The notes beneath the pieces are model-generated. The model was not told where the DNA came from and did not search any database. It saw only the letters and a program-made list of their open reading frames with translations. The translations under genes were made by a program, and so were the position numbers. From positions 62,001-126,000 of the IMG/VR virus record IMGVR_UViG_3300032268_000832: a DNA stretch of 64,000 nt; one strand, 5' to 3'. Numbering within the stretch: the first letter of the stretch is position 1; each line of letters starts with the position of its first letter. Below, piece after piece: positions 1 to 64,000 of the stretch.

Positions 1-509
1 TCATTACCCTTGTCAAAATGTTGTGTTGTTACTGTGATACTAGAAGGTGAACCAGAATAAACACCAGTACCGCCACTCCAATTAAAACCTGTTTTTGGGT
101 TAACCCAGTTTGATGGTCCTGTTGAGTACAGATAATCACCGCTAGTTAATATTGGAACTTCGTAATCATAACCAACACCGTTATCCCAATCTTGGTTTAT
201 TTTAAAGAGTATTAAGTCAAACGAAGTAGCTCTATCTTTGGCAGCCATAGTACCGTTTAATAACCCAGTATCAAAAGATGCAGTGTTTGTAAGTCTAAGT
301 GTATGTTTTAATTTCGATAAATCAGTATAAGTACCACCAGTGTACAACTGTTTTAAATTAGTTTCATCAAAATGAAATAAAAATCTGCTATATTTTTCAA
401 TACCATCATAACCACCATAAAACAATTCAGTAACAGGATTTAAACCTGTGTTTGCTATTGTATTACTGATTATAGTATTATTTTTGTCGAAATATGTACG
501 TATTACCAT
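1..509 (-). CDS. Partial (runs off window) virion structural protein, DNRLRE-like beta-sandwich
   Basis: Not in the ORF track. ATG at 509 reads MVIRTYFDKNNTIISN...YSRFLFHFD...WDNGVG...GPSNW with no stop to position 1; late motif at 523-531. Confidence 0.6.
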   Translation of the reverse strand, partial: MVIRTYFDKNNTIISNTIANTGLNPVTELFYGGYDGIEKYSRFLFHFDETNLKQLYTGGTYTDLSKLKHTLRLTNTASFDTGLLNGTMAAKDRATSFDLILFKINQDWDNGVGYDYEVPILTSGDYLYSTGPSNWVNPKTGFNWSGGTGVYSGSPSSITVTTQHFDKGN

Positions 510-522
510 GTTTTGTTTTTAT

Positions 523-531
523 TATAAATAT
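523..531 (-). promoter_or_regulatory. Putative late promoter ATATTTATA
   Basis: Recurrent motif, 13 nt upstream of ATG 509. Confidence 0.65.
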
Positions 532-548
532 CACAAAACTTAATAAAA

Positions 549-1550
549 TTAATTGATTCTAATGTTTTTAGATAACATAGTTTCTTCAAGTTTGGCAGCG
601 TTCTTTTGAAATTCAAAAACAGCTTGTTTATTACCATCTATTGTTAAATCAGTTGGTGGTTTACCGTTACCGTTATGTACGTGTGATAAGAAAGCTTCTT
701 TAAGTAAAATAAGGTATTGTAATAACACGTCGCCAAATGGTAATTGATGAGCGGTGGTTAATATTTTTTCCAATTCATCTGTTGATATTAAATCAACGTT
801 ATTTGTAGTGTTAAAATTAGGTGAACCACCATGAGTTATAAAATTTATTTTATTTGATACGATATTGGTTACGCTACCTACTCTATCAGAAACTTCAGTT
901 TCAGTTAATTTTGGTAAATTAACTTTGTTTTTGATTTGAATATAAGCTTGAGTTTCCGTATTAAATTTAATAGGGTAAGGGTTTGTTTGTGTGATTTGAG
1001 ACTCCACAAATTTACCAGCTCTAATAACTATTTCATTATCTTTTTGTGTGATGTCTGTATTGTATCTACCTTGAATTGAAATATCGTTTGGGTTCGGGAA
1101 AACACCTTTTAATTCAGGAATATTAGCTGGTGTAACGTTTGGTGCCACTGGACCAAAGGTAAACCCAGCCAACGCAGTTGTTCTGGCAGAATCAAAACTA
1201 AGTTTATTTAACTGAGAAATAATTGGCCCGATATATAAACGGTCAGCGCTTTCTTTTTGTTTGTTTAGTAAAAAGATTAACACCATTTCACCCACTTTAG
1301 GTTTTATTGATAAGTGTTTTGGTAATAAAGGTAAACACCATGGTAAAGCGTCATATCCACTAACACCTTCACCTAATAACTCGTCATCACCACCAGTTGT
1401 GACTGAACCTTTTACCCAAACTTTAACTCTATCTAAACCCAAAGGGTCATCAACGGCCATAACCTCACCAAATTTTAAATATTGAAAATTTAATGGGTCG
1501 TTGTCGTTGTTTTTTACACCTCTAGTTAATCTATTACTACCTTCTAACAT
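549..1550 (-). CDS. Baseplate central spike (gp5/gpV-like)
   Basis: N-terminal OB-fold pattern GEV..VDDPLGLDRVKV...PWCLPL...PKVGEMV; C-terminal HxH (SHVH) spike-tip motif. Confidence 0.7.
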   Translation of the reverse strand: MLEGSNRLTRGVKNNDNDPLNFQYLKFGEVMAVDDPLGLDRVKVWVKGSVTTGGDDELLGEGVSGYDALPWCLPLLPKHLSIKPKVGEMVLIFLLNKQKESADRLYIGPIISQLNKLSFDSARTTALAGFTFGPVAPNVTPANIPELKGVFPNPNDISIQGRYNTDITQKDNEIVIRAGKFVESQITQTNPYPIKFNTETQAYIQIKNKVNLPKLTETEVSDRVGSVTNIVSNKINFITHGGSPNFNTTNNVDLISTDELEKILTTAHQLPFGDVLLQYLILLKEAFLSHVHNGNGKPPTDLTIDGNKQAVFEFQKNAAKLEETMLSKNIRIN

Positions 1551-1732
1551 TAAGCTTCGTTTTTAAGTCTTTTTAAAATAATTTTATTAGCACTTTCAAA
1601 TCGTTTTTCAATTTCGATTAATTTATCGTAATCTTGAACCATTTTTAATTTTAAAGCTTCATAATCAGCTTCCATTTGTTTTATTTCAAACAAGATTTCA
1701 TTGTTTGATTTTTCTTCTAAATCTTCATTCAT
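1550..1732 (-). CDS. Small coiled-coil hypothetical protein
   Basis: 60 aa ORF, stop overlaps start of spike gene. Confidence 0.6.
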   Translation of the reverse strand: MNEDLEEKSNNEILFEIKQMEADYEALKLKMVQDYDKLIEIEKRFESANKIILKRLKNEA

Positions 1733-1736
1733 AATA

Positions 1737-2204
1737 TTATCTAATTATTCCATTACCAATACCCATAGTTGTTGTAACACCTTGTATTAATACTGGCGCA
1801 CCTAAGTTTCCAATACCCACACCCATTATACCAACTCCAGGTGGGATGACAACATTAACAACACTTTCGGTTAATATGGCATTTATTATTTCCTCACATT
1901 GAATCGCTAACATAGCTTCAGAAGTGTTTGGACCGTCAGCAAAAACATCACCAACAACTAAACCAGCTTCTGATTGTCTAGAGATAATTCTAGAAGCAAT
2001 TTGTTTACTTGAAACCCCTGGTCTTAAATTACTACCAACCATAATCAATGGTGGTGGTAATGGTTCCACTGGTGTTTCTGGTAATTTAAATGCTGATAAA
2101 ATCATATTTAAAACACCGTATATTGATGTTAAATTAAAATTACTTTCTTTGTTTATTCCAGTTTCTGAAAATTTTTCTTTTACATTTTTACCTAAGTCAC
2201 TCAT
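1737..2204 (-). CDS. Hypothetical, probably baseplate/spike-associated protein
   Basis: Operonic; Gly-rich beta-strand C-terminus. Confidence 0.5.
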   Translation of the reverse strand: MSDLGKNVKEKFSETGINKESNFNLTSIYGVLNMILSAFKLPETPVEPLPPPLIMVGSNLRPGVSSKQIASRIISRQSEAGLVVGDVFADGPNTSEAMLAIQCEEIINAILTESVVNVVIPPGVGIMGVGIGNLGAPVLIQGVTTTMGIGNGIIR

Positions 2205-3625
2205 TATATTAAACCTTTTATTGTTCTTAAAGCCTCTTGTGAAACACCTACTAGGCTTAATAATTGTTGTTTTCTATTTTGGGTTTTTTCATTTAATTTA
2301 ATTAACGCTGCTTCACCTGCTAACCTAGTCACTTCTTTCATAGCATACGCCATTAATTCTTTAACAATAATTTGAGTAACTTCTTTAAATATTGCTGTGA
2401 ACAAACTTCTGTTCTTTTTTATAAAATCTTTAGCGTCAGTGTATTCAGCGTTTTCACCATATAATATTTTAAAATTAATTAAAAATATTATAATAATTTT
2501 TGGTGAAATAACAACATTAGCGATTGATTTGATTAAACTTTTTATCATATCACCAACAAAACTTATTTTGATAGTTTGTTTGTCTTGATTGTCTGGTGTT
2601 TGAGACGCTAAGTCTTCAGCCATGTTGTTTATAGAATTTGTGATAACTGTTCTTTTTTCAACTAAACTTGATGTTTGATTGTATTCATCAGTAAAACTAG
2701 TTAATTGTTCAATTGGCATCGACCCATTAAACGAAACGCTAGTTTTTAATTTTATTATACCATTTTTTCTATTGTTAGCAATTTCTTGTTGTCTAGCAAT
2801 TTCTGAATTTGTAAATGTAAAATAATCATCATTTATTTCACTATTAACATCAGCATTTGCTAACCTATCTATAATATCATTTATCTCGGTTTCTTTTTCT
2901 AATTGCTTTCTTGTTTTAGGAGTTTGAACCGTAATAGAACCAAATAATATATCGATAATTTTGTTTATGATATTTTGCGCGCCAATTATATTTAATGAAC
3001 CAACATAATTATCGTTTAATTGATTAATTGATTTATTATTATAACTTGGATTAACTTTTATGATTAATGAATTGTTTGGGTTATTTCCTGTACCGTTTTG
3101 TTCAAATTTAACATCTAAAATATTTTGCCATGTATGTGTTACATCAGGGTCTTGGATAACACCATATAAAAAAGTGTTAAAATCACTACTATCAGTTAAT
3201 GGTGATGTTATATCATTATATAATAAACCACCGACAGGTGTGTTAGGGTCTATTTTTAATTGGTCAAAAAAATCTATTTTATTAACACTAATCACCACTC
3301 CGTTACCAGATGGTGGTTTTAAAAAACTAGGTATACTTGGGTTTAGACCACAAGAAACCATACTTTTTAAAACTGTTTTTATTGTTTGTTTTAAATCTTT
3401 TTCAATTCTATCTAAATATTTTGTTAAAGTTTCAACAATCACCTTAACAAATTCTTTTTGACCCACCAAAGATTTAACCAAATCGCTTAAAAACAAAATA
3501 ATATCGTTCCCATTGTTTACCGATGGGAACGAATTAGTTGTTTTTAGTTTTGGTAACCCAGAAACCATTGTTTTTGCAGCGGCAATTTCACCAAAAACTT
3601 TTTGTTTTTTATCTTTGATACTCAT
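2204..3625 (-). CDS. Hypothetical late (probably structural) protein
   Basis: 473 aa ORF in late operon. Confidence 0.55.
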   Translation of the reverse strand: MSIKDKKQKVFGEIAAAKTMVSGLPKLKTTNSFPSVNNGNDIILFLSDLVKSLVGQKEFVKVIVETLTKYLDRIEKDLKQTIKTVLKSMVSCGLNPSIPSFLKPPSGNGVVISVNKIDFFDQLKIDPNTPVGGLLYNDITSPLTDSSDFNTFLYGVIQDPDVTHTWQNILDVKFEQNGTGNNPNNSLIIKVNPSYNNKSINQLNDNYVGSLNIIGAQNIINKIIDILFGSITVQTPKTRKQLEKETEINDIIDRLANADVNSEINDDYFTFTNSEIARQQEIANNRKNGIIKLKTSVSFNGSMPIEQLTSFTDEYNQTSSLVEKRTVITNSINNMAEDLASQTPDNQDKQTIKISFVGDMIKSLIKSIANVVISPKIIIIFLINFKILYGENAEYTDAKDFIKKNRSLFTAIFKEVTQIIVKELMAYAMKEVTRLAGEAALIKLNEKTQNRKQQLLSLVGVSQEALRTIKGLI

Positions 3626-3630
3626 CGTGG

Positions 3631-4014
3631 TTATTCGTCTGTTTCTGTGTTGTCGTGTTTATTCTTAAACAGTTCTCTAATTGATTTGAAATCATCTAAA
3701 GATACTTTTCCATCACTTCTTTCAGCGATAGCGGCATTAGCGTCCCCTCTATTCTTAATAATATCACTTTGTAATTTAGCAATTTCTAATTTTACTCTTA
3801 TTGCAGAATCTTTAACTTTAAGTAAGTTACCTTTTTCTTTTGCTATTTTAGTCAAATCATCAACCCCATCTGGGTTTACACCAGTTGTTAATTCGTTGAT
3901 TGTTCTTTGAACGTCGTTGATTTGTAAACACGCGTCATTATAAGTTTCTTGCATAAGACCTTCTAATGATTCGTTATTGTTTACTTTAACATCATGTTTT
4001 CTTTTTCTAGGCAT
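3631..4014 (-). CDS. Helical hypothetical protein, possibly terminase small subunit-like
   Basis: 127 aa, two long amphipathic helices, first gene after a late motif; function is a guess. Confidence 0.35.
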   Translation of the reverse strand: MPRKRKHDVKVNNNESLEGLMQETYNDACLQINDVQRTINELTTGVNPDGVDDLTKIAKEKGNLLKVKDSAIRVKLEIAKLQSDIIKNRGDANAAIAERSDGKVSLDDFKSIRELFKNKHDNTETDE

Positions 4015-4030
4015 TGTTATTAGTTTTTAT

Positions 4031-4039
4031 TATAAATAT
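4031..4039 (-). promoter_or_regulatory. Putative late promoter ATATTTATA
   Basis: Motif immediately after the sigma gene stop, 16 nt upstream of ATG 4014. Confidence 0.65.
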
Positions 4040-4768
4040 CTACAAGCCTCGTTTTGTTAAGATTTCATACAAATCTTTAAATCTTTTCATCGCAATACGT
4101 ATGTCTTTGGTTGAAAGATTTGTGTAATTTCTCATAGTTTCTAAAACAGAGTTTTTATTATATTTTGAACCACCGTCAAAACCTTCAAAAGCAGATTCCC
4201 AATTTTCCAATATGTAAATTAAGGCTAAACCTACTTTCTTTTCGTTTTCGTTTAGTTTCTTTTTTGGTGGTAGTTTTTCGTCGTTCATTTCTTCTTTGAT
4301 ACCTTCAATAAGGTTTAAGATGAAATCATCCATAACAAAACTATCATTATCAATTACATAAGTTAAATCTTGGCGTTCCTCAAAATCAGTCATCATATCT
4401 TCGTAAGATGATGTTTGTCTTAAGTGTTTTTCGTCTTTGATTAATAAACCTAATATATAATTTTTACTAATGGTCCCGAAGTATGAATAAGCTTTTTTAC
4501 CTCGTCCAGCTTCAAATTTATGTACTTTCGTCATCAAGAAAGAAACGGTGTCACTATGAAGTTCTTCATAAGTTTCACCCTTTCTATATAATTTATATCT
4601 CCTGATGATTGCTTCTATCATTTTATCCAAAGGGGCTTTTAACCATTCATTGAATATTAAATTTCTTTCGTTGGAATCTTCTGATTCTAAAAATCTGATA
4701 ACTGCTTCTTCTTCTTCGGGACCAAAATACATTTCATTTGTTCTTTTGCGTCCTCGTTTAGTAGCCAT
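4040..4768 (-). CDS. Phage late sigma factor (T4 gp55-like, region 2 only)
   Basis: EELHSDTVSFLMTKVHKF...KAYSYFGTISKNY resembles sigma region 2.2-2.4 (gp55 NPFAYFTQ-type motif). Confidence 0.65.
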   Translation of the reverse strand: MATKRGRKRTNEMYFGPEEEEAVIRFLESEDSNERNLIFNEWLKAPLDKMIEAIIRRYKLYRKGETYEELHSDTVSFLMTKVHKFEAGRGKKAYSYFGTISKNYILGLLIKDEKHLRQTSSYEDMMTDFEERQDLTYVIDNDSFVMDDFILNLIEGIKEEMNDEKLPPKKKLNENEKKVGLALIYILENWESAFEGFDGGSKYNKNSVLETMRNYTNLSTKDIRIAMKRFKDLYEILTKRGL

Positions 4769-4777
4769 TTATCATTC

Positions 4778-5572
4778 TTATACTTCATACGTTATTTTTC
4801 TATCATTAGCAAAATAATATTCTTTTTTAGCTGTTTGTAGCCACCATTTTGCTTCGGCTGGGTTCATAGTTTCTTTGTAACTAGAAAATAAAGATTTTGG
4901 TCTTTGATTTACGTGTTTATACCCAAATTTTGGTACTGTCATGATTCTAACATCTTTAAATGTTAATCTTAACAAGAATTCATAAATAAACGTTAATTTG
5001 ATACTAGGTTTAAGTTTACCCATATCTTCATAGGTTGATTTTCTAACCACCATTCCATCAATGTTAAAGTTTTGATAAGCTAACAAAGCGTTGTTATCTA
5101 AAACACCTAATTCATCTGAAAAACTATTAGCCCAAACAGCTTCGTTTGTAAAACCAATAAAACGACCTTCAGAATCAACATCGATAACAATTGGTAAGAA
5201 TAAATCTACATTAGGATGAGCTTCTCTGTATTCAACAGCGTTTTTAAACCAAATCTTAGCATATTCATCATCATACTCTAAGATAGAAATCCATTCTGAT
5301 TTAGCAGCAGCTACACCAAAGTTAATTTGTGAACAAAAATCTGTTTCACCGTCATTTTCGACAATAGTTACAATGTCTTTAATTTCACCAAAATCTAATT
5401 TTTTAACATATTTTGAAACATCGCTACCTTTAGGTGTAACAATGATAAGTTCATCAGGTCTAACAATTTGTAGTTCAACACTTTTAATTGCGTTAGATAA
5501 TGAATTTTTAGTCACGTCGTCTAATTCGTGAATTGGTAAAATTACCGAGATATCTGTTTTTTTATTTTCCAT
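4778..5572 (-). CDS. Glycosyltransferase family 2
   Basis: ISVILPIH start, N.GV..AKSEWISILEYDD (DxD-like). Confidence 0.8.
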   Translation of the reverse strand: MENKKTDISVILPIHELDDVTKNSLSNAIKSVELQIVRPDELIIVTPKGSDVSKYVKKLDFGEIKDIVTIVENDGETDFCSQINFGVAAAKSEWISILEYDDEYAKIWFKNAVEYREAHPNVDLFLPIVIDVDSEGRFIGFTNEAVWANSFSDELGVLDNNALLAYQNFNIDGMVVRKSTYEDMGKLKPSIKLTFIYEFLLRLTFKDVRIMTVPKFGYKHVNQRPKSLFSSYKETMNPAEAKWWLQTAKKEYYFANDRKITYEV

Positions 5573-5577
5573 TTTTA

Positions 5578-6726
5578 TTAAGCGTTTGTAGTTTCTTTTA
5601 GAGCGTCTTCAAATCTCTCTAAAGTTATTTTTAATTCTGAAGTTCTATTTTCAAAAATAGCCCCATATACATCAGTAATTGCTTGTTTTTGGTTTTCTAA
5701 AGTATAAAGACCTTTAGATTCAGCCATACCTTCTAATAAATCACTTGGCACCGCGTCTTCTAACCATATTTTTAAGTAAGTTGCAATTAATTCAGGTATG
5801 TTTAAAGTTGTGTTAGTCCAAACACCATTATTTTTTACTGAAACATCACCGTTTTCATCTACACTTTCTAACCACTCTGGAACCATATTAGGTATTTTTC
5901 CAATTACTGGTGTATTACATTCAATAGCTTCTAAAGGGAAGGTACCAAACCCAGCTTGGTCATCAATCCAAACAGCTAAACAACATTTTTCTAATTCTCT
6001 AGCGAATTTTTCTCTAGAAAAACCTCTTAATTCTTTAAAAGTAACCCATTTGTAAATAGGGAATTGTAAATAAAACGCTTTAGCTAATTTTGTTGCATCA
6101 CCAGCATTTCTAGTTAACAAAGCAACAACTGGTGTTTTAGGTTTATCTGAAGGTTTAAAATATTCAGGGATTGACACTGGAACAACGTGTGTCATAATTG
6201 AAGGGAAAAGAGATTTGATATAATCTGCTTGTTTTTTTGAAGTTGTAATAACATCATTAAATCCAAAATCAAAATCCCATTTTTTACCAATAGGTAAAAG
6301 TTCTAATAAATAATCATAACTTTGTGATAATACAATTTTTTTACATGGGAAGCTTTTTACTTGGTCCATAATATTCGCGAAGATTTCTGGGATTATAATA
6401 AAATCTGAAGGTGTAATCATTAGTTCTTGACCTTCAATAGATGCATGTGGTAATTGTGCGTATTCTTCGCCTAACCAATCTGCAACACCTTGCCCGTTTT
6501 CGTCACCTCTAAGTTTATAATCATTTTTTTCGTGTAAGATACTTGCGTTGTAACCTAATTCGTTAAGAATTTTTACATGTTCGTAAATGTTAGCAATACC
6601 TGCTGTTGGGTTACCTTTAGTATCCAACGTGAAAAAATACATTTTAAAATTTTTATTTTCTAAATTACCGATAATTTCTTTTAATTGAGAAATTTGGTTT
6701 TCAATTTGGTTTTTATTTTCTTCCAT
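5578..6726 (-). CDS. GT-B glycosyltransferase (GT4-like)
   Basis: AGIANIYEH N-terminal motif; GFGTFPLEAIECNTPVIG donor-binding motif. Confidence 0.75.
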   Translation of the reverse strand: MEENKNQIENQISQLKEIIGNLENKNFKMYFFTLDTKGNPTAGIANIYEHVKILNELGYNASILHEKNDYKLRGDENGQGVADWLGEEYAQLPHASIEGQELMITPSDFIIIPEIFANIMDQVKSFPCKKIVLSQSYDYLLELLPIGKKWDFDFGFNDVITTSKKQADYIKSLFPSIMTHVVPVSIPEYFKPSDKPKTPVVALLTRNAGDATKLAKAFYLQFPIYKWVTFKELRGFSREKFARELEKCCLAVWIDDQAGFGTFPLEAIECNTPVIGKIPNMVPEWLESVDENGDVSVKNNGVWTNTTLNIPELIATYLKIWLEDAVPSDLLEGMAESKGLYTLENQKQAITDVYGAIFENRTSELKITLERFEDALKETTNA

Positions 6727-6744
6727 TTTTTTTATTATTAATTA

Positions 6745-7116
6745 TTATTGTACCTCTACTAGTATTTCGTAGTGTATTAGTGTGTTAAAAGCTATTTTAT
6801 ATGAAATACTCATTTTATCTAAGGCTCTTTCAGAACCTAATTCTTCATCCATTTCATCTGTTTCATTTAAAACGATATCAATCATTTCTCTTAGTAGTTC
6901 GTACATTGTTTGTTGAATGTACATCTCTCTTTCTTTTTTTGTTGTTACAACTTCAGATGTAATTGTTTTACCCTTTTCATCTTTAATTTCTTTGGTTACC
7001 GATTCGGTAATGAAATTACCGTTTGGGTGGTCTATTTTAATAATTTCTGTGAACTTGTCCACGTCAAAATAATATACCGAACCACCAAAATCTAGCAGGT
7101 TATCATAGTTCTTCAT
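6745..7116 (-). CDS. Hypothetical protein
   Basis: 123 aa ORF overlapping upstream gene. Confidence 0.6.
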   Translation of the reverse strand: MKNYDNLLDFGGSVYYFDVDKFTEIIKIDHPNGNFITESVTKEIKDEKGKTITSEVVTTKKEREMYIQQTMYELLREMIDIVLNETDEMDEELGSERALDKMSISYKIAFNTLIHYEILVEVQ

Positions 7117-7732
7117 AAGTAGTGATTTTTGTGTTTAAAATTTTATTTCTTAAATCTTCATCGTTAATAAATTCTAAGATTGAATTTAGTTCATAATCAC
7201 CTTTTACATCATGATTATACGATGAATTAATTTTAACAGATATTTTACTGTTAGGTTTTTTTGAAAGCGAAATTGGGTTTGATGTGATTAAAACATCAGC
7301 GTCTCCCCATTCATCTTCATTGTCCTTAACAAATCTAATTTTATCAATTAAACATGCTGTTTTAGATAAAAAGAAAAAGGTTGATGGGATGCTTTTATCG
7401 ACTTCTCGACTTACTAATTCAATTTCATGTTCTTCATCATCTTTTATGTCTGATAAAAAACGATTAAAGTGAATCATCAACCCATCTGACATCAAATCAG
7501 CGTGACCAAAAATTTCTAGAGGTGCTTCTTTATAAAGAAACGTATTGAGTCTGTTGATGTCACCAAACTCAAAATGGTCTAATAAATTAAAACTGGTTAC
7601 ATCTTCAATTTCTACTTCTGAATATTTTTTACCTTCTTTTTCTAATTCTGGTACAATGTATTTTTCATAAGTATAAATGAATTGGCCAATATAATCTCGT
7701 AAAACCTCATTTATGCTAATAGCTATTTTCAT
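7103..7732 (-). CDS. HAD-fold 5'(3')-deoxyribonucleotidase-like protein with degenerate catalytic motif
   Basis: MKIAISINEVLRD matches NT5C-type IAIDxDxVL.D with both Asp replaced. Confidence 0.55.
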   Translation of the reverse strand: MKIAISINEVLRDYIGQFIYTYEKYIVPELEKEGKKYSEVEIEDVTSFNLLDHFEFGDINRLNTFLYKEAPLEIFGHADLMSDGLMIHFNRFLSDIKDDEEHEIELVSREVDKSIPSTFFFLSKTACLIDKIRFVKDNEDEWGDADVLITSNPISLSKKPNSKISVKINSSYNHDVKGDYELNSILEFINDEDLRNKILNTKITTYEEL

Positions 7733-7736
7733 AAAC

Positions 7737-7767
7737 GAAATTTACTGGCTAAATACCTATAAGTAAA
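7737..7767 (-). promoter_or_regulatory. Putative TTTAC-N18-TAnnTTTn promoter (near-leaderless)
   Basis: TTTAC 7767-7763, TAAATTTC 7744-7737, 4 nt before ATG 7732. Confidence 0.4.
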
Positions 7768-7781
7768 GTAAAAATAACTCT

Positions 7782-8663
7782 TTATTTAAAAAAATTAATA
7801 ATTTTTCTAATAAACGGCGAGCCACCCTCATTAATAACACTAGGTTGTGTTTTTATTACCTTATCAAGTTCAGGTACAAAATGTTGTTTCTTTTTATAGT
7901 TAGGATGTTCAAAAAGTCTTACGAAATACTTTGTAAGTCTGTGTCTAACAATTTCATCTTCAACAAATTCTACTATTGAAACACCTTCTTCTGGTAAATC
8001 TTTAATCATTTTAATTAGTTCACTTAAAGAACTATCTTCTTTCTTTTTAAGGTCTATTTGATTAGTATCACCTAATAAAACTATTCTAGTGTCTTCAGAA
8101 AAACGAGTAAGGAAAGTTTTAGCATTACCATCGTTTACGTTTTGAAATTCATCAAATAATAGAATGGTGTTGGCTAATGACCTACCTCTCAAAGAACCAA
8201 AAACTTCCATTTTAATATAACCAGCATCTAACATTTTATTTGTCAACTCTTCACCAATCAATTTGTAGAACGCGTCAAAAAATGACATCATGATAAATTT
8301 TAATTTATCACGCTCATCACCTGGCAACGTACCTAAATCTTCGTCTTTTAATTGAACTATTGATTTAACTAGTTTAATGTCGTGGTATTTATCTGGGTTT
8401 GTTTTAAGTAACAATAAAGCTTCAGCTACACTAAGAAGGGTTTTACCAGTACCAGCTGGGCCAATACAAACGGTTACATCACCATTTTTAATAGAATTAG
8501 TTAATTTCTTTTGAGTTTCGTTTTTGTGTTTTAAATCTATTTTAATTTGAGACAATAAATCTTGTTTAAGGTTAATTGTTGATTCTTTAGGTGAAACCGC
8601 TTTTTTAGCTCTAGTGGTTTTTGTGGTACCACTTTTTGGAGCTGGTGTAACTTTTCTAGTCAT
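7782..8663 (-). CDS. phoH: PhoH-family ATPase
   Basis: GPAGTGKT, LGTLPG, LRGRSL, DEFQN, GD..QID motifs. Confidence 0.9.
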   Translation of the reverse strand: MTRKVTPAPKSGTTKTTRAKKAVSPKESTINLKQDLLSQIKIDLKHKNETQKKLTNSIKNGDVTVCIGPAGTGKTLLSVAEALLLLKTNPDKYHDIKLVKSIVQLKDEDLGTLPGDERDKLKFIMMSFFDAFYKLIGEELTNKMLDAGYIKMEVFGSLRGRSLANTILLFDEFQNVNDGNAKTFLTRFSEDTRIVLLGDTNQIDLKKKEDSSLSELIKMIKDLPEEGVSIVEFVEDEIVRHRLTKYFVRLFEHPNYKKKQHFVPELDKVIKTQPSVINEGGSPFIRKIINFFK

Positions 8664-8678
8664 ACGCTTTTTTTATTA

Positions 8679-8686
8679 ATAAATAT
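8679..8686 (-). promoter_or_regulatory. Putative late promoter ATATTTAT
   Basis: Motif 15 nt upstream of phoH ATG. Confidence 0.55.
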
Positions 8687-8687
8687 C

Positions 8688-9623
8688 TTATTGTTTTATG
8701 TTAGGGTAGTTTTTTTCAAACCATTCAACTGTTTCTTTTATACCAACATCAAAAGGTGTAAATTTAAAATCTGGTAAATAACTCATTAACTTTGAGTTAT
8801 CACTAGGTTTTCTAAATTGTCCATCTGGTTTTGTTTTATCAAAAATAACATTACCTTTAAAATTCATAGCTTCTACGATAACACCAACAACATCTTTTAT
8901 TGAAATTTCTTCTGAAGTTGATAAAATGATTGGTTCTGATTCGTTATAATTTTCTAAAACCCATAAAGTTAATTCAGCGACATCTTTAGAATATATAAAC
9001 TCTCTAAGTGGTTGACCAGAACCCCAAATTTTTAAATCGGTACCGTTTTCTCTAGCCAAATAACATTTGTGAATCAAAGAAGGTATAACATGTCCGTTTT
9101 CAATGTCAAAATTGTCATTAGGACCATAAATATTTGTTGGTATTACCGAAGTATAGTTTAAACCATATTGTTCTCTATAAGCTCTTATTTGAACTTCTGA
9201 CATTCTTTTAGAATAAGCATACGCATCATTTGAATTGTGTGGTGGTCCTAAATGAATTTTAGATTCTGTTAATGGATATTCAATATCGTTAGGAAACACA
9301 CATGTCGATAAAAAGGCTACCAACTTTTTAACACCATATTTTCTAGCTGCTTCAATAACATTGGTATTAATCATGATGTTATCGTAAAAAAAATCACCTT
9401 TGTATTTCATGTTACCACCAACACCCCCAACTTTAGCCGCACAATGAATAATTTTATCAACAGCAAAATCTTTTTGTGTTTCTATATTAGTGTAAAAATT
9501 AAAAACGTCTTCAGTCTGTTTTTTATCTCTAAGGTCACAAACTTTAGATGTAATCGCAATTAAATCTCCTTTGAATTGTGAGCCAACTAATCCATTTGAA
9601 CCTGTTACTAATAATCTACCCAT
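8688..9623 (-). CDS. fcl: GDP-L-fucose synthase
   Basis: GSNGLVG, AAKVGG, LSTCVFP, YAYSK, PTNIYGPNDNF, HVIPSLI. Confidence 0.92.
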   Translation of the reverse strand: MGRLLVTGSNGLVGSQFKGDLIAITSKVCDLRDKKQTEDVFNFYTNIETQKDFAVDKIIHCAAKVGGVGGNMKYKGDFFYDNIMINTNVIEAARKYGVKKLVAFLSTCVFPNDIEYPLTESKIHLGPPHNSNDAYAYSKRMSEVQIRAYREQYGLNYTSVIPTNIYGPNDNFDIENGHVIPSLIHKCYLARENGTDLKIWGSGQPLREFIYSKDVAELTLWVLENYNESEPIILSTSEEISIKDVVGVIVEAMNFKGNVIFDKTKPDGQFRKPSDNSKLMSYLPDFKFTPFDVGIKETVEWFEKNYPNIKQ

Positions 9624-9625
9624 AA

Positions 9626-10606
9626 TTAACTTAATTTATTTAACCAATATTCTATCATTTCATCTAACATACTTTCGAAAGTATATTTAGGTTGCCAACC
9701 CAATTTAGTTTTAGCTTTAGTTGCGTCACCTCTTAGATAATGTAATTCTTCAGCTCTTTCAAATTTTTTATCTGATTTAACATATTTTTCAGAATCTAAT
9801 TCTAATTTATTAAAAACATACTCAACTAAATCTTTAACTTTATTTGACATACCAGTCGCTAATACATAATCATCTGGTTTTTCTTGTTGTAACATTAACC
9901 ACATACCTTCAACATAGTCTTTAGCGTGACCCCAATCTCTCATAGCATCTAGATTACCCAGCACAAGCTCATTAGAGAGCCCTAGTTTAATCTTTACCGC
10001 TTCAAGTACTACTTTGTTAGTCACAAAATTTATCCCTCTTCTAGGGCTCTCGTGGTTAAATAAGATACCAGAACTTATAAACATATTGTAAGAGTTTCTA
10101 TAGTTATGGCAAAGACTGTGAGCGTAAAGTTTACTACAACCGTATGGTGATACTGGAATCATTTTAGTGGTTTCTCTTTGGAAATAATCTTGGTCTGATT
10201 GGTTTCCGAACATCTCAGAAGTTGCAGCGTGATATACTTTAGAATTAGGTGAAAATTTTCTTACAGCTTCTAAAACAGCTAAGGTTCCACCAGAATTAAC
10301 ATCTAGCGTATACTTTGGTAATTCAAAACTAATTTGGACATGACTTTGCGCCGCCAAATGATAAATTTCATCTGGTTTTAATTCATTTATAATAGACTCA
10401 ACACTTATTGGGTCTGTTAAATCCATATAATGTAATGTTATTTGGTTTGAGTCTCTTAAATGCTGTATTCTAGTAGTTTGAGATTCTGGTACTGAATTTC
10501 TTCTAATAGTACCATGTACCACATACCCCTTTTCTATCAATAATTCAGCAAGATAAGAAGCGTCTTGTCCATTGGCACCCAATATTAAAGCTATTTTATT
10601 TTTCAT
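9626..10606 (-). CDS. gmd: GDP-mannose 4,6-dehydratase
   Basis: GANGQDASYLA, HLAAQSHV, TSEMFG, PVSPYGCSK, NHESPRRG, RDWGHAKDYV. Confidence 0.95.
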   Translation of the reverse strand: MKNKIALILGANGQDASYLAELLIEKGYVVHGTIRRNSVPESQTTRIQHLRDSNQITLHYMDLTDPISVESIINELKPDEIYHLAAQSHVQISFELPKYTLDVNSGGTLAVLEAVRKFSPNSKVYHAATSEMFGNQSDQDYFQRETTKMIPVSPYGCSKLYAHSLCHNYRNSYNMFISSGILFNHESPRRGINFVTNKVVLEAVKIKLGLSNELVLGNLDAMRDWGHAKDYVEGMWLMLQQEKPDDYVLATGMSNKVKDLVEYVFNKLELDSEKYVKSDKKFERAEELHYLRGDATKAKTKLGWQPKYTFESMLDEMIEYWLNKLS

Positions 10607-11199
10607 TATAAATATTTTTCTTTAAACGCTTCTATTGAAATTAAATTTATTGCCTTTTCTCTATTTTTTTCTAAAAAACTATAATCATAACAATTTTCAC
10701 CATCATTAATTTTTAATAATTCTTGAGAACCCTTTTTAATAATACCACAACCTTCATCAGTGTTTACGGTAAATATTTCCAATTCTGGGTTTTCCATTCT
10801 TAATTGTACAATAGCTTTCCACACATCACCATGCCATGCATCACTCGCGCGCTCTCTTCTTTGAGTTATTTCGGTAACTGGATTACAATCGTGTACAACA
10901 ATAACACCATTGTCATTTAAAAATTCTAAGGAATTTGTTATGTCTCTATAAACTTGTTCATGTAAATGTAACCCATCAACAAAAACAATATCATATTTTT
11001 GAGAAACATGTTTTTCAAAAAAGTCATCCGAGGTCATTTTGTAAGTTGTATCCACATTTGGGTCGACACCGTGTTTAGTTGGAACGTTAACACCAACCCA
11101 ATTATACCCAGGTTGTGCTGGTGTGTTTACACCAATCTCTAAATAAGAAGTGTATTTATTTTTTTCAATTAATCCGTTTATTATTTCTGTTCTTGTCAT
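10606..11199 (-). CDS. Class I SAM-dependent methyltransferase (Methyltransf_24-like)
   Basis: YLEIGV, YDIVFVDGLH, VVHDCNP. Confidence 0.8.
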   Translation of the reverse strand: MTRTEIINGLIEKNKYTSYLEIGVNTPAQPGYNWVGVNVPTKHGVDPNVDTTYKMTSDDFFEKHVSQKYDIVFVDGLHLHEQVYRDITNSLEFLNDNGVIVVHDCNPVTEITQRRERASDAWHGDVWKAIVQLRMENPELEIFTVNTDEGCGIIKKGSQELLKINDGENCYDYSFLEKNREKAINLISIEAFKEKYL

Positions 11200-12035
11200 T
11201 TTATTAAATGTTTATATTTTTCTAAATTATTTTTAATGTATAACGGTAGATTGTCATTATCAATTGTTAATATATGATTTCTACCGAAAATGTCAATAGA
11301 GCTTTCCATTCTACTTGATATCCTTGATTTGATATCTTCTCTATTTAATTCTTGGTGACCATAAGATTCTATTTTATTTTTTATCATAGTTTCACCACCT
11401 TGAAAAGTAAAATGCCAACCAGCGTTTAAAACTTCTTCGTAAACATTTCTGTTTGGTGTTCTTATATGGTTAATACTGTAGTTTTTTAAATTAACATATT
11501 TTGTAGCTACGGTTCCAAACCAATATTCAGAAGAACGAATATTTAAAAAATATGTGTAGACTTTTTGGTTAAGTCTAAATATTTTACCCGATTCCATATC
11601 TAATTTTATTTCTGGTAACCAAATTTCATCTAAATCAGAAACATAAATAAAATCATTGTCAGAAGCTTCTCTTAAACCTTGTTTTATTTGTTCTTTTTGA
11701 TAAAATTCTCTTAACCAATGTACCTCATTTTTTGGTACATTAGGTGTAGTTAAACAATCATGATGAATAGATTTATCTAATTCATCACCACTTCTAGATA
11801 TTAATTCATCAAAAGAATCTGGCATATCATTAACTATAATATGGATTATTTTATCATTAAATTTTTCAAATCTAGCTTTATTTTCTAGGTAATATAAAGG
11901 TTTATCTTTACCAGTAAATGTTTTAGTCGCTTCAACTAAAACGAAATAGTCAACATAATCGTTAAGTATGTTTAGCCTAATTTCTAACAAATCCAATTCG
12001 TTAAAAAAAATAAATGTATCATAAATTTTTGCCAT
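11196..12035 (-). CDS. Glycosyltransferase family 17-like (GlcNAc transferase)
   Basis: IYDTFIFFNELDLLEIRL, FVLVEA..TFTG..KPL, RE.YQ, SDLDEI, AGWHFTF, KIESYGHQE. Confidence 0.85.
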   Translation of the reverse strand: MAKIYDTFIFFNELDLLEIRLNILNDYVDYFVLVEATKTFTGKDKPLYYLENKARFEKFNDKIIHIIVNDMPDSFDELISRSGDELDKSIHHDCLTTPNVPKNEVHWLREFYQKEQIKQGLREASDNDFIYVSDLDEIWLPEIKLDMESGKIFRLNQKVYTYFLNIRSSEYWFGTVATKYVNLKNYSINHIRTPNRNVYEEVLNAGWHFTFQGGETMIKNKIESYGHQELNREDIKSRISSRMESSIDIFGRNHILTIDNDNLPLYIKNNLEKYKHLIK

Positions 12036-12036
12036 A

Positions 12037-12741
12037 TTAAAATGATTTATGTATATAATAAGAGTTGTTTTTGATTATACCCCTATATTTTTTATTGGTA
12101 ATTAAATAATTGGTTAATCGATATTCAAACGAATTAACACCATATGATGGAAAATTATGTAATGGACTATCGTTGGTAAAATCGACCGACATACCTTTAT
12201 TTTTTGATATGAAGTAAACTTGGTCGCTAAAAATTTTAGATAGAAAAAAATCATCGTGTTTTTTATCTATTGTTGCCTCTTCATGTTTTATTGTTTCAGG
12301 TAAGAATTTTATGTTATCCCAAAATAATGTGGTTGATATTATATCATTGTCGTTATCAATGGTTTTTATTGATTTTTTAAAAAAACCACTTAAATCTTCT
12401 GAATAAATTTCACAATCAGGACCAACATAAAAAATATATTTCGTTTTACCTAAAAGTAACCCACAATAATGTTGTACTGAGTAATAATATGATTTTTCGT
12501 TTTGATTGATGTTTAAGTTAAAACACTCATTAATCTCATCCAAATATTGGTTAGTATAATAGAAATCAAAATGTTTATCAAATTTTTCTTTTAACAAATT
12601 AAATTTGTCTAAACTTTCTATATTATTTATTAATACTATTTTTTTAGTAATCAAATCATGAGAATAATTAAAAAACCAACCATCAAAATTTAAAACATGT
12701 TCAAAATCTTTTTCGTAAACAGTAGTAATTAAAGTAATCAT
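12037..12741 (-). CDS. Hypothetical, possibly divergent GT-A protein
   Basis: ITLITTVY start, KYIFYVGPDC; lies within GT operon. Confidence 0.45.
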   Translation of the reverse strand: MITLITTVYEKDFEHVLNFDGWFFNYSHDLITKKIVLINNIESLDKFNLLKEKFDKHFDFYYTNQYLDEINECFNLNINQNEKSYYYSVQHYCGLLLGKTKYIFYVGPDCEIYSEDLSGFFKKSIKTIDNDNDIISTTLFWDNIKFLPETIKHEEATIDKKHDDFFLSKIFSDQVYFISKNKGMSVDFTNDSPLHNFPSYGVNSFEYRLTNYLITNKKYRGIIKNNSYYIHKSF

Positions 12742-13646
12742 TGTATTTCTTTTTTACATGTTTCATAATCACTAACAACTCCATTAACATCAATATAATT
12801 CCATCTATCAACTAAAGATTCACCGCATGACCAATAACCAGCATTAAGTTTATGTGCAGCCCAATATTTTGGTGCTATAACATTTGGGTTATTTTGATTT
12901 GTCCAAACTGGCCACCAACTAAAACTTGATGCTGATATTATTATGTTTTTAGCGTTGTTTAATATTGCATAATCCAACCATATTGGTCCACCTAAATGAT
13001 GTGAAGCTTTGTTAGCATCTGTATAATTAGTAACGGACGAACCTATGATTTCAACTGATGGTAATATTTGTCTAGCTGTGTTGATGTCATCAGTAACGAT
13101 ATAAAAAACAATGTCTTTGTTTTTTTCTCTAAAATAATTCATTGCATTGGTGTAATAACTTGAATACAACATAGCGGAACTATTTCTAAAATCACCACCT
13201 CTGATATGTATAATACAAACATTATCATCATATTTTAAAATTTCACTAGGGTAAGATGTTTTAAAATAACTAACTATTTTATCCCTATCATTCTTAACAT
13301 ATTCAAAGGATTGCATCGTACCATCAATTTTAGTGTTATCAGGTATTGCTATTAAGTTATCATCTTTTGGTGAAATATCTAAACCACTAGTTTGATGTCT
13401 AATTAAATTTTCTTTGTAATAATTTACTATACCGTCAGGTAATGATGTTGGTGGACCGCCTTCTGGACCTGAGCCGTTAATAACCGTTTTACCAAAATCT
13501 AAATTAATAAATTCTTTACCTTTAAATTTGTTAGTTGACATAATACCAAAATCATAACCATTTTTTTCAGCTATTAACCTAGTTACCGTGTAACACCATA
13601 ATTGATTACCTAATCCTTGACCATCATATAGTTCTGTAATTATCAT
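12738..13646 (-). CDS. Alpha-1,2-fucosyltransferase-like (GT11)
   Basis: GQGLGNQL, IHIRGGDF, YY..A, TDD, SSFSWW. Confidence 0.85.
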   Translation of the reverse strand: MIITELYDGQGLGNQLWCYTVTRLIAEKNGYDFGIMSTNKFKGKEFINLDFGKTVINGSGPEGGPPTSLPDGIVNYYKENLIRHQTSGLDISPKDDNLIAIPDNTKIDGTMQSFEYVKNDRDKIVSYFKTSYPSEILKYDDNVCIIHIRGGDFRNSSAMLYSSYYTNAMNYFREKNKDIVFYIVTDDINTARQILPSVEIIGSSVTNYTDANKASHHLGGPIWLDYAILNNAKNIIISASSFSWWPVWTNQNNPNVIAPKYWAAHKLNAGYWSCGESLVDRWNYIDVNGVVSDYETCKKEIQ

Positions 13647-14632
13647 AATATTTTTTTAAGTTCGTTTGTTTTTTTGTCGTTATACTCTTTAGTTGTGAAA
13701 CCTAAGTAATTAGAACCAGATTTATAGTGAACAACAAAATAATCATCGCTACCAATAAAACCAATAAACCCAATATGTTTTGGGTTTGGTAAATCCACAC
13801 CATATTTGTCCAATATGTCAATAATCTTATTCACCTTACTTAAAATATACGAAGAGTAATCTAAAAAATCTGGTTCGTGTGGGAACGATTTGTTGTCAAA
13901 AACTTTATCACCACCTATGTGTGAAAAAGATAATAAATTATTATTTTGGTCTAACACCAAATTATAGTTTATATTCCCATTTAAAATGAAATGTATTTTT
14001 TTAGTAGACCCGTCATTTAAATAATCGTAAATACAATATTCTTCCATTATACTAGCGTCTAATTGGTTTTCAGCTAAAAAATGTCTGGTTTTTCCACCGA
14101 CATCTAAACCTATCTTACCAACATAATCACAATTCCAATCTAAATTTTTTAATTTTTCGTTTCTTTCAAAATTTAAACAAACTAAAGCGTTCCACATATA
14201 TTTTAAATTATTATTATCTCTATATTGTGGTATATAAGCAACGTCTTTATCTGCCATTAATTCTTCAAAATTAATATCTTGTATAAAAAACATATCTGAA
14301 TCTATGATACAAATTTTTGGTTCATCAGTTAAATAATGTTTAAATGTGTAGATAATAGGATAAGAAGTTCCGACGTTTGCGTTACTATATTGATTATTTG
14401 ATATATGACCCATTATTAATGACGATGCAATATTTTGGTCAATAACAATATCAACACATTTAACGTTTAGTTCTTCACATATTTTATGGATTTCATTATA
14501 TTGTTCAATAGAATCAATTGCGTTGTTAAAAACAACGTATTCATATTCACTTTTAACATGTTTTTTAATAGACTCAAATTGAAGTTTTATAAAATCTGGT
14601 CTTTTATGTGCATAAGTAAAAATATGTATCAT
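13643..14632 (-). CDS. GT-A fold glycosyltransferase-like protein
   Basis: RPDFIKLQ, VVFNN, IIDSDMF (DxD), LDVGG, HYKSGSNY. Confidence 0.6.
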   Translation of the reverse strand: MIHIFTYAHKRPDFIKLQFESIKKHVKSEYEYVVFNNAIDSIEQYNEIHKICEELNVKCVDIVIDQNIASSLIMGHISNNQYSNANVGTSYPIIYTFKHYLTDEPKICIIDSDMFFIQDINFEELMADKDVAYIPQYRDNNNLKYMWNALVCLNFERNEKLKNLDWNCDYVGKIGLDVGGKTRHFLAENQLDASIMEEYCIYDYLNDGSTKKIHFILNGNINYNLVLDQNNNLLSFSHIGGDKVFDNKSFPHEPDFLDYSSYILSKVNKIIDILDKYGVDLPNPKHIGFIGFIGSDDYFVVHYKSGSNYLGFTTKEYNDKKTNELKKIL

Positions 14633-15249
14633 AAACTTTTATTTTTTAATAATACGTCAGAACCAAAATCTCTTATTAGCTCCCAATTATCACCCATTAA
14701 ATTTAATAGGTTTTCTAATTTTAACTGACCTTCATAATATTCTTTATTTGAATATTCGGTATACAAATACCTAACTTTTGCGTTTAAAGTATTTAAACCA
14801 CCTAAAATTAAATTTTCTTCAGCTCCTTGTACATCAGCCCAAATAAAATCTATTAATTCAATGTTTTTATCTTCACAGAATTTATCTAAAGTAATTGATT
14901 CAACGGTAATTTGTTCGTCAAATTTAATAAAAGACCATTCATTTAAATGTTCTTTCGGTTTTTTAATACTTCCAGAGTAAGATAAATCATCTGGGTTATC
15001 AGTTCTAGAACGATTAAACGTTAATTGACCATTAACATCAGAGATAACACCTTCAAATAAATGATGTTTTGGGTAATTGATTCTTTCTTTAACTAATTTT
15101 ATGTTTTTTGGTTCTGGTTCGAAACAATAAATTTCTAAATCGTTAAAAGTGTTTATAAATTCTAGTGTGTCACCACCATCAGCACAACCTATTTCAAATA
15201 TAATAGGGTTTTCTTTGTTAATTAAATTTTTAATTTCTAATTTGTTCAT
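14629..15249 (-). CDS. FkbM-family methyltransferase
   Basis: IFEIGCADG, CFEP, ITLD, IDFIWADVQGAE, LYTEY. Confidence 0.88.
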   Translation of the reverse strand: MNKLEIKNLINKENPIIFEIGCADGGDTLEFINTFNDLEIYCFEPEPKNIKLVKERINYPKHHLFEGVISDVNGQLTFNRSRTDNPDDLSYSGSIKKPKEHLNEWSFIKFDEQITVESITLDKFCEDKNIELIDFIWADVQGAEENLILGGLNTLNAKVRYLYTEYSNKEYYEGQLKLENLLNLMGDNWELIRDFGSDVLLKNKSL

Positions 15250-15252
15250 AAT

Positions 15253-15876
15253 TTATTTTTTATATTTATGAAAACCAAAAGGTTCGGCAACATCTTCATC
15301 GCAATTTGTTTCATGACTGAACATAGCCGCAATTTCTGGTGTTGCAAATTTAACCCCATAGTTTTCTAATTCTCTTCGATAATAATTACATAAAACACCA
15401 TCTTCGTTATAGAAGCCAGTTCCATTATCGGTAAATGGTAAATTAAGTTCGTTTAAACAATTCATTAACTTTTTACTTCTTAGAGTAAAACCACCGTTAC
15501 CAACTCTAATATTCAGGTCTCCATTGAAATGAATATTTTTAGGCCACGGCGCGCCAATGTAATCATAATTTAAAAACTCATCAATCCATTTATGTGGTCT
15601 TAAAACATAACCATCGTATTGTACTAACATAGCATAATCTGTTTTTATGTACTTTGCTAAATCATATAAAATAAACTTACTATATTCATCAATATTTTTA
15701 AGTTTATCACATTTTTCAAACCTAATTCCATTTGGTAGGTTTTCAGGACATTCATCAGATATTAATATAACATCTCCAAATTCAATCCCAGTCATTGAAG
15801 AAGTTAAAGCAAAAATGGTTTCTTCTATTTTAACTGAAGAAACCGAAACTAAGGTTATATTTGGTAATTTAATCAT
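15253..15876 (-). CDS. DUF5672-like GT-A glycosyltransferase
   Basis: VQYDGYV, YDYIGAPW, VGNGGFTLRS, NED, PFGFH. Confidence 0.75.
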   Translation of the reverse strand: MIKLPNITLVSVSSVKIEETIFALTSSMTGIEFGDVILISDECPENLPNGIRFEKCDKLKNIDEYSKFILYDLAKYIKTDYAMLVQYDGYVLRPHKWIDEFLNYDYIGAPWPKNIHFNGDLNIRVGNGGFTLRSKKLMNCLNELNLPFTDNGTGFYNEDGVLCNYYRRELENYGVKFATPEIAAMFSHETNCDEDVAEPFGFHKYKK

Positions 15877-16564
15877 TAAATTTTTGTTTTATATATTCTA
15901 ATTCTTTTATTTCTATTTCACGATTCACTATTGAATTTGTGACTTGATGTTCTCCTATTCTATTAACAACAGTGACAGCATTAAGTATTTTTGGAGACCC
16001 AAATTTTAGATAACACCTCTTATAATAATCACAATCCATTAACCATATCAATTTTTCATCAAAAAATAATGGGTTGTCATTTAATATCGTCAAAACCGAA
16101 GGTGAACTTATAGTGTTCAACCCTAAATGGATGTTATCGTTATAATGTGGTTTAAAATCTCTAATAAATGTTTGACCGTCAGTTGAATGTTCACATCTAC
16201 TCACTAACCACGTGTCTTTTTCTATGTTAAAATTTGAAACAGTAATTTCTAGGCTATCTTCATTAAACAAAAAATCATCTTGAAACAATACTTTTATTAG
16301 TTTACCAGATGCGTGTTTTATAGCGTTATTTATGTTGGCTGAAGAACTACCTAAATTATCTAAATTTTTAACATATTTTATTTTTATTAAATCACTATAT
16401 TTTTCACAAATTTCTTTTATACCATCGTTTGACGAATGGTCTGATATCACAACTTCAAAATCTTTAAAAGTTTGTTTACTTAAAATATTAAAACTATGGT
16501 CTAAAAATATCGTGCCAATATTTTTCATTTCGTATGTCGGTATACATATGCTTAAATAACTCAT
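15869..16564 (-). CDS. Glycosyltransferase family 2
   Basis: SICIPTYE, QTFKDFEVVISD, N.AIK.ASG, FQDD; start moved to ATG 16564. Confidence 0.85.
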   Translation of the reverse strand: MSYLSICIPTYEMKNIGTIFLDHSFNILSKQTFKDFEVVISDHSSNDGIKEICEKYSDLIKIKYVKNLDNLGSSSANINNAIKHASGKLIKVLFQDDFLFNEDSLEITVSNFNIEKDTWLVSRCEHSTDGQTFIRDFKPHYNDNIHLGLNTISSPSVLTILNDNPLFFDEKLIWLMDCDYYKRCYLKFGSPKILNAVTVVNRIGEHQVTNSIVNREIEIKELEYIKQKFND

Positions 16565-16567
16565 AGA

Positions 16568-16598
16568 CAAATATAGCGTAAAAAAATTTATTTGTCAA
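16568..16598 (-). promoter_or_regulatory. Bacteroidota sigmaA-type promoter TTG-N20-TATATTTG
   Basis: Matches -33/-7 consensus; ends 3 nt before ATG 16564. Confidence 0.6.
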
Positions 16599-17337
16599 GT
16601 ATTATCCAATCATTAGGGTAGATATCTTGAATATCTTTAGGGCCCGTTAAACCAAACCAATTTTTTGGTGCGATTACTCTCTTGTTTTCATTTTTATTTA
16701 AATAAGCTCCCCACCAACTAAAACTACTATTGGCTATTATATTATTATCACATAAACTCATTAAAGCCATATCTAAGGTTTCATCGTAGTTATTTGAATA
16801 TAATATGTTATCACCTTTGAAGTTATCTTTAACCCAATCCATATCATCTGAGAAAAAAATAAAATTACCACCTAACATTTCCATTGCGGTTAAATAATAT
16901 TCCACACTTAAAACGTTATGATAGTTTTGTAACTTTAAATAATCACCTCTTCTAACATGCACTGATGTTAAATTGTTAATTGGTATTTCTATTTTATCTG
17001 TGGGTAACTGAAATAAATCGATTATTTCTTTTTTGTAATCTGAAAAATATTTTTCAGACTGAAAATAACCGTTTAAGTGTAAATTATCTTCATATTTTAT
17101 TTCATCAAAAGAAAATTTAGGTTCATTGTATATTTTTTCAATGTTTAAATTTTTAGTGTTACATAACTTAGAAAACAAAGTGTCTGAATACATATTCGCT
17201 TCATTCCCTTGTAATGGTGTGTAACAAGTAGATAAATTAAAACACGCTAAATCATTGTTTCTTAATGCCAACGCATGCGCAGCTGATATTTGAAACATTT
17301 GATTTCCTAATCCTCCTTGTAATTTACAACTTATCAT
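16588..17337 (-). CDS. Alpha-1,2-fucosyltransferase (GT11)
   Basis: GGLGNQMFQ, GYFQSEKYF, SVHVRRGDY, FSDD, IANSSFSWWGAYL. Confidence 0.9.
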   Translation of the reverse strand: MISCKLQGGLGNQMFQISAAHALALRNNDLACFNLSTCYTPLQGNEANMYSDTLFSKLCNTKNLNIEKIYNEPKFSFDEIKYEDNLHLNGYFQSEKYFSDYKKEIIDLFQLPTDKIEIPINNLTSVHVRRGDYLKLQNYHNVLSVEYYLTAMEMLGGNFIFFSDDMDWVKDNFKGDNILYSNNYDETLDMALMSLCDNNIIANSSFSWWGAYLNKNENKRVIAPKNWFGLTGPKDIQDIYPNDWIILDK

Positions 17338-18037
17338 AAGGTTTTTTACTTCTTATTTTGTCAGCTATCACGTTTACTATGTCCATATTAACTTTGTGGT
17401 CATTTAATGGATTTTCACCATTGTAAACGTAATTTATTTTATCCATAAAAACATAGTGTTCATCACCAGACATTTCTAACATTGGAAACATGAAAGCAAC
17501 GTCACCACTAACTTTCCAAAATACACCATCCTCGTCTTTAAGGTCTTCTTGTTTTATTTTTCTCCATAAAAATGCTCTCCAAGTTCTTATGTGTGATGCT
17601 GTAAATCTTTCGAACCTTAGATTTGAAATATTTTTTTGTCTACTTGAAAAACCTAAACTTCCATCAGAATACCTAAAACTACCATTCGCTATCCAAACAT
17701 TATCATCTGAATAAACTTCATTGATTCTTTCAAGTGTTTTACCGTCTGGTAACCAATCATCACCATCTATTTCAACCACAACTTCATTATCATCTATATC
17801 GGGATTATTTCTAATTACTTGGTCGTAATTACCAGGTTGGTATAATTTTTCAGTATTTTCAATCAATATAAATCTATCATCACCCTTAATCATCTCTTTA
17901 ACAACATTTTTAGAATTGTCCGTAGATAAATCATCAGTTATGTAGCATTTAAAATTGGTGTACGTTTGTCCCATTATTGAAGCTAAACATTGTTCAATAT
18001 ATGGTTCACAATTATATAATGTTGTTACTATTATCAT
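17324..18037 (-). CDS. Glycosyltransferase family 2
   Basis: YNCEPYIEQCLASI..QT, DDLSTD, IDGDDW. Confidence 0.88.
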   Translation of the reverse strand: MIIVTTLYNCEPYIEQCLASIMGQTYTNFKCYITDDLSTDNSKNVVKEMIKGDDRFILIENTEKLYQPGNYDQVIRNNPDIDDNEVVVEIDGDDWLPDGKTLERINEVYSDDNVWIANGSFRYSDGSLGFSSRQKNISNLRFERFTASHIRTWRAFLWRKIKQEDLKDEDGVFWKVSGDVAFMFPMLEMSGDEHYVFMDKINYVYNGENPLNDHKVNMDIVNVIADKIRSKKPYDKL

Positions 18038-18039
18038 TT

Positions 18040-18783
18040 TTAAAACGCTTTAATTCTTTTATTTAAATAAGAACGATAATCTTCTTCTTGTTCTTTTTCA
18101 CTTATTAAATAATACAAACCGAAACCATGTTGTTTGTTAAAACTACTAAGACGTTCAGCTCTTATTTTTTGTTTGTATTTATGGTCTTCCATACCTAAAA
18201 ATTTATAATGAAGCATTTTTAAACCATTATGTTGATGAACAACAATATCACCTTCTGGTCTAGCGCTATGACAACCAAAATTATAATTGATGTTTGATAT
18301 TTTATTACAATCAAACATCATTGGTTTGTCTAGCACAGGTGTTCTAACACCTTCTTTAACTTTTTCAAGTAAATTTAATTCTGGTGAAACAATGAAATCT
18401 TCGTCTGCAACCATATGGTAACCTTCTGGTACAAAAAAAGTGATATTTTTTTCTTTTGATTCTTTTAAAAACTCAACCATGTTTTCATGATATAAAAATT
18501 CATCAGTATCACCTAAAATAACATAATCAGCAACACCAACGCTAGACTTCCAAACATGGTTTTTTAATTTAACATGTAACCCATCGTGAAACTCACCTTT
18601 TGAATCGAATGGGATTATATCTGTATTTGAAAAAGATTTAACTATTTCAACACTGTTATCTGTTGAATTGTTATCTAAAATAGTTACTTGTTCGCAAAAT
18701 GACAAATAATGTTTTAATAAATGTGGTAATATGTTAGCCTCGTTGTAACATAAGAAAAAAGCGTGTACTATAGGTTTTTTCAT
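18040..18783 (-). CDS. GT2-like glycosyltransferase (Glyco_tranf_2_4 type)
   Basis: YNEANILPHLLKHY, DNNSTD, GDTDEF, GCH, LHYK. Confidence 0.8.
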   Translation of the reverse strand: MKKPIVHAFFLCYNEANILPHLLKHYLSFCEQVTILDNNSTDNSVEIVKSFSNTDIIPFDSKGEFHDGLHVKLKNHVWKSSVGVADYVILGDTDEFLYHENMVEFLKESKEKNITFFVPEGYHMVADEDFIVSPELNLLEKVKEGVRTPVLDKPMMFDCNKISNINYNFGCHSARPEGDIVVHQHNGLKMLHYKFLGMEDHKYKQKIRAERLSSFNKQHGFGLYYLISEKEQEEDYRSYLNKRIKAF

Positions 18784-19727
18784 TTTTTTAATTTTTTTTC
18801 ATATTTTTTATCTAATTCTTCTACTTTATGTTGTTCTAAAATATCCTTACCATTTATAACAACATCAGATTTAAATTTAATAATATAAAAACCATTAAAC
18901 TCCACAATTTTATCAAATTTAATATTTTCATATCGATACAATAAAAAATCTTCAGAACCGATTGTTTTAAAAGTTAAAAATTCAACAGCTTCAAAATCTA
19001 AAAAAGTACTATGTTTACCGTTAATAACTTTTTTTATTGCTGATAAAAGTAAATTAGTTGTTTTGTTGTATTCGTCTGGGTAACTACTAATATAGAACTC
19101 CAACATTTTTTCTTTTTTATTTATTTTTCTAACATTTAATTTTTTTGTGTAATTTTCAATTAAAAAATTTGGGTAATCGATTCTTTCTATTTTTATAGGT
19201 CTATCACCTTTTTGTGTTGCCATGTGTTCTGTAGCACCTATAGTAGCATGGGAAACGCTGATTAAATTCCCATCATCATCATAATTTTCTAAAACACTAT
19301 CTAATATAGATAATTCTTCATTACCCATAACGTCAGTAGTGTTTAAAGCAATTTCTGTGTTGTCTAAAACCATTTCTAATTTATAATCATCGTAATCGTC
19401 AACTTTTATTTTTTTAAGACCTAATTTTGGATTTTTTTTCGTTGTTTTAACAATTGGCATCCCGTCTTCATCATAACCAATAATTGTCGATTTAACACCT
19501 TCAGTCGCTTTAAGGATTTTATATGTTCTCCATTTTAGATTTAAAACTTCTTGTGTAACAATATTATTTTTCAACGAATGTAAAAGTGTTCCAGTGTCTT
19601 TTTCACTAATAACATTTATATTCTCTTCTAATGAGTTTTTACTTGATAAAATATTTTTTTCTACACCATAAAAACTCATTAATAGCCCCACTATTTTATT
19701 TTTTACCCAATTTATCATATTAATCAT
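18780..19727 (-). CDS. Hypothetical protein
   Basis: 315 aa ORF overlapping both neighbours. Confidence 0.6.
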   Translation of the reverse strand: MINMINWVKNKIVGLLMSFYGVEKNILSSKNSLEENINVISEKDTGTLLHSLKNNIVTQEVLNLKWRTYKILKATEGVKSTIIGYDEDGMPIVKTTKKNPKLGLKKIKVDDYDDYKLEMVLDNTEIALNTTDVMGNEELSILDSVLENYDDDGNLISVSHATIGATEHMATQKGDRPIKIERIDYPNFLIENYTKKLNVRKINKKEKMLEFYISSYPDEYNKTTNLLLSAIKKVINGKHSTFLDFEAVEFLTFKTIGSEDFLLYRYENIKFDKIVEFNGFYIIKFKSDVVINGKDILEQHKVEELDKKYEKKLKK

Positions 19728-21753
19728 TAAATAATTTAATCCATTTATTTATTATTTCTTTGTTTGTTAAACTAGACACTTCATGGTCTGTATTTTCGTT
19801 ACCATAAAATACAGTATTTGTCATGAAACATTCGTCTTTAACTAAACAAGCAACTTCACTTTTAGACGAATGATATACACAACCAATCATGTCATACATA
19901 TCTTGCTTATTATTTAAGAACCCTTTTAAAATAACTTTATCACTCAATAATGGTTTTACCATATTCTCATAATAAACACCATAAGGTTCACCAAATAAAT
20001 AAACCTTATCACATCCGTCAGCTAATGCCCTTTCTATTGAAATATGGGTTTGTTTGTTATCATCAAATGAACCTATGATACCAGCAATTTTTTCTAAACC
20101 AGTTTTGTTTGATGGTTTTAATTCTGTTTTTAAATTAGGTATAATTTCATAAGCGTCATTATAACCACTATGATAATTTTTATGTTTTTCATTTAAAAAT
20201 ACAGCCACATCCCAAAATTTGTTTATATTAGAAACTTCATATAAGTTTTTTTCATGACAAGTAAGAATAACTATACCAGCATTAGGTCTTACTGGTGGTA
20301 CCATAAAATGCATTATCAACCTATCATTTTTATCAACAACAAAATTTTTACTGTCATATAATTCAGATTTACATTTATCTAAATGCCAAGTATGTGGTCC
20401 ATAAAATGTCGCATCATAACCAGATTCATTTAATAAATTTGTTAAATTTATTAACGCTTGTGTCGAACCGCCTTTATCTGACCAACCAGAAACTATTTTT
20501 ACTTTGTTACCGATTAATCTATTTTTTAATTTAAAAAAAGTTTGTTTTTTTAAATTATTAAAATTTTCATTACTTTTTAACGTTTCTATTAAATCGTCTT
20601 CAATTCCATATGTTTTAATTAAATTATCTTTTATAGAATCATTAATCGCTAAATATTTAAAAACATTTTTGTTTTTTATTGGTTCATCTGTGTTAAAATC
20701 GTTAGATGTGATTACGTTAACTACGTCAAAATCTGGGTACAAGTTAGTAAAATGTTCACTTATTTGTTTTTTAATTAGATATAAAAAATCAAAATTAACA
20801 TCTGCTATTTTATACAATGTTTTTTCCTTTGATACCATATCACCATTTTGAGTTTTAAGAACCCATTTCCCATCACCTAGCTTAAATGATGGTGGTTCTT
20901 CAAACGAATATAATTTAACCCCTAATTTTTTAAATTTATTAGCGTTGTTTATATTATAATTTGTTACTAGATGAATATCTGAATTATTTTTAAAACTTTT
21001 TATTATGTCAATAATATTTTTTTCATCATTTGGAGTCATGATAAAACCACTAACCATAATTTTAAGTCTCTGTCCTTGTCTAATAGTTTTTTTTATATTA
21101 GCTGGTAAATTATCTTTAAATTTTTCGGAGAAATTAACTCTGTTTTTTTCCCAAGCTTCGTTAGTCATCCCAATAGATTTGTGATTAACTCTTACTACAG
21201 TAGTAACACCAACCTTAACCCCTTCTATAAAGTTTTCAAACGCAAAAGTTACATCATAAAAATGAAACCCTTCTACATTTTCGTTAAATTGTTTTTTAAT
21301 TCTATTTTTATGTACTGCAAACCAAACACCATCAACAACAACAACTTCTTCTAAGTTTTGACCTAAATCATCACTATAAGTAGATAACCAAGTCTTTCCT
21401 TCGTGCGTGTGCGCGACTCTACCAAACATTTTAGACCTATTTTCCCACCATTGACCAGATACTGGCATGTTTTTACTACCAGCAACACCTATGATGCCAT
21501 ATTCTGGATTTTTACCAAACAATTTAACTAGTTTGTTACCCCATTGTTTAGTTTCCACCGTCAAATCGTCGTGACAGAATACTACTATATCGTATTTCGC
21601 TTGTTTTAAGCCACGATTATACGCGTGAGTTAATGATTCACCATTATTAATGATTTCTATCACCTCGACGTGTTTATGTAAGCCAGAAGACTTAATTAAG
21701 TGTTCTTTATGTTCTGGGTTTGTTTCTCTTGTACAATATACTATACTTACCAT
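19720..21753 (-). CDS. Multidomain glycosyltransferase (GT2-like plus GT-B-like domains)
   Basis: N-term YNRGL...VVFCHDD...VDGVW...FHFYD; C-term GWSDKGGSTQAL...SKSEVA GT-B pattern. Confidence 0.75.
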   Translation of the reverse strand: MVSIVYCTRETNPEHKEHLIKSSGLHKHVEVIEIINNGESLTHAYNRGLKQAKYDIVVFCHDDLTVETKQWGNKLVKLFGKNPEYGIIGVAGSKNMPVSGQWWENRSKMFGRVAHTHEGKTWLSTYSDDLGQNLEEVVVVDGVWFAVHKNRIKKQFNENVEGFHFYDVTFAFENFIEGVKVGVTTVVRVNHKSIGMTNEAWEKNRVNFSEKFKDNLPANIKKTIRQGQRLKIMVSGFIMTPNDEKNIIDIIKSFKNNSDIHLVTNYNINNANKFKKLGVKLYSFEEPPSFKLGDGKWVLKTQNGDMVSKEKTLYKIADVNFDFLYLIKKQISEHFTNLYPDFDVVNVITSNDFNTDEPIKNKNVFKYLAINDSIKDNLIKTYGIEDDLIETLKSNENFNNLKKQTFFKLKNRLIGNKVKIVSGWSDKGGSTQALINLTNLLNESGYDATFYGPHTWHLDKCKSELYDSKNFVVDKNDRLIMHFMVPPVRPNAGIVILTCHEKNLYEVSNINKFWDVAVFLNEKHKNYHSGYNDAYEIIPNLKTELKPSNKTGLEKIAGIIGSFDDNKQTHISIERALADGCDKVYLFGEPYGVYYENMVKPLLSDKVILKGFLNNKQDMYDMIGCVYHSSKSEVACLVKDECFMTNTVFYGNENTDHEVSSLTNKEIINKWIKLFND

Positions 21754-21756
21754 GTA

Positions 21757-22752
21757 TTATTTATTAAAACGATTATAAGCGTTGTCGCTTATTTTTATTG
21801 TATCAGCTTTCCCAATAAATTGAGCTAGGGTTTTAGTATTAGAATAACTCATCGCTGAACGAAGATAATCTTCAAAATTATTAACCCATTGTTTTAGGTT
21901 ATATTCAACCTTTCTAAATCTAACAACACCTTCAGACGTTGTTAATTCTTTTTTACCCCATTTTTTTTGAACTTCTTTGGTACTCATACCTCTGAATTTC
22001 TTATATACAGTAATTTTATTTTTATAACATAAATTAGCAATTCTTTGTGGTATCCATATTTTTTTGAACAAATAGTTTTCACCACAAGAATCGATAGCTT
22101 TGTTAAAAAGACTACCAACCATAACAAAGTTAGCACCTAACGCCAATGCTTTTATAACATCTGAATAATTTTGCATACCACCATCTGCTACAATATACGC
22201 TGCATCATCATATGTTTTAGCTATATCATAACATTCTTTAATCAAAGACGCCATAGGGTAACCAACACCAGTATGTACTGTTGTACTACAACCACCACCA
22301 TTTCCGATACCAATCCTAACAAAATCAGCGCCAGCTAAGGATAATTTTTCATAGGTTTTAGGGTTAGCAACATTACCAACCATTAAAATCAAATTAGGAT
22401 AATTCTCTTTTGTTTTTTTAACAGTTTCTAAAAGCTTACCCATATGACCATTTGCAATATCAATTAAATAAAAACCAGTTTGATTTAATTCTTTTTTATC
22501 AAACAATTCATCAAATTCAGATAATGAAAAAGACATAAAACCAGTTGTGTTTTTTTCACCTCTAGGTGAACATGTGATAATTTTTAACCCATCATATAGT
22601 TTTTCATTATTTTCATCGATAACAGAATCCATTGGTGCTGTTATTAGTGGTAAATAACCATTAATAAACGGTTCTACTTCTTTTCTACTATCTATTTTAG
22701 ATGTTATAGAAGGTTTGATTAAAATATCGTTAAAATCGAATTTTGTTGCCAT
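21757..22752 (-). CDS. guaC: GMP reductase-like (IMPDH/GMPR family, no CBS domains)
   Basis: FDFNDILIKP, APMDSV, DIANGH, GNVA, GIGNGGGCST, ADGG, FRGMS, SEG, LRSAMSY; no IMPDH RY flap dyad seen. Confidence 0.7.
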   Translation of the reverse strand: MATKFDFNDILIKPSITSKIDSRKEVEPFINGYLPLITAPMDSVIDENNEKLYDGLKIITCSPRGEKNTTGFMSFSLSEFDELFDKKELNQTGFYLIDIANGHMGKLLETVKKTKENYPNLILMVGNVANPKTYEKLSLAGADFVRIGIGNGGGCSTTVHTGVGYPMASLIKECYDIAKTYDDAAYIVADGGMQNYSDVIKALALGANFVMVGSLFNKAIDSCGENYLFKKIWIPQRIANLCYKNKITVYKKFRGMSTKEVQKKWGKKELTTSEGVVRFRKVEYNLKQWVNNFEDYLRSAMSYSNTKTLAQFIGKADTIKISDNAYNRFNK

Positions 22753-22753
22753 A

Positions 22754-23329
22754 TTATTTTATACCTGTACTACCAAAACCACCAGAATTTCTTTCAGTGT
22801 TTTCATTTATTTCTTTAACTGTATTTAAAGTTAACACATTTTTACCAATAACTGAAGCGATAACACCTTGTGCTATTCTATCTCCATTTTCAACATAAAA
22901 TTCATTTAAACCATGGTTGATTAGGATTACTTTAATTTCACCTCTGTAATCAGCATCTACAGTTCCTGGGGAATTCAAAACACAAACTTGATTCTTAGCA
23001 GCTAAACCACTTCTACTTCTAACTTGAATTTCAAACCCTTCTGGTAATTCAAAATATAAACCAGTTGGTATGATAGCGAAACCTCCTTGTGGTGACAACT
23101 TAATAGTTTCTGTTAAATTAGCTCTAAGGTCAAACCCAGAAGACCCAGATGTTGCATATTCTGGGTCTGGGTTTGTTGATTCGTTTTTAAAATTAACATT
23201 AAATTTAAAAGGGTTTTCATTTGTTAAATTTTTTTGAGAAAACTCTGAATTAAAATCTTCTTCAGTGTATGGGTCATTAGGGTCAATCATCCTAAGAACT
23301 TTTTCACGCATGTATTCTATATTAAACAT
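22754..23329 (-). CDS. dut: Trimeric dUTPase
   Basis: GFDL, RSGLA, GTVDADYRGE, RIAQ, RNSGGFGSTG; start moved to ATG 23329. Confidence 0.93.
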   Translation of the reverse strand: MFNIEYMREKVLRMIDPNDPYTEEDFNSEFSQKNLTNENPFKFNVNFKNESTNPDPEYATSGSSGFDLRANLTETIKLSPQGGFAIIPTGLYFELPEGFEIQVRSRSGLAAKNQVCVLNSPGTVDADYRGEIKVILINHGLNEFYVENGDRIAQGVIASVIGKNVLTLNTVKEINENTERNSGGFGSTGIK

Positions 23330-23330
23330 A

Positions 23331-23891
23331 TTATTCAGATTTTTCGTGTTTAATTGCAAAAATGTTAGCCATTTTTAATAATTCACCAAGAGTGGTGTTA
23401 TGATATTGTGCCATTTGGTCATCAGTTTTATCAAACATTAAAATAGCAGCGTATTCTTCATCTGTAAACTTAACACCGTTAGATAACGCATAGTAAATAC
23501 TTCTTTCACTAACACGCATTGAAACTAAGTTATTATTAAAGTCATACATTTTACCTTGGTTTTTTCGGTGCCATTCTGAATCACATGGTACGTATAAATT
23601 TGCCTTACCAATTTGGTGAAGTAAACAAATTTTAAGTAATGATGCTTGGTTTACTTGTTTATCCTCAGGTAACGCATTATTAAAACGGACAGCGTAAAAC
23701 GCGACTCTAAGTAAATGGTCAACAAGACCACCTTCAAAGGCATTATGTAAGCTGTCCATTGTAGATGCTGGGGCTTTTATGAAAGATTCACCCAAAAATT
23801 TCATGAGTTCATCTGTCATGAACTCATACTTTGTTGCTGTTTCAAAATATTTTTTAGTATTAGAAACAATTTTTTCTTGTGTTAAAGACAT
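23331..23891 (-). CDS. HD-superfamily (YhaM-like) protein with HD changed to HQ
   Basis: APAS...HNAFEGGLVDHLLRV...LLHQIGK. Confidence 0.7.
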   Translation of the reverse strand: MSLTQEKIVSNTKKYFETATKYEFMTDELMKFLGESFIKAPASTMDSLHNAFEGGLVDHLLRVAFYAVRFNNALPEDKQVNQASLLKICLLHQIGKANLYVPCDSEWHRKNQGKMYDFNNNLVSMRVSERSIYYALSNGVKFTDEEYAAILMFDKTDDQMAQYHNTTLGELLKMANIFAIKHEKSE

Positions 23892-23925
23892 TGATTTTAT
23901 ATTAAATAATTGTTATTCGTTTTTA

Positions 23926-23956
23926 CAAATATACGCATAAAAAACATAAAAATCAA
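23926..23956 (-). promoter_or_regulatory. Bacteroidota sigmaA-type promoter TTG-N20-TATATTTG
   Basis: Consensus match upstream of HD-dut-guaC-GT operon. Confidence 0.65.
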
Positions 23957-23981
23957 TGTTTTTTTTAAAATATTTATTTAA

Positions 23982-24344
23982 TTAAGACCTTGTCATACCA
24001 GATGTGACAGTATCCCCATCCTCTTCTAATTTATCTTGTTTTAATGTTTTTTGGATAAAAGATTCTCTTAGTTCTTCAATTTCTTTTTTATAGTCTTTAG
24101 CTTGAGTATTTAAAGCGTGCTTAACAACAGCGTTTTCATGACCTTTGATTTCAATTTTATCCATAATATTTTTAATTCTGGATGGGTCAAAAGAACCAAA
24201 GTTTGTTGTTTTTTGTTTTGGCTCTTCAAACAATAAAGGTCTATTTGATTTTACTTCTGAAATTTTAATATCTTCTTTTTCCTCATCTTTTAACATTTCA
24301 ATCATGAAATTTAAAAGCATTTTTACATCATCTTTTCTAGACAT
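23982..24344 (-). CDS. Hypothetical protein
   Basis: 120 aa ORF. Confidence 0.55.
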   Translation of the reverse strand: MSRKDDVKMLLNFMIEMLKDEEKEDIKISEVKSNRPLLFEEPKQKTTNFGSFDPSRIKNIMDKIEIKGHENAVVKHALNTQAKDYKKEIEELRESFIQKTLKQDKLEEDGDTVTSGMTRS

Positions 24345-25582
24345 AGTTCTGATTTTTTATTTTTTGTTAATTGTAAATATAATTCTCTTCTTTGTCCAGT
24401 AACACTTTCCATTGAATAAACATCTTTTACAGTATTGTATAAGTTTTCTTGTAAAACAGAAATCATATCTGGGTTTTGAATAAGTTTTTTAAGTGAAGAA
24501 TACCAGTCTTTGTGGTTTTTTCTAGTTTCAATAAGAATACCGTTGGCTGTTTTATCAAATTCACCACCAAACTTAATCGCGTTGGTTAAATCTAATTTAT
24601 AAGGTCCAAAATCTTGTGCAATAATTGCTTTATGGTGAAAACCAGCTTCAATTACTTTTAATTGACTTTTAACTTTATTAAAAACATTTTCTTCTAATGG
24701 TGCCAAAGAAATATCAAACAAATTATAGTTTGAAGCGTAAGTTGAAATTGGTTTTGTCCAAACTCTTCTATATGGTTCGTTAGCGATATTTGGGAATTCA
24801 TCCTGTGTAAATCTCATTAAAAAGTTTTTATATTCTGGACTAACAATATTGTAATTATCAGTAAAGATTTTTTCATAACGATACCAAACGCTTTCCATAG
24901 GTGTTATTGCTCTAACTTTTTGTTCACCAGTATTTGTGTCAATATCAGTATGTGTACCTCTAGTATCAAAACCACACAATACAAATTGTACTTTATCGAT
25001 AAGGTTATCACTTTTTAATTTTGAAACAACACCACTAAGAATTTCTAAATCTTTTAAGTGAGAAGAACCACCTAACCATCCAATTCTAATTCTATCAGAT
25101 TTTTCTAAATTGGGTGTAAATTGTTTTTCTTTTGGGTCAACAGCGTTAGGGATTACAAATACATTTTTATTGTATTTTTTAATCTCATCAGCAAATAACG
25201 GTGTTGTTGTCGTTACATTTCTAGCAACTTTAATATTATCTAATATTTTTTTATCTAGACCAGCTGATTTAATAATATGATAAGCTGGGTGGTGAGTACC
25301 TGGAGCCCAATAATCATCCAAATCCATAATACTAATAATCCCTAGACTATCTAATTTATCTAACAATTGAGGCATTGTTTCATAAGACCCTAATGTTCTA
25401 TGGTAATGAATAACATCATATTGTTTTAACCATTCATCATCATTTAATTGTGGTTCATAATCGATATCGATTGAAAATTCATCTGAATATAATGTTTCTA
25501 ATGCGATGTGTGGATTTGTAGAACGAAAATAACCAACCCCAGTTCTATCTGAGGGTACTACTAAAACTTTAATTTTTTTCAT
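24323..25582 (-). CDS. GT-B glycosyltransferase (GT4-like)
   Basis: GVGYFR, DLDDYW, IPNAVD, IGWLGGSSH..DL, DISLAPL..N.FN..KS.LKVIEAG. Confidence 0.85.
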   Translation of the reverse strand: MKKIKVLVVPSDRTGVGYFRSTNPHIALETLYSDEFSIDIDYEPQLNDDEWLKQYDVIHYHRTLGSYETMPQLLDKLDSLGIISIMDLDDYWAPGTHHPAYHIIKSAGLDKKILDNIKVARNVTTTTPLFADEIKKYNKNVFVIPNAVDPKEKQFTPNLEKSDRIRIGWLGGSSHLKDLEILSGVVSKLKSDNLIDKVQFVLCGFDTRGTHTDIDTNTGEQKVRAITPMESVWYRYEKIFTDNYNIVSPEYKNFLMRFTQDEFPNIANEPYRRVWTKPISTYASNYNLFDISLAPLEENVFNKVKSQLKVIEAGFHHKAIIAQDFGPYKLDLTNAIKFGGEFDKTANGILIETRKNHKDWYSSLKKLIQNPDMISVLQENLYNTVKDVYSMESVTGQRRELYLQLTKNKKSELCLEKMM

Positions 25583-25612
25583 AAAAATATTTTAAAACTT
25601 TTTTATTAATTT

Positions 25613-25643
25613 TAAATATATTAAAGTTAAAATAATAGTAAAT
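25613..25643 (-). promoter_or_regulatory. Putative TTTAC-N18-TATATTTA promoter
   Basis: Directly after terminator, upstream of GT4 at 25582. Confidence 0.45.
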
Positions 25644-25644
25644 A

Positions 25645-25672
25645 AAAAAGGGGTAAAATACCCCTTTTTTTT
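25645..25672 (-). terminator. Intrinsic terminator
   Basis: aaaaaggggta-aaa-taccccttttt hairpin with A/T tracts on both sides. Confidence 0.75.
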
Positions 25673-26282
25673 AATTTTTTCTTTTTGTTTGTATTTTACC
25701 TTCTTTAATTAAAGTGTTTATGGTTTTTTTAATAGTTTCTTCTGTAACTGTTTTATCATAAACTTGTTTAAAAAATCGGTTAATCGATTCGTCAATCATA
25801 TTTTGTAAATCAACTCTACTAATTGTTATCATTTCAGAATTTTCACTTTCTCTTAAAACTTTTCTTTGTCCAATTTCATTAGGTTTTCTAATAGTAGCAC
25901 CTGTTAATTTAGCTATTGCTTCCGCGCTAACTTTTGAAGGTGGTCCACTAAGTCTAGGGATTGGGTTTTTTAACATAGCTTCTTTTACAATTGGTGGTAA
26001 ATTAGATGCCATGATTTGTTCTGCTGTATAATTATTATTTGAGATAACACTATTGGTATTAGTTTGATGATTTTCATACAACGGTTCTTTTTCATCAGAT
26101 TCATTATATATTGGGCTATCATCAAACATAGATTGATTATAAGATTCTCTAGGGTCAAAATCCCTACCTTTAGTCGCTTTCTTTTCAGGTTCTCTGGATT
26201 CAACGACATTCATCACTTGTTTAGCTTTATTTAATATACCAAGTCTTTCTAATGCACTTACGTCAACTGGTTTTGGGTCCAT
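25671..26282 (-). CDS. Hypothetical late protein
   Basis: 203 aa; last gene of late operon; LRE/IDE motifs. Confidence 0.6.
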   Translation of the reverse strand: MDPKPVDVSALERLGILNKAKQVMNVVESREPEKKATKGRDFDPRESYNQSMFDDSPIYNESDEKEPLYENHQTNTNSVISNNNYTAEQIMASNLPPIVKEAMLKNPIPRLSGPPSKVSAEAIAKLTGATIRKPNEIGQRKVLRESENSEMITISRVDLQNMIDESINRFFKQVYDKTVTEETIKKTINTLIKEGKIQTKRKN

Positions 26283-26285
26283 ATT

Positions 26286-26987
26286 TTATTTATTTAATTC
26301 TAAATTATTTTCATCATCTTCTTCTGGTTCAACTATTGGTTCAACTGGTTTAGGAACTGGTTTAGGTACAACTCTTTTCATTGGTCTAACCACTGGTTTA
26401 GGTTGTTTGGCTGGTTTAGTTTCTGGACCCACTTGTGGTTTTGCAGTTTGAGATTGTGTAACAGGTGTACCAACTTTTGGAAATAAACTTTGTTGTGTTT
26501 TTTCCATTTTTTTGGTAGTACTTGGTGAATACACGTAATCAAATTGTGCTATAGTTGGTGTTGAAGCAACTGAACTTGAGCGATTACCATCTTTATTAAA
26601 TTTAAATTTAGGTTGATAAAAAGGAACTTTAGTTATTTTTAAATTCGACATTTTAGCTAAATTAAATTTTTTCCAACCTTCAAAACTTTCAATATTACCA
26701 GTTCTTGGGTTGACACCTCTTTCCATCCCATCTCTACTTATTTGATAAGCATCGATTAAGTCATTAGCTATGGGTTTTTTTGTTGAAATGTTTCTTTGAT
26801 GTATTTGAACGAATCTGTTTGATGTGTTACCGTAATCATCAGTATAATCAAATGAAACATGATAAAACTTACCATTATCACCAGCCAATATTTTTTCAAT
26901 ATCACTAACAGGAACCGCTTCTAAAAGCTGAACCGCATTAAAAATTTCTTCTAATATAATGTTTTGATAAATATTGTAAAGTTTCAT
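26286..26987 (-). CDS. WYL-like domain protein with N-terminal leader and Pro-rich tail
   Basis: VSFDY....SNRFVQ...LIDAYQ...GWKKFNLAKMSNLKIT follows the WYL fold pattern. Confidence 0.5.
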   Translation of the reverse strand: MKLYNIYQNIILEEIFNAVQLLEAVPVSDIEKILAGDNGKFYHVSFDYTDDYGNTSNRFVQIHQRNISTKKPIANDLIDAYQISRDGMERGVNPRTGNIESFEGWKKFNLAKMSNLKITKVPFYQPKFKFNKDGNRSSSVASTPTIAQFDYVYSPSTTKKMEKTQQSLFPKVGTPVTQSQTAKPQVGPETKPAKQPKPVVRPMKRVVPKPVPKPVEPIVEPEEDDENNLELNK

Positions 26988-26999
26988 GTTTTATTTTTT

Positions 27000-27458
27000 T
27001 TAGATGATTACTTGTCCTACGTTTAACGCCGTGTTAGGTGTTACATAGTTTGAACCAGCAATTTGTGTTGGCCCGTAACCCCAAGTACCTGCATTTAAAG
27101 TAACTTGTGGGTTACGTCCAGAACCGATGATAGCTGTTGCGCCATTTATATCTTCAACGTTACCACCGTTATAATTAAAAATAGCACCATAAACACCATT
27201 ACTAACACCATCACCAGTACCTCTACCATTGTAAGGTGATAAAGTATCAGAAACAGCATTTGTGTGACTTAAACCGTATTGGTCATTGATGTCACCAGTT
27301 ATTTGTGGGTTTTTATAAGGTCCTTGAAACGCGTATTTTGTCGTACCAATTCTAGATTGTTGGATTATTGAAAGACGACCCGAACCTGGGTATAACGGAT
27401 TACCGTTTATCGCGTAATATTCTAATGGTGACTGAGCACCGTTATAAATTTGTGGCAT
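27000..27458 (-). CDS. Gly/Asn/Tyr-rich putative virion protein
   Basis: 152 aa, few charged residues, late operon. Confidence 0.55.
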   Translation of the reverse strand: MPQIYNGAQSPLEYYAINGNPLYPGSGRLSIIQQSRIGTTKYAFQGPYKNPQITGDINDQYGLSHTNAVSDTLSPYNGRGTGDGVSNGVYGAIFNYNGGNVEDINGATAIIGSGRNPQVTLNAGTWGYGPTQIAGSNYVTPNTALNVGQVII

Positions 27459-27462
27459 AACT

Positions 27463-27894
27463 TTATATTATTTTATTTATGTTATTGTTATTCATGTATT
27501 CTATTAAATATTTGATATTTGAAATTTCTTCGGTTAAGGCTTGACTATTCGAAAGAATTTTTTTTGTTTCCCCACCAGAGTGGTCAGCTTTTTTAGTAAC
27601 TTTAGCTATACTAACTTCAGTACCGTTTTTTTCATCTTGATATGTATTGTTAGGGTCTGTAGTATTTGTTATTTTTTTAGATAATTTATCTTTTTTTCTT
27701 TCAGCTTGTACTAACCTTTCAATTTCAACATATCTATTTTGCCCACCTAAATTATTATATTCAAAACAGTTTCCGTTTCCTTCACAAACTTTTTTAGCAT
27801 TCTTTAACCTAGAAAATTCCATAGCATATGCTTGATGAGCTTTTGTTTCACCATTTTTACTATTAATTTGCTTATCGGCTATATTACTATTCAT
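27463..27894 (-). CDS. Hypothetical late protein
   Basis: 143 aa; C-terminal LTEEISNIKYLIEYM helix. Confidence 0.55.
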   Translation of the reverse strand: MNSNIADKQINSKNGETKAHQAYAMEFSRLKNAKKVCEGNGNCFEYNNLGGQNRYVEIERLVQAERKKDKLSKKITNTTDPNNTYQDEKNGTEVSIAKVTKKADHSGGETKKILSNSQALTEEISNIKYLIEYMNNNNINKII

Positions 27895-28394
27895 TATATA
27901 TTTTTATTTTTAGGTTTATTTTTTTTAGCTTCTATAGCTTTTTTTAATTCATCTAATTGTTCATCTGATAAATTACTATCTTCTATTGAGTCAACAAGTT
28001 TAGCTACTTTAGGATTATAGTTTTTATCGGTAACGTCATTTGTTAACTTTTTTTTAACCAAATCCTCAATAATTTCATCTAAGTCTTTTTTAGATAGAAT
28101 TTTTTTATCTTCACTTAATTTACTAATTTGACCATAGTACATAGGTAAACCACCTGTAGTTGAACCACCAAAGCTATAAACAGCAAACCATGGTATGTTT
28201 TGTCTATATCTAGAAAAAACTTTATCTGTTGTTGTTGACTTACCTTTTTGATAATCTGAATAATCGTTAAAGGGTTTATCAACTGGTCCAGTCTCTATTT
28301 CTTTGTCTTTTACTTGGTTTCTATCACCACCATCTGAAAATATATCACCACCAACTAGTTCGTCCAATTGTTTTTTATTCATAAATCTACTCAT
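27894..28394 (-). CDS. Hypothetical late protein
   Basis: 166 aa; repeated KK.LDE motif; first gene after late motif. Confidence 0.6.
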   Translation of the reverse strand: MSRFMNKKQLDELVGGDIFSDGGDRNQVKDKEIETGPVDKPFNDYSDYQKGKSTTTDKVFSRYRQNIPWFAVYSFGGSTTGGLPMYYGQISKLSEDKKILSKKDLDEIIEDLVKKKLTNDVTDKNYNPKVAKLVDSIEDSNLSDEQLDELKKAIEAKKNKPKNKNI

Positions 28395-28408
28395 AATTTA
28401 TCTTTTCA

Positions 28409-28440
28409 TATAAATATATTGAAAACATAGAATATTTATA
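28409..28440. promoter_or_regulatory. Back-to-back divergent late promoters
   Basis: TATAAATAT 28409-28417 and ATATTTATA 28432-28440 at the strand switch. Confidence 0.7.
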
Positions 28441-28455
28441 ATAAAACATATAAAT

Positions 28456-30243
28456 ATGCCTTTTAGAACAAAATTAGACTTTTCAAGTAATAGACAAGTT
28501 AAACAATTTGAGAAAACAAAAACGATTTTATCGGGTGGTACATCATTTGGTTTAACATTTAACGATTTAACAACAGGACCAAACCCTTTAACAAGTGGTG
28601 AAACAACTAGTCAATCATTTGTTGCTAGTACATTCTCTGGAAACAGTGCGACAACAGTTTTCAATTGGTTTAACCCAGCAATGGCTTTGGCTGAACCTTA
28701 TTTTTCTGCGTTAACACCTTCAAACTCAGCGACAACACAAACAGTTGATTCTGTTTTTGGTGTTAGTAGCACAACGGTAATTGATGGGAACACAGTAGCG
28801 CTATCTTATTCTGGTGTTGGTTTTGATATAACAGCTATAGCTATGTATAGTTTAGGTGGTGGTGCTTATTCTGGTACAGTTGAAACCGAAGAATTGGTTT
28901 TTTATTCTGCTACTAGTTTAGATTATACAGGTAGAACTATATGGGTTGATGTTTCTGGAATGACTAGAACTGAAAGACTTATCGTGACTAACAGTCCACA
29001 AATTGGTTATGTTTTAACATGTAATGATTCCGAAGGTATGGCAACATGGAGCCCAGTTACTGGTGTTACTATTAGTGGTGGGTCGATATTATGGTCTTCT
29101 GGTACTGGTACTTATTCTTTAGCAGCTAAAAATCATGGTTCTGTAGCTAGTGGAGATTATTCAGTCGCTTATGGTTTTGGAACGATAGCTAGCGGTAATT
29201 ACTCACATACGGAAGGTTATTTAACTGGAGCTGGTGTTTATTCACACGCTGAAGGTTATTCTACAGAAGCTAAAGGTGATGCATCACATGCTGAAGGTAA
29301 AGAATCAATTGCTAATGGTGATTATTCACATGCTGAAGGTAGCGGTACAACTGCTGATGGTGATTATTCACATGCTGAAGGTGTTGGTAATTTTGCTATC
29401 GGTATTGGTAGTCATGCTGAAGGTGGGTATAGTTTTAAAACTGGGTATTTACCAACTACTGCAACAACTGATAGTTCACACGCTGAAGGTGTTGGAACAA
29501 TAGCTAGTGGTGTTGGTAGCCATGCTGAATGTTACAACACTAAAGCAACTGGTGATGCATCACATGCTGAAGGTGGTGGTACAACTGCTAGTGGTGAATA
29601 TTCACATTCTGAAGGTTTTTTTACTATAGCTAGAGGCAATAATTCACATGCTGAAGGTTCAAATACTATAGCTAGTGGTAGTACAACACATGCTGAGGGT
29701 CAAGGGACAATAGCTAATGGTGATGCTAGTCATGCTGAAGGTTGGTATACGAGAGCGACTGGTACAACATCACACGCTGAAGGTTGGAATACGATAGCTA
29801 GTGGTTTTGCATCACATTCTGAAGGTTTTTTTACTATAGCTAGTAATACTGGTTCACACGCTGAAGGTTCTGGGACAACAGCTAGTGGTATTGCTAGTCA
29901 TGCTGAAGGTGGTGCAACAATAGCTAGCGGTAATTATTCACATGCTAGTGGTTCAGGTTCAACAGCTAGTGGTAATTATTCATTTGTTGGTGGGTTAAAT
30001 TCTAGGGCTTTAGCTGATTTTTCTTTTGTGCATGGTGAGCAGTCAGTTGTTGATAGCGGTGCGACGAATTCAATAGTATTAGGTGCTGGTATTTCAGGTA
30101 CTACTTCAGATACTTTATATACTAATACTTTAAATTTACAGTCAGTACTTGTTGCCGCTGATAACGCAGCAGCTATAGGTCTTGGTTTAGAAGTTGGTAC
30201 AGTTTACAGAACATCAGCAGGTCAATTAATGATTAGATATTAA
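28456..30243 (+). CDS. Fibre/adhesin with YadA-head-like SHAEG repeats
   Basis: About 18 ~14-aa repeats (A.G..SHAEG..T.); C-terminal ADNAAA.GLGLEVGTVYRT motif. Confidence 0.75.
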   Translation: MPFRTKLDFSSNRQVKQFEKTKTILSGGTSFGLTFNDLTTGPNPLTSGETTSQSFVASTFSGNSATTVFNWFNPAMALAEPYFSALTPSNSATTQTVDSVFGVSSTTVIDGNTVALSYSGVGFDITAIAMYSLGGGAYSGTVETEELVFYSATSLDYTGRTIWVDVSGMTRTERLIVTNSPQIGYVLTCNDSEGMATWSPVTGVTISGGSILWSSGTGTYSLAAKNHGSVASGDYSVAYGFGTIASGNYSHTEGYLTGAGVYSHAEGYSTEAKGDASHAEGKESIANGDYSHAEGSGTTADGDYSHAEGVGNFAIGIGSHAEGGYSFKTGYLPTTATTDSSHAEGVGTIASGVGSHAECYNTKATGDASHAEGGGTTASGEYSHSEGFFTIARGNNSHAEGSNTIASGSTTHAEGQGTIANGDASHAEGWYTRATGTTSHAEGWNTIASGFASHSEGFFTIASNTGSHAEGSGTTASGIASHAEGGATIASGNYSHASGSGSTASGNYSFVGGLNSRALADFSFVHGEQSVVDSGATNSIVLGAGISGTTSDTLYTNTLNLQSVLVAADNAAAIGLGLEVGTVYRTSAGQLMIRY

Positions 30244-30253
30244 TAAAAATAAA

Positions 30254-32119
30254 ATGGGAAATATTAAAAATTTTAACTTCGACAAACTAAAATTACAAAT
30301 CTCTAATAGTGATTATTGGGATTTTTATTTGGCCAATGATGAAACATCAGGTGGTTGTGATTCGTTGTTGTCAGGTTCATGTTTTGTTGTTTGGTATGAT
30401 TTTAATAACCCAGATACGTTTTTAAGCGGTTCTACTAACAACATACATAGTCTTGTTAGTTGGTCTGGGGCCACAAATTCTGGTTATACGTTAAACACAA
30501 TAGGTCTTACTGGTATTGATAACGGTTTGATAACTTTTGATAAACAAAGCGGTGATACAACGAACCAAGCATTATTATCAGCATTAACAACTAGCACTTT
30601 AGTAATAGAATCTGGTGACAATGGTTTAATTATGAATAGGGTTACTGGAACAACATCTGGTTTAACGTATACTTTATTACCTACATCTGGTCCTGAAGGT
30701 GAATATATTCAATTTTTAGGTGGTTTTTATCAAGGATTCTTTAAGTTAGATGGTTACACTTATGAAGTATTACCTACTAGAGTAAATCAATCATGGGGTG
30801 CTGAATTTTGGTTAAAACCTGAGGATATTGACCCAGTAGGAACAACACTTAATGACTTATACCCTAATAATAAAGGTTTTTTCTTTTATATGGGTACTAG
30901 AGCTGAAAACAAATTTTGGAATCAATTTTACGGTGCTGATACAGGTTGTACTAGCGCGTGTACTGCAACCGCGTGTACTAGTGGAGAAACCGTTAGTGAA
31001 TGGTGTACAATACCTAAAGAAACAGACATTACAATTGTGGGTGATTTTGGAATCGGAATACCTTTATCACCACCTCAAGTTACAATTGATTTAATAACAA
31101 ATCAATTCCTTATATATGGTAGAGGTTCTGGTCGAAAAAATTTTGAAACGTATACTGGTGACACTGGTAGTTTAGTTATACACGATGAAAGTCATGAAAT
31201 ATATAACCCTAATTGTAGATGTAGTAGATGTAATGGTCCTATGGATGGTTTGGGTTCTAAGCATGTTTGTAATTATGATGGAAAAGGAATAGCTGTTGCT
31301 AGAACTAGAATGGTGATTTCAAATGAAAATAACCCATTTTTAGTATACGGTAGAGCAGCACTAAGTGGTGGTTGTTCAACTTATTGTCATGGCCCTAACG
31401 ATGGTTTTGGTAATCAAACAGTACATTCATTTAGTGGTTTTTCTAAACCTATGACTGAATTAGATTATAAATTAGACATAATAGATAATGCTTTAGGGTT
31501 CAGAATTACTGATGATGGTAAAATAGGTTATAGGTTATTAACTGTAACTGGCGGTTGTCAAACAATTAACAACGAAAGAGTATATGTTAGTGGAATCACT
31601 ATTGAAGAAAAATACTCGCTACCAGATATGGTTAATTTCGATGAATGGAATTATATTGTTATTAAATTTGTAACAGATTATAAAGATGATTGTGATTTAA
31701 AAACAGCATCTAGGCGTAAGGGTAAACTTATGTTTTATGTAAACGCTAAACTTAAATTTGTTGTTAACGATTTTGATGAATTTATCGCTAAAAGACTTCA
31801 AGAATATAAGGATAAACAAATTGGTGTTCCTTTTAACTTTAGTCTTGGTGGTGGTTCTCAAGGTCTTATGGAAAGTCAGACCTTTGATGGGTTAGACCCA
31901 AGAGACAGGGATTTACCAATCGAAACAAATTTTGCTGGTACTTTTGTTGGTTCTATTTCTCAATTTAAATATAATATATGTGAATTGAAATATTGTAATA
32001 TAGTAGAAAATTACAATGCTGGGTTAAACCAATATGGGTTAAGTGCAACAAATTATTTGTTAACTGAAAACGAATTTGATATAGTGACTGAAGACGATGA
32101 AAATATTTCGTTAGAATAG
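30254..32119 (+). CDS. Virion protein with LamG/ConA-like fold and Cys-rich inserts
   Basis: WGAEFWLKP, WNYIVIKF, GKLMFYVNAKL, FVGSISQFKY; C-terminal LLTE...IVTED. Confidence 0.55.
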   Translation: MGNIKNFNFDKLKLQISNSDYWDFYLANDETSGGCDSLLSGSCFVVWYDFNNPDTFLSGSTNNIHSLVSWSGATNSGYTLNTIGLTGIDNGLITFDKQSGDTTNQALLSALTTSTLVIESGDNGLIMNRVTGTTSGLTYTLLPTSGPEGEYIQFLGGFYQGFFKLDGYTYEVLPTRVNQSWGAEFWLKPEDIDPVGTTLNDLYPNNKGFFFYMGTRAENKFWNQFYGADTGCTSACTATACTSGETVSEWCTIPKETDITIVGDFGIGIPLSPPQVTIDLITNQFLIYGRGSGRKNFETYTGDTGSLVIHDESHEIYNPNCRCSRCNGPMDGLGSKHVCNYDGKGIAVARTRMVISNENNPFLVYGRAALSGGCSTYCHGPNDGFGNQTVHSFSGFSKPMTELDYKLDIIDNALGFRITDDGKIGYRLLTVTGGCQTINNERVYVSGITIEEKYSLPDMVNFDEWNYIVIKFVTDYKDDCDLKTASRRKGKLMFYVNAKLKFVVNDFDEFIAKRLQEYKDKQIGVPFNFSLGGGSQGLMESQTFDGLDPRDRDLPIETNFAGTFVGSISQFKYNICELKYCNIVENYNAGLNQYGLSATNYLLTENEFDIVTEDDENISLE

Positions 32120-32129
32120 AAAAAATTTA

Positions 32130-32138
32130 ATATTTATA
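32130..32138 (+). promoter_or_regulatory. Putative late promoter ATATTTATA
   Basis: 14 nt upstream of ATG 32153. Confidence 0.65.
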
Positions 32139-32152
32139 TAAAAACACATAAA

Positions 32153-33535
32153 ATGCCAAATAGAAAAATAAGTCAATTACAAGCAAACGCTAATCTAACA
32201 GTTAGTGATATATTCCCTATTGTTAACAGTGGGACAACAAAAAAACAAGACATACAAGGGTTATTAAATTTTTTAACACCTTATTTTAGTGGTAACACAG
32301 AACTTTATATCACAGGTGGTACATATTCTGCTGGTACTGCTGTGTTTACCAACAGCACTGGCGGTACATTTAGCGTTTCTGGGTTTAGTACTGGTAGTTC
32401 ATTTACTGGAGGTACGGTATCTGGTGCAACTAGATTTACTAACGGATTAACAGCAAGTACAATATCAGCTACTACATATCAAAATTTACCATCATTTACT
32501 GGAGGTACGGTATCTGGAGCAACTAGATTTACCAACGGATTAACAGCGACTACAATATCAGCTACTACATATCAAAATTTACCTTTAGATATTAGAGTAA
32601 CTGGTGGTACTTATGATGAAAATAGTCGTGTTGCCACATTCACTAACAACACTGGTGGTACATTTGAAGTTCCTGGTTTTTATAAACCTTTATGGTATGC
32701 TGAACCTAGTTCAGCACCTGGCGCCTCACCAATTGTGGCTGGTACTAACAGTATTGCAATTGGTGATAGTGCAAATGCATCGGCTGAACATATGTTTGTT
32801 GTTGGTAATAGTGCTGGTGTTGCGGCTAATGGTTCTGCTTTCTCTAATTTTATTGGGACTTCTGCTGGTCGTGATGCTGGTGAATCTTATTATTCTAACT
32901 TTATTGGTAGAGAAGCTGGTGATGGGTCTAATGGTTCTAATCAATCTAATTTTATTGGGTATCAAGCTGGTTATAGGGCTACAAATGCTAGAAATTCTAA
33001 TTTTTTAGGTAATAGCGCTGGTATTAGAACCGATGTTGCTGAATACTGTAATTTTATTGGATATCAGGTAGCATCTGGGGCTACTAAGACTAGATATTCA
33101 ACATTTATTGGATATCAAGCTGGTTATAATACTAATTCAGATTATTCTATTATAATCGGTCACAAAGCTGGTTTAAATTCAGCTGGTAGTGTTAGTGACA
33201 ATAACATTATCATAGGTACTAATATAACATTACCACCAAATACTAAACGTCAAATTAACATTGGTGGTATATTGTTTGGTGCAAATGTTTACAATAACAC
33301 TGAAACTGAACCTATTTATTCAGCTAGAACAGATGGTGCTATTGGTATAAATGTTGTTGAACCACGAGCTAATTTACATATAGGTCCATCAACAACAGAC
33401 CAAGCTCTTATGAGACTTGAAGTTGGACCAGCACCTTCAAGTCCAAATGACGGTGATATTTGGTTAGAAAGTAATACTTTAACTGGTTTAAAAATAAGAA
33501 TAAGTGGTGTAACAAGAACAATAAATATAACTTAA
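32153..33535 (+). CDS. Fibre protein with 17-aa SNFxG..AG beta-helix repeats
   Basis: N-terminal KISQL motif, TGGT modules, SNFIGYQAG repeats. Confidence 0.7.
   Translation: MPNRKISQLQANANLTVSDIFPIVNSGTTKKQDIQGLLNFLTPYFSGNTELYITGGTYSAGTAVFTNSTGGTFSVSGFSTGSSFTGGTVSGATRFTNGLTASTISATTYQNLPSFTGGTVSGATRFTNGLTATTISATTYQNLPLDIRVTGGTYDENSRVATFTNNTGGTFEVPGFYKPLWYAEPSSAPGASPIVAGTNSIAIGDSANASAEHMFVVGNSAGVAANGSAFSNFIGTSAGRDAGESYYSNFIGREAGDGSNGSNQSNFIGYQAGYRATNARNSNFLGNSAGIRTDVAEYCNFIGYQVASGATKTRYSTFIGYQAGYNTNSDYSIIIGHKAGLNSAGSVSDNNIIIGTNITLPPNTKRQINIGGILFGANVYNNTETEPIYSARTDGAIGINVVEPRANLHIGPSTTDQALMRLEVGPAPSSPNDGDIWLESNTLTGLKIRISGVTRTINIT
32399..32583 (+). repeat. In-frame tandem duplication, 93 bp period
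   Basis: 32399-32490 vs 32492-32583, 4 mismatches by hand. Confidence 0.9.
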
Positions 33536-33580
33536 AATTATTTTTATAATTATAATAAAACAAATAAAATAATTAAAAAT

Positions 33581-33952
33581 ATGGAATTCTCAATAAATAA
33601 AAACTCTACACTTCCTGTGTTAAAATTAGAATTAATACAGGACGGTAGAAACGATTTTCAAAAGTTTCACGAAAAAGTGCAAAACGCTAGCATTTATTTT
33701 ACTATGACAGATGTTATCACAGGTGTTAAACGTATAGCAAAAAAACCTACTGGAATTGAACAAGTAGAACCAACTAATTGTGTTGGTGATGAATTTTATC
33801 TAACTTATCAATTTACTGAAAGAGATTCTTCAGTATCTGGTAGATATGTTGGTCAGTTTGAAATTGATTTTTTAGACGGTACTGGAACCCTTATAGTTCC
33901 AATTAGAGAAGAACTTTTTATTAACATTTTAGAAAGAACAATAAAAAAATAA
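33581..33952 (+). CDS. BppU-N-like Ig-fold adaptor protein
   Basis: FSINKNSTLPVLKLEL...IYFTM...GRYVGQFEIDF...LIVP. Confidence 0.55.
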   Translation: MEFSINKNSTLPVLKLELIQDGRNDFQKFHEKVQNASIYFTMTDVITGVKRIAKKPTGIEQVEPTNCVGDEFYLTYQFTERDSSVSGRYVGQFEIDFLDGTGTLIVPIREELFINILERTIKK

Positions 33953-33984
33953 CATTAAAAACTTGCTTTTTTAAAAATAAAATC

Positions 33985-34017
33985 ATAACTTTGTGTGTCA
34001 CAAAGTTATTTTTTTTT
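33985..34017 (+). terminator. Intrinsic terminator overlapping a sigmaA-like -7 element
   Basis: ataactttgtg-tgt-cacaaagttat perfect 11 bp stem then T run. Confidence 0.7.
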
Positions 34018-34030
34018 ACACTCATTTTAC

Positions 34031-34061
34031 TTGTCTAATAATAAAATGTTTAGTATATTTG
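34031..34061 (+). promoter_or_regulatory. Bacteroidota sigmaA-type promoter TTG-N20-TATATTTG
   Basis: Consensus match 16 nt upstream of polB ATG. Confidence 0.7.
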
Positions 34062-34077
34062 CAATAAAAAATAAATT

Positions 34078-37000
34078 ATGAGCCATACTGAACAAAAAGT
34101 TAGCAATGAAAGAATAGAATCTTTCTTACAAGGTAGTGACCCTCAAAAATATATTGTCGCTGTTGAGTCTTATTATGATAAACCTTACGTATCATTAGTA
34201 GTTAATGATGTAGAGGAAGGTAATAAACGAATAGAGGAACACAATTTCCAACCATTTCTTTGGTTTAAAGAAGATGTGACACAATATCTTTATCAAGGAA
34301 AACGAATGAAAGTTATTGAGGCTAGTAAACATTTTGGTGTTAAAATCACCAAATTAAGAACATGGTCTGAAGATGGTTTTATTCCTGATAGGATGGAAAA
34401 TGGTTATATTTATATGGCTAAGTGTAAAAAAAACTCTAACGATTTAATTAATTTTTTTAAAAACGGTGGTGTCGATATCTTTAGTAAAGAACACCAAAAA
34501 TCTTTTATCATGTTCAGCCCTACTGAACAATTTTTAATTCAATCAGGTAAGCGTTTATTCAAAGGGTTTGAGGATTACGATGATTTGCATAGATTACAAT
34601 TTGACTTGGAAACCGAGGGGTTATTTGCAACTAGAGATGCAATATTTCAAATCGGTGTTAAAGACAATAAGGGTAACGAAGCGGTTATAGAAACAATAGG
34701 TGATTCACCTAAAGATAAACGTGAAAGTGAACGTCAAAATATTATTAAATTCTTTAAAATAATAGAATTTTTAAAACCAGACATTATTGCTGGTTACAAT
34801 TCTGAAAATTTTGACTGGCCTTTTATATTTGAGCGCGCCGAAAGACTTGGATTACCAGTTACTGAGGTTGCAATTACTCTTAGCAGAGCATCAAAGATTA
34901 AAAGAAAACCAGCAACACTTAAATTAGGTGGTGAAACAGAAGCTTATAATCAAACACATATGTTTGGTTATAATATTTTGGATATTTCACATGCTGTTCG
35001 TAGAGCAATGGCTATCAACTCTGAGATTAAGTCTTGGGGATTGAAGTATATTACACAATATTCTGAAATTGCAAAACCTAATCGTGTTTATGTGCCAGGT
35101 GATAAAATAAACGCAACATGGGCCGATAAAGAAAACAAATACGCGTTTAATGATACCAATGGTGATTGGTATAAAATAACTGAGACAAATCAAATACAAG
35201 ATGGTTATGTGGTTAAAACAGGTGCTTTCATTGTTCAAAGATATTTGATTGATGACCTTTGGGAGACTGAACAAATTGATAATATTTTCAATCAAGCTAG
35301 TTTTCTTATCGCAAAAATTTTACCTACTACGTTTCAACGTTCATCAACTATGGGAACGGCTGGACAATGGAAACTTATTATGGCCGCATGGTCATATGAA
35401 AATGGATTGGCTATTCCAGAAACACAACCTAAAAGAGATTTTACTGGTGGTTTGTCACGTTTGTTAGAAGTAGGTTTTGCTAGAAACGTATATAAATTAG
35501 ACTTTGCTGCATTATACCCTAAAACACAGTTAACTTGGGATATTTTCCCAGAATTAGATATAACTGGTGTGATGAAAGGTACATTAACATATGTTGTGGA
35601 TACGCGTGATAAATACAAGTTCTTAAATGGTAAAGAGAAGGGTGTTTTTAAATCTTTGGAGAAAAAATTAAAAGAAGAAAGTGCTAATATGTCACAAGCT
35701 GAGATTGATAAACTTAAAAAAGAAATTCAAGAGCATAAGGCTTTGGCTAACTTGTATGATAAAAAACAGTTACCTCTTAAGATTCTTGCAAACTCATGGT
35801 TTGGTTCATATGGGGCACCATATATCTTTAACTGGGGTGATACAGATTCAGCTGAAGAAACAACATGTCGTGGTCGTCAATACTTGAGGCTTATGGTACG
35901 TCATTTTACGGAAAAATACGGATTTAGAGCGCTAGTATTAGACACTGATGGTTGTAACTTTGCAGCTCCTGATAATTTAAACGATTTTTCATATGTTGCT
36001 AACGGTACTCATTGGAAAACTGAGGGTGAAGGTGGTAAAACACTTTATGGTATCGATGCTGTATTGGCTGAATTTAACGAAACATTTATGATTGGCCGAA
36101 TGGGTCTGGATTTAGATGACGTGTGTACCTCTACAATTAATTTTGCTAGAAAGAATTATGCTAATGATATTGGTGGTAAGATTAAATTAGTAGGAAACTC
36201 TATTAAATCTAAGAAAATGCCAGTTTATATTGAGGAATTCTTAAATAAGGGTATTAGAATGTTATTAGATGGTGATGGTTATTCATTTATTAACCATTAT
36301 TATGAATACGTTGATAAAATATACAACTATAAAATCCCATTGATTAAAATGGCTTCTAAATCTAAGGTTAAATTATCAATAACTGATTATAAGAAAAAAG
36401 CAAAAATGAAAAACAAAGCTGGTAACCCTATGCCAAAACAAGCGCACATGGAATTAGCTATGTTAAATAATTTGGATACTAGTTTAGGTGATGTATTGTA
36501 TTATATAAACACTGGTACTTCTAAATCTCAAGGTGATTTGCAAACTATCTGGGAAAATAAAATGACCAAAAAACAGCTTGAAAAATGGTATATTAACAAT
36601 GGTCAAGACTCTACTCCACCTGAAGCTAAAAGCACTCTTAAAATAAACTGTAAGCTAATCATGCCTGATACGGTTGAGCGAGATTTTGAGGCTATTAAAG
36701 AACTTGAAATGTTGAAAAAAGCTGTTGAAAAAGTAGGTGAAGAAGGTGGTGATGTTAACCAATTTGATGCTAGAATAAAAGAACTGGAATCTACTTTATT
36801 TACTGATGAATACAACGTTGCTAGATATTTAGAAGCTTTCAATAAAAAAGTTAAACCATTGTTAGTTTGTTTTAGTCCAGAAATCAGAGACCAAATTCAA
36901 TTATCTATAATTAAAATTAAAGATAAGGAAACTAAAAAAACATTTGAGGTCTTAAAGGATAGAATTATTTTTACTAAATCTCAATGTAGTTTAATTTCAG

Positions 37001-37839
37001 GTAAACCTTTTAGACCAGTCGACCAAGATTCATATGAGGATTTAATGGTTATGGAAGATAAAGAGATTAAGTTCTGGGAACGCGTTAATAAAGTCCCAAA
37101 TAATATGGAACTATCTGAGTGGGAAGAAATCAAAATAGATTACTATGAAAGAATGAGAATAGCTAAAGAAGAGGGTGTCGTAGAAGAAAAAGAAAAATTA
37201 GATGAAATCTTTAAAAGATTAGAAGTTAAGGATTTTTCACTTATAAGAAAAAAAGGTGAATTACCTATCGATATTTTTATATTATGTGATATTGGTGAGA
37301 ACGGAACTTTGATTTCTAGAAAGTGGGGAGAAACTTTGTGTCATATTAGAGAAATCTTTAAATATGAAAAAGAATCTAGAGAAAGAGATAATTTTTACAA
37401 ACTTAAAAAATATTCAGATGGAGATAATCGTTATGATTTATGGCTTGATTATTTAGAAGAATGTAGAATCATGAGTGGTGAAACAATTAATATTAACACA
37501 GAAGAAGTTGAAATTGATGATTTGACTTTATTGGGTAAATTAAAAGAAAAAGCTGATAGTATTGTAATTGAAAAACCAGTCATTGAAAAGAAAAAGAGAA
37601 CTTACTCTGAAAATGAGGATGATGAAGAAGAATTAGAAGAAGATGAAGAAGGAAACCTTATCAGAAGTGATGAAGAATTATTGTTAGATGATGAATTTGA
37701 TGATACATTCAGTGAAGTACCTGAAGGTTACGTTGTGGATGAAACAGCAATTGTAAATGTTATGGATAAAGAAGCTGAACTTCATGAAACTCCTGAAGTT
37801 GTAGTTAAAGAAGAATCAGAAGAAGATTGGGGTTTTTAA
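34078..37839 (+). CDS. Family B DNA polymerase
   Basis: Exo FDLET, YNSENFD, YLIDD; pol LDFAALYP, KILANSWFG, LDTDG, RKNYA. Confidence 0.92.
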   Translation: MSHTEQKVSNERIESFLQGSDPQKYIVAVESYYDKPYVSLVVNDVEEGNKRIEEHNFQPFLWFKEDVTQYLYQGKRMKVIEASKHFGVKITKLRTWSEDGFIPDRMENGYIYMAKCKKNSNDLINFFKNGGVDIFSKEHQKSFIMFSPTEQFLIQSGKRLFKGFEDYDDLHRLQFDLETEGLFATRDAIFQIGVKDNKGNEAVIETIGDSPKDKRESERQNIIKFFKIIEFLKPDIIAGYNSENFDWPFIFERAERLGLPVTEVAITLSRASKIKRKPATLKLGGETEAYNQTHMFGYNILDISHAVRRAMAINSEIKSWGLKYITQYSEIAKPNRVYVPGDKINATWADKENKYAFNDTNGDWYKITETNQIQDGYVVKTGAFIVQRYLIDDLWETEQIDNIFNQASFLIAKILPTTFQRSSTMGTAGQWKLIMAAWSYENGLAIPETQPKRDFTGGLSRLLEVGFARNVYKLDFAALYPKTQLTWDIFPELDITGVMKGTLTYVVDTRDKYKFLNGKEKGVFKSLEKKLKEESANMSQAEIDKLKKEIQEHKALANLYDKKQLPLKILANSWFGSYGAPYIFNWGDTDSAEETTCRGRQYLRLMVRHFTEKYGFRALVLDTDGCNFAAPDNLNDFSYVANGTHWKTEGEGGKTLYGIDAVLAEFNETFMIGRMGLDLDDVCTSTINFARKNYANDIGGKIKLVGNSIKSKKMPVYIEEFLNKGIRMLLDGDGYSFINHYYEYVDKIYNYKIPLIKMASKSKVKLSITDYKKKAKMKNKAGNPMPKQAHMELAMLNNLDTSLGDVLYYINTGTSKSQGDLQTIWENKMTKKQLEKWYINNGQDSTPPEAKSTLKINCKLIMPDTVERDFEAIKELEMLKKAVEKVGEEGGDVNQFDARIKELESTLFTDEYNVARYLEAFNKKVKPLLVCFSPEIRDQIQLSIIKIKDKETKKTFEVLKDRIIFTKSQCSLISGKPFRPVDQDSYEDLMVMEDKEIKFWERVNKVPNNMELSEWEEIKIDYYERMRIAKEEGVVEEKEKLDEIFKRLEVKDFSLIRKKGELPIDIFILCDIGENGTLISRKWGETLCHIREIFKYEKESRERDNFYKLKKYSDGDNRYDLWLDYLEECRIMSGETININTEEVEIDDLTLLGKLKEKADSIVIEKPVIEKKKRTYSENEDDEEELEEDEEGNLIRSDEELLLDDEFDDTFSEVPEGYVVDETAIVNVMDKEAELHETPEVVVKEESEEDWGF

Positions 37840-37843
37840 AAAT

Positions 37844-37870
37844 AATAAAGGGGCTTTCGCCCCTTTTATT
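37844..37870. terminator. Bidirectional intrinsic terminator
   Basis: aaaggggc-tttc-gccccttt between convergent genes. Confidence 0.8.
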
Positions 37871-37871
37871 T

Positions 37872-39011
37872 TTAATATACCCAGAACCCTAATGGTCTGT
37901 ATTTCATAGCTTTATTAAGACTCTCAGCTTCTGTCGCACCTCTTTCTAATTGTTTTGTACTAGAAAGTCTTTCAAGTCGCGCGTCTAGTCTTTCCAGAAC
38001 TGCTTTTTTCTCTTCGTTACCCTCAGATATCAATGTTTCATAATCCATAGTTCTTTCAGCCTCAGGCGGTCCTACAATACCACCAAATTTACCTCTAGTT
38101 CTACCCAACGCTCTTTTAGCTTCAGCAATAAATAATTGACGGATAAGAGTTTTTGTTGGTTCGTTAAAATCAGCAAAATCCAGTTTTGCCAACGGAACTT
38201 GGTTAGGCATTTTTATAATATCTGGGTTGTCTTGTCTACATTGGTCAATATTTTCTGGTGTAGTATCATAATAGTGGTACCATACTTGACATCCTGTCAT
38301 GTTAATAGAACTACCAACACCACCAATACCTTGACCGAAAGAAAGTTTAGAACCTGGGGTGCTCATTAAATGTAATAATTTAGTACCTTCAGGTCCAGCG
38401 GTTATTTTATAAACCAACTCACTTCTAATGATTCTGTTTTTTAAATTCATATCAGCAGCGGTAAGTAAAATATCAAATGCTGGTGCAACATAATACCCCA
38501 TTCTTCCGTTAGGACCACCAGTACCAACACCACCACCAACTTGTGAAAAACCACCACCAAAACCATAATCGATACCACCATAATTAGCTAACAATGCTTG
38601 ACTAGTCGCTGGAGGTGTTATCCAAAGAACTTCGTTTATTTCACGGCCAGCTGGTATTTGATATACTTGACGACCAGATTCTAATTCAACATAGTCTTTT
38701 TTAAGTTCCCATGGTCCTCTAGTTTGTAAACCAACTTGTTTTGAATACGCATAAGTATATTGTGTCATAAAATCAAAATTTCTAACACTTAAAGCAAATG
38801 CCATATCAATAGTATCCATGTTTTGACCTATAATTGATTGCCATTGATGTTCTATAAGCCATTCTTGCACATATTGTGCGTAGTCTTCTATTGAAATCTC
38901 CAATAGAGTACATAGTTGTTCATCTGTCAATTCTATTTGACGGATTGGAGCACCTACTGAATGTCTAAATTGTCTAAAAAGTTTATCTTTTTCTTCTAAA
39001 CTAACGCCCAT
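37872..39011 (-). CDS. Neck/head-tail adaptor protein (T4 gp13-like)
   Basis: GAPIRQIELTDEQL...A..K..LGRTRGKF...G..L...G.EEK..L; start moved to ATG 39011. Confidence 0.75.
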   Translation of the reverse strand: MGVSLEEKDKLFRQFRHSVGAPIRQIELTDEQLCTLLEISIEDYAQYVQEWLIEHQWQSIIGQNMDTIDMAFALSVRNFDFMTQYTYAYSKQVGLQTRGPWELKKDYVELESGRQVYQIPAGREINEVLWITPPATSQALLANYGGIDYGFGGGFSQVGGGVGTGGPNGRMGYYVAPAFDILLTAADMNLKNRIIRSELVYKITAGPEGTKLLHLMSTPGSKLSFGQGIGGVGSSINMTGCQVWYHYYDTTPENIDQCRQDNPDIIKMPNQVPLAKLDFADFNEPTKTLIRQLFIAEAKRALGRTRGKFGGIVGPPEAERTMDYETLISEGNEEKKAVLERLDARLERLSSTKQLERGATEAESLNKAMKYRPLGFWVY

Positions 39012-39025
39012 ATTTTTTCTTTTCT

Positions 39026-39034
39026 TATAAATAT
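39026..39034 (-). promoter_or_regulatory. Putative late promoter ATATTTATA
   Basis: 14 nt upstream of ATG 39011. Confidence 0.65.
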
Positions 39035-39048
39035 AAGAAAAAATCAAA

Positions 39049-39309
39049 TTAAACTAAAAACTTCTTAGTTAATTCGACGGCTTCGGTAATGGTTTTAAAC
39101 GAAACGTTTGGTACAAATAGTTGTTTTTCAATTCTAACAATCGGCACTTCTTCGGCGTTAGATACTTCTAATATTTGTTGAAATTCTTCTTGATTTTCTG
39201 GTAAATCTATATCAACATTTCTATATTCAATATTTTCTTGTTCTAACAAGTTTTTTAATTCCGTACAATAAGGACATTCACTCATTGTGTAAATAGTTAC
39301 TTTATTCAT
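39049..39309 (-). CDS. Glutaredoxin (NrdH-like)
   Basis: VTIYT..CPYC, VP motif. Confidence 0.9.
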   Translation of the reverse strand: MNKVTIYTMSECPYCTELKNLLEQENIEYRNVDIDLPENQEEFQQILEVSNAEEVPIVRIEKQLFVPNVSFKTITEAVELTKKFLV

Positions 39310-41128
39310 ATAATTTTTCTATTAATTTTTCTGTTATTTCTTCTTCGGTAAATTCTTTTTCACCCATTATAATTGATATTACATCTTTTTTAGTGTTAAG
39401 CATATCCCACATTCTAGTTGATATGGTATCATCGAATAATTGATAGTAAACATTAACATCGTTTTTTTGACCTATACGGAATGCTCTATCTTCGGCTTGC
39501 TCGTTATTCCCTGGCACCCAATCAAATGAGTTAAAAATAACAACCGTACCCTCAGTAAGTGTAATCCCAACACCAGCTGATTTAATATTACCAACAAAAA
39601 CTTTAACCTTATCATTGTTTTGAAAAGCGTCAACAGATTTTTGTTTCATAGAATTAGACATAGGTCCGTTATGTTTAACAGCCGCTTTACCAAAATGGTC
39701 AGCAATTGTATTTAATTCATCTGTGAAACTTGTAAATACAATAACCTTACGACCCATTTCGATTGCATTTTCAACCATTTCAATTGTGTAGGGTATTGCT
39801 TGTTGTGCAATAAATTGTCTAAGAAGAATTAATTCTACTAAATCCTTCTGTTCTTCTCTCACTTTTTTACCAGCAGCTTTTTTAGCCAATATGTATTCTT
39901 CCCATAAATATTCATATTGTTTTTTTTGCTTACTATCCAACAAATGATACATTGGAGAAACAACTTTATCTGGCATATCCAAAACTTCTGTTTTAAGTCT
40001 TCTAAGAATAATATTTTTAGTCTTAGATGCCAATTCTTCTAAATTACTAGCACCATCAGTAAGCCATATTTGTTTTTTTTGACCATTTTTAAGCGTTCTA
40101 AAGAACTTTCTACCTTCACAGTATCTAGTTGCATAGTGTTGCCAATTATTAGCTATAGGAGACTTTATAATCTTTAATAAATTAAAGAAATCCATAGGTC
40201 TGTTAGCAACTGGTGTACCAGTTAATAACCAAACTTTTTCTATATTATGTTTAGTTGATAGTTCGACCATAATTTTACCTCTAATACTATCATTATTTTT
40301 AAGATAGTGAGCTTCATCTATTATACATAAATCATAACCAGCTTCAGCTAATTGTCTATGTATTGTAGGGTGTTCGTTTTCTTTACCTTTTTTTACTAGT
40401 GTGTGAAAATTTTTAAGGATATCAAAGTTTATTATCGTGAATTTAGAATCTGAAAATTTCTTTCCATCAATAATTGTTGTTTCATTAGAAAAAACGTTTA
40501 TTTCTCGTTCCCAGTTAATCTTTGTTGATGATGGGCATACGATAAGTATTTTTTTTGCACCACTTTCTATTGCAGCGATAATTGATTGGATAGATTTACC
40601 TAGACCCATATCATCAGCAAGTATACACCCGTTTCTAGATAATAAAAATTTTATACCTTCTTCTTGGTGTTGATATAATTTTTTACCTAATTTACTTAAC
40701 ACATCATTGTATTTAGTAAAATCAACATTGACATTTATGGATTCAAAATATGGGTCATCTGTTACTTGTGTTTTTGGTAACCAAAGCAATTTAGATTCAC
40801 TTTTTTTAGTTAGTTTCCCATAAACGTGGTAAGCTTTTTCTGTTTCAGCTAACATAAATTCGATAAGAATTCTTTTGGGTGTAAAATCTAATTCCATTTT
40901 TGTTTTTAATTCTTCACCTAAATATTCGGTAATATTAACCACACGATTCATGAATTGTGGGTCTCTATCTACATTATCTATAATATATCTTGATTGCGTG
41001 TCAGTTAACAGCAATTTTTTTGTCTTTAAATATTCAGCCTTAAGTGTTAGTATGTATGGATTATACCCATCATATGTTTCTAACATATCTAATGCTGAAC
41101 GACCTTTTATATCGTCTAATTTAATCAA
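39302..41128 (-). CDS. SNF2-family helicase (HARP/SMARCAL1-like)
   Basis: LADDMGLGKS, DEAH, LTGTP..NRP, GVGITLT, QAEDRAFRIGQ. Confidence 0.92.
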   Translation of the reverse strand: MIKLDDIKGRSALDMLETYDGYNPYILTLKAEYLKTKKLLLTDTQSRYIIDNVDRDPQFMNRVVNITEYLGEELKTKMELDFTPKRILIEFMLAETEKAYHVYGKLTKKSESKLLWLPKTQVTDDPYFESINVNVDFTKYNDVLSKLGKKLYQHQEEGIKFLLSRNGCILADDMGLGKSIQSIIAAIESGAKKILIVCPSSTKINWEREINVFSNETTIIDGKKFSDSKFTIINFDILKNFHTLVKKGKENEHPTIHRQLAEAGYDLCIIDEAHYLKNNDSIRGKIMVELSTKHNIEKVWLLTGTPVANRPMDFFNLLKIIKSPIANNWQHYATRYCEGRKFFRTLKNGQKKQIWLTDGASNLEELASKTKNIILRRLKTEVLDMPDKVVSPMYHLLDSKQKKQYEYLWEEYILAKKAAGKKVREEQKDLVELILLRQFIAQQAIPYTIEMVENAIEMGRKVIVFTSFTDELNTIADHFGKAAVKHNGPMSNSMKQKSVDAFQNNDKVKVFVGNIKSAGVGITLTEGTVVIFNSFDWVPGNNEQAEDRAFRIGQKNDVNVYYQLFDDTISTRMWDMLNTKKDVISIIMGEKEFTEEEITEKLIEKLYE

Positions 41129-41161
41129 TCTACATATTCTTTTTTTTTACGTTATAACATT

Positions 41162-41192
41162 TAAATATAATAAAAAAATAAATAAAAATCAA
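41162..41192 (-). promoter_or_regulatory. SigmaA-like promoter TTG-N20-TATATTTA
   Basis: Near-consensus upstream of helicase. Confidence 0.5.
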
Positions 41193-41215
41193 GGGTTTTA
41201 AGTTATTATTTAAAA

Positions 41216-41229
41216 TATAAATATTTATA
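41216..41229. promoter_or_regulatory. Palindromic late motif TATAAATATTTATA
   Basis: ATATTTATA 14 nt upstream of ATG 41244; readable on both strands. Confidence 0.6.
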
Positions 41230-41243
41230 ATAAAAATACATAT

Positions 41244-41771
41244 ATGAACAATCAAAATAACAATATCACACCCATAACTAGAATCAATAAATTTTTCTCT
41301 GAAGAAGATTTTAATTTAGAGATTTCAATGGGTCGCGAGGCAATTGAAGGTGATGGAAATTTTACAGTTATCCTTTATAGAGTTGACCGCGATATGACAG
41401 AATTCGATAATGTTTATGGTGAAGCATCGGCTGATGGTATAAGATATTTCCCACCAGTTGAGTTAAAGGTAATTCCTATAATGGCTGAAGCTGAAAATAA
41501 AGCGTATAATGGAAACGGTAGCCTTAGATACTTACAAGATGGGCAATTGACTTTTGGAATTTATGATGCTCAACTAACTGATTTAAAAACACAGATAAGT
41601 TATGGTGATTATATTGGATACCCAGTTACTGAAACTGAAATAAGATATTTTAGTGTTGTTAATGATGGTGTGAAAAACTATGACAATAAACATACAATTA
41701 TGGGTTATAAGGGTGCCTTTAGAACTATATTGTGTGCAAGTGTTGAATATAACGAATTTAAAGGAGTTTAA
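41244..41771 (+). CDS. Neck/head closure protein (T4 gp14-like)
   Basis: VILYRVD...DNVYGE...F.PPVE...GDYI; position before tail terminator. Confidence 0.6.
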   Translation: MNNQNNNITPITRINKFFSEEDFNLEISMGREAIEGDGNFTVILYRVDRDMTEFDNVYGEASADGIRYFPPVELKVIPIMAEAENKAYNGNGSLRYLQDGQLTFGIYDAQLTDLKTQISYGDYIGYPVTETEIRYFSVVNDGVKNYDNKHTIMGYKGAFRTILCASVEYNEFKGV

Positions 41772-41776
41772 TAATT

Positions 41777-42838
41777 ATGATGCCAAAAGGATACATAACA
41801 AATATAGATATTACCAATGGTAAGATTGGTCCAGAGAGACGTCAAGAAATTCTTGACGGTATTGCTGACCAAGGTACTTTTTTACCTAGGGGTGTAAACG
41901 CTGAAGATATGGATTCTTCAGTTGTTGATTTTTTTAATTCTGAAGATGGTTTATCTATCAGTATTGATGGAGAGAAGGTACCTGTTATATTTTTAACGAT
42001 ACAAAGATGGAATGAATTTACTAAAACATGGAGTTTCACCGATAAGTATAAAAATATAAGCATGCCATTTATAACAATACTTAGAAAACCAGATATACAA
42101 CAAGGTCAAAATCAAGCTGGTTTATGGAACATCCCAGGTCGTCGTACTTACACTTATATGAAAGTACCAACATGGGATGGTGCTAGAAGTGGTGTTGATT
42201 TATACAAAGTACCACAACCAGTCTCAGTTGATTTAACTTATGAGATTAGAATCTTTACAACTAAAATGAAAGACTTAAATTTATTTAATACAGCTATTCA
42301 ATTAGCCTTTCAATCTAGACAATGTTATATAAACGTAAAAGGTCATCCGATGCCATTGCATTTAGAGTCTATAGGTGATGAGAGTAATATTGATGACTTT
42401 GAAAATAAAAGATTTTATGTTCAAACTTTTGAAGTGACTTTATTGGGTTATTTGTTAGATGAATCTCAATATGAGGTAATTCCAACTATAAATAGAACTG
42501 TAATGGCTTTAGAAATTGATGAGAGAAAAATATTTAACGATGTTTTATTTGATGCGTCTAGAAAAGATAATATAGCTAATTATGCTTTTATTTTTAAACC
42601 TAGGTCTAATAATCAATTTAGTTTTACTTTACAATATGATGTAAACTTTACTCAATTAATAGATGTTAAGAATATATCTAGAATAACAATTATATCTAAT
42701 GGTTCAACGATATTTGATGGTACAATAATGAACACACCTTTAATATTAAGTGCAAATGATATTATAACAATAAAAGTCACTAAAAACTATTTAGCTGTAA
42801 GTGAATTTAAATTAGTAGGAACAACAATTACATCATAA
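41777..42838 (+). CDS. Tail terminator/sheath stabiliser (T4 gp15-like)
   Basis: VPVI...RW...MPFITI...P.SVDLTYEIRIFT...F.VTLLGYL. Confidence 0.65.
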   Translation: MMPKGYITNIDITNGKIGPERRQEILDGIADQGTFLPRGVNAEDMDSSVVDFFNSEDGLSISIDGEKVPVIFLTIQRWNEFTKTWSFTDKYKNISMPFITILRKPDIQQGQNQAGLWNIPGRRTYTYMKVPTWDGARSGVDLYKVPQPVSVDLTYEIRIFTTKMKDLNLFNTAIQLAFQSRQCYINVKGHPMPLHLESIGDESNIDDFENKRFYVQTFEVTLLGYLLDESQYEVIPTINRTVMALEIDERKIFNDVLFDASRKDNIANYAFIFKPRSNNQFSFTLQYDVNFTQLIDVKNISRITIISNGSTIFDGTIMNTPLILSANDIITIKVTKNYLAVSEFKLVGTTITS

Positions 42839-44886
42839 TGAATAATGGAACAAAATCTTTAAGTATAAACGAAACGTTTATTATAGAACCAGTAGACGGT
42901 GTTGAAGTGTATAGTGCATGTACAGCATTTTATACTAACAACCTTATATCATGTAGTGGAAACACTGAAATAATTATGGGTATTGGTGGAGTGAGCACTA
43001 ATTTAGCTTTTAGTGCTGTTACTTTTTATGGTGATGGTTCAAATTTAACTGGTATTTCAACTCAAGATACGTATATTACTGGTGGTACATATTCTGCTGG
43101 TACTACTAGATTATTTGATAGTAGTGGAAACACAATTACAATTGGTGGGTATTTTACACCGTCAGATGACATATATGTTAGTGGTTTAACGTTTAATACG
43201 TCTAATTATGATTTAACAGTAAAAAGAAATGATGGTGTTAATTTTACGCAAAGCCTTTCTATTCTTGCAAGTGACCTTACTATAACTGGTGGTACTTATA
43301 ACCCATCGACAGGTACCGCTACTTTTACTAATAATACTGGTGGAACCTTTAATGTTACTGGTTTTTTAACTGGTTTTACAGATATTTTTGTTACTGGTGC
43401 AACATTTAATAATGATAATTTAAGGTTAACTAGAAACGATAACAACAATATTAATGTAGCCATAAATAAATTTGATTCATTAACTGCTAACACAATATCA
43501 GCTACAACATATGAAAATTTACCAATAAAATACTATGCTGAATTTTCTGGTTCACCAAGCATTAGACCTATAGTGTATTCGGCTAATAGTATTGCAATAG
43601 GTGATGGCGCTGAAGCCTTAAATGAAAATATGTTTGTTGTTGGACAATATGCTGGTAGTGGTACAACTGCTAATAATTCTAACTTTATAGGTTATGAAGC
43701 TGGTTTTGATTCAACCGAAGCGGAAAGTTCTAACTTTTTTGGTTATCAAGCTGGATATAATGCAACTACTGTAAGTGATTCTAACTTTTTTGGTTATGTT
43801 GCTGGTAACAGTGCAACCAATGCGTCTAATTCAAACTTTTTTGGCAATGGTGCTGGTCGTGAAGCAACCGATGCAAGTAATTGTAATTTTTTAGGTAATA
43901 GCGCTGGTTTTTCTGCAACTACTGTAAGTGGTTCTAACTTTATTGGTAATAGTGCTGGTTATCAAACAATAGAAGCAAATTATTCTAACTTTTTTGGTTA
44001 TGCTGGTGCTCTAGCAACCGATGTTAATAATTCTAACTTTTTTGGTAATCAAGCTGGTGTTTATGCAACCGATGCAAGTAATTCAAACTTTATTGGTGAA
44101 AATGCTGGTTTTTATGCAACCAATGCTAATGATTCAAACTTTTTAGGTCAAGAAACTGGTCGTGAGGCAACTAATGCTACTTTTTCTAACTTTTTTGGGT
44201 ATAGAGCTGGTTATAAAACTATAAATTCAAGTAGTTCTAACTTTATTGGTTATCTAGCTGGTTCTCAAGTAACAGGTGCCAGTTATTCAACACTTATTGG
44301 TTTTAATGTTGGGAGTGCTACTGGTGCTAGTTTATCAATAGGTTCAAATAATATAATTATAGGGACTAATATTAGTTTACCAACTGGTACACAAGATAGT
44401 ATCAATATAGGTGGTGTGTTGTTTGGTTCTAACACATATTTTAACAGTAATGGTAGTACCAATCCATTTACTGGTGCTTTATCCACTGGTAGAATTGGTA
44501 TTAATGTGGTGCAACCAACACATTCATTACATGTATCTGGTGATACAAGGATACAAGGTGGTCTTACTGCGACAACATATAACGGATATAACCCTTTACC
44601 GACACAAGCGGCAATTAGTAGTGGTGTTACATTATCTTTTATTACAGATACTGTATATGGAACACTTTTAACACCAGAAACTAGCAGCGCTATTACAGCA
44701 AATGTTACTGGTGCTCTTTTGGGTGTTACAAACATTTTAATACATAGTGGTAGCACTACACCTACATTTGAGAGTCAATATAAAAAATTAAGTGGTAGTG
44801 GTAATTATTCTGCTGGTACGATAAATTATATTTTTTGTACATATATAGCACCAACAGAAATTATTTATTCTATAAATCAAAGGTAA
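42838..44886 (+). CDS. Fibre protein, paralog of 32153, with 12 SNFxG repeats
   Basis: FYGDGSNLTGI, TGGT modules, SNFFGYQAG repeats, NNIIIGTNI. Confidence 0.7.
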   Translation: MNNGTKSLSINETFIIEPVDGVEVYSACTAFYTNNLISCSGNTEIIMGIGGVSTNLAFSAVTFYGDGSNLTGISTQDTYITGGTYSAGTTRLFDSSGNTITIGGYFTPSDDIYVSGLTFNTSNYDLTVKRNDGVNFTQSLSILASDLTITGGTYNPSTGTATFTNNTGGTFNVTGFLTGFTDIFVTGATFNNDNLRLTRNDNNNINVAINKFDSLTANTISATTYENLPIKYYAEFSGSPSIRPIVYSANSIAIGDGAEALNENMFVVGQYAGSGTTANNSNFIGYEAGFDSTEAESSNFFGYQAGYNATTVSDSNFFGYVAGNSATNASNSNFFGNGAGREATDASNCNFLGNSAGFSATTVSGSNFIGNSAGYQTIEANYSNFFGYAGALATDVNNSNFFGNQAGVYATDASNSNFIGENAGFYATNANDSNFLGQETGREATNATFSNFFGYRAGYKTINSSSSNFIGYLAGSQVTGASYSTLIGFNVGSATGASLSIGSNNIIIGTNISLPTGTQDSINIGGVLFGSNTYFNSNGSTNPFTGALSTGRIGINVVQPTHSLHVSGDTRIQGGLTATTYNGYNPLPTQAAISSGVTLSFITDTVYGTLLTPETSSAITANVTGALLGVTNILIHSGSTTPTFESQYKKLSGSGNYSAGTINYIFCTYIAPTEIIYSINQR

Positions 44887-44892
44887 TAAGTT

Positions 44893-46872
44893 ATGAGTTT
44901 AAGAAGACTGATGTTATTTACACTGACATCAAAAATAAGAAATATTATTCTATTGTTTAAAAATAGAATTTTTTCAGATTTAGGTAGATTTGAAGCTGAG
45001 AATTGTTTGTACACACAACTTAATGGTTTAGAATATAAGGGGTTACTAGATTCGGCAAGTTTAGTTATAACACCAAACGGTTATGAAGAGACTAAATTAT
45101 TTAGTGTTGTTCCAAATGATGGAACAACAGATTTTGCAGTTACAAGAGCTACAGTAGCAACAAGGGTTAATTCACAGGGTCTTCTAGAAACCGTTCCGTA
45201 TAACCAACTTCAATATACATCTCAATTAGAAAACTCAACATTTACAAAAAGAAATGTAACAATAACTAATAATACACTAACCGACCCTAACAACAGTAAC
45301 ACAGCTTATAATATAGTAGGTAACTCAGGTGTTACTTATAGTTACGCTGGAAGTACTTCAATAACATCGATAATTTCAGAAGGGTTTGCAAATACATTAT
45401 TCAATCCATTTATCGGTAATGCTTCAGTTTATTTAAAATACAATGGTTTAAATAGTGTCAGATTTATTTTATCGGTTTCAACTTCTCTAAACCTTACTAC
45501 ATTAGTTTTTGTTCAAGTAAATTTACAATCAGGTGAAATCACAAATTCTCAACTTACGTCATCTGATGGTTTAACAAATATTTCTAATAGTTTTATTGAA
45601 AATGTAGGTAATGGTTGGTTTAGAATAGGATTTAAGATACTCACAGCGTCATCAACTACAAACAATAGATTGGCAGTATCTCTAGGTGACACAATAAAAA
45701 CAACAGGTAATGGTGTGGATGGTGTGTATATTTGGGGTTTGCAACTTACAGTTGGGGGTAATGTACAAGACTATTGGCCAACAAGTACAAGAATAAATAT
45801 ACCTAGATTGGATTATAGTGGTACCACATGTCCGACACTCCTTACTGAACCACAACTTACAAATAGTTGGACAAATAACAATATTACATCTGGTTATACA
45901 AATAACACAAACGCTATTCAAGTGGCAACAATACCTAATGCATTTGGGGAAGGTTTTGATGGGTTTGATTATAATTTCAGTAGTGGAACGTTTTTGTCGA
46001 GCACTTTTAGTATAAGACAATTTGATACTAGAGGGTTTCCAATTCAACGTTTGTGTTTTTTTGTTAAAAATCCATCATCAGATTTTTTTGGAATAAACTA
46101 CACAAACGCAACACAAGTTATTTATCAATTTAGTACATTAACAGCAAGAGATTATTATTTAAGTGGTAATACAGGTACTATTACTAAAATAAATGAAAAC
46201 ACATATGCGTTATACATGCATATGGATAACGCCTCAACTGGACAATTTTCTCAAGTTAGGGTAGGGTTTGTAGGGGACTTGACTAGTCAAGTCCCAATTA
46301 CGGGTAGTACTATTTTAGGGTTAGGGTACCAACAAGGTGCGGCAGCAGGTTCTACACTACCTCTAACCTATAACCCAATAACAACAGGTGCCTCATCAGT
46401 TACAAAAAACGCTGAAACACTTACTAAGGTAGGTATTGAAAATCTTATAGGTCAAACAGAAGGTACTTTGTTAGTTAAGGGGTACCAGTTTGATAGAGGG
46501 ATTGTTTTAAGAATAAGAAACAGTGGAAGTACAACACTTAACAGAATCGCAATATTCTGTGCAAGTAATGATGGAAAAGTTGAATGCGCAATAACTAAAA
46601 ATGGTACAGCTGTAAATTCAACTGTTCTGACATCACCAATTGTTTTTAAAAAAAACATTGCCTTTGTTTATTCAAATTTAGGTTTTAAAGTTTTTATTAA
46701 TGGTGCTATAATTTTTACACACACATACGCAACACAAACCGATTTTACCGCAGTACTAAATGAACTAAACTTAGGTTCAGTAAGCGAAAGAGCTACAGCT
46801 AGATTTGAATTAGTAGCTTTATGGAAAACACAATTAACAGATGAACAAGTAATACAATTAACCACATTATGA
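44893..46872 (+). CDS. Fibre/spike protein with carbohydrate-binding and LamG-like domains
   Basis: TRATVATRVNSQGLLE, VGNGWFRI, YIWGLQL, PRLDYSG.TCPTLL.EPQ.TN, GQTEGTL, LTDEQVIQLT. Confidence 0.65.
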   Translation: MSLRRLMLFTLTSKIRNIILLFKNRIFSDLGRFEAENCLYTQLNGLEYKGLLDSASLVITPNGYEETKLFSVVPNDGTTDFAVTRATVATRVNSQGLLETVPYNQLQYTSQLENSTFTKRNVTITNNTLTDPNNSNTAYNIVGNSGVTYSYAGSTSITSIISEGFANTLFNPFIGNASVYLKYNGLNSVRFILSVSTSLNLTTLVFVQVNLQSGEITNSQLTSSDGLTNISNSFIENVGNGWFRIGFKILTASSTTNNRLAVSLGDTIKTTGNGVDGVYIWGLQLTVGGNVQDYWPTSTRINIPRLDYSGTTCPTLLTEPQLTNSWTNNNITSGYTNNTNAIQVATIPNAFGEGFDGFDYNFSSGTFLSSTFSIRQFDTRGFPIQRLCFFVKNPSSDFFGINYTNATQVIYQFSTLTARDYYLSGNTGTITKINENTYALYMHMDNASTGQFSQVRVGFVGDLTSQVPITGSTILGLGYQQGAAAGSTLPLTYNPITTGASSVTKNAETLTKVGIENLIGQTEGTLLVKGYQFDRGIVLRIRNSGSTTLNRIAIFCASNDGKVECAITKNGTAVNSTVLTSPIVFKKNIAFVYSNLGFKVFINGAIIFTHTYATQTDFTAVLNELNLGSVSERATARFELVALWKTQLTDEQVIQLTTL

Positions 46873-47159
46873 TAAAGATATATAAATTAAAATATAATGA
46901 TAGAGAATCGGGTATAAACGATTTAATAAATAAGGAAGTTATAGATAGTGACGGATTGTTTGGTACAGGTATAAACGCTGTAGTAGAAGTTGGTAGAATA
47001 ATATTACTAAATGGAGTTTGTGATGATGAAGGAAATGAGGTTGAACCGACTCAATATTATGATGGGTATCACTTTGATGTCATGAGTGAAAGAGAAATAG
47101 ATTTTGGTTATAATGAAATAATTGTTAATAACCCAAAACACACTTTTTACGGTTTTTAA
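46869..47159 (+). CDS. Small fibre-companion protein
   Basis: Overlaps preceding stop; YDGYHFDVM...VNNPKHTF. Confidence 0.55.
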   Translation: MIKIYKLKYNDRESGINDLINKEVIDSDGLFGTGINAVVEVGRIILLNGVCDDEGNEVEPTQYYDGYHFDVMSEREIDFGYNEIIVNNPKHTFYGF

Positions 47160-47179
47160 ATTAAATTAAAATACTCATG

Positions 47180-47200
47180 ATATTTATTTATAAATAAATA
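47180..47200 (+). promoter_or_regulatory. Putative late promoter ATATTTAT overlapping a 20 bp AT palindrome
   Basis: Motif 47180-47187; TATTTATTTATAAATAAATA 47181-47200. Confidence 0.55.
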
Positions 47201-47204
47201 AAAT

Positions 47205-50200
47205 ATGGGACAAAAAATTAATTCAACACCAATAAGTTCAATATATTACCAAACTGGTAATGGTACACCATCACATATAGCTACTATAGGTTGTGTATAT
47301 ACTGACGTTGATACTGGGAATATGTATATAAATAAAGATGGTTTAGTTAATTGGGTACCTTTTTCAGATTCAAGTTCATCAATATTTGGAAATTATTTAC
47401 CATTGTCTGGTGGTACTGTATATGGTAATACTATCTTTACTAGCGGTCTTACTGTTAATTATTTAGATTTTGATACTACACCAATAGTTCCATCACCAAC
47501 TGGTGGTACACTATATTTTGATTCAACTGAAAACGCTTTATCCTATAAACCTGTTACAAATCAAAATGATGTTACGGTAAATTTGGGTCAAGAAAGTTTA
47601 ATTAAAATTTACAATAATTTAGGATACCAAATCAACAATGGTCAAGTTTTACATATTACAGGGTCTACTATAACAGGTGGTACACCAACAGTTGCGTTGG
47701 CTAACGCATCAAAATTAGGAACCGTATTTACTGTAGGTTTAGCACAAACTTCAGGTGTTGCAACTCACGATATACCTAGCGGACAATATGGTTTTATGAC
47801 AAACTTTGGCGTAGTTAGAGATTTAAACACATCAGCGTTTACCGCAGGGCAAGAGGTATTTTTATCTGATACTATTGATGGGGCTTTAACCAACGACCCA
47901 AATGATATTGCATACACTTCAAGGGTTTCAACCGTTGGTTATTGTTTGGAATCAAATGCAACAACAGGTAAAATATTAGTTCAAATTACTAATGAAAACG
48001 CTGTACAAAGTTTGACACAACTACAAGTAAATGTGTTGTTGGGTAATACAATATCGACAGGTGTTTTTAATTTTACTGGAATAACGTTGGCGTCAAGCAA
48101 CACGTTTAACGTTGCACCAGTAGATGCTTGGTTGGTTGACAATACAACAAATCCTTTAGTTCCAGAAGTTCTTTATGTTAAGTATTCTGGTCAAACAAAT
48201 ATTCCATCACTTTATTATAATACGGCAACAGAAACATACCTGTTACTTACTAGTGCTGGTACTATAACACAACAGACAACATTTCCAACACCGCAACAAA
48301 GAAGACAAAATATTTATTTGGGTAAAATGGGTCATGGTAATAGAACTAGTCTTATTAACGCATTTAACGAACCCGATTTAGACGTATCACCATTATCACA
48401 ACTTCGTGATATGTTTACACCGATTAAATTAATAAATGAAAATATTTATCCAAGCCCTAATTCAAATCTAACATTTAATACTAGTAGTGGAACTTTATTT
48501 GGGTTAGGTATTGGGTTTACGACAAATCAACTTAACCCAAGTAGTATAAGTGTATCAGGAAACTCACCAACAACATTTCAATATAGAACACAAACAGGTG
48601 GTACAGCAACCAATAGAACTACAATAGACCCAGCAAATTATGATTTAAATGGTGTAGTCACTTCAATTGGAAGTCCAGCAAAACAAGCGACAAACCAAAG
48701 AATATATTTGTTACAAAATGGTCAATTTAGGATACAATATGGTCAAACTAAATATGCTGATTTAACAACAGCAATTGCAGCGGTTAATACAGAAGCATTT
48801 ACAACATTTTCAAACTTTAGGGATAACGCAGTATTAATTGCAATATTATCTGTTAGGTCAGATGCAACAATTTTAAGTAATATAGCACAAGCCAAAATTA
48901 CGTTTGCATCAAAATTTGGTGAAACAGTAGGTGGAACTGGTGGTATTTCAACCACTACACTTCAACAAGCGTATGATAATTCAGCAACACCTGAGATTGT
49001 AACAAATTCGGCAGAAGGTGCATTATCTATTAAAAATGGTACTGGTAATGCTGATAACGTAACTAGATTACTTGAGGGTCTTAATGCTGCTGGAAATGCA
49101 ACTAGTTTTATTAGAGCTGATGGTGATATATCTGGAACAACAATACAAACAAATAATTTAACAGCTACTACAATTTCAGCTACAACAGTAACAGCAAATA
49201 ATCTTAATGGTTTATCGTCTTCAGCAACAACCGCGGTAAATGTTAATATCACAGAAATTACAAATGCACCTATTGATTATAATATAACTTTTGTAGGTAG
49301 TGTCTCGGGTAGTAATGGTTTAGGTGTTGATTCAACCACTTTAACTTATAATCCAAGTATTAGTACTTTTAAAACCCCAGTTATGTCTGCATCATCAACA
49401 ATAAATTCTGGTACTCTTACAACAACTACAATAAATGGTTCTAATAACCAATCAGGTATCGTTGTTGTTGGTAGTAACACAGTTGGTGGGTCTGGTTATG
49501 TAGATTTCATAAAAGTCACAAATACGTCTGCTGGTGCAACAAATATAAATAAAACAATTCGTGTAAACAACACAGGTGCTATAGAATTCATCAACAGCAC
49601 ATATCTTGCAACAACATTTAGTATTTCAGATAATGGTATCATAACAATTACTAGCCCAGCAAGCGTTACAAGTAATTCTGCGACTAACAATGCGTTGAAT
49701 GTTGGAACTAAAGGTCAATTATTTGATGATGGTAACTTTCATATACACAGTAATAGTGGTTCTGTATGGATTAATTCATTGGATGGTAATCCTATTCGTT
49801 TAGGTACACAAACCAATACAGGTAACTCGGCTGTTATTGTAGATACAACTACTGTTGGACATAGTTTCTTCACAAAAGTTCAGAGTGGTTTTAACGTGGC
49901 TTTTGGTACCGAGATAACCATGGATAACTTAAAGATTCGTATTAACGGAACTGGTGGTTCTGGTGGTCTTGTACAAGCTGGTGCTGTGAGTGGTAGTTTT
50001 GCTGCTTATACAACTTTAGTTGGTAATGTTGCTGGTGCAGCACTACAAGGTGATACTAATTCTGGTGGTATTACATTTACAACAACTTATCAAAACATAA
50101 GTGGTGTTCAGAAGACTTTATCCGCTGGTGGTGACACTACAACGTTACACCTTATTGATACCACAAACAGTAGAATATATAGAATAACAGCGATACACTG

Positions 50201-50246
50201 TCAAGGCACAACTGGTGGTTACACTAGTATTGAACGTATGTCATAA
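47205..50246 (+). CDS. Large Thr/Ser/Gly-rich fibre/appendage protein
   Basis: 1013 aa; YLPLSGGT, GVATHDI..G..GF...GVV.DLNTS decoration-like domain. Confidence 0.65.
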   Translation: MGQKINSTPISSIYYQTGNGTPSHIATIGCVYTDVDTGNMYINKDGLVNWVPFSDSSSSIFGNYLPLSGGTVYGNTIFTSGLTVNYLDFDTTPIVPSPTGGTLYFDSTENALSYKPVTNQNDVTVNLGQESLIKIYNNLGYQINNGQVLHITGSTITGGTPTVALANASKLGTVFTVGLAQTSGVATHDIPSGQYGFMTNFGVVRDLNTSAFTAGQEVFLSDTIDGALTNDPNDIAYTSRVSTVGYCLESNATTGKILVQITNENAVQSLTQLQVNVLLGNTISTGVFNFTGITLASSNTFNVAPVDAWLVDNTTNPLVPEVLYVKYSGQTNIPSLYYNTATETYLLLTSAGTITQQTTFPTPQQRRQNIYLGKMGHGNRTSLINAFNEPDLDVSPLSQLRDMFTPIKLINENIYPSPNSNLTFNTSSGTLFGLGIGFTTNQLNPSSISVSGNSPTTFQYRTQTGGTATNRTTIDPANYDLNGVVTSIGSPAKQATNQRIYLLQNGQFRIQYGQTKYADLTTAIAAVNTEAFTTFSNFRDNAVLIAILSVRSDATILSNIAQAKITFASKFGETVGGTGGISTTTLQQAYDNSATPEIVTNSAEGALSIKNGTGNADNVTRLLEGLNAAGNATSFIRADGDISGTTIQTNNLTATTISATTVTANNLNGLSSSATTAVNVNITEITNAPIDYNITFVGSVSGSNGLGVDSTTLTYNPSISTFKTPVMSASSTINSGTLTTTTINGSNNQSGIVVVGSNTVGGSGYVDFIKVTNTSAGATNINKTIRVNNTGAIEFINSTYLATTFSISDNGIITITSPASVTSNSATNNALNVGTKGQLFDDGNFHIHSNSGSVWINSLDGNPIRLGTQTNTGNSAVIVDTTTVGHSFFTKVQSGFNVAFGTEITMDNLKIRINGTGGSGGLVQAGAVSGSFAAYTTLVGNVAGAALQGDTNSGGITFTTTYQNISGVQKTLSAGGDTTTLHLIDTTNSRIYRITAIHCQGTTGGYTSIERMS

Positions 50247-50248
50247 AT

Positions 50249-50398
50249 TTATTCACCGTATAAGTCTTTTTTAGGTGTGCAACCCTCTCTAATCAGTTTT
50301 TCCACAAACTGAAACATCTTTAACCCATTTTCTTCACAATATTTTTTAAGAAGTTCATGGGTTAAAGGTGTTATTTTTATGTTTTTATCCCTTTTCAT
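50249..50398 (-). CDS. Ribbon-helix-helix DNA-binding protein (49 aa, not in ORF track)
   Basis: MKRDKNIKITPLTHELLKKYCEENGLKMFQFVEKLIREGCTPKKDLYGE: strand-helix-G-helix pattern. Confidence 0.7.
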   Translation of the reverse strand: MKRDKNIKITPLTHELLKKYCEENGLKMFQFVEKLIREGCTPKKDLYGE

Positions 50399-50414
50399 AT
50401 GTCTTTTACCTATA

Positions 50415-50445
50415 AGTATGATAAAAATATGAAAAAAATCATACT
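50415..50445. promoter_or_regulatory. Putative RHH operator
   Basis: AGTATGAT-N15-ATCATACT inverted repeat plus a central TATGA box. Confidence 0.5.
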
Positions 50446-50492
50446 AAAAGTGATTATTATTTTTTTACAAACCCACTTTTGAAAAATCAGTG

Positions 50493-50500
50493 ATATTTAT
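50493..50500 (+). promoter_or_regulatory. Putative late promoter ATATTTAT
   Basis: 50 nt upstream of sheath ATG. Confidence 0.6.
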
Positions 50501-50550
50501 TATAAAACAAAACATTAAATTTAATAATATCACTTAAAAAGTAAAAAAAT

Positions 50551-53406
50551 ATGGCAACAAAAGTGTTCGTAAGTCCAGGGGTTTATACCTCAGAAAAAGA
50601 CTTATCATTTATTACACGTCAAATCGGTGTTACAACTTTAGGTTTAGTTGGGGAGACTACAATAGGTCCTGCATTTCAACCAATTTTTGTAGGCAATTAT
50701 GGCGAATTCCAATCTTTTTTTGGTGGCCAAAATGCTACTAGAGTAAAAGATAACGGTGCACCAAGATATGAATTACCTTATATCGCTAAATCGTATTTAT
50801 CTCAATCAAACCAATTATTCGTAACTAGAGTATTAGGGTTTTCTGGATATGATGCAGGTAAAGCATGGGGTATAACATTACAAGGTACATTAGACCCTGA
50901 TACTGTTGGGGTAACTTCATCAGGAACCACATATAGTCCTATAATTTCATATACAGCAATAACTGCTACTAATGAGGTTGTTAGTGTTGTTTCAAACGTA
51001 CCTTTAATTCAACAATTATATAATGATGGTACTTTAGTAAATCCATTGAATATATTGGGTACTTTCAGTGCTACAGGTAATGTCGCATCTATAGATGTAG
51101 AGTACAAAAAAACAGGTGCTACTTATAGTGGTGTATCATTTAATTTATTTGTTAATTCAATCGGTACTACTGGTTTATATACAACTGGTACAACAACAGG
51201 TGCTACAGTTACTTATTCTGGTTCAGCATATTCTGATGTTGAAAACAAGTTGGTAACTTTATTACGTTCTAGAGGTACAATAAATTCAGCTACACAGTTA
51301 CCTAACTTTGAAGTTAGTGCGGCTACAGGTAATTTAGGTTTTAACCCTACTTATACCGCTGCAAATAGTGACGCTTTAGGTGATTTCGCGTTGACTGGTA
51401 CATCTAATACTCAAGGTGCTTTTAGTTATGTATTATCGTTTGATAAAACAAAACAAAACTACATTACTAGAGTATTGGGTAGAGAAGCTCAAGATGGAAC
51501 AACAGCAATTTTTGTTGAAGAGTTCTATAACAATATGTTTACTGATTTAAACGCTGCTGAAAAAATAGCTGGTATTAATTTAAGTCTTGTGAATTATAGT
51601 GGAGAATTTTCTGATTATCAAAAAGAATACCAACCAGCAGTTACACCTTATGTAGTTTCTGAATTACGTGGTACTAACTTATTTAGATTATTTAGATTCT
51701 GGACAATATCAGACGGTAACGCTGCTAACGAACAATTTAAAATATCTATTAGAAATATTAATTTAGATTCTGGTGAATTTGATGTTGTTGTTAGAGGATT
51801 CTACGATACTGATGCTCAACCAACTGTATTGGAAACATTCAGTCGTTGTACTATGAGCCCAACATCTAATAATTACGTTGCTAGAAGAATAGGTACACTT
51901 GATGGTGAATACCCATCTAAATCATCTTATGTTCTTATTGAGATGGATACTGATTCAGATACTAGCGATATGGTTCCAGCTGGTTTCGTAGGTTTCCCAA
52001 TTAGAGATTACCAAGAAAATAGCAATACAACAGTTGTTAACCCTGCTATTGAGTATAAAAAAGCTTATGGTACATTTGAAAATAAACGTAAATATTATTT
52101 AGGTTTATCTGAAACTGTAGGTATTGATTCGGATTTCTTTGATTATAAAGGGGTTCCTGTAGGACAAACTTATGATATGTGGACTGGTCTTACAAAAGGT
52201 TTCCATATGGACGTTAATGCTACTGGCGCTACAATCGACAATGTATTTGTTGTGATTAACAATAGTGGTGATACATATAATCCAATATTCTTATTTGATA
52301 CTGGTGACGCTGCGTTTAACAGTACTGCTGTAGCAGATGCTAATAATCCATATAATAAAATATATGCGCGTAAATTTACATTTGCACCTTATGGTGGTTT
52401 TGATGGATGGGATATATACAGAACTAGAAGAAGTAACTTAGACTCATTCTTAATCAACGGTACTAATGGTGTTAAAGGTTTAAATAGTGGTGCTTTTACT
52501 AATAGAACACTTACAAACGGTGATTTAGGTATTAATTCAGATTACTACGCATATTTAGAAGCTATTTGGACATTTAAAAACCCAGAAGCAGTTAATATTA
52601 ATGTGTTTGCAACTCCAGGTATTGATACGTTTGATAACAGTAACTTAATTGAGGCTGCTATTGAAATGGTTGAAACTGATAGAGCTGACTCATTATATAT
52701 TTTAACAACCCCAGATACAAATGCTGGTGGTGAGGTTATGTCAGCTGAAGAAATTTCAGATTTCTATTCTGATGGTTCTTTCGATAGTAACTACTCATGT
52801 ACTTATTGGCCATGGATTCAAGTAAACGATACTGAAAATAATGTTTACATTTGGATGCCGCCAACAAGAGATGTAGTTAGAAACATCGCGTTAACTGACA
52901 ACATTGCATTCCCATGGTTTGCTGTTGCTGGTATTCAAAGAGGTGATGTTGACTGTATTCAAGCTCGTAAAAAACTTACTCTTTCTGAAAGAGATGCGTT
53001 ATACGAAAATAGAGTTAACCCAATTGCAACTTTCACATCAGATGGTGTTAAAATCTGGGGTAATAAAACTCTTCAAGTTAAAGAATCTGCTCTTGACAGA
53101 ATCAACGTTAGAAGACTATTGTTACAAGCTAGAAAACTTATCTCTGCTGTTTCTATCAGATTGTTATTTGAACAAAACGATAGTGTTGTAAGAAATCAAT
53201 TCTTATCATTGGTTAACCCAATCTTAGATAATATTAGAGCTGAAAGAGGTCTTACAGACTTTAGAGTGGTTCTTTCAAATGACCCAGAAGATATCGATAG
53301 AAATCAACTTACAGGTCAGATATTCTTGAAACCAACTAGAGCGTTAGAGTTCATCCAATTAGAGTTCGTAATTATGAACACTGGTGCATCTTTCGATAAC
53401 ATCTAA
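50551..53406 (+). CDS. Contractile tail sheath protein (gp18-like)
   Basis: SPGVYTSEKD, G.T..GPAF.P, YWPW, PWFAVAG..RG, NPI, WGNKTL, RINVRRL, PTRALEFI. Confidence 0.95.
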   Translation: MATKVFVSPGVYTSEKDLSFITRQIGVTTLGLVGETTIGPAFQPIFVGNYGEFQSFFGGQNATRVKDNGAPRYELPYIAKSYLSQSNQLFVTRVLGFSGYDAGKAWGITLQGTLDPDTVGVTSSGTTYSPIISYTAITATNEVVSVVSNVPLIQQLYNDGTLVNPLNILGTFSATGNVASIDVEYKKTGATYSGVSFNLFVNSIGTTGLYTTGTTTGATVTYSGSAYSDVENKLVTLLRSRGTINSATQLPNFEVSAATGNLGFNPTYTAANSDALGDFALTGTSNTQGAFSYVLSFDKTKQNYITRVLGREAQDGTTAIFVEEFYNNMFTDLNAAEKIAGINLSLVNYSGEFSDYQKEYQPAVTPYVVSELRGTNLFRLFRFWTISDGNAANEQFKISIRNINLDSGEFDVVVRGFYDTDAQPTVLETFSRCTMSPTSNNYVARRIGTLDGEYPSKSSYVLIEMDTDSDTSDMVPAGFVGFPIRDYQENSNTTVVNPAIEYKKAYGTFENKRKYYLGLSETVGIDSDFFDYKGVPVGQTYDMWTGLTKGFHMDVNATGATIDNVFVVINNSGDTYNPIFLFDTGDAAFNSTAVADANNPYNKIYARKFTFAPYGGFDGWDIYRTRRSNLDSFLINGTNGVKGLNSGAFTNRTLTNGDLGINSDYYAYLEAIWTFKNPEAVNINVFATPGIDTFDNSNLIEAAIEMVETDRADSLYILTTPDTNAGGEVMSAEEISDFYSDGSFDSNYSCTYWPWIQVNDTENNVYIWMPPTRDVVRNIALTDNIAFPWFAVAGIQRGDVDCIQARKKLTLSERDALYENRVNPIATFTSDGVKIWGNKTLQVKESALDRINVRRLLLQARKLISAVSIRLLFEQNDSVVRNQFLSLVNPILDNIRAERGLTDFRVVLSNDPEDIDRNQLTGQIFLKPTRALEFIQLEFVIMNTGASFDNI

Positions 53407-53423
53407 TAAAAAATAAACAAAAC

Positions 53424-53453
53424 AAAAAGGCTTCCTTAGTGGGAGCTTTTTTT
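53424..53453 (+). terminator. Intrinsic terminator
   Basis: aaaaaggcttcc...gggagcttttttt after sheath stop. Confidence 0.7.
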
Positions 53454-53463
53454 GTTTTATAAG

Positions 53464-53471
53464 ATATTTAT
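53464..53471 (+). promoter_or_regulatory. Putative late promoter ATATTTAT
   Basis: 14 nt upstream of ATG 53486. Confidence 0.6.
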
Positions 53472-53485
53472 GTTAAACAACTATT

Positions 53486-53857
53486 ATGAAGCTTATAATT
53501 ACAGAAACACAATACAATAGACTTTTTTTAAACGAAGAAAAAGAAGTATCATTCAATTTTGATAATGACACCATATTGGCGTTCGGAAAATTAATTGGAT
53601 TACCAATGAAAGGTCAAAACGGTTTTTTAGCTGATAGAGCGTTAGATAACCAAGAAGTATTATCTAAGATTTATTCAATTATGACAAATGTTAATGAGAA
53701 GAATAAAATTATCGATGATTTGGGGAATAAAGGTATGGTTGATTCAGATAAAAAACTACATGATAATATTGAATCAATCGTTACAAATTTTAACAAATAT
53801 TCAAAGGATAAAACATTAAATTTGGATACCGTGTTAAATAAAATACTTAGAAAATAA
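53486..53857 (+). CDS. Putative internal head protein with IITETQY leader
   Basis: MKLIITETQYNRLFLNE; leader shared with 58037. Confidence 0.55.
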   Translation: MKLIITETQYNRLFLNEEKEVSFNFDNDTILAFGKLIGLPMKGQNGFLADRALDNQEVLSKIYSIMTNVNEKNKIIDDLGNKGMVDSDKKLHDNIESIVTNFNKYSKDKTLNLDTVLNKILRK

Positions 53858-53896
53858 AATAATTTTTATTTTTTCTTCAATTTTTTTTCTTTCATG

Positions 53897-53905
53897 ATAT
53901 TTATA
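53897..53905 (+). promoter_or_regulatory. Putative late promoter ATATTTATA
   Basis: Upstream of tail tube gene. Confidence 0.6.
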
Positions 53906-53968
53906 ATTAAATAATAATTTATTACCAAAAAAAAGGTACTAATACATATCTTAAAAAAAACAAAAATT

Positions 53969-54457
53969 ATGGCTGATTTATTAATGAAAATGCCCCTACC
54001 ATACGAGCCTAAGAAAAAGAATCGTTGGTTAATTACATTTCCAGCTGACTTAGGTATCCAACAATGGTGGTTATCTTCAGCATCTAGACCTTCAATAACA
54101 CAAAATGAGGTTGAGATTCCTTTCCTAAACACATCTACATGGGTTATTGGTAGATTTACTTGGGAAGCAATTGACGTTACATTCCGTGACCCAATTGGTC
54201 CTTCTGCTACTCAAGCAATTATGGAATGGGTTCGTCTTCACTCTGAATCAATCACAGGTCGTCAAGGTTACGCTGCTGGTTATAAAAGACCAGTTGAGTT
54301 AGAAATGCTTGACCCGACAGGTGTTGTTATCGAGAAATGGTTATTAGATGGAACTATGCTTACAAATGTAGGATTTGGTGATTTATCATTTGAGGATGAT
54401 GGTATCGCTGAGATTACAGCAACTCTTAGGTTTGATAGAGCAATCTTATTATTCTAA
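53969..54457 (+). CDS. Tail tube protein (gp19-like)
   Basis: EPKKKNRW, RPSI, GRFTWEAIDVTFRDPI, MEW, LDPTGVVIEKWLL.G, FGDL. Confidence 0.9.
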   Translation: MADLLMKMPLPYEPKKKNRWLITFPADLGIQQWWLSSASRPSITQNEVEIPFLNTSTWVIGRFTWEAIDVTFRDPIGPSATQAIMEWVRLHSESITGRQGYAAGYKRPVELEMLDPTGVVIEKWLLDGTMLTNVGFGDLSFEDDGIAEITATLRFDRAILLF

Positions 54458-54498
54458 TATTTAAAAATATATTATCCTAACCCATAAAAAATAAATAT

Positions 54499-54526
54499 AA
54501 AAACCATCTTTTTAGGTGGTTTTTTT
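54499..54526 (+). terminator. Intrinsic terminator
   Basis: aaaaaccatct-tttt-aggtggttttttt. Confidence 0.7.
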
Positions 54527-54537
54527 ATTTTATAGTA

Positions 54538-54546
54538 ATATTTATA
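54538..54546 (+). promoter_or_regulatory. Putative late promoter ATATTTATA
   Basis: 11 nt upstream of ATG 54558. Confidence 0.65.
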
Positions 54547-54557
54547 ATAAAATAAAA

Positions 54558-55223
54558 ATGCGAAAATTAGATAAACTAAAAAATATTAGAAAAGTTAATT
54601 TATTAATAGAACAACGATATTTGAGTGAATTTAATGGTGGTGAGAATGAAGTTAGACTTAAACAGTTATACTCTGGTTATTTAGATACTATTTTCCCTAA
54701 TTCTGATATTAAAAAAATACTATACCATGGAACAAAGTCTAAAGAACTTGAAGGTGGGTCTTTTAGGGTATCTCAGGATGGAACATATGGTTCAGGTGTA
54801 TATTTTTTTGATAGAAACCACAAATATAGTGTTGGTGAGTTTGGTGATAATACGATATTTGTTAAGATAAATTCTAGTATGGCGTTTAATAATATATTAC
54901 TTAAACAAGAATGGAGTAAATTAGCAAATAAGTTAAAAGATAGTCCAGATTATCACCATAGGGATTCTTTGAGTGGTTTTATCAACCAATACATTAGAAA
55001 AGAAGGGTATGATACTATTATTGATTATTATGGTTCAGATATAGTTTATGTTGCTTTATATTTAGAAAATATACATATTTTGGGTGATGAAAAAGACATA
55101 TTATCTTTTAAAAAATACGTTGAAGCAAATAAAAATAACCAATTAAATAATGAAATAAAAGATGGTGTTGAAGATTTATTTAACACTAAACCTAATTTAA
55201 AAAATATAAAAATAAATAATTAA
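54558..55223 (+). CDS. ADP-ribosyltransferase-like (ART-PolyVal-type) protein with shared leader
   Basis: LYHGT...G.YGSGVYF...GYDTII...IVYV...IHILG; start moved to ATG 54558. Confidence 0.6.
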   Translation: MRKLDKLKNIRKVNLLIEQRYLSEFNGGENEVRLKQLYSGYLDTIFPNSDIKKILYHGTKSKELEGGSFRVSQDGTYGSGVYFFDRNHKYSVGEFGDNTIFVKINSSMAFNNILLKQEWSKLANKLKDSPDYHHRDSLSGFINQYIRKEGYDTIIDYYGSDIVYVALYLENIHILGDEKDILSFKKYVEANKNNQLNNEIKDGVEDLFNTKPNLKNIKINN

Positions 55224-55231
55224 ATAAAACT

Positions 55232-55648
55232 ATGAGAAGATTTGATAAAAAAATAAATTTAAAAAAAGCAAATATATTAGCAGAACAAAGATATTTGGTG
55301 ACTAAAGGTTTGATTAACGAAGGTCCTATAACAGATGTTGATGGGGTAACCAATGATTTATTAAAAGATTATATTTATGCTTATGATAACGATAAAGATT
55401 TAGGTATGGTTGATGCTAAAATATATGATTTAATGAAAAAAACACTTAGTGTTCATGGTGCTGAACCAGAAATTAAAAAACAAATGTATTTAACCATGGC
55501 TGAAAAATTAAAAAATACAAATATACCTAAATTACAATCGTTTGGTCAAACCTATAGTATGATTGGTAGGTCATTTGGTACTGAAAGCCCTATTGGTGAT
55601 ACTAGTGATATGGTAAATCATATAAAAAGTCAAGGTGGTTTAGAATAA
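55232..55648 (+). CDS. Putative internal head protein with EQRYL leader
   Basis: MRRFDKKINLKKANILAEQRYL matches N-terminus of 54558. Confidence 0.55.
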   Translation: MRRFDKKINLKKANILAEQRYLVTKGLINEGPITDVDGVTNDLLKDYIYAYDNDKDLGMVDAKIYDLMKKTLSVHGAEPEIKKQMYLTMAEKLKNTNIPKLQSFGQTYSMIGRSFGTESPIGDTSDMVNHIKSQGGLE

Positions 55649-55665
55649 TAATAACAAACTAAAAT

Positions 55666-55709
55666 AAAATGAGTTGATTATTTAATTTAATTTAATCAGC
55701 TCATTTTTT
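55666..55709 (+). terminator. Intrinsic terminator
   Basis: aaaatgagttgatta...taatcagctcatttttt long stem (one G-U pair). Confidence 0.65.
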
Positions 55710-55758
55710 ATTTACAAAAAAATTAACTTTCTTATATTTATTTTTAAATAGTTTTAAA

Positions 55759-56454
55759 ATGAATAAACAAGTTAAAAATAAAAAAGAAATTTTAAGTGGA
55801 GACACCTTAGAGATTAAACATTTAAATGGTGTTAAAAGTTATTTAAAAAAAACACCACCTATTGGGAATAGACATGAGGATGCGAAAAGTATTAAAGGTG
55901 ATTATCCTAAATCAATTAATGAATATTTAGATAAAAGGAAAAATGAGGTTCCTATGTATGACCCTAAAACAGGTGAACCAAATCCTTATTATGAAAAGTT
56001 AACTGGTAATAAAAATCCTTTGTTAGAAACACCTAAAATGATAAATCCTAATATTAAAGAACCTAAATTAAAAAATAGGTTTTTAGTTCATTTACCAAAA
56101 GAATTTGGTATTGATATATGGGATGTTAAAAATATAAACAGACCTACAGTTATTTTAAAACCAAAAAAAATTTTAGGGTTAACTTATGGTTATGAAAAAA
56201 ATTGTTCTCAAATAAACATTGAATTTTATGACAAAATACAAAATAAAAATAAAAACCTATTAAATTATTTAGAAACCCAAAAAAAATTCTCATTTTATAT
56301 TGAAGAGTTAGACCCAACTGGTGTTGTAATCGATAGATTTGAATTAAGTCATTGTAATTTAACTTATCTTAGTTTTGGTGATTTAGATTATAAATCTAAA
56401 GAAATAAATAATATTATCTTATCAATTAATATTGGTAAATTAGAATTAAAATAA
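55759..56454 (+). CDS. Divergent tail-tube paralog with N-terminal extension
   Basis: EPKLKNRF...RPTV...IEFYD...LDPTGVVIDRFEL...FGDLDY aligns by eye with 53969. Confidence 0.7.
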   Translation: MNKQVKNKKEILSGDTLEIKHLNGVKSYLKKTPPIGNRHEDAKSIKGDYPKSINEYLDKRKNEVPMYDPKTGEPNPYYEKLTGNKNPLLETPKMINPNIKEPKLKNRFLVHLPKEFGIDIWDVKNINRPTVILKPKKILGLTYGYEKNCSQINIEFYDKIQNKNKNLLNYLETQKKFSFYIEELDPTGVVIDRFELSHCNLTYLSFGDLDYKSKEINNIILSINIGKLELK

Positions 56455-56461
56455 ATAAAGT

Positions 56462-57727
56462 ATGTCAGATATTAAACCAAATGTTTTCCCAAGCAATCAA
56501 CCACAAAAACCTAATTTAACCGAAGCTGAAAAACTTGCAGCGTATGAAGCTGAAAAGATGATGGTTACTAACGAAATTTATTCGTCTCAAATGCAAACAG
56601 ACACACCTTATGAACATATGAGTGCGATTGAACAAATGAGATATAGAACTGAAGCTCAATTAAAACAAAGACAAGACATTGGCGTTGTTAAAGACCCTTC
56701 ATTATCAGAAAAAACCAATTCTAGAGTATTTCAACAACCAACTAAAAAAGACAACAACGAAGAACAAATTAGACTTAGAGATGAGCAGTTAAAAAATAAT
56801 TTACAACAAACTCAGAACTATCAACGTTTATCTCAAGAAGCTATGGATAGAAATAAAGAATATTACGAACAACAAACAATGGAAAATAAACCAAGTTATC
56901 AACCACAACCTAGTAGTCCTGTTATTAAAGATAAGACTACTTATACATCACAACAAGCAATAGACCCATACATATTAGAATTGAGTCAACCAAATTATAA
57001 CGCACCTTTTGATGTTATTCCTTTACCTTCTAAGGGTAAATTATATAGAAATAAAAAACAAAATGTAAGATTAGCTTATATGACAACGGCTGATGAAAAT
57101 ATCCTTACTAGCCCTAATTTATTAAAAAGTGGTGAGTTTTTAGAAATTCTTATAAACAGAAAATTATTAGAACCTGAATTACGTTATAAAGATTTATTAC
57201 CAGGGGACCGTAACGCAATCATGCTTTGGCTTAGAGCGACAGCTTATGGTGAAATGTATCCAGTTACTTTATTGGATGAAAACGACGAAGCTTTTGAAAC
57301 GGAAATAAATTTAAATGAACTTAAAACAATTGATTTAAACGTTGAACCAGATGAAGATGGTTTATTTAATTTTACAATGCCTTTAAGCAAAGCAAATGTT
57401 AGATTTAAATTATTAACATGTGGTGATATTGATAATATTGAAGAAATGTTAGAGAGAGATAGGGAAAACAATATTTTAGTTAACAACGCGAATACTTACA
57501 AATTAGAAAAAATGATTATTGAAGTTAATGGTGATACCAATAAAACTATGATTAGAGATTTTGTTAATTATATGAGAATACAAGATTCAAAAGAATTCAA
57601 TAAATTTGTTGAATCCATTGAGACTGGTATTGATTTAGATATTGAGGTTGGGACTCCTGGAGGTGGGTCCATAAAAACCTTTCTTCCCCTTAACGTCAGA
57701 TTTTTTTGGCCTGACTTCCGAGTATAA
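56462..57727 (+). CDS. Baseplate hub/tail assembly chaperone (gp26-like) with Gln-rich N-terminus
   Basis: IPLPSKGKLY, YMTTADENIL, GDRNAI...LRATAYG, LPLSK..V.FKLLT, ends FFWP. Confidence 0.75.
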   Translation: MSDIKPNVFPSNQPQKPNLTEAEKLAAYEAEKMMVTNEIYSSQMQTDTPYEHMSAIEQMRYRTEAQLKQRQDIGVVKDPSLSEKTNSRVFQQPTKKDNNEEQIRLRDEQLKNNLQQTQNYQRLSQEAMDRNKEYYEQQTMENKPSYQPQPSSPVIKDKTTYTSQQAIDPYILELSQPNYNAPFDVIPLPSKGKLYRNKKQNVRLAYMTTADENILTSPNLLKSGEFLEILINRKLLEPELRYKDLLPGDRNAIMLWLRATAYGEMYPVTLLDENDEAFETEINLNELKTIDLNVEPDEDGLFNFTMPLSKANVRFKLLTCGDIDNIEEMLERDRENNILVNNANTYKLEKMIIEVNGDTNKTMIRDFVNYMRIQDSKEFNKFVESIETGIDLDIEVGTPGGGSIKTFLPLNVRFFWPDFRV

Positions 57728-57737
57728 ACCAATTGTT

Positions 57738-57980
57738 TTGGAAGAAACTTTTATCGTTATGCAACAATTGAAAACACCTTATATTGACGTAATGTCAATG
57801 CCAGTGTATGAAAGAAGGTTTTTTATTAATTTATTATTAAACCAACATGAAAAACAGCAACAATACATTGAAGATAATGCGGGTACAACAAATTCAAACG
57901 CTAAGGGTTCTAGAAAAACAAAAATATCTGGAGATGCTTTAAAATCAAAAATGAAATCTGGAGAAATCCCATTAAATTAA
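57738..57980 (+). CDS. gp51-like small protein / probable frameshift extension of the chaperone
   Basis: YIDVMSMPVYERRFF motif; frame open from 57675 across the T7 run. Confidence 0.65.
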   Translation: MEETFIVMQQLKTPYIDVMSMPVYERRFFINLLLNQHEKQQQYIEDNAGTTNSNAKGSRKTKISGDALKSKMKSGEIPLN

Positions 57981-57982
57981 TT

Positions 57983-58004
57983 AATCCCCATTTTGGGGAT
58001 TTTT
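57983..58004 (+). terminator. Intrinsic terminator
   Basis: aatcccca-ttt-tggggattttt. Confidence 0.7.
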
Positions 58005-58014
58005 AATTTATAAG

Positions 58015-58023
58015 ATATTTATA
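58015..58023 (+). promoter_or_regulatory. Putative late promoter ATATTTATA
   Basis: 13 nt upstream of ATG 58037. Confidence 0.65.
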
Positions 58024-58036
58024 AATAAAACTTATC

Positions 58037-59305
58037 ATGAAAAAGAAAATAATTTTAACTGAAACACAATATCTTAAGTTAACTAAATTTTTATTGGAAG
58101 ACATAAATAATGATTTTAAATACATTAAGAATGGTGATATTTTAAGTTTTACGTTAAAAAATAATCAAAACGTAAATTTAAAAATCACTAGCGTAAACAT
58201 ACCTAATAATGAAATTTTAGCTTATGGTCCAAAAAATGAAAAAATAATGTTAAGGATTGGTGAATTCAACGAAAAAAACGATTTTTTAACTTATCATCAA
58301 TTTGATGATGTTGCTAAAAAATACATACCTAAAAAAGTTTATGTTAAAGATATGAATATTTGGAGAGATAATGATTTATTTGTCGCTCCAGAAAATATTA
58401 CTAAACCAACAAATAATCAGTCAAATAACAACATAAATGTAAATCAACAACAAAATAATCAATCTAAAAATTTAAGTGGTTTAGAAGTTAATAATGTAAT
58501 AACAGTTAAAAATCAAAATGATGAAACTTATTCTATTACAATAACTTCTATTGAAGGTGATGATGTTTATGGTAAAGACCAAGATAATTTTGATGTTGTT
58601 ATTAAAAATATAGATGATAAAAATAAAGAAATGACAATTATTAAAAATGATGGTGATAATCAAATTGAAGAAATTATAAAATTTGAAGAGATTAACATAG
58701 AAAAAAATAAAAATAAAATTAACCCTGATTATTATAATGATTTATTTAATAAGTATTATAAAGAAATCATAAACGACCCTAATTTAAAGAAAGCTTTTTA
58801 TAAAGCACCTTCATTTTGGAATTATTTCACGTCTGCTTTAAATAACGAAAAAGCTAGAGGTAAAGGTATTTTTCCCGCATATGAAATAATTAACGGTTAT
58901 TTTAATAAAAAAATTGATGAAAAATTACCAGGATTTGCTAATAAAGAAAATAAAAGAGCTAGTTTTTATTTATTTGATGATATTAATATAAGGTATAAAA
59001 AAATAAATGAAGAAGAATTTAAAAATTTTACTTTAAACGCTGGTTATTATAAAGCAACTGTTAGACAATATGAAGCTGGGTTAGGTGACGTAAAAGTTTT
59101 AACATATAGAAGTAGTGGTGGGTCTTTTGGTTTCAAGATAATTGTAAAAAAACCAACTGGTGAAAGACCTGATGAATATTTTTGTGACGTATATGTTAAT
59201 AAAAATAATGTCGAGGAAAATAAATATTTTGTTGAAAATGTCAGAATTAAATTTTTAGATTCTGAAGGTTATACATCTTATGAAAAATTAAAAAAAAATA
59301 GTTAA
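58037..59305 (+). CDS. Putative internal head protein with IILTETQY leader
   Basis: MKKKIILTETQYLKLTKFLLE; two similar beta-rich repeats separated by an N/Q linker. Confidence 0.55.
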   Translation: MKKKIILTETQYLKLTKFLLEDINNDFKYIKNGDILSFTLKNNQNVNLKITSVNIPNNEILAYGPKNEKIMLRIGEFNEKNDFLTYHQFDDVAKKYIPKKVYVKDMNIWRDNDLFVAPENITKPTNNQSNNNINVNQQQNNQSKNLSGLEVNNVITVKNQNDETYSITITSIEGDDVYGKDQDNFDVVIKNIDDKNKEMTIIKNDGDNQIEEIIKFEEINIEKNKNKINPDYYNDLFNKYYKEIINDPNLKKAFYKAPSFWNYFTSALNNEKARGKGIFPAYEIINGYFNKKIDEKLPGFANKENKRASFYLFDDINIRYKKINEEEFKNFTLNAGYYKATVRQYEAGLGDVKVLTYRSSGGSFGFKIIVKKPTGERPDEYFCDVYVNKNNVEENKYFVENVRIKFLDSEGYTSYEKLKKNS

Positions 59306-59307
59306 TA

Positions 59308-61776
59308 ATGGCTGAAATGAATGAAGAAGAATTAAAAGCATTCGAAAAAGCTTTAGCTAAGGCTAGGGCTGAATTAAAAGAAATGTATAACATCCAGAAA
59401 GAAATAAATAGTGGATGGGATGGGTTTACAAAGGGTGTTAAAGATGTTAGTAATTTAACTTCTGATATTAAAAATGTTAATAAACAAATATTAGAATTAG
59501 AGAAAGACCAAACAGAAGAAGGTAAATTAAAAGTAGCCGCATTAAAAAAAGAACTTGCTTTATTAGAAAAGAATAGAGATGTTATTAAACAAACTATAAA
59601 AGACGTTAATAAATTTAAATTAGCTGGTGGTACAGCAATGGCTGGTGTTGTTAAAGGTGCTTCTAATCTTGATAAAATACCTAATTTTATTACAGGTAAA
59701 TTAGGCCTTTTAAAAGGTCTTTTTGAAATGGACAAAGCCATTAGAGTAACCGTTAATCAAATGGGTACTCTTGGTAAACAAAGTGATATAGTAAGACAAA
59801 ATATAAAATCAGCCGCTGTAAACACAGTATCCTTTGGTGTTGGTATTAAAGAGATTGCTGAAATTCAAGCACAATACGCAGAGTCTTTAGGTAGAAATGT
59901 ATTAGTTTCTCAGAAGGGTCTTGAATCAATTGCTGAAATGGGTAAATCTAGTGGTCTAGGTATTGAAGGTGCAACAGAAATGGCTGCTCAGTTTGACAAA
60001 ATGGGTGTGTCAGCAGATAGGACTGGAGAATTTATGGAAGAAACTTTAAATAATTCTAGCGCTATGGGGTTAAACACTACCAAAGTAATGAAGAATTTAA
60101 ACCAAAACTTTAAAATGCTTAATAAGTATCGTTTTAAAGATGGTATTAAGGGTATCACTAAAATGGCTCAAATGGCGACTAAATTAGGTGTTGAAATGGA
60201 TTTTGCTGCTGGTATGTCTGATAAGCTTTGGAACGTTGAAGGTGCTGTTGAGATGTCGGCACAATTAAATGTTATGGGTGGTGCATGGGCTCAAATGGCC
60301 GACCCTTTCAAATTAATGTATCAAGCGCGTAATGACATACAAGGTTTAACAGAAGATATTGCTAAGGCTGCATCCCAATCAATGACTTTCGCTAAAGATG
60401 GTAGTATTGAAACTAACGCTATGGAAATGCATAGGTTAAAAATAATTGCGGAGCAAACTGGTCTTGAATATGAAAAATTGGTTGAGTTAGGTAAAACTCA
60501 ATTTAAAATGGGTAAAATTGAAATGCAAGCTTCTAACTTACCTGATGACGTAAAAGAGTTTGTTGCAAATACAGCTGAATTTAAAAACGGTAAAGCTTAT
60601 ATCCAAGTTGAAAGTGGTGATAAAAAATTATTAAGTCATATAACAAAATCTGATAGAGATTATTTAAAACGTCAAGTAGAAGAGAAAAAAACAATGAAAG
60701 AAAGGGCAGATGCTGCACAATCTTTTGATGAAACGTTAAATAACTTGTTAAACATGGTTAAAATTTATATGATGCCAATTGTTGAAGGGTTATCAAACGT
60801 ATTAAAACCAGTTATAGATGATTTAATGGGAGAAAAAGGTACGGCCTTTAAAAACGAATTAAAAAGTTTAGGTGAACAACTTGGTAATTTTATTTCAGGT
60901 GCAGCTGAATGGGTTAAACCTTTAATACAAATGGCTGTCGCTTTAGGTCCTAAAGGTATATTTTATACATGGTTAACAGGTAAAGCTCTTATGGGTTTAT
61001 TTGAAGTGGGGAAATGGTTTTTAAATGGATTGTCCTTATCTAAAGGATTTTTAATGGGAACTAAAGGTTTTATGGGTGGTTCTGGTAATAGTACACCTAA
61101 CACCACTACTTCTAAAGGTTCTGGTAAATTTGGAAAATTTGGGTCAACAAAGGGTGGTATGTCTTTTGGTAAATCTTTAATGAGAGGTTTAGGTAGTGGT
61201 GCTGTTTTAGGTGTTGGTGGTGCCGCTATGGATTATGGTAGAAGTAAAATGGATAACCCAGAAAGTACTGGTGGTAAATGGCTTGGGGCTGGAGCTAAAG
61301 CAGCTGAGTTTGCTAGTTATGGTGCTATGATAGGTAGTATTATACCAGGTTTAGGGACTGGAGCTGGTGCTATAATAGGTGGTTTGATTGGTGGTGGTAA
61401 AGGTATCTATGATGAATTTTTTGATAAACCACAAAACGATGTTAAATTTCCAAAATTAGGACCTAACCATTCTAAAGGTAGAATGTTAACACAAGGAGGT
61501 AAAATAACACCAATTGATAACAAAGATGAATTATTAGCTATGAAACCTGGTGGTGTTGTTGATAAGACTCTAAATAACACAAACACTGGGATTTCTTCGA
61601 CAAAAATTGAATTTGGTGATTTAAATATTACTGGAGAAATCAAGATTAATTTACCAGGTGGAACACAAATTGGTTCTGAATTGTTAAAAAGTTCTGAATT
61701 TAAATCATCAATTACTAGAGTTGTTCAATCTCAACTTGAAAAAAATATAAATGGTAAAAATTCTGATAGAAAATAA
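59308..61776 (+). CDS. Tape measure protein
   Basis: 822 aa, helical Ala/Met-rich body, Gly-rich hydrophobic C-terminal segments, follows chaperone genes. Confidence 0.75.
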   Translation: MAEMNEEELKAFEKALAKARAELKEMYNIQKEINSGWDGFTKGVKDVSNLTSDIKNVNKQILELEKDQTEEGKLKVAALKKELALLEKNRDVIKQTIKDVNKFKLAGGTAMAGVVKGASNLDKIPNFITGKLGLLKGLFEMDKAIRVTVNQMGTLGKQSDIVRQNIKSAAVNTVSFGVGIKEIAEIQAQYAESLGRNVLVSQKGLESIAEMGKSSGLGIEGATEMAAQFDKMGVSADRTGEFMEETLNNSSAMGLNTTKVMKNLNQNFKMLNKYRFKDGIKGITKMAQMATKLGVEMDFAAGMSDKLWNVEGAVEMSAQLNVMGGAWAQMADPFKLMYQARNDIQGLTEDIAKAASQSMTFAKDGSIETNAMEMHRLKIIAEQTGLEYEKLVELGKTQFKMGKIEMQASNLPDDVKEFVANTAEFKNGKAYIQVESGDKKLLSHITKSDRDYLKRQVEEKKTMKERADAAQSFDETLNNLLNMVKIYMMPIVEGLSNVLKPVIDDLMGEKGTAFKNELKSLGEQLGNFISGAAEWVKPLIQMAVALGPKGIFYTWLTGKALMGLFEVGKWFLNGLSLSKGFLMGTKGFMGGSGNSTPNTTTSKGSGKFGKFGSTKGGMSFGKSLMRGLGSGAVLGVGGAAMDYGRSKMDNPESTGGKWLGAGAKAAEFASYGAMIGSIIPGLGTGAGAIIGGLIGGGKGIYDEFFDKPQNDVKFPKLGPNHSKGRMLTQGGKITPIDNKDELLAMKPGGVVDKTLNNTNTGISSTKIEFGDLNITGEIKINLPGGTQIGSELLKSSEFKSSITRVVQSQLEKNINGKNSDRK

Positions 61777-61827
61777 TATTGATTATCAAGTAGTTATAAT
61801 ATAATATAAAAAAATAGTTTAATATAC

Positions 61828-61857
61828 TTGATTTTGTCAAAAAAAACCGTATTTTTG
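61828..61857 (+). promoter_or_regulatory. Bacteroidota sigmaA-type promoter TTG-N19-TATTTTTG with no downstream CDS before a terminator
   Basis: Consensus match in a 260 bp intergenic region. Confidence 0.55.
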
Positions 61858-61879
61858 TATATATAAAATTTAAAATAAA

Positions 61880-61919
61880 TAATAATAAAATATATAATTA
61901 TAATAATAAAATATATAAT
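61880..61919 (+). repeat. Two exact 19 bp direct repeats, 21 bp period
   Basis: TAATAATAAAATATATAAT at 61880-61898 and 61901-61919. Confidence 0.8.
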
Positions 61920-61940
61920 AATAACTTTTTAATAAAAATT

Positions 61941-61962
61941 GGCACATATTGTGCCTTTTTTT
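61941..61962 (+). terminator. Intrinsic terminator
   Basis: ggcaca-tat-tgtgcc followed by T7. Confidence 0.75.
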
Positions 61963-62011
61963 GTTTTAATATGTTTTAAACATTTATTTTTATAATTTTT
62001 TTGGTAGTTTA

Positions 62012-62020
62012 ATATTTATA
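62012..62020 (+). promoter_or_regulatory. Putative late promoter ATATTTATA
   Basis: 15 nt upstream of ATG 62036. Confidence 0.65.
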
Positions 62021-62035
62021 TATAAAAGAAATATT

Positions 62036-64000
62036 ATGCCATTATTTTATGACACGGCTTCGCCAACACCAACTTCTAGAAATACAATCAATAGTGTTTC
62101 AATTGATATTAGAGATTTTCTATTACAAAAAAATTTATTACCAACATATCCAACATTATCAACTAGTTTAAATGGTAGTCCACGTATTGGTCAACCAGTA
62201 TTAGATACTGAAACTAATTTCCTTAATTTTTACCCTCAACAAAGACTTGAAGGTAATACATCAAGTTTAGACATACTAGGAAGCATTTTAAACGGTCAAG
62301 GTGTTGGTTTGGGTGCTGGAGGTTCAATCGAACCTAATTTTGACGTTAGAGGGTCTCTATTAGGTCGTGTGTTAGGTTCTACAGGTATTTTAAGTGATAC
62401 TAAGATAGGTACTATTGGTGCAAAGCAATTAGCGTTAGCTTTAGCTAATAATGCAGCGTTCAATGTTCAACAAGAAATATTAGGTACATTAAATGTAAGA
62501 GAAAACATTTATTCACTTATCAAAGATGGAGATTTAGCTGGTTTCAGACCTAATTATAAAATCACGGTACCAAAATCTACAGGTGGTCAAATATTAAATG
62601 GTATCACAAGAGTATTAGGGTTTCAAATACCAAGAAGTTATTTAGATGAAAGTGGTTCTATATTCCAAACAGAAAATGGTGATGCGGCAAATATAGTAAG
62701 AGCTAATGCTATGATTGAAAACACTGGTAAGGGTCAAGTAGCTGCGTTAATTTCGTCTATGTTGAATAATTTAAGTGCTAATGAAGTTAATGGAAGTGTA
62801 GAAATAAATCCTTTTAGAAGTGGTTATTCACCAGCATTCAATGATAAAAAAGGAGAACCGATGAGTGACCCTAAAATTTATGCTTATTATCTAACCAATG
62901 GTCAAGGAACTGTTAATGGTGGTGTAAGTAAATTATTAGGTAATATAGGTGATTATATGCCTAGTCTTAGTTATCTTAGAGAACAAATGACTAGTGATTC
63001 TGGTTTTAAATCACCTGAAGAATTGTTTATTGGTACTGGTCAATTTTTTAATTCTGGATACGATAAAAGAACTATTAGTAGAATAGGATTTTCATGGGCT
63101 AGTGAACAACCAGATGCTGTTAACTCTTTAGCTGGTTTAGATAATACTTCAGATTTTGAATTTTTAACAGGTGTTGATACTAATAACATAAAAGGTGATA
63201 AAAAATCATTATTGGTTAAAACACAGAAATTATTCAATAGTAAAGGTATGAAAAACATTGTCACTGTTAAAGGTGATATGGAAAAAAATTCAACACAAAT
63301 ACAAACAGCTAATGGTAATGGTTTTTCTAAAGGTAGCGCTGTTTTAAAAGCAGAAATGTATGATTTAGAAAAAGGTATTTATATAGGTAAAGAAAATGCC
63401 ACAGCTGATGAAACATATTGTAGAAGTTGGACAACGTTAGACAGATATGATAGTGTAAGTAAATTGATTAGAAACAAGGCGTTATATACAGACCCAAATG
63501 TTGCGTATAGATTTCAAACACAAAACAGTGTGTTAGATGGTCCTTTTGTTAAAATAGCACCATACGCAAATGAAATTGAAGACCCTAAAAAATTCATGTT
63601 ATCAATTGAAAATCTTGCTTGGAAAGATGAAGTTCAAAATTTACCAGAATGTGAACAAGGTCCAGGTGATTTAATATCAGGTGAAAGAGGTAGAATTATG
63701 TGGTTCCCACCATATGATATCCAATTTAGTGAAAATAACACAGTCAATTGGGAAGAAACTAATTTCATTGGTAGAGGTGAACCTATATATACATATAATA
63801 ATACAAAAAGAAGTGGAAATTTATCTTTTAAAATAGTTGTTGACCACCCAAGTTATTATAATGCTTTTAATGCTAGAAAAAACCAAACAGGTTCACCTGA
63901 TGATAATTATATAGCATCATTTTTTGCTGGTTGTGTTGATGTTGATAGAAGATGGGCAGATAAATTAATGTCAACACAAACCGTTAATGAAATAATATCT
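62036..64000 (+). CDS. Partial (runs off window) large baseplate protein with tube-initiator-like domain
   Basis: Not in the ORF track. MPLFYDTASP... in frame with the window end; WFPPYDIQFSE...NWEETNFIGRGEPIYTYNNTKRSGNLSF. Confidence 0.65.
   Translation, partial: MPLFYDTASPTPTSRNTINSVSIDIRDFLLQKNLLPTYPTLSTSLNGSPRIGQPVLDTETNFLNFYPQQRLEGNTSSLDILGSILNGQGVGLGAGGSIEPNFDVRGSLLGRVLGSTGILSDTKIGTIGAKQLALALANNAAFNVQQEILGTLNVRENIYSLIKDGDLAGFRPNYKITVPKSTGGQILNGITRVLGFQIPRSYLDESGSIFQTENGDAANIVRANAMIENTGKGQVAALISSMLNNLSANEVNGSVEINPFRSGYSPAFNDKKGEPMSDPKIYAYYLTNGQGTVNGGVSKLLGNIGDYMPSLSYLREQMTSDSGFKSPEELFIGTGQFFNSGYDKRTISRIGFSWASEQPDAVNSLAGLDNTSDFEFLTGVDTNNIKGDKKSLLVKTQKLFNSKGMKNIVTVKGDMEKNSTQIQTANGNGFSKGSAVLKAEMYDLEKGIYIGKENATADETYCRSWTTLDRYDSVSKLIRNKALYTDPNVAYRFQTQNSVLDGPFVKIAPYANEIEDPKKFMLSIENLAWKDEVQNLPECEQGPGDLISGERGRIMWFPPYDIQFSENNTVNWEETNFIGRGEPIYTYNNTKRSGNLSFKIVVDHPSYYNAFNARKNQTGSPDDNYIASFFAGCVDVDRRWADKLMSTQTVNEIIS

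What the first reader, a model, noticed from the sequence alone, without database searches (positions are those of the whole stretch)
523..62020. Late promoter ATATTTAT(A), the reverse complement of the T4 late box, with a candidate sigma factor
Seen: ATATTTAT on the sense strand, usually 11-17 nt before the start, at 523, 4031, 8679, 28409, 28432, 32130, 39026, 41221, 47180, 50493, 53464, 53897, 54538, 55734, 58015 and 62012. It mostly precedes structural or hypothetical genes, often just after a terminator, and not PolB or the HD-dut operon. Established: T4 gp55 reads TATAAATA on the sense strand. Inference: the gp55-like protein at 4040-4768 has a distinct specificity.
Basis: partly seen in the sequence, partly recalled or inferred. 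Interest (0 to 1): 0.6.

Follow-up and report, generated by a model that had tools for sequence, protein, structure and literature searches.

The report
Phage late promoter ATATTTAT and its sigma
A giant phage of Flavobacterium-like bacteria marks its virion genes with an eight-letter promoter, ATATTTAT, that is most likely read by a phage-made sigma factor distantly related to T4 gp55; phage and sigma belong to a large clade known so far mostly from metagenomes.

Summary
All 16 listed ATATTTAT sites exist; the minus-strand ones are 1 nt off. Each lies on the sense strand before a gene, and 13 of them lie 12-17 nt before the ATG. The window is part of a 306-kb phage contig. There the box occurs 59 times in sense orientation within 60 nt upstream of genes. 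An AT-matched model expects 6, and the reverse complement occurs 18 times. All 8 positions matter. There is no -35 element. An A follows 5 nt after the box in 55 of 58 sites and is the likely start site. Box-driven genes include tail sheath, tail tube, tail fibre and terminase. PolB, the HD-dut operon and other metabolic genes instead carry host-type Bacteroidota promoters (TTG..TAnnTTTG).

The 242-aa protein (4040-4768) is a real sigma-family protein. Its N-terminal domain matches T4 gp55 best (Z 10.9), and it has an extra C-terminal domain that weakly resembles sigma region 4. Two cultured relatives, Flavobacterium phage immuto and Microcystis phage Mel-JY01, carry a homolog and no other detectable sigma, and they use the same box before structural genes. 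A Cellulophaga phage without the homolog lacks the box.

The "reverse complement of the T4 box" is only a formal likeness. No transcript data could be obtained.

The parts
4040..4768 (-). Gene for a 242-aa sigma-family protein: an N-terminal sigma-2 domain closest to T4 gp55 plus a C-terminal helical domain that weakly resembles sigma-4. It is the proposed reader of the box.
   Evidence: Pfam Sigma70_r2 scores E 2e-4, 21.5 bits, below the cut-off of 24; 32 of 82 relatives match r2. The AF2 model has pLDDT 92. VIA-align gives gp55 (7d7d_F) Z 10.9, and residues 141-242 match sigma-H and sigma-E region 4 at Z 5.4. The predicted interface with Flavobacterium beta' residues 272-319 scores 0.77 against a best control of 0.28.
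524..531 (-). ATATTTAT box before gene 3-509 (169 aa open at the window edge, no family hit).
4032..4039 (-). ATATTTAT box that begins right after the sigma gene's stop codon, 17 nt before gene 3631-4014.
   Evidence: The same junction keeps ATATTTAT or GTATTTAT in most of 79 related loci (about 70; a few hold neither or end at the contig edge) and in phage immuto.
8679..8686 (-). ATATTTAT box 15 nt before the PhoH-like gene 7782-8663.
   Evidence: The PhoH gene of immuto has the box too.
28410..28417 (-). ATATTTAT box 15 nt before gene 27894-28394. It is one half of a compact divergent promoter region.
28432..28439 (+). ATATTTAT box 16 nt before gene 28456-30243 (595 aa, PHROG of unknown function).
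32130..32137 (+). ATATTTAT box 15 nt before gene 32153-33535.
39027..39034 (-). ATATTTAT box 15 nt before the ATG at 39011 of gene 37872-39011. The TTG start at 39047 listed by the ORF tool is probably wrong.
41221..41228 (+). ATATTTAT box 15 nt before gene 41244-41771. It overlaps a minus-strand copy at 41217 within a 12-nt palindrome.
47180..47187 (+). ATATTTAT box 17 nt before the tail-fibre-like gene 47205-50246.
50493..50500 (+). ATATTTAT box 50 nt before the tail sheath gene 50551-53406.
   Evidence: The tail sheath gene of immuto has the box too.
53464..53471 (+). ATATTTAT box 14 nt before gene 53486-53857, just after the terminator hairpin at 53424-53452.
53897..53904 (+). ATATTTAT box 64 nt before gene 53969-54457.
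54538..54545 (+). ATATTTAT box 12 nt before the ATG at 54558 (221-aa ORF ending at 55223), after the hairpin at 54499-54524. The GTG start at 54516 is probably wrong.
55734..55741 (+). ATATTTAT box 17 nt before the tail tube gene 55759-56454.
   Evidence: The tail tube gene of immuto has the box too.
58015..58022 (+). ATATTTAT box 14 nt before gene 58037-59305, after the hairpin at 57983-58001.
62012..62019 (+). ATATTTAT box 16 nt before gene 62036 onward (1301 aa in the full contig).
34054..34061 (+). Contrast class: host-type Bacteroidota -7 box TATATTTG before PolB (34078-37839).
23926..23933 (-). Contrast class: host-type TATATTTG before the HD / dUTPase / IMPDH-like operon (23891 downwards).

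Best explanation
ATATTTAT is the single-element, -10-like promoter of the late (virion and packaging) genes of this 306-kb phage and of a large clade of related phages. Host RNA polymerase core reads it when it carries the phage-encoded 242-aa sigma factor (window 4040-4768).

Inferred mechanism. The sigma-2 domain docks on the beta' clamp helices. It recognises the box at about -12 to -5 on the non-template strand, using a conserved Ser-Tyr motif (S95, Y96) that aligns with the base-stacking Y97 of gp55. Transcription starts at the conserved A five bases after the box. This gives leaders of only about 8-13 nt, and leaderless mRNAs where the ATG begins at that A. No -35 element is used.

Early and metabolic genes use host-type TTG..TAnnTTTG promoters. 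The sigma gene lies in a long minus-strand unit that can be reached from such promoters, and also from the box before PhoH, which would give positive feedback.

Shown here: the motif statistics, the fold, the co-occurrence and the functions of the downstream genes. Inferred: the start site, the timing, and which protein reads the box.
For: Motif.
- Sense against antisense copies within 60 nt upstream of genes: 59 against 18, with 6.0 expected.
- Every single-base variant falls from 44% upstream to 17% or less.
- There is no -35 signal, and an A sits at box+5 in 55 of 58 sites.
- Eight ATATTTAT-[TA]AGT-ATG sites place the ATG's A at that same position.
- Sigma-70-type and TTGACA/TATAAT patterns are not enriched.

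Function of downstream genes.
- The box precedes tail sheath, tail tube, tail fibre, terminase and PhoH here.
- In phage immuto it precedes terminase, sheath, tube, baseplate hub, tail spike, a virion protein and PhoH.
- Host-type promoters precede PolB, HD-dUTPase, a protease, the CCA-adding enzyme, NAMPT and an RpoD-like sigma.

Protein.
- The model has pLDDT 92.
- The best structural match is gp55, Z 10.9, followed by sigma-2 domains.
- The top Foldseek hits in PDB and BFVD are sigma factors.
- hhalign against gp55 gives E 1.5e-4, and four of seven gp55 pocket residues are kept: I54, R57, F85, Y96.
- The predicted beta' clamp-helix interface scores 0.77 against a best control of 0.28. That mark was reached by 58 of 80 solved complexes and 2 of 110 mismatched pairs. 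The runs agree in at least 91% of contacts and the partner pLDDT is at least 77.

Co-occurrence.
- immuto (35% identical homolog) shows 19 sense against 1 antisense copy; Mel-JY01 (28% identical) shows 20 against 2.
- Neither genome has any Pfam Sigma70_r2 hit, so this family is the only sigma-like protein shared.
- Cellulophaga phage phi17:2, which has no homolog, shows 0 against 2. In T4 the same method recovers TATAAATA at 22 against 5.
- Most of 79 IMG/VR loci (about 70) keep ATATTTAT or GTATTTAT at the sigma/next-gene junction while the flanks and the spacing vary.
- 30 long loci show sense copies far outnumbering antisense copies.
- No phage RNA polymerase genes were found.
Against:
- The window protein itself is below Pfam's cut-off for Sigma70_r2, and the hhalign probability against gp55 is only about 51-53%.
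- The sigma-4 reading of the C-terminal domain rests on Z 5.4 matches only.
- The genome encodes two further, well-formed RpoD/RpoS-like sigmas that could read the box in this phage.
- One box precedes a DnaB-like helicase, and PhoH is not a classic late gene.
- One distant homolog-bearing contig (L027, 33% identity) shows no exact box in 20 kb, only GTATTTAT-like sites.
- The complex prediction may reflect memory of solved sigma-beta' complexes.
- The contig is about 86% complete, so missing genes cannot be excluded.
Confidence: 0.7

Rival explanations
1. The box is a real late promoter, but in this phage one of the two phage RpoD/RpoS-like sigmas reads it (G000 176521-177342 or 287999-288871). 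The 242-aa protein would have another role.
For: Both genes carry clear regions 1.2, 2 and 4, at 62-65 bits for r2. One sits behind a host-type early promoter, as a cascade would need.
Against: immuto and Mel-JY01 use the same box yet have no Sigma70_r2 match anywhere in their complete genomes. Sigmas with a full region 4 usually pair with a -35 element, and none is conserved here.
Confidence: 0.1
2. The box is read by host RNA polymerase holoenzyme (sigma-A or a host alternative sigma), perhaps helped by a phage activator or a sigma-appropriation factor. It would be a weak variant of the Bacteroidota -7 element TAnnTTTG.
For: The ATATTT core overlaps the host-type TATATTTG boxes of the same genome. 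The early promoters of immuto read TATATTTAG, only two letters away.
Against: There is no -33 TTG element. The T before the box is not needed, and the letters A-T in place of G are required. The box is absent upstream of genes in Cellulophaga phage phi17:2 (0 sense copies of 32 in the genome). The same box is used by a phage recorded on a cyanobacterial host, whose housekeeping promoters differ. The functional split between the two promoter classes is clean.
Confidence: 0.1
3. The box is not a promoter. It would be a post-transcriptional or translational signal such as an RNA processing site or a ribosome-loading element, or simply AT-rich bias in intergenic DNA.
For: In the Bacteroidota phages it lies at a rather fixed 12-17 nt from the ATG, and Bacteroidota lack Shine-Dalgarno sites (established knowledge).
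Against: In Mel-JY01 the box lies 13-44 nt upstream, mostly 32-41 nt, and several leaders show GGAG-like ribosome sites between box and ATG. In the window two boxes lie 50 and 64 nt upstream. The box often follows terminator hairpins directly. An AT-matched model expects 6 copies, not 59. The box is missing before early genes of the same genome, which share the same translation apparatus.
Confidence: 0.05

Closest known systems
Phage T4 late transcription: gp55 with the TATAAATA box (plus gp33 and the gp45 clamp)
   Same: Both use an 8-bp, A/T-only box near -10 with no -35 element, placed before virion genes. The sigma-2-like domain is the best structural match (Z 10.9, rmsd 2.6 A over 96 residues). 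gp55 is the only hit of the family profile in the T4 genome. The stacking tyrosine (gp55 Y97) and L54, R57 and F86 have conserved counterparts. The phages also share T4-type portal and capsid genes.
   Different: The box is ATATTTAT on the sense strand; TATAAATA itself is mostly antisense here (18 sense against 42 antisense). The protein is 242 aa against 185 aa for gp55, with an extra C-terminal helical domain. The gp55 residues that hold the flipped A-9 and A-8 (H95, T99, N13) are replaced by Y/F, G and variable residues. No gp33 or gp45-type clamp was detected by sequence.
Phage phiEco32 gp36, a two-domain phage sigma whose middle and late promoters share only one -10-like consensus (AATGTA near -11.5; PMC12276001)
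   Same: Both have a sigma-2-like N-terminal domain plus a compact sigma-4-like C-terminal domain, promoters defined by a single conserved element, and early genes left to the host sigma.
   Different: The consensus, the host phylum and the phage lineage all differ. Sequence or structural homology to gp36 was not tested here. gp36 needs the co-factor gp79, and no such partner has been identified here.
Bacteroidota housekeeping promoters (-33 TTTG / -7 TAnnTTTG)
   Same: Both share an AT-rich core (ATATTT) at a similar distance from the start. The phage's own early promoters follow this pattern.
   Different: The box has no -33 element. It has A-T where the host box has G, needs no T at the first position, and drives a different set of genes.
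Phage AR9 non-virion RNA polymerase promoter subunit gp226 (7s01)
   Same: A sigma-2-like fold (Z 8.6) in a jumbo-phage late transcription system with a single short promoter element.
   Different: gp226 is part of a phage-encoded multisubunit polymerase and reads the template strand. No phage polymerase genes were found here.

Membership tests
T4 gp55-type late sigma | A sigma region-2 homology domain that is homologous to gp55 | tested here: met
   VIA-align gives 7d7d_F as the top hit, Z 10.9, rmsd 2.6 A, 96 residues. hhalign of A1 against gp55 gives E 1.5e-4 at 51-53% probability over 104-112 columns. The A1 profile hits only gene 55 in the T4 genome (E 1e-3). The sequence signal is weak; the structural signal is clear.
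T4 gp55-type late sigma | A small protein without a sigma-4 domain, ending in a clamp-binding tail | tested here: not met
   The protein is 242 aa. Residues ~141-242 form a confident helical domain that matches sigma-H and sigma-E region 4 at Z 5.4, and full-length two-domain sigmas align over 154-182 residues.
T4 gp55-type late sigma | Reads TATAAATA on the non-template strand | tested here: not met
   TATAAATA lies upstream of genes 18 times in sense and 42 times in antisense orientation. ATATTTAT scores 59 sense and 18 antisense. In T4 the same method gives 22 against 5 for TATAAATA.
T4 gp55-type late sigma | Works with co-activator gp33 and sliding clamp gp45 | tested here: inconclusive
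   No match to T4 gp33 or to Pfam gp45-slide_C in G000, immuto or Mel-JY01, with T4 positive as control. Divergent analogues cannot be excluded, and the contig is about 86% complete.
Sigma-70 family | Region 2 (Pfam Sigma70_r2) | tested here: inconclusive
   The window protein scores 21.5 bits against a cut-off of 24. 32 of 82 relatives match at E <= 0.01, best 4e-7. Structure searches return almost only sigma factors.
Sigma-70 family | Region 4 helix-turn-helix | tested here: inconclusive
   No Pfam r4 hit in any of 82 members; only weak structural matches at Z 5.4.
Sigma-70 family | Binds the beta' clamp helices of core polymerase | tested here: met
   This is a prediction only. The score is 0.77 against a best control of 0.28; that mark was reached by 58 of 80 solved complexes and 2 of 110 mismatched pairs. 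The runs agree in at least 91% of contacts and the partner pLDDT is at least 77. The interface joins F. johnsoniae beta' 272-319 with sigma residues 30-44, 72-83 and 117-125. The pass may reflect memory of solved sigma complexes.
Bacteroidota sigma-A promoter | -7 element TAnnTTTG with a -33 TTTG/TTG element | tested here: not met
   No conserved upstream element. The box needs A-T where the host box has G, and any base is accepted before it.
Late (virion-gene) promoter class | Active late in infection, with start sites just downstream | not testable with these tools
Support is indirect: the functions of the downstream genes and the conserved A at box+5.

The most novel reading that the evidence does not exclude
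The sigma keeps the gp55 way of reading an A-rich T4-type box but reads it on the template strand, as AR9 gp226 reads its promoter. In 37 of 58 sites the template strand carries the full TATAAATA. This would be a sigma-family factor of host RNA polymerase that recognises the template strand and so reverses the polarity of the promoter.

A milder version is much more likely than that (perhaps 0.35). In it, the family is an evolutionary intermediate between two-domain sigmas and the sigma-2-only gp55, and forms an orthogonal sigma/promoter pair that works in hosts of different phyla.
Probability: 0.06. Interest if true: 0.85.

Novelty: new variant of a known kind. Interest (0 to 1): 0.55.

Why it matters
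Phage-encoded late sigmas with simple promoters are known from T4, SPO1 and phiEco32. None has been described for the large T4-like and jumbo phages of Bacteroidota, which are very common in aquatic metagenomes. This sigma family alone has 1229 clusters at 50% identity, on contigs up to about 360 kb.

The box gives a simple rule for annotating late operons and correcting start codons in thousands of such contigs. It predicts very short or absent leaders. It offers a compact, possibly host-independent sigma/promoter pair for genetic tools in Flavobacteriia.

The protein also bears on how gp55 arose, because it joins a gp55-like sigma-2 domain to a retained C-terminal domain. The idea can be tested at once in a cultured system, phage immuto on Flavobacterium sp. 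LMO8.

Tried and rejected
- A classical TTGACA-N17-TATAAT class was rejected: matches are not enriched (94 found against 102 expected). The TTGAC-bearing sites turned out to be host-type TTG..TAnnTTTG promoters.
- A phage-encoded RNA polymerase was rejected on present data: no Rpb2_6, Rpb1_2 or T7-type hits. The T7-type search had no positive control.
- A conserved T-tract 13-17 nt before the box in G000 looked like an upstream element. It is not conserved in immuto or Mel-JY01 and probably reflects terminator T-runs.
- A lineage switch from ATATTTAT to GTATTTAT co-varying with the sigma was rejected. Loci with GTATTTAT at the sigma junction use ATATTTAT at their other promoters.
- The small gene after the sigma was considered as a conserved gp33-like partner. 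Its products in G000, immuto and Mel-JY01 show no pairwise similarity, so no claim is made.
- The single-sequence AF2 model was unusable (pLDDT 48).
- The search for related loci failed with the diverse alignment and found nothing for the distant member P0264.
- Megablast of 25 kb against GenBank phages found nothing.
- PHROGs gave no hit for the sigma.
- No paper in the library mentions the motif as a phage promoter.

Full report
**Context.** The window is bases 62001-126000 of a single 306,463-bp virus contig with 30.9% G+C, CheckV-estimated 86% complete. Genes run on the minus strand up to 28394 and mostly on the plus strand after that. Megablast finds no close GenBank phage. The nearest cultured relatives by protein are Flavobacterium phage immuto (160 kb) and Microcystis phage Mel-JY01 (190 kb). 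These relatives carry T4-type portal and capsid genes: gp20 and gp23 are annotated in immuto, and a metagenomic relative has a Gp23 Pfam hit.

**Observation.** ATATTTAT occurs 32 times in the window, against 19.0 +/- 4.1 in shuffles. All 16 listed sites are real. Four of the five minus-strand sites are listed 1 nt too low (true coordinates 524, 4032, 28410, 39027). Each is on the sense strand of the next gene.
- The gap to the ATG is 12-17 nt at 13 sites, about 14-16 nt at the two sites next to the window edges, and 50 and 64 nt at two more.
- All 16 have an A at the fifth base after the box.
- In the whole contig the box occurs 133 times on both strands. 81 copies are intergenic, although only 7.5% of the contig is intergenic.
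- 59 copies lie in sense orientation within 60 nt upstream of a gene. A first-order Markov model built from those same AT-rich upstream regions expects 6.0 (P 1e-37). The reverse complement occurs 18 times.
- In the window alone the figures are 14 observed against 1.2 expected.
- Hairpin-plus-T-run terminators precede four of the boxes between 46 and 64 kb.

**Anatomy of the box.**
- All eight letters count. The exact 8-mer lies upstream of a gene in 44% of its copies. No single-base variant exceeds 17%, and the best one, ATATTTGT, belongs to the host-type class.
- TATTTATA, the true reverse complement of the T4 box, is upstream in only 5 of 46 copies when the leading A is missing (derived). 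The box is therefore ATATTTAT. A following A is preferred but not required (37 of 58).
- No -35-like element is conserved. A T-rich tract 13-17 nt before the box in this genome is not seen in the relatives.
- The next conserved feature is an A at box+5 (55 of 58), followed by A and then A/G.
- A subclass of eight sites reads ATATTTAT-[TA]AGT-ATG, which puts the A of the start codon at that same position.
- I infer that this A is the transcription start. The box then spans about -12 to -5, leaders are about 8-13 nt, and the subclass is leaderless. No data show this directly.

**Two promoter classes.** K-mer enrichment upstream of genes gives only two families.
- One is the box.
- The other is the Bacteroidota housekeeping pattern, TTG or TTTG about 19 nt before TA(T/C)(A/C)TTTG. 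It includes an array of near-identical cassettes before small ORFs in the first 12 kb of the contig.
- Host-type promoters precede PolB, the HD/dUTPase/IMPDH-like operon, a Lon-like protease, an RNA-binding protein, the CCA-adding enzyme, a polymerase, NAMPT and one RpoD-like sigma.
- The box precedes tail sheath, tail tube, a tail-fibre-like protein, PhoH and terminase large subunit, many large proteins without a family hit, and one DnaB-like helicase.
- In the annotated phage immuto the box precedes terminase, tail sheath, tail tube, baseplate hub, tail spike, tail fibre, a virion structural protein and PhoH.
- This split supports calling the box a late class. It is inferred from gene function, not measured.

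**The candidate sigma.**
- The 242-aa product of 4040-4768 scores just below Pfam's cut-off for Sigma70_r2 (21.5 against 24 bits) and has no PHROG hit.
- It belongs to a large family: 7566 hits in the 90% clusters and 1229 representatives at 50% identity, conserved over the full length, on contigs up to 362 kb.
- With an alignment of 82 members (A1), AlphaFold gives a confident model (pLDDT 92).
- An exhaustive structural comparison ranks T4 gp55 first (7d7d_F; Z 10.9, rmsd 2.6 A, 96 residues, model residues 13-113). Sigma-2 domains of many sigmas follow at Z 7-10, and AR9 gp226 at Z 8.6.
- Residues 141-242 match sigma-H and sigma-E region 4 only weakly (Z 5.4). Two-domain sigmas align over 154-182 residues with poor global rmsd.
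- The top Foldseek hits in PDB and in the viral library are nearly all sigma factors, with weak E-values.
- By sequence, the family profile hits cyanobacterial SigA region 2 (E 0.011) and gp55 (E 0.056) in PDB. hhalign against gp55 gives E 1.5e-4 at about 52% probability. In the six-frame T4 genome the only hit is gene 55.
- Seven gp55 residues are needed for open-complex formation (PMC7892883). L54, R57, F86 and the stacking Y97 align with conserved I54, R57, F85 and Y96. H95, T99 and N13, which hold the flipped A-9 and A-8, align with Y/F, G and a variable position. This fits a changed base preference, but the register is not known.
- A complex prediction of residues 1-135 with F. johnsoniae beta' 200-400 passes the tool's test. 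The score is 0.77 against a best control of 0.28; that mark was reached by 58 of 80 solved complexes and 2 of 110 mismatched pairs. The runs agree in at least 91% of contacts and the partner pLDDT is at least 77. The contacts are on beta' 272-319. This shows likeness to known sigma-core interfaces, not binding.

**Which factor reads the box?** The contig holds two more sigma genes, of 273 and 290 aa, with regions 1.2, 2 and 4. No RNA polymerase genes were found. Comparison decides between the candidates.
- immuto and Mel-JY01 each carry a homolog of the 242-aa protein (E 8e-37 and 7e-31 to the profile) and no Sigma70_r2 match anywhere.
- Both use the same box with the same polarity: 19 sense against 1 antisense, and 20 against 2.
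- In Mel-JY01 the box lies mostly 32-41 nt before the ATG, and several leaders show GGAG-like ribosome sites between box and ATG. The box therefore follows transcription, not translation.
- Cellulophaga phage phi17:2 has a host of the same class (Flavobacteriia) and no homolog. It has 32 copies and none in sense orientation upstream of a gene.
- The same method recovers TATAAATA in T4 (22 against 5).
- 79 IMG/VR loci carry homologs of 51-100% identity. At the junction between the sigma gene and the next gene, whose product begins MPRK, most of them (about 70; a few hold neither form or end at the contig edge) keep ATATTTAT or GTATTTAT. The distance from the stop codon (0-53 nt) and the flanking sequence drift.
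- Other promoters in those loci stay ATATTTAT.
- A 34%-identical homolog has the box after its gene (L029). A 33%-identical one (L027) shows only GTATTTAT-like sites in the 20 kb available.

**Expression of the sigma gene.** I found no strong minus-strand terminator between 21775 and the window start. The gene can therefore be reached from the host-type promoters at 23926 and 16568, and from the box before PhoH at 8679. This is inference.

**Comparison with known systems.**
- The system works like T4 late transcription: one 8-bp A/T box, no -35 element, virion genes, and a gp55-like sigma-2 domain.
- It fails the T4 membership tests on box sequence and polarity and on domain architecture. gp33 and gp45 homologs were not detected.
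- In architecture it is closer to phiEco32 gp36, a two-domain phage sigma whose promoters share only a -10-like consensus (PMC12276001). Homology to gp36 was not tested.
- The "reverse complement of the T4 box" is a formal likeness. Read 5' to 3', the box is the A<->T complement of TATAAATA, and the full T4 box appears on the template strand only where an A follows.
- Template-strand reading, as in AR9 gp226, cannot be excluded, but I rate it unlikely.

**Limits.**
- Gene calls in my scripts are simple longest-ATG ORFs.
- The host of the contig is unknown. Flavobacteriia is inferred from the promoters and the relatives.

**Verdict.** This is a new variant of a known kind of system, widespread and testable in culture. 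Interest 0.55.

Noticed in passing
G000 contig 700-12000 (outside the window): About 16 near-identical early-promoter cassettes (TTTGGTAG.., then TTATATCTTTGCACTCACAAACCAATTAAA) each precede a small ORF. They follow the host-type -33/-7 pattern and share a conserved leader.
   Followed up: partly
G000 contig 176521-177342 and 287999-288871 (L002, L001): Two complete RpoD/RpoS-like sigma genes (273 and 290 aa; regions 1.2, 2 and 4). One follows a host-type TATATTTG promoter. The other follows a hairpin that contains a textbook TTGACT-17-TATAAT. Their targets are unknown.
   Followed up: partly
G000 contig 23245, 27098, 57716, 164094, 200502, 209367, 239190 and others: Sites reading ATATTTAT-[TA]AGT-ATG, where the start codon begins 5 nt after the box. 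They are predicted to give leaderless late mRNAs.
   Followed up: partly
window 28395-28455 and 41217-41228: A 61-nt divergent region holds three interleaved boxes (28410-, 28432+, 28450-). At 41217 a 12-nt palindrome, ATAAATATTTAT, carries a box on each strand. The copies with T instead of A at box+5 are probably by-products.
   Followed up: partly
window 23970-23977 (+): An intergenic box points against the minus-strand HD-dUTPase operon, next to that operon's host-type promoter. It could give a late antisense transcript.
   Followed up: no
window 4778-21753 (-): A long cluster of glycosyltransferase (GT2-type) and related genes lies just upstream of the sigma gene. immuto, L027 and L028 show the same order: sugar-modification genes, then the sigma (followed in immuto by baseplate genes).
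   Followed up: no
immuto, L004 16000-27000: The early promoters of immuto read TATATTTAGGTATCAATAATTAAAAC (about 18 copies). They have an A where the Bacteroidota consensus has G, so the early and late boxes of that phage differ by only a few letters.
   Followed up: no
window 39047, 54516, 16570: The TTG/GTG starts listed by the ORF tool overlap promoter boxes. The real starts are probably the ATGs at 39011 and 54558, and a start downstream of 16570.
   Followed up: partly
window 34078-37839: The PolB gene product is 1253 aa, but polymerase families cover only residues ~45-780. The C-terminal ~470 residues have no family hit.
   Followed up: no
Mel-JY01 (PP395634.1): This phage is recorded on Microcystis. 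It has 34% G+C, a homolog of the Bacteroidota-phage sigma and the same late box. If the host record is correct, the sigma/promoter pair works across phyla.
   Followed up: no

What the first reader, a model, noticed from the sequence alone, without database searches (positions are those of the whole stretch)
4778..25582. ~21 kb soluble glycan-assembly island with no membrane or export components
Seen: about 13 GT-like ORFs (GT2-type, GT4-type, two GT11, GT17, DUF5672), gmd+fcl and two methyltransferases, tightly coupled by overlapping stops and starts. I see no multi-pass membrane protein, flippase, polymerase, oligosaccharyltransferase or undecaprenyl-P priming enzyme. Established: serotype-conversion and O-antigen loci need such membrane parts. 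Inference: the acceptor is cytoplasmic (assembling virion proteins, or DNA) and is built by sequential sugar transfer. The gmd-to-18783 block looks like a swappable glycotype module inside a core of GT2/GT4 genes.
Basis: partly seen in the sequence, partly recalled or inferred. Interest (0 to 1): 0.78.

Follow-up and report, generated by a model that had tools for sequence, protein, structure and literature searches.

The report
Swappable sugar-coat gene cassette in jumbo phage
A freshwater jumbo phage carries about 13 soluble sugar-adding enzyme genes, and the middle ten are exchanged wholesale between otherwise near-identical strains, much as bacteria swap O-antigen genes, but what the sugars are attached to is still unknown.

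Summary
Window 4778-25582 has 25 co-oriented, tightly packed ORFs. Nine match Pfam GT or DUF5672 families, two are GT-B/GT4-like, and two more are possible GT-A proteins. There are also GMD, GDP-fucose synthase and two methyltransferases. Eight ORFs have no recognisable glycan role (PhoH, GMP reductase, dUTPase, HD, four unknowns). No island ORF has a TM-like segment. The 306-kb record has no priming transferase, Wzx or Wzy.

The main new result is on the "swappable module". Two IMG/VR contigs that are 97-100% identical in the flanks lose all similarity across window ~11.1-21.6 kb. There they carry other glycan genes (GT25, GT10, FkbM, UDP-galactopyranose mutase). Across 114 related loci the block holds 221 protein families, and none of 564 distinct proteins has three or more TM-like segments. 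A frame of B419, GT677, A382 and GT2a is conserved.

The acceptor remains inferred. A cytoplasmic phage-made target, probably virion protein, is favoured. Host envelope remodelling through host carriers is not excluded. DNA is unlikely.

The genome shows traits of the recently named "moraphages". GT-rich hypervariable islands are already reported in pelagimyophages and cyanomyophages, so this is a new variant of a known kind.

The parts
24323..25582 (-). B419: core GT-B/GT4-like glycosyltransferase at the left edge of the conserved frame
   Evidence: phrog_7162 'glycosyltransferase' at E 4e-42. Atlas neighbours are viral Glycos_transf_1 clusters. More than 200 relatives in IMG/VR. Homologues at 25% identity in phi92/rV5-like coliphages.
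23982..24344 (-). u120: small unknown ORF, replaced by a divergent 149-aa ORF in near-identical strains
   Evidence: 45-58% nt identity here while both flanks are 97-99% identical.
21757..23891 (-). Nucleotide-metabolism trio (HD, dUTPase, GMP-reductase-like) inside the frame; no recognisable glycan role
   Evidence: Pfam. Present downstream of B419 in 35, 52 and 18 of 58 loci.
19720..21753 (-). GT677: two-fold glycosyltransferase. It has an N-terminal GT-A domain and a GT-B part. Residues 1-392 are conserved and residues 418-677 are variable.
   Evidence: Pfam GT2_5. AF2 model pLDDT 80; Foldseek matches majastridin (TM 0.64 normalised to the target), PimA and BshA. The C-terminal part is a separate 260-aa ORF in some relatives, and most relatives are 548 aa. 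Present in 58 of 58 loci. The left recombination gradient lies in its 5' part.
18780..19727 (-). u315: non-GT protein that always travels with the cassette. Its position inside the block varies and its alleles are divergent.
   Evidence: Present in all 7 fully covered intervals. AF2 model pLDDT 72 with no GT fold; only weak tail-tube/Hcp-like matches. 79% identical in L013, where the flanks are 98-100%.
11196..18783 (-). Fully replaceable cassette of 10 genes, listed from window 18783 down to 11196: GT2_4, GT2c, GT11b, GT2b, DUF5672, FkbM methyltransferase, u329 (GT-A-like), GT11a, u234, GT17
   Evidence: Pfam. No similarity in L013 or L093 although the flanks are 97-100% identical. Each gene is found in only 0-17 of 58 loci downstream of B419 and 0-6 of 26 loci upstream of A382. 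GC is 26-28% against 29-30% in the flanks.
8688..11199 (-). GDP-L-fucose supply (gmd, fcl) plus Methyltransf_24. Kept between near-identical strains but accessory across the clade. The right breakpoint lies at about 10.9-11.3 kb.
   Evidence: Pfam, PDB. 98-100% identical in L093 up to about 10,910. gmd in 12, fcl in 5 and MT24 in 4 of 26 loci.
6745..8663 (-). PhoH and two unknown core ORFs (u209, u123) in the right part of the frame
   Evidence: PhoH Pfam E 2e-49. All three are present in 26 of 26 loci. u209 and u123 have no Pfam or PHROG match.
4778..6726 (-). A382 (core GT-B/GT4-like) and GT2a (core GT2) at the right edge of the frame
   Evidence: PDB 8xsg at E 1e-6, Atlas, sub-threshold PF00534. 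GT2a matches Pfam PF00535. Found in 83 and 81 of the fetched loci.
4040..4768 (-). Sigma-70 region-2-like ORF directly downstream on the same strand; context only
   Evidence: Pfam Sigma70_r2 at E 2e-4, below the cut-off. Conserved in 75 loci.

Best explanation
This is a virus-encoded glycan-synthesis locus built like a bacterial O-antigen locus but lacking all membrane steps.

Architecture. A conserved frame flanks a hypervariable block of about 8-12 genes. The frame holds B419 (GT-B), the bifunctional GT677 (GT-A plus GT-B), A382 (GT-B) and GT2a. The block holds glycosyltransferases, sugar methyltransferases and sugar-nucleotide enzymes. In this genome the block encodes GDP-fucose synthesis, two GT11-type putative fucosyltransferases, GT2, GT17 and DUF5672 enzymes, and an FkbM methyltransferase.

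How it varies. Homologous recombination in the conserved edges replaces the whole block. The edges are the 5' part of GT677 with a patch in u315 on one side, and MT24/gmd on the other. Near-identical phages therefore make different glycans.

How it works (inferred). The soluble enzymes add sugars one after another in the infected cell's cytoplasm to a phage-made acceptor. The core transferases probably start or anchor the chain, and the cassette enzymes finish it. The most likely acceptor is one or more virion surface proteins. That would give strain-specific 'glycotypes' of the particle, as in chloroviruses, mimiviruses and some mycobacteriophages.

Shown versus inferred. Gene content, the absence of membrane parts and cassette swapping are shown. 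Sequential cytoplasmic assembly and the virion acceptor are inferred. I put about 0.9 on the architecture and swapping, and about 0.45 on the virion-protein acceptor. The confidence given for this field is for the whole statement, acceptor included.
For: Gene content.

No TM-like segment in any island ORF, and no Bac_transf, Glycos_transf_4, Polysacc_synt or Wzy_C in the 306-kb record.

Clade-wide absence: of 564 distinct block proteins from 114 loci, 544 have 0, 19 have 1 and 1 has 2 TM-like segments; none has 3 or more. O-antigen and capsule loci normally keep their glycan-specific flippase, polymerase or transporter inside the variable region (established knowledge). Dozens of different cassettes without one argue against export of the product as a lipid-linked unit.

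Swapping:
- L013 is 97-100% nt identical over window 25522-21620, apart from the replaced u120 stretch (24322-23820). It is unrelated beyond about 20,475, apart from an 84-86% patch at 19497-18898.
- L093 is 98-100% identical over 1-10,910 and unrelated beyond about 11,300.
- The replacement blocks hold GT25 x2, GT10 and FkbM (L013), and UDP-galactopyranose mutase and a 40%-identical GT17 (L093).
- Eight relatives' blocks hold GT2, GT10, GT11, GT25, GT47, NodZ, DegT, FdtA, Epimerase_2, hexapeptide transferases and more.
- The pan-cassette has 221 families from 724 proteins, 100 of them singletons.
- Family sharing falls to a mean Jaccard of 0.16 at 80-90% B419 identity.
- L055 and L075 share cassette genes at 66-84% identity although their backbone genes are 42-57% identical.

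Viral gene pool: the Atlas neighbours of B419, A382 and u329 are viral clusters, and those of u329 are mainly Nucleocytoviricota. GT11b is only 42-50% identical to its best matches in 301 sampled genomes of the class of a Flavobacteriales MAG. gmd is at most 61% identical to cellular homologues.

Persistence in nature: this exact cassette occurs in lake and freshwater metagenomes from 14 studies. In one of them it reaches about 300x word depth with 0-1 differences over 5.9 kb.
Against: No direct evidence identifies any acceptor.
- The enzyme families present (GT11, GT25, WavE, DegT, FdtA, Glf) are those of LPS and capsule loci. Their bacterial members act on undecaprenyl-linked acceptors while being soluble themselves.
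- The host, probably Bacteroidota, would have the carrier, flippases and ligases.
- The nearest recognised structural gene (tail sheath, 50551-53406) is 25 kb away. The immediate flanks have no PHROG or Pfam identity, so there is no mycobacteriophage-style adjacency to capsid or tail-tube genes.
- The record is only 86% complete, so a membrane component could lie in the missing part.
- My TM test is a simple hydropathy scan, not a trained predictor.
- The complex prediction for GT677 with u315 gave no answer.
Confidence: 0.45

Rival explanations
1. Host-envelope remodelling. The phage enzymes act at the inner face of the host membrane on host undecaprenyl-phosphate-linked intermediates, which the host primes, flips and ligates. 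This changes the infected cell's LPS, capsule or O-glycoprotein glycans. The result could block superinfection or stop progeny sticking to debris, as proposed for cyanomyophage and pelagimyophage GT islands.
For: The families are typical of LPS, O-antigen and capsule loci (GT11, GT25, WavE, DegT, FdtA, Glf, gmd/fcl). Such bacterial GTs are soluble or peripheral (established knowledge), so the lack of TM segments does not exclude this. The authors of PMC7029224 favour this reading for a similar hypervariable GT island. GT11b homologues occur in 87 of 301 sampled genomes of the class of a Flavobacteriales MAG.
Against: None of 564 distinct cassette proteins in 114 loci is a multi-pass membrane protein, and the record has no priming transferase, Wzx or Wzy. 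Wholesale change of the glycan without a matching flippase, polymerase or ligase would have to be tolerated by every host. Four or five core GTs are conserved across backbones as low as about 54% identical, which fits a phage-constant acceptor better. The nearest relatives of several enzymes are viral, not host. No sign of lysogeny was looked for or seen, and the benefit to a lytic jumbo phage is less obvious (inference).
Confidence: 0.28
2. DNA hypermodification. Some or all of the transferases build a glycan on a modified base of the phage DNA to evade restriction. Cassette diversity would then be driven by defence systems that recognise glycosylated DNA.
For: B419 sits next to the HD, dUTPase and GMP-reductase genes. 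The GT17 protein has a sub-threshold match to T4 beta-glucosyltransferase (E 0.0055, 16.9 bits against a cut-off of 27). Phage GT-A and GT-B enzymes are known to put up to three hexoses on 5hmC (bioRxiv 10.1101/2023.12.21.572611).
Against: No Tet_JBP match in the record. The only thymidylate-synthase homologue scores E 6e-83 and keeps the canonical motifs, including the Asn that specifies uracil (the motif reading is from my own knowledge of E. coli ThyA). Ten or more transferases plus fucosyl- and methyl-transferases far exceed any DNA glycan described in that study.
Confidence: 0.07
3. Another cytoplasmic or membrane-face acceptor. Examples are a small molecule or lipid (some GT-B matches are PimA and BshA), a non-virion phage protein, or host cytoplasmic proteins modified for takeover.
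For: The GT-B part of GT677 resembles PimA (a phosphatidylinositol mannosyltransferase) and BshA (a malate glycosyltransferase). u315 is a non-GT protein that always accompanies the cassette and could be a dedicated carrier or acceptor.
Against: Fold similarity among GT-B enzymes says little about the acceptor. A 10-gene, strain-variable pathway is hard to explain for an intracellular small-molecule product that nothing outside the cell sees (inference).
Confidence: 0.12

Closest known systems
Bacterial O-antigen and capsule loci (Wzx/Wzy- or ABC-transporter-dependent)
   Same: Sugar-nucleotide genes sit beside a run of GT2, GT4, GT11 and GT25 transferases and modifying enzymes. GC is lower than in the flanks. 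A hypervariable centre lies between conserved flanks and is exchanged by recombination in the flanks. The pan-gene pool is very large.
   Different: There is no initiating phosphoglycosyl transferase, flippase, polymerase, chain-length regulator, ABC transporter or ligase, either here or in any of 114 related loci. The locus is in a lytic-looking jumbo phage genome.
Chlorovirus (PBCV-1) capsid glycosylation machinery and the clade-specific glycosylation gene clusters of Megavirinae
   Same: Virus-encoded soluble and multi-domain glycosyltransferases. The virus has its own GMD and GDP-fucose synthase. Sugar methyltransferases are present. Glycan gene sets differ between strains or clades. GT677 matches multi-domain GTs of giant viruses at fold level, and u329's nearest Atlas clusters are mainly Nucleocytoviricota.
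   Different: This is a tailed bacteriophage, not a giant eukaryotic virus. No glycan or acceptor has been observed. Here the variable genes form one discrete recombining cassette.
Hypervariable 'host recognition cluster' with glycosyltransferases in pelagimyophages and cyanomyophages (PMC7029224)
   Same: Large aquatic myophages with a non-syntenic island rich in LPS-type glycosyltransferases and sugar-nucleotide genes. Function is unresolved.
   Different: That island lies in the structural module and is mixed with tail-fibre genes in T4-like genomes. Here the block is a pure glycan cassette in a frame of core GTs and nucleotide-metabolism genes. The fibre-like repeat protein (28456-30243) lies outside the island.
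Mycobacteriophage virion O-glycosylation (Freeman et al. 2023, PMC10527164, as cited in PMC12619734)
   Same: Phage-encoded soluble glycosyltransferases that decorate virion proteins in the cytoplasm. There is a weak fold match of GT677 to a Che8 glycosyltransferase.
   Different: Those phages have one to a few GT genes next to capsid and tail-tube genes. Here about 13 GT-like genes lie away from recognised structural genes, and the acceptor is unknown.
Moraphages (PMC12619734)
   Same: Freshwater jumbo phages up to 307 kb with predicted Bacteroidota hosts. They have an Hc1 histone-like protein, DnaJ and PolB, and four core orthogroups annotated as glycosyltransferases. This record has all of these traits.
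   Different: In the sections I read, the paper reports the four core GT groups but no variable cassette. Phylogenetic membership of this record was not tested, and some relatives found here reach 362-368 kb.
Serotype-converting prophage modules (gtrABC and O-acetylases) and T-even DNA glucosylation
   Same: Phage-encoded sugar transfer.
   Different: gtr modules need membrane GtrA, GtrB and GtrC, and none is present here. T-even-type systems need a hydroxymethyl-pyrimidine pathway and use one or two GTs; no such pathway was found.

Membership tests
Wzx/Wzy- or ABC-dependent O-antigen/capsule locus | Initiating polyprenyl-phosphate sugar transferase (Bac_transf or Glycos_transf_4) | tested here: not met
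   No match at E <= 0.1 in the six-frame search of the 306-kb record; the controls matched in 10-13 of 14 genomes.
Wzx/Wzy- or ABC-dependent O-antigen/capsule locus | Glycan-specific flippase, polymerase or transporter (multi-pass membrane proteins) within or beside the variable region | tested here: not met
   No Polysacc_synt or Wzy_C match. No island ORF has a TM-like segment. 0 of 564 block proteins in 114 loci have three or more TM-like segments. The hydropathy scan is crude, and ABC2_membrane was not searched by family.
Wzx/Wzy- or ABC-dependent O-antigen/capsule locus | Hypervariable GT and sugar-nucleotide centre between conserved flanks, exchanged by recombination | tested here: met
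gtrABC-type serotype conversion | Membrane GtrA flippase, GtrB bactoprenol glucosyltransferase and a multi-pass GtrC | tested here: not met
   There is no multi-pass membrane protein in the island. The multi-TM proteins elsewhere match other families or none. The GtrA Pfam family itself was not searched.
Phage DNA glycosylation (T-even type, or 5mYOX/ThyS-linked clusters) | Pathway that makes 5-hydroxymethyl-pyrimidine (a dCMP/dUMP hydroxymethylase, or C5-MT plus TET/JBP) | tested here: not met
   No Tet_JBP match. The single Thymidylat_synt homologue scores E 6e-83 and keeps canonical TS motifs. C5-methyltransferase was not searched. 14% of the genome may be missing.
Phage DNA glycosylation (T-even type, or 5mYOX/ThyS-linked clusters) | A GT with the T4 alpha/beta-glucosyltransferase fold and a DNA-binding groove | tested here: inconclusive
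   Only a sub-threshold T4-Gluco-transf hit (16.9 bits against a cut-off of 27) on the GT17 protein. B419 and A382 were not modelled.
Virus-encoded cytoplasmic protein glycosylation (chlorovirus type) | Virus-encoded soluble GTs plus the virus's own GDP-fucose pathway and sugar methyltransferase | tested here: met
Virus-encoded cytoplasmic protein glycosylation (chlorovirus type) | Glycan demonstrated on a capsid or virion protein | not testable with these tools
   No isolate, proteome or glycan data exist for this clade. tblastn of B419 and A382 against 50,697 phage records found only distant or no relatives.
Mycobacteriophage-type virion glycosylation | GT genes adjacent to the capsid and tail-tube genes whose products are glycosylated | tested here: not met
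   The flanking ORFs have no structural annotation. The nearest recognised structural gene is the tail sheath at 50551-53406.
Moraphage lineage (PMC12619734) | Freshwater jumbo genome of 200-307 kb with Hc1 histone-like protein, DnaJ, PolB and four core GT orthogroups | tested here: met
   306,463 bp. Hc1 at E 1e-20 and DnaJ at E 1e-24. PolB. Four conserved GTs. Lake and freshwater runs hold it.
Moraphage lineage (PMC12619734) | Placement inside the moraphage clade in MCP, TerL and PolB trees | not tested
   The published genomes were not available to the tools, so no tree was built.

The most novel reading that the evidence does not exclude
Jumbo phage particles carry complex, strain-specific glycans containing fucose and methyl sugars. 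These glycans are assembled entirely in the cytoplasm by a virus-encoded pathway and are diversified by O-antigen-style cassette exchange within a phage-only gene pool of hundreds of enzyme families. In other words, phages have serotypes of their own, which implies strong diversifying selection on the virion surface. The always-present non-GT protein u315 could be the dedicated acceptor or adaptor.
Probability: 0.35. Interest if true: 0.8.

Novelty: new variant of a known kind. Interest (0 to 1): 0.62.

Why it matters
Virus-encoded glycosylation without cellular membrane machinery is established for giant algal and amoebal viruses and for a few mycobacteriophages. GT-rich variable islands have been noted in marine myophages without resolution of what they do.

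This locus offers a clean, delimited case:
- a conserved frame of four transferases
- a roughly 10-kb cassette with nucleotide-level breakpoints
- natural near-isogenic strains that differ only in the cassette and two other small loci
- hundreds of metagenomic relatives

That makes the open question directly testable: is the target the virion, the host envelope or the DNA?

If the target is the virion, phage particles would have exchangeable glycotypes. That bears on adsorption, grazing and decay of viruses in lakes, and on lectin- or antibody-based detection. The pan-cassette would also be a large reservoir of soluble glycosyltransferases that need no lipid carrier, which is useful for glyco-engineering.

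Tried and rejected
- Megablast of the cassette against 50,697 phage records found nothing. PolB is only about 25% identical to Salinibacter and Nostoc phage enzymes. No cultured relative is available to consult.
- PHROG and Pfam scans of the flanking ORFs on both sides gave nothing usable, so the expression class and any structural neighbourhood could not be read from annotation.
- u315: the AF2 model has no significant PDB match (best E 0.04, TM below 0.2). The AFDB gave one uncharacterised relative and weak tail-tube-like hits. I do not call it a tail protein.
- Complex prediction of GT677 with u315 returned 'no answer', which is evidence neither way.
- Host or donor inference from gmd: the best cellular matches are 50-61% identical and spread over many phyla, which is uninformative.
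- GT11b in 301 genomes of the class of a Flavobacteriales MAG: best identity 42-50%, so no recent capture is visible.
- Expression: one freshwater metatranscriptome run holds a single 256-nt contig identical to 15863-16118. The tool itself warns that DNA can be present in such libraries, so I do not count it as proof of transcription.
- The multi-TM proteins elsewhere in the genome were checked as possible hidden flippases or polymerases. They are an ABC permease, a bestrophin, a Band_7 protein and an ABC_membrane_3 protein, or they have at most 4 hydrophobic segments with long acidic or low-complexity tails. I rejected them as Wzx/Wzy-like.
- u473 (2204-3625) homologues show three hydrophobic stretches in relatives. 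The window copy has one, and the protein otherwise looks soluble, so I did not treat it as glycan machinery.
- The short-sided 'joints' in the read-laying output (sides of 20-29 letters) were disregarded as repeat or other-organism artefacts, as the tool warns.

Full report
**What the window is.** The window is bases 62,001-126,000 of a 306,463-bp linear IMG/VR virus record that CheckV rates 86% complete. GC is about 30%. The record encodes a family-B DNA polymerase, a helicase, a tail protein and a tail sheath, so it is a tailed jumbo phage. No near DNA match exists among 50,697 deposited phage genomes, and PolB is only about 25% identical to the closest cultured phages. The exact cassette sequence occurs in lake and freshwater metagenomes from 14 studies.

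The record also carries an Hc1 histone-like gene and a DnaJ gene. Among the 14 control genomes, Hc1 matched only in Bacteroides. These traits, the size and the four conserved glycosyltransferases match the description of the recently named 'moraphages', freshwater jumbo phages predicted to infect Bacteroidota (PMC12619734). I did not test phylogenetic membership.

**Checking the observation.** All 25 ORFs between 4778 and 25582 lie on the minus strand. About ten junctions overlap, and most other gaps are under 25 nt.

Pfam confirms these matches:
- GT2 three times, GT2_4, and GT2_5 in a 677-aa protein
- GT17
- GT11 twice, one of them weak
- DUF5672
- GMD, Methyltransf_24 and FkbM

The gene next to gmd is GDP-L-fucose synthase, with E 2e-99 to solved structures. 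They are GT-B/GT4-like by a PDB match, by phrog_7162, by their Atlas neighbours and by a sub-threshold PF00534 hit. ORF 13643-14632 has GT-A-like viral neighbours, many from giant viruses. ORF 12037-12741 matches nothing.

So 'about 13 GT-like ORFs' is fair: nine pass a Pfam threshold (eight GT families plus DUF5672), two are well supported, and two are possible. These are PhoH, a GMP-reductase-like gene, dUTPase, an HD protein and four unknowns. Five of the six PF00535 matches in the whole record fall in this 21 kb, so the clustering is not chance.

**Membrane parts.** No island ORF reaches a Kyte-Doolittle mean of 1.6 over 19 residues; the maximum is 1.52. Six-frame family searches of the whole record found no Bac_transf, Glycos_transf_4, Polysacc_synt or Wzy_C, while the control genomes matched. 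The few multi-TM proteins elsewhere are an ABC permease, a bestrophin, a Band_7 protein, an ABC_membrane_3 protein and unknowns with at most four hydrophobic segments.

**The swappable module.** I used the two outer GT-B genes as anchors and fetched 160 related loci from IMG/VR, from contigs up to 368 kb. Merging overlapping loci showed one conserved order: u203, B419, (u120), HD, dUTPase, (GMP reductase), GT677, then a variable block, then PhoH, u209, u123, A382, GT2a and a sigma-like gene.

Presence of each gene across loci that cover its expected position:

| Gene(s) | Present |
|---|---|
| GT677 | 58 of 58 |
| PhoH, u209, u123 | 26 of 26 each |
| gmd | 12 of 26 |
| fcl | 5 of 26 |
| MT24 | 4 of 26 |
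| Each of the ten cassette genes | 0-17 of 58 (downstream of B419) and 0-6 of 26 (upstream of A382) |

The strongest evidence comes from two near-identical strains:
- L013 is 97-100% identical at the nucleotide level from window 25522 down to about 21,620, apart from the replaced u120 stretch (24322-23820). Identity then decays through the 5' part of GT677 (86, 72, 62, 52%) and becomes unrelated. An 84-86% patch returns at 19497-18898, in the C-terminal half of u315. All similarity ends at about 18,782.
- L093 is 98-100% identical from window 1 to about 10,910, falls to 80% and then 66%, and is unrelated beyond about 11,300.

In place of the window's genes, L013 carries two GT25 genes, a GT10 fucosyltransferase and a different FkbM gene. 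L093 carries UDP-galactopyranose mutase and a GT17 that is only 40% identical.

However, a mosaic zone extends to about 21.6 kb, and the right breakpoint lies inside the MT24 gene rather than at gmd. In two lake metagenomes that also hold the window's arrangement, contigs match up to position 18784 and then continue with unlike sequence. Word depth also rises over 18755-18951. This fits co-existing strains that share the u315 patch but differ next to it.

**Scale of the diversity.**
- Eight relatives' blocks match 36 Pfam families, including GT2, GT10, GT11, GT25, GT47, NodZ, WavE, DegT aminotransferases, FdtA, UDP-GlcNAc 2-epimerase, hexapeptide transferases, nucleotidyltransferase and several methyltransferases.
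- Across 114 loci, 724 block proteins fall into 221 families at 35% identity or more. One hundred of these are singletons.
- Sharing of families collapses as the backbone diverges. The mean Jaccard index is 0.16 at 80-90% B419 identity, and 53% of such pairs share nothing.
- Conversely, L055 and L075 share cassette genes at 66-84% identity although their backbone genes are 42-57% identical. Cassettes therefore also move between distant backbones.
- None of the 564 distinct block proteins has three or more TM-like segments.

**Core components.** The GT677 model (pLDDT 80) has an N-terminal GT-A domain. Its best matches are majastridin, polypeptide GalNAc-transferases, and chondroitin and heparosan polymerases. 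It also has a GT-B part that resembles PimA and BshA. In the viral structure library GT677 resembles multi-domain transferases of uncultured tailed phages and of giant viruses. Residues 1-392 are conserved. The C-terminal 260 residues are a separate gene in some relatives, and most relatives have a 548-aa form.

u315 is not a glycosyltransferase by fold, and no significant structural match was found. It is nonetheless present in every fully covered interval, sits at different positions within the block, and has divergent alleles that travel with the cassette. Its role is open.

**What the glycan is attached to.** Nothing here shows the acceptor.

For a cytoplasmic phage-made acceptor:
- Dozens of different cassettes consistently lack a flippase, polymerase, transporter or priming enzyme. 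Bacterial surface-glycan loci keep such genes inside the variable region because they are glycan-specific (established knowledge).
- A core set of transferases is conserved across very divergent backbones.
- Several enzymes have viral rather than bacterial nearest relatives.
- The gene set (own GMD and GDP-fucose synthase, methyltransferases, multi-domain GTs) parallels the chlorovirus and mimivirus systems (my own knowledge).

For host-envelope remodelling:
- The enzyme families are those of LPS and capsule synthesis, where the transferases are themselves soluble.
- The authors of a comparable island in pelagimyophages favour this reading (PMC7029224).

For DNA, there is only gene neighbourhood and one sub-threshold match. 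The record lacks TET/JBP, and its thymidylate synthase looks canonical. The DNA glycans described so far reach three hexoses.

I therefore rank the options as virion or other phage protein about 0.45, host envelope about 0.28, other acceptors about 0.12, and DNA about 0.07.

**Novelty.** Hypervariable GT-rich islands in aquatic myophages, and virus-encoded glycosylation clusters that differ between clades, are both known. The moraphage paper lists four core GT orthogroups. What I did not find in the papers I read is the following combination: a discrete O-antigen-like cassette, nucleotide-level recombination breakpoints between near-isogenic phage strains, a conserved transferase frame, a pan-cassette of more than 200 families, and no membrane component anywhere. 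I rate it a new variant of a known kind, with moderate to high interest. The main reason is that it makes the long-standing question of what these phage glycosyltransferase islands act on experimentally tractable.

Noticed in passing
window 28456-30243 (+), repeats at 29232-29982: This 595-aa protein has about 12 tandem 42-nt (14-aa) repeats and four stretches matching phrog_25468. In L011 it is only 68% identical although its neighbours are 100% identical. It is a second strain-variable locus and looks like a fibre or adhesin. The same strain background also carries the alternative u120 allele seen in L013.
   Followed up: partly
window 23982-24344 (-): The small ORF u120 is replaced by a divergent 149-aa ORF in L011 and L013, while the flanks stay 97-99% identical. 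This is a third micro-variable spot.
   Followed up: partly
window 18780-19727 (-): u315 is a non-GT protein that is always inside the variable block but at different positions. It has no significant fold match, only weak tail-tube/Hcp-like hits for residues 177-292. It could be an acceptor or adaptor.
   Followed up: partly
G000 37253-38569 (+), outside the window: The thymidylate synthase homologue is 438 aa. It has canonical motifs but about 120 extra residues relative to the Pfam model.
   Followed up: no
G000 248630-249409, 254172-255077, 197560-198498 and 279241-280083, outside the window: The phage encodes an ABC-transporter permease (BPD_transp_1), a bacterial bestrophin, an SPFH/Band_7 protein and an ABC_membrane_3 protein. 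These are unusual membrane-protein cargo for a phage.
   Followed up: no
G000 229835-231232 (-) and 271230-272132 (+), outside the window: The first is a 465-aa protein with a signal-peptide-like start, a long Ser/Thr/Asn-rich linker and a beta-rich C-terminus. The second is a 300-aa protein with two hydrophobic segments and a Ser/Gly/Cys repeat tail.
   Followed up: no
G000 185502-185666 (+) and 191670-191846 (+), outside the window: An Hc1 histone H1-like gene and a DnaJ gene, both reported as traits of moraphages. Among the 14 control genomes Hc1 matched only in Bacteroides thetaiotaomicron.
   Followed up: yes
G000 23257-23961 (+), outside the window: A lone GT2 gene (E 7e-22) lies next to a metallophosphoesterase and a nucleotidyltransferase-like gene, far from the island.
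   Followed up: partly
window 8688-9623 (-): The phage GDP-fucose synthase scores much higher against the human enzyme (E 2e-99) than against the E. coli enzyme (E 2e-53).
   Followed up: no
window 2204-3625 (-): The core ORF u473 has one strongly hydrophobic stretch (residues 365-383). Its homologues in relatives show three. It has no family match.
   Followed up: partly

What the first reader, a model, noticed from the sequence alone, without database searches (positions are those of the whole stretch)
28456..53406. Candidate O-glycosylation sequon [S/T]-G-x-T on exposed virion proteins: a possible phage-encoded virion glycosylation system
Seen (hand counts of [ST]GxT): 28456 = 12, 30254 = 10, 32153 = 12, 42838 = 12, 44893 = 6, 47205 = 9, sheath 50551 = 7, partial 1-509 = 2, about 70 in total. 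In 32153, 12 of 15 [ST]G dipeptides continue xT; in 30254, 10 of 20 do, and four more are [ST]GxC. [ST]AxT variants (SATT, TAST, SACT) are also common. Internal controls: the Gly/Ser-rich tape measure has 0 of about 15 [ST]G; tube, spike, neck, the 62036 fragment and helicase have 0; PolB has 1 in 1253 aa. Sheath motifs cluster outside the conserved N- and C-terminal core. The motif occurs in unrelated folds, so it is not one repeat family. Inference: it is the acceptor signal for the soluble glycosyltransferases at 4.8-25.6 kb, giving a fucosylated, methylated glycan coat on the particle. Established context: virion glycosylation is known in chloroviruses/mimiviruses and some mycobacteriophages; I know of no sequon like this but cannot exclude prior description.
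Basis: partly seen in the sequence, partly recalled or inferred. Interest (0 to 1): 0.92.

Follow-up and report, generated by a model that had tools for sequence, protein, structure and literature searches.

The report
Thr-rich motif in jumbo-phage tail proteins
A short motif, Ser/Thr-Gly-x-Thr, really is about four times too frequent in the tail fibres and sheath of this uncultured jumbo phage, but it looks more like a structural building block of those proteins than a proven sugar-attachment signal.

Summary
The seven proteins hold 68 [ST]GxT against 17 expected from local shuffles. The other 49 ORFs hold 7 against 6.7. The signal is at protein level and directional, and G can be replaced by A. 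It holds across the whole lineage, the aquatic 'moraphages' that probably infect Bacteroidota, where six protein families give O/E of 3.3-7.2. T4, Mel-JY01, immuto and phi92 virion proteins, and 943 other phage ORFs, give an O/E of about 1-2.

The motif is the core of unnamed fibre modules (VTGGTY...NNTGGTF and FTGGTVSGxT...ATTYxNLP). These are shared by 32153, 42838 and 47205 and by more than 1,800 metagenomic proteins. Masking the modules still leaves 44 against 12.

The glycosyltransferase island is real. It has a GDP-fucose pathway, GT2, GT11 and FkbM genes and no membrane segments. Two core GTs and a hypervariable GT run sit beside the fibre genes in all relatives.

Nothing links the motif to glycosylation. 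This phage's major capsid protein has 1 motif among 9 [ST]G. Position 4 is T, not S. Cytoplasmic proteins do not avoid the motif.

My best reading is structural grammar of fibre and decoration domains (0.55). The sequon reading remains open (about 0.15).

The parts
28456..30243 (+). Fibre protein of 595 aa with 12 [ST]GxT
   Evidence: Counts. Matches phrog_25468. Lineage-wide O/E for this family is 3.35.
29323..30045 (+). SHAEG-type 14-residue repeats (about residues 290-530), resembling the YadA/BpaC head of trimeric autotransporter adhesins
   Evidence: PDB 7o23 (BpaC) at E 1.5e-8. Pfam YadA_head scores 13.5 bits, below its cut-off of 25. Homologous stretches occur in fibres of Flavobacterium, Verrucomicrobia, crAss-like and Acinetobacter phages.
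30254..32119 (+). Conserved virion-associated protein of 621 aa with 10 motifs, a Cys-rich stretch and no family assignment
   Evidence: No hit in Pfam, PHROGs or PDB. There are 49 distinct homologues with O/E 7.2. Sites 131, 230 and 446 are kept in 40-43 of 49, while 99 alignment columns carry the motif somewhere.
32153..33535 (+). Fibre protein of 460 aa with 12 motifs, a paralogue of 42838
   Evidence: BLASTP E 5e-55 to 42838. The AF2 model has pLDDT 69, with a confident beta-helix at residues 200-340.
32306..32686 (+). Module array modB-modA-modA-modB (VTGGTY..FTNNTGGTFxVxGF and FTGGTVSGxTxFTNGLTAxTISATTYxNLP), holding 8 of the 12 motifs
   Evidence: HMM hits at E 1e-13 to 1e-19. Module alignment A3. 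More than 1,882 metagenomic proteins carry these modules.
42838..44886 (+). Fibre protein of 682 aa with 12 motifs
43066..43524 (+). Array of modB and modA modules (residues 77-229), holding 7 motifs
   Evidence: HMM hits.
44893..46872 (+). Tail protein of 659 aa with 6 motifs
   Evidence: phrog_5939 'tail protein' at E 5e-20. Observed 6 against 1.4 expected, p 0.0025.
47205..50246 (+). Tail fibre protein of 1013 aa with 9 motifs
   Evidence: phrog_16641 at E 4e-18. Two modA hits. Observed 9 against 4.1 expected, p 0.02.
50551..53406 (+). Tail sheath of 951 aa with 7 motifs
   Evidence: PF04984 at 33.8 bits and phrog_23 at E 1e-59. Foldseek match to T4 sheath chains at E 5e-8.
50905..51360 (+). 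Sheath insertion domain (residues 119-270), carrying sites 124, 188, 212 and 216 plus variable sites in orthologues
   Evidence: Sites 212 and 216 are kept in 62-66 of 66 orthologues, and sites 124 and 188 in 6-14 of 66. AF2 pLDDT is 74-93 here.
52183..52275 (+). Second sheath insertion (residues 545-575), carrying sites 545, 558 and 572
   Evidence: Kept in 64, 43 and 60 of 66 orthologues. At site 558 the G is replaced by A in 18.
3..518 (-). N-terminal 172 aa of a 468-aa protein that runs off the window. It has 2 motifs here and 3 in the full protein.
   Evidence: for the window part. Full protein read from L295:10010-11413. No PHROG hit.
24323..25582 (-). Core GT-B glycosyltransferase of 419 aa, 3 kb from the fibre genes
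   Evidence: phrog_7162 'glycosyltransferase' at E 4e-42. Identity of 53-100% in 80 IMG/VR loci, always in the same synteny.
19720..21753 (-). Core two-domain glycosyltransferase: GT2 (GT-A) N-terminus plus a GT4-like C-terminus
   Evidence: PF13712 at E 3e-33. The family profile hits GT-A and GT-B structures weakly. Present in nearly all relatives.
4778..19727 (-). Variable glycan island with GT2 (4778, 15869, 17324, 18040), GT11 (12738, 16588), GT17-like (11196), DUF5672 (15253), FkbM (14629) and Methyltransf_24 (10606) methyltransferases, a GT4-like gene (5578) and PhoH (7782)
   Evidence: Pfam and NCBIfam scans. No membrane segment found by hydropathy scan. Gene content differs between relatives.
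8688..10606 (-). GDP-L-fucose pathway: GDP-mannose 4,6-dehydratase (9626-10606) and a GDP-L-fucose-synthase-like reductase/epimerase (8688-9623)
   Evidence: TIGR01472 at E 1e-113 and NF047922 at E 3e-71. Both score below the curated cut-offs but are the best matches. Also PF16363.

Best explanation
[ST]-[G/A]-x-T is a lineage-specific piece of structural 'grammar'. It belongs to the all-beta fibre, spike and decoration domains that moraphage-type jumbo phages use on their tails.

The motif is the conserved core of at least two unnamed fibre modules, plus variants of YadA-like and NxFIG beta-helix repeats. modB is a three-strand meander, VTGGTY-xx-GTxxFTNN-TGGT-FxVxGF. modA is a shaft unit, FTGGTV-SGxT-xFTNGLTAxTISATTYxNLP.

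A small residue (G or A) and a beta-branched hydroxyl residue (T) mark strand ends, tight turns and loop-to-strand entries. Such modules are shuffled among fibre genes and have even been inserted into the sheath, which would spread the motif over several virion proteins.

On this reading the adjacent glycosyltransferase island makes a fucose-containing, methylated glycan for some other target, or for a protein target not defined by this motif. Candidates are host envelope glycans, phage DNA and virion proteins.

Shown: the enrichment, its specificity, the modules, their spread, the structural contexts in AF2 models, and the identity of the GT genes. Inferred: that structure alone explains the enrichment, and what the GT island acts on.
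For: - The motif is the invariant core of repeat modules. In 34 copies of modA, G3, G4 and G37 are invariant and T2, T5, G8, T10, T36 and T39 are at least 90% conserved.
- 32153, 42838 and 47205 share these modules.
- More than 1,882 metagenomic proteins carry them. In the best 120, 66% of [ST]G continue xT, and TGGT dominates.
- A relative's fibre of 1624 aa has 63 motifs and ends in a Peptidase_S74 chaperone domain.
- A relative's sheath of 1317 aa has 34 motifs, which suggests modules inserted into a sheath.
- Position 4 is T and hardly ever S, V or I. Position 2 is only G or A. The reverse and shifted patterns are at or below expectation.
- Hydrophobicity alternates upstream and peaks at -1, +4 and +8, as in strand-turn-strand.
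- AF2 places T188-GA-T191 of the sheath at an exact two-residue hairpin turn. It places NTGG|TF of 32153 at a loop-to-strand entry and VTGGTY inside strand 1 of a meander.
- Four sheath sites are kept in 60-66 of 66 orthologues, and a fifth (558) in 43, while x varies.
- The major capsid protein of this same phage has 1 motif among 9 [ST]G.
- Non-virion proteins neither gain nor avoid the motif: 7 against 6.7 in the window, and 21 against 23.3 in 150 lineage representatives.
Against: - Fibres of T4, Mel-JY01, immuto and phi92 do not show the enrichment, so this is not a general property of beta-rich tail proteins.
- Only 19 of 68 motifs lie in modA or modB. After masking those and the SHAEG region, 44 remain against 11.9 expected.
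- 30254, 44893 and the sheath share no detectable homology with the module fibres.
- In the 30254 family the motif occupies 99 different alignment columns, yet the count stays at 9-13 per protein. That pattern looks like selection on density rather than on fixed turns.
- AF2 shows three different local contexts, not one.
- The x position is often a bulky hydrophobic residue (L, F, V, I), which is unusual for a tight turn.
- The motif-rich genes are syntenic with two core GTs throughout the lineage.
Confidence: 0.55

Rival explanations
1. Sequon reading, as proposed by the first reader. [ST]-[G/A]-x-T, probably presented on a beta-hairpin, is the acceptor site for a conserved phage protein O-glycosyltransferase (candidates 24323 or 19720). 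The hypervariable GT2, GT11 and methyltransferase genes then build a strain-specific, fucose-containing glycan on tail fibres and sheath decoration domains in the cytoplasm before assembly.
For: - Enrichment of 3.3-7.2 fold is confined to six or seven exposed tail protein families across the lineage. Tube, tape measure, baseplate-like and replication proteins have none.
- It survives masking of the repeats.
- In the 30254 family and the sheath insertion, sites turn over while their number is maintained.
- Two core GTs and a variable GT run lie beside the fibre cluster in about 80 relatives.
- The island's products have no membrane segments, and it encodes the GDP-fucose pathway.
- Four GT orthogroups are core genes of moraphages (PMC12619734).
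- Precedents for virus-encoded cytoplasmic virion glycosylation exist in chloroviruses (PMC5408694) and in mycobacteriophages (as summarised in PMC12619734).
Against: - There is no direct evidence of any glycan.
- The major capsid protein has 1 of 9.
- T strongly outnumbers S at position 4, and position 2 needs G or A, both typical of packing constraints.
- The motif is invariant inside repeat modules in which the neighbouring glycines are equally invariant.
- Cytoplasmic phage proteins, including the GTs themselves, do not avoid it.
- phi92 carries a 25%-identical homologue of 24323 plus three more GTs, but has only 18 against 9.3 motifs in its virion proteins.
- TGGT-type fibres occur in other large-phage contigs with no GT within 10 kb.
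- No protein-O-GT family such as GT41, O-FucT or the TibC type was detected.
Confidence: 0.15
2. Common-descent reading. All or most copies descend from one short hairpin unit that has been duplicated, diverged and recombined into many tail genes. The excess would then reflect module ancestry, not ongoing selection for the tetrapeptide.
For: - Modules are shared between paralogues and between phage lineages.
- Weak low-complexity similarities link 32153 with 28456, 47205 and the sheath at E 1e-4 to 1e-8 when composition correction is off.
- One relative has a sheath that contains TGGT-rich inserts.
Against: - 49 of 68 copies lie outside detectable modules.
- Flanks outside the modules share only a weak hydrophobic pattern.
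- 30254 homologues at 27-30% identity keep 9-13 motifs at different positions, which needs continuing selection or repeated gain.
Confidence: 0.15
3. Ligand-binding reading. The hydroxyl-rich motif forms repeated shallow sites that bind host surface polysaccharide, a lectin-like adhesion along fibres and sheath decorations.
For: - The motif is restricted to outward-facing tail proteins.
- One carrier resembles YadA-type adhesin heads.
- The variable parts of the fibres carry most of the turnover.
Against: - No carbohydrate-binding family or fold was detected.
- The motif is just as conserved in shaft-like modules that are unlikely to be binding tips.
- This reading was not tested further.
Confidence: 0.08
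4. Composition artefact. Proteins rich in G, S and T give many [ST]GxT by chance.
For: The seven proteins hold 7-15% each of G, S and T.
Against: - Local and global shuffles expect 12-17 against 44-68 observed.
- The Gly-rich tape measure has 0 of 15 [ST]G.
- Patterns of the same composition, such as the reverse motif, [ST]G..T and [ST].GT, have O/E of 0.6-1.0.
Confidence: 0.02

Closest known systems
Mycobacteriophage virion O-glycosylation (Freeman et al. 2023, as summarised in PMC12619734)
   Same: Phage-encoded glycosyltransferases that act in the cytoplasm on virion proteins. This is the only established case of virion glycosylation in tailed phages.
   Different: There the glycans sit on the C-termini of the capsid and tail tube subunits. 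Here the tube has no motif, the capsid protein has 1 of 9, no glycan has been shown, and the candidate sites are internal beta-structure motifs in fibres and sheath.
Chlorovirus (PBCV-1 Vp54) and giant-virus autonomous glycosylation (PMC5408694)
   Same: Virus-encoded soluble GTs, sugar-nucleotide synthesis, fucose-rich and methylated glycans, and attachment at non-canonical sites.
   Different: Those are N-linked glycans on the major capsid protein of eukaryotic viruses, and the glycans were demonstrated chemically. Here the capsid protein lacks the motif and nothing has been demonstrated.
Cell-wall synthesis and modification gene clusters of large cyanomyoviruses (S-SCSM2R, S-SCSM1, P-SSM2; PMC12801897)
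   Same: A dozen or so GTs, including GT2 and GT11, with NDP-sugar epimerases or dehydratases in a lytic myovirus of 200 kb or more. The target is unknown.
   Different: Those clusters are interpreted as modifying the host surface or DNA, and no motif in virion proteins has been reported. Here two of the GTs are core genes fixed next to the fibre cluster.
YadA-like head repeats of trimeric autotransporter adhesins (for example BpaC, PDB 7o23)
   Same: Residues 290-530 of 28456 align with the 14-residue left-handed beta-roll repeats at E 1.5e-8.
   Different: Adhesin repeats read [ST]Gx[ND]. The phage version is SHAEG-based and yields [ST]GxT only in some turns. Pfam YadA_head scores below its threshold.
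Phage tail fibres with a C-terminal intramolecular chaperone (endosialidase or Peptidase_S74 type)
   Same: Relatives' module-rich fibres, such as the 1624-aa protein of L022, end in Peptidase_S74 at E 7e-18.
   Different: The window's own 32153 and 42838 have no S74 domain. The modA and modB modules have no Pfam model.
Autotransporter heptosyltransferases (AAH/TibC acting on AIDA-I/TibA) - recalled from memory, not tested here
   Same: Cytoplasmic O-glycosylation of Ser/Thr in beta-helix adhesin repeats. The enzyme is said to recognise a strand-loop-strand structure rather than a linear sequon. This is a working analogy for how a structural motif could also serve as an acceptor.
   Different: No homologue of that enzyme family was found in the window. 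This is a resemblance of mechanism only.

Membership tests
Phage virion glycosylation system (mycobacteriophage type) | Phage-encoded glycosyltransferases | tested here: met
   GT2, GT11, GT17-like and GT-B genes.
Phage virion glycosylation system (mycobacteriophage type) | Glycan demonstrated on virion proteins by mass spectrometry or staining | not testable with these tools
   The phage is uncultured and known only from metagenomes.
Phage virion glycosylation system (mycobacteriophage type) | Acceptor sites on the capsid and tail tube subunits | tested here: not met
   Only the candidate motif was tested. The tube protein 53969 has 0 of 2 [ST]G. The major capsid protein, L295:15012-16838, has 1 of 9.
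Giant-virus-style autonomous glycosylation | Virus-encoded sugar-nucleotide synthesis and soluble GTs | tested here: met
   GDP-mannose dehydratase and a GDP-fucose-synthase-like gene. No predicted membrane helix in the ORFs between 4 and 26 kb.
Giant-virus-style autonomous glycosylation | Glycans attached to the major capsid protein | not testable with these tools
   The capsid protein lacks the candidate motif, but its actual modification state is unknown.
Host O-antigen or capsule modification locus | Membrane components: initiating phosphoglycosyl transferase, flippase, polymerase or exporter, or Gtr-type proteins | tested here: not met
   No such Pfam families and no membrane segments in the island. 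Host enzymes could supply these functions, so the function itself is not excluded.
Phage DNA glycosylation | A base hydroxymethylase plus a DNA glucosyltransferase | tested here: inconclusive
   No hydroxymethylase in the window. 11196 gives only a weak PF09198 (T4 beta-glucosyltransferase) match at E 0.0055. dUTPase, HD-domain and IMPDH-like genes lie among the GTs. The rest of the 306-kb genome was not examined.
Tail sheath (T4 gp18 family) | Sheath subtilisin-like and C-terminal domains, and the fold | tested here: met
   PF04984 scores 33.8 bits against a cut-off of 31.4. phrog_23 at E 1e-59. Foldseek match to T4 sheath chains at E 5e-8.
YadA-like head repeat (trimeric autotransporter adhesin) | 14-residue beta-roll repeats that match the family model | tested here: inconclusive
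   PDB 7o23 at E 1.5e-8, but Pfam YadA_head scores 13.5 bits against a cut-off of 25.
Moraphages (Perez-Hernandez et al. 2025) | Aquatic jumbo phage up to 307 kb, T4-like structural core, core GT orthogroups, PhoH and dUTPase | tested here: inconclusive
   The contig is 306,463 bp. PhoH, dUTPase, sheath, tube, family-B polymerase and GTs are present and match the paper's core list. No genome from the paper was compared directly.

The most novel reading that the evidence does not exclude
[ST]-[G/A]-x-T on exposed beta-hairpins is the first defined O-glycosylation sequon of a tailed phage. A core glycosyltransferase (24323 or the GT2-GT4 fusion 19720) would start the glycan on tail fibres and sheath decorations. 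The hypervariable GT, fucosyltransferase and methyltransferase island would diversify it between strains, like an O-antigen locus for the virion.
Probability: 0.15. Interest if true: 0.9.

Novelty: new member of a known kind. Interest (0 to 1): 0.5.

Why it matters
The lineage is abundant in fresh and marine waters. Hundreds of IMG/VR contigs and more than 1,800 metagenomic proteins carry these modules, and none has a Pfam name, a solved structure or a cultured representative.

Naming the modules and their TGGT signature gives a simple way to recognise tail fibres in such phages.

The motif-rich tail genes always sit beside two core glycosyltransferases and a hypervariable glycan island. That is a concrete hypothesis which can be tested by cloning.

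If the motif proves to be an acceptor site, it would be the first sequon for phage virion glycosylation. It would also explain why these phages carry a dozen sugar enzymes. If not, the target of the island remains an open question for a whole clade of jumbo phages.

Tried and rejected
- DNA-level word: rejected. Codons within the motif follow background usage.
- Composition artefact: rejected by global, 20-residue and 40-residue block shuffles and by same-composition control patterns.
- 'All tail fibres do this': rejected. T4, Mel-JY01, immuto and phi92 virion proteins, and 943 ORFs of Mel-JY01-like phages, give an O/E of about 1-2.
- 'It is all one repeat': rejected as a full explanation. Masking the modules leaves 44 against 11.9.
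- Sequon avoidance in cytoplasmic proteins: an apparent two-fold depletion in pooled homologues disappeared when one representative per divergence bin was used, at 21 against 23.3.
- 'One type of beta-turn': AF2 shows at least three local contexts.
- Fold assignment: Foldseek against the PDB gave nothing for 32153 and only the sheath core for 50551. PDB sequence searches of 30254, 47205, 24323 and 19720 gave nothing useful.
- Pfam at E up to 10 gave no repeat family for the modules.
- Cellular genomes: only 4 hits among 185,579 species, all on MAG contigs. A first attempt with a poorly conserved alignment failed.
- Cultured phages with the modules: none in INPHARED.
- Neighbourhood of the GT homologue in megaphage LR756501: no fibres there.
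- A first attempt to reach this lineage's capsid gene through Mel-JY01's capsid protein returned only another clade. Walking left from the window's edge then found it.
- The Freeman et al. 2023 paper is not held in the library.

Full report
WHAT THE WINDOW IS

The window is bases 62,001-126,000 of IMG/VR contig IMGVR_UViG_3300032268_000832, which is 306,463 bp long. G+C is about 30%.

Its gene content is that of a T4-like myovirus: sheath, tube, tape measure, a family-B polymerase, PhoH and dUTPase, plus many glycosyltransferases. This content, and the contig size, fit the 'moraphages', a lineage of aquatic jumbo phages of up to 307 kb. Their predicted hosts are Bacteroidota, and four GT orthogroups belong to their core genome (PMC12619734). 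I did not compare the window directly with those published genomes.

THE OBSERVATION

- Motifs per protein: 12, 10, 12, 12, 6, 9 and 7 in the seven proteins, and 2 in the partial ORF at the left end.
- 32153 has 12 motifs among 15 [ST]G.
- 30254 has four [ST]GxC.
- The tape measure has 0 of 15 [ST]G, the 62036 fragment 0 of 12, and PolB 1.

The excess is not a matter of composition.
- Whole-protein shuffles expect 0.9-4 per protein.
- Shuffling inside 20- or 40-residue blocks expects 17.1 or 16.4 in total against 68 observed. No shuffle exceeded 33.
- The other 49 ORFs have 7 against 6.7.

The coupling is directional and specific.
- After [ST]G-x, T occurs in 68 of 158 cases (3.5 times background). 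After G preceded by any other residue, T is not enriched.
- SGxT is 6.4-fold and TGxT 3.5-fold over expectation, while [ST]GxS is near 1.2-1.5.
- Codons in the motif follow the proteins' general usage.

IS IT ONE REPEAT FAMILY?

Partly.
- 32153 and 42838 are paralogues at E 5e-55, and both share segments with 47205.
- They contain two modules whose core is the motif. modB is DIxVTGGTYxxGTxxFTNNTGGTFxVxGF. modA is FTGGTVSGxTxFTNGLTAxTISATTYxNLP.
- HMMs built from relatives place 19 of the 68 motifs in these modules.
- Residues 290-530 of 28456 are SHAEG repeats related to YadA/BpaC adhesin heads (PDB 7o23, E 1.5e-8).

Masking all of this still leaves 44 motifs against 11.9 +/- 3.3 expected. SGxT (28 against 5.5) and SAxT (15 against 3.4) are among the strongest three-residue patterns, alongside the NFxG of a beta-helix repeat. 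30254, 44893 and the sheath show no detectable homology to the module fibres.

The modules have no Pfam model. They are widespread in metagenomes and rare elsewhere.
- More than 1,882 metagenomic proteins match. In the best 120 of these, 2,941 of 4,463 [ST]G continue xT, and TGGT is by far the commonest form.
- No cultured-phage record carries them.
- Only four MAG contigs carry them among 185,579 species genomes.
- One relative's 1624-aa fibre has 63 motifs and ends in a Peptidase_S74 chaperone domain.
- One relative's sheath is 1317 aa long with 34 motifs.

LINEAGE-WIDE PICTURE

I pooled distinct homologues from about 200 IMG/VR loci.
- Six families (28456, 30254, 32153, 42838, 47205 and the sheath) have O/E of 3.3-7.2, with 38-52% of [ST]G followed by xT.
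- 44893 had too few homologues to score.
- Most other families sit at or below expectation, and none with more than a handful of sites approaches the six. This includes the GTs, polymerase, helicase, tube, tape measure and baseplate-like proteins.

Controls outside the lineage are flat or only weakly raised.

| Control set | Result |
|---|---|
| T4, 30 proteins | 18 against 16.2 (gp34: 0 of 18 [ST]G) |
| Mel-JY01 sheath homologue | 0 of 7 [ST]G |
| Flavobacterium phage immuto, largest spike | 7 against 3.6 |
| phi92 virion proteins | 18 against 9.3 |
| 943 ORFs of Mel-JY01-like phages | 471 against 459 |

This is therefore not a general property of tail fibres.

CONSERVATION AND TURNOVER

In 66 distinct sheath orthologues (at least 68% identical), conservation differs by site.
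- Sites 212, 216, 545 and 572 are kept in 60-66.
- Site 558 is kept in 43, with G replaced by A in 18 others.
- Sites 124 and 188 are kept in only 14 and 6.
- Other orthologues have extra sites, and all of them lie in the two insertion regions.

In 49 distinct 30254 homologues (27-100% identical), three sites are kept in 40-43. Yet 99 alignment columns carry the motif in some member, and the count stays mostly at 9-13 per protein.

In that family the pattern is sharply specific.

| Pattern | O/E |
|---|---|
| [ST]GxT | 7.2 |
| [ST]AxT | 5.6 |
| [ST]GxS | 1.6 |
| [ST]Gx[VI] | 0.7 |
| T.G[ST] (reverse) | 0.6 |
| [ST]G..T | 1.0 |
| [^ST]GxT | 0.56 |

The flanks show alternating hydrophobicity upstream, with peaks at -1, +4 and +8.

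STRUCTURE

Only monomer AF2 models were possible.

The sheath model is poor overall (pLDDT 51) but good for residues 101-350.
- T188-G-A-T191 is an exact two-residue hairpin turn.
- T207-G-L-Y210 is another hairpin turn.
- Residues 124-127 and 212-219 lie inside long strands.

The 32153 model has pLDDT 69.
- VTGGTY is strand 1 of a three-strand meander.
- S59-A-G-T62 is the hairpin turn.
- N-T-G-G is a loop, with the final T opening strand 3.
- The modA region is unstructured in the monomer.
- Residues 200-340 form a confident beta-helix.

The motif therefore marks strand ends, turns and loop-to-strand entries, not one single geometry. Foldseek found no solved relative of the modules and confirmed only the T4-like sheath core.

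THE GLYCOSYLTRANSFERASE ISLAND

The island is real. It contains:
- GDP-mannose 4,6-dehydratase and a GDP-L-fucose-synthase-like gene;
- four GT2 genes in the island (plus the GT2 domain of 19720), two GT11, one GT17-like gene and DUF5672;
- FkbM and Methyltransf_24 methyltransferases;
- weak GT4-like genes;
- a GT2-GT4 fusion (19720);
- a GT-B gene (24323; phrog_7162, E 4e-42).

A hydropathy scan found no membrane segment in any of these.

In 80 relatives (24323 identity 53-100%) the gene order is conserved. It runs: polymerase, 33581, the fibre genes, a divergent junction, five small ORFs, 24323, an HD-domain gene, dUTPase, an IMPDH-like gene, 19720, and then a run of GT-sized ORFs whose content differs from phage to phage.

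It fits any other glycan target equally well. I could not find a relative that has the motif but lacks the GTs, because only 10 kb on either side of a match can be read.

EVIDENCE THAT BEARS ON THE SEQUON IDEA

Walking left from the window's edge reached this phage's own head genes.
- The major head protein (609 aa; phrog_138, E 4e-66) has nine [ST]G and a single TGGT.
- The acidic scaffold-like protein has none.
- The 468-aa protein that starts at the window's left end has three.

A 'glycan coat on the particle' through this motif is therefore not supported. If the motif is an acceptor at all, it is specific to the tail.

Other points also lean against the sequon.
- Non-virion proteins do not avoid the motif.
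- phi92 carries a homologue of 24323 and three more GTs next to its tail genes, but shows only a weak excess.
- TGGT fibres occur in other large-phage contigs with no GT within 10 kb.
- T is strongly preferred over S at position 4, only a small residue is allowed at position 2, and the neighbouring glycines in the modules are invariant. These are what packing constraints would give.

VERDICT

The statement that it is not one repeat family is half right.

The most economical explanation is that [ST]-[G/A]-x-T is the signature of a set of beta-structure building blocks peculiar to the fibres and decoration domains of these phages. These blocks would be spread by module shuffling and kept by structural selection (confidence 0.55).

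That explanation does not fully account for three things: the absence of the motif from other phages' fibres, the site turnover at constant density in the 30254 family, and the three different structural contexts.

The glycosylation-sequon reading stays alive at about 0.15. It is cheaply testable by co-expressing 24323 or 19720 with a fibre fragment and weighing the product.

The target of the GT island is unresolved. Candidates are virion proteins, host envelope glycans (the usual reading for cyanomyovirus clusters; PMC12801897) and DNA.

Noticed in passing
window 19720-28394 and 28456-37839; loci L205-L284: The gene order is conserved across about 80 relatives. It runs PolB, 33581, fibre genes, a divergent junction, five small ORFs, GT-B 24323, an HD-domain gene, dUTPase, an IMPDH-like gene and the GT2-GT4 fusion 19720, followed by a hypervariable run of GT-sized ORFs. 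This resembles an O-antigen-style variable locus behind two core GTs.
   Followed up: partly
L016:17894-21846 (also L017 and L018): A sheath orthologue, 74% identical in the shared part, is 1317 aa long instead of 951 and holds 34 [ST]GxT. Fibre-type modules appear to have been inserted into a tail sheath.
   Followed up: no
phi92 NC_023693.1 102200-105376 (L291:40201-43377): Homologues of 24323 (25% identity) occur in phi92-like and rV5-like coliphages, in a block of four glycosyltransferases of unknown role near the tail genes. One is annotated as having a polypeptide GalNAc-transferase fold.
   Followed up: partly
L285:7989-10667; L288:10001-11446: TGGT-module fibres with 20 motifs in 450-481 aa also occur as isolated genes in contigs of other large phages. 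Their neighbours include NAPRTase, RNA ligase and Band_7 genes, and there is no GT within 10 kb. This suggests horizontal exchange of fibres between lineages.
   Followed up: partly
window 30941-30991 and about 31214-31231 (30254 residues 230-246 and about 321-326): A Cys-rich stretch, TGCTSACTATACTSGET, and a CRCSRC cluster. Site 230 ([ST]G[CL]T) is kept in 43 of 49 homologues. This may be a metal or disulfide knot.
   Followed up: no
window 53969-54457 and 55759-56454: Two paralogues related to tail tube proteins (both match phrog_4542) lie downstream of the sheath.
   Followed up: no
window 4040-4768 and 7782-8663: A protein resembling sigma-70 region 2, and a PhoH-like ATPase, lie next to and inside the glycosyltransferase island.
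   Followed up: no
L295:15012-19470 (contig bases about 53,000-57,500, just left of the window): The head module lies here: a major head protein (609 aa, phrog_138), a very acidic 412-aa scaffold-like protein and a head maturation protease. It is separated from the tail genes by the GT island and the replication genes.
   Followed up: partly
T4 gp36 residues 178-186 (L002:35869-36534): T4 gp36 contains SGDTMTGNL, which resembles the start of modA (FTGGTVSGxT). This may be a distant link between modA and classical tail-fibre shaft repeats.
   Followed up: no
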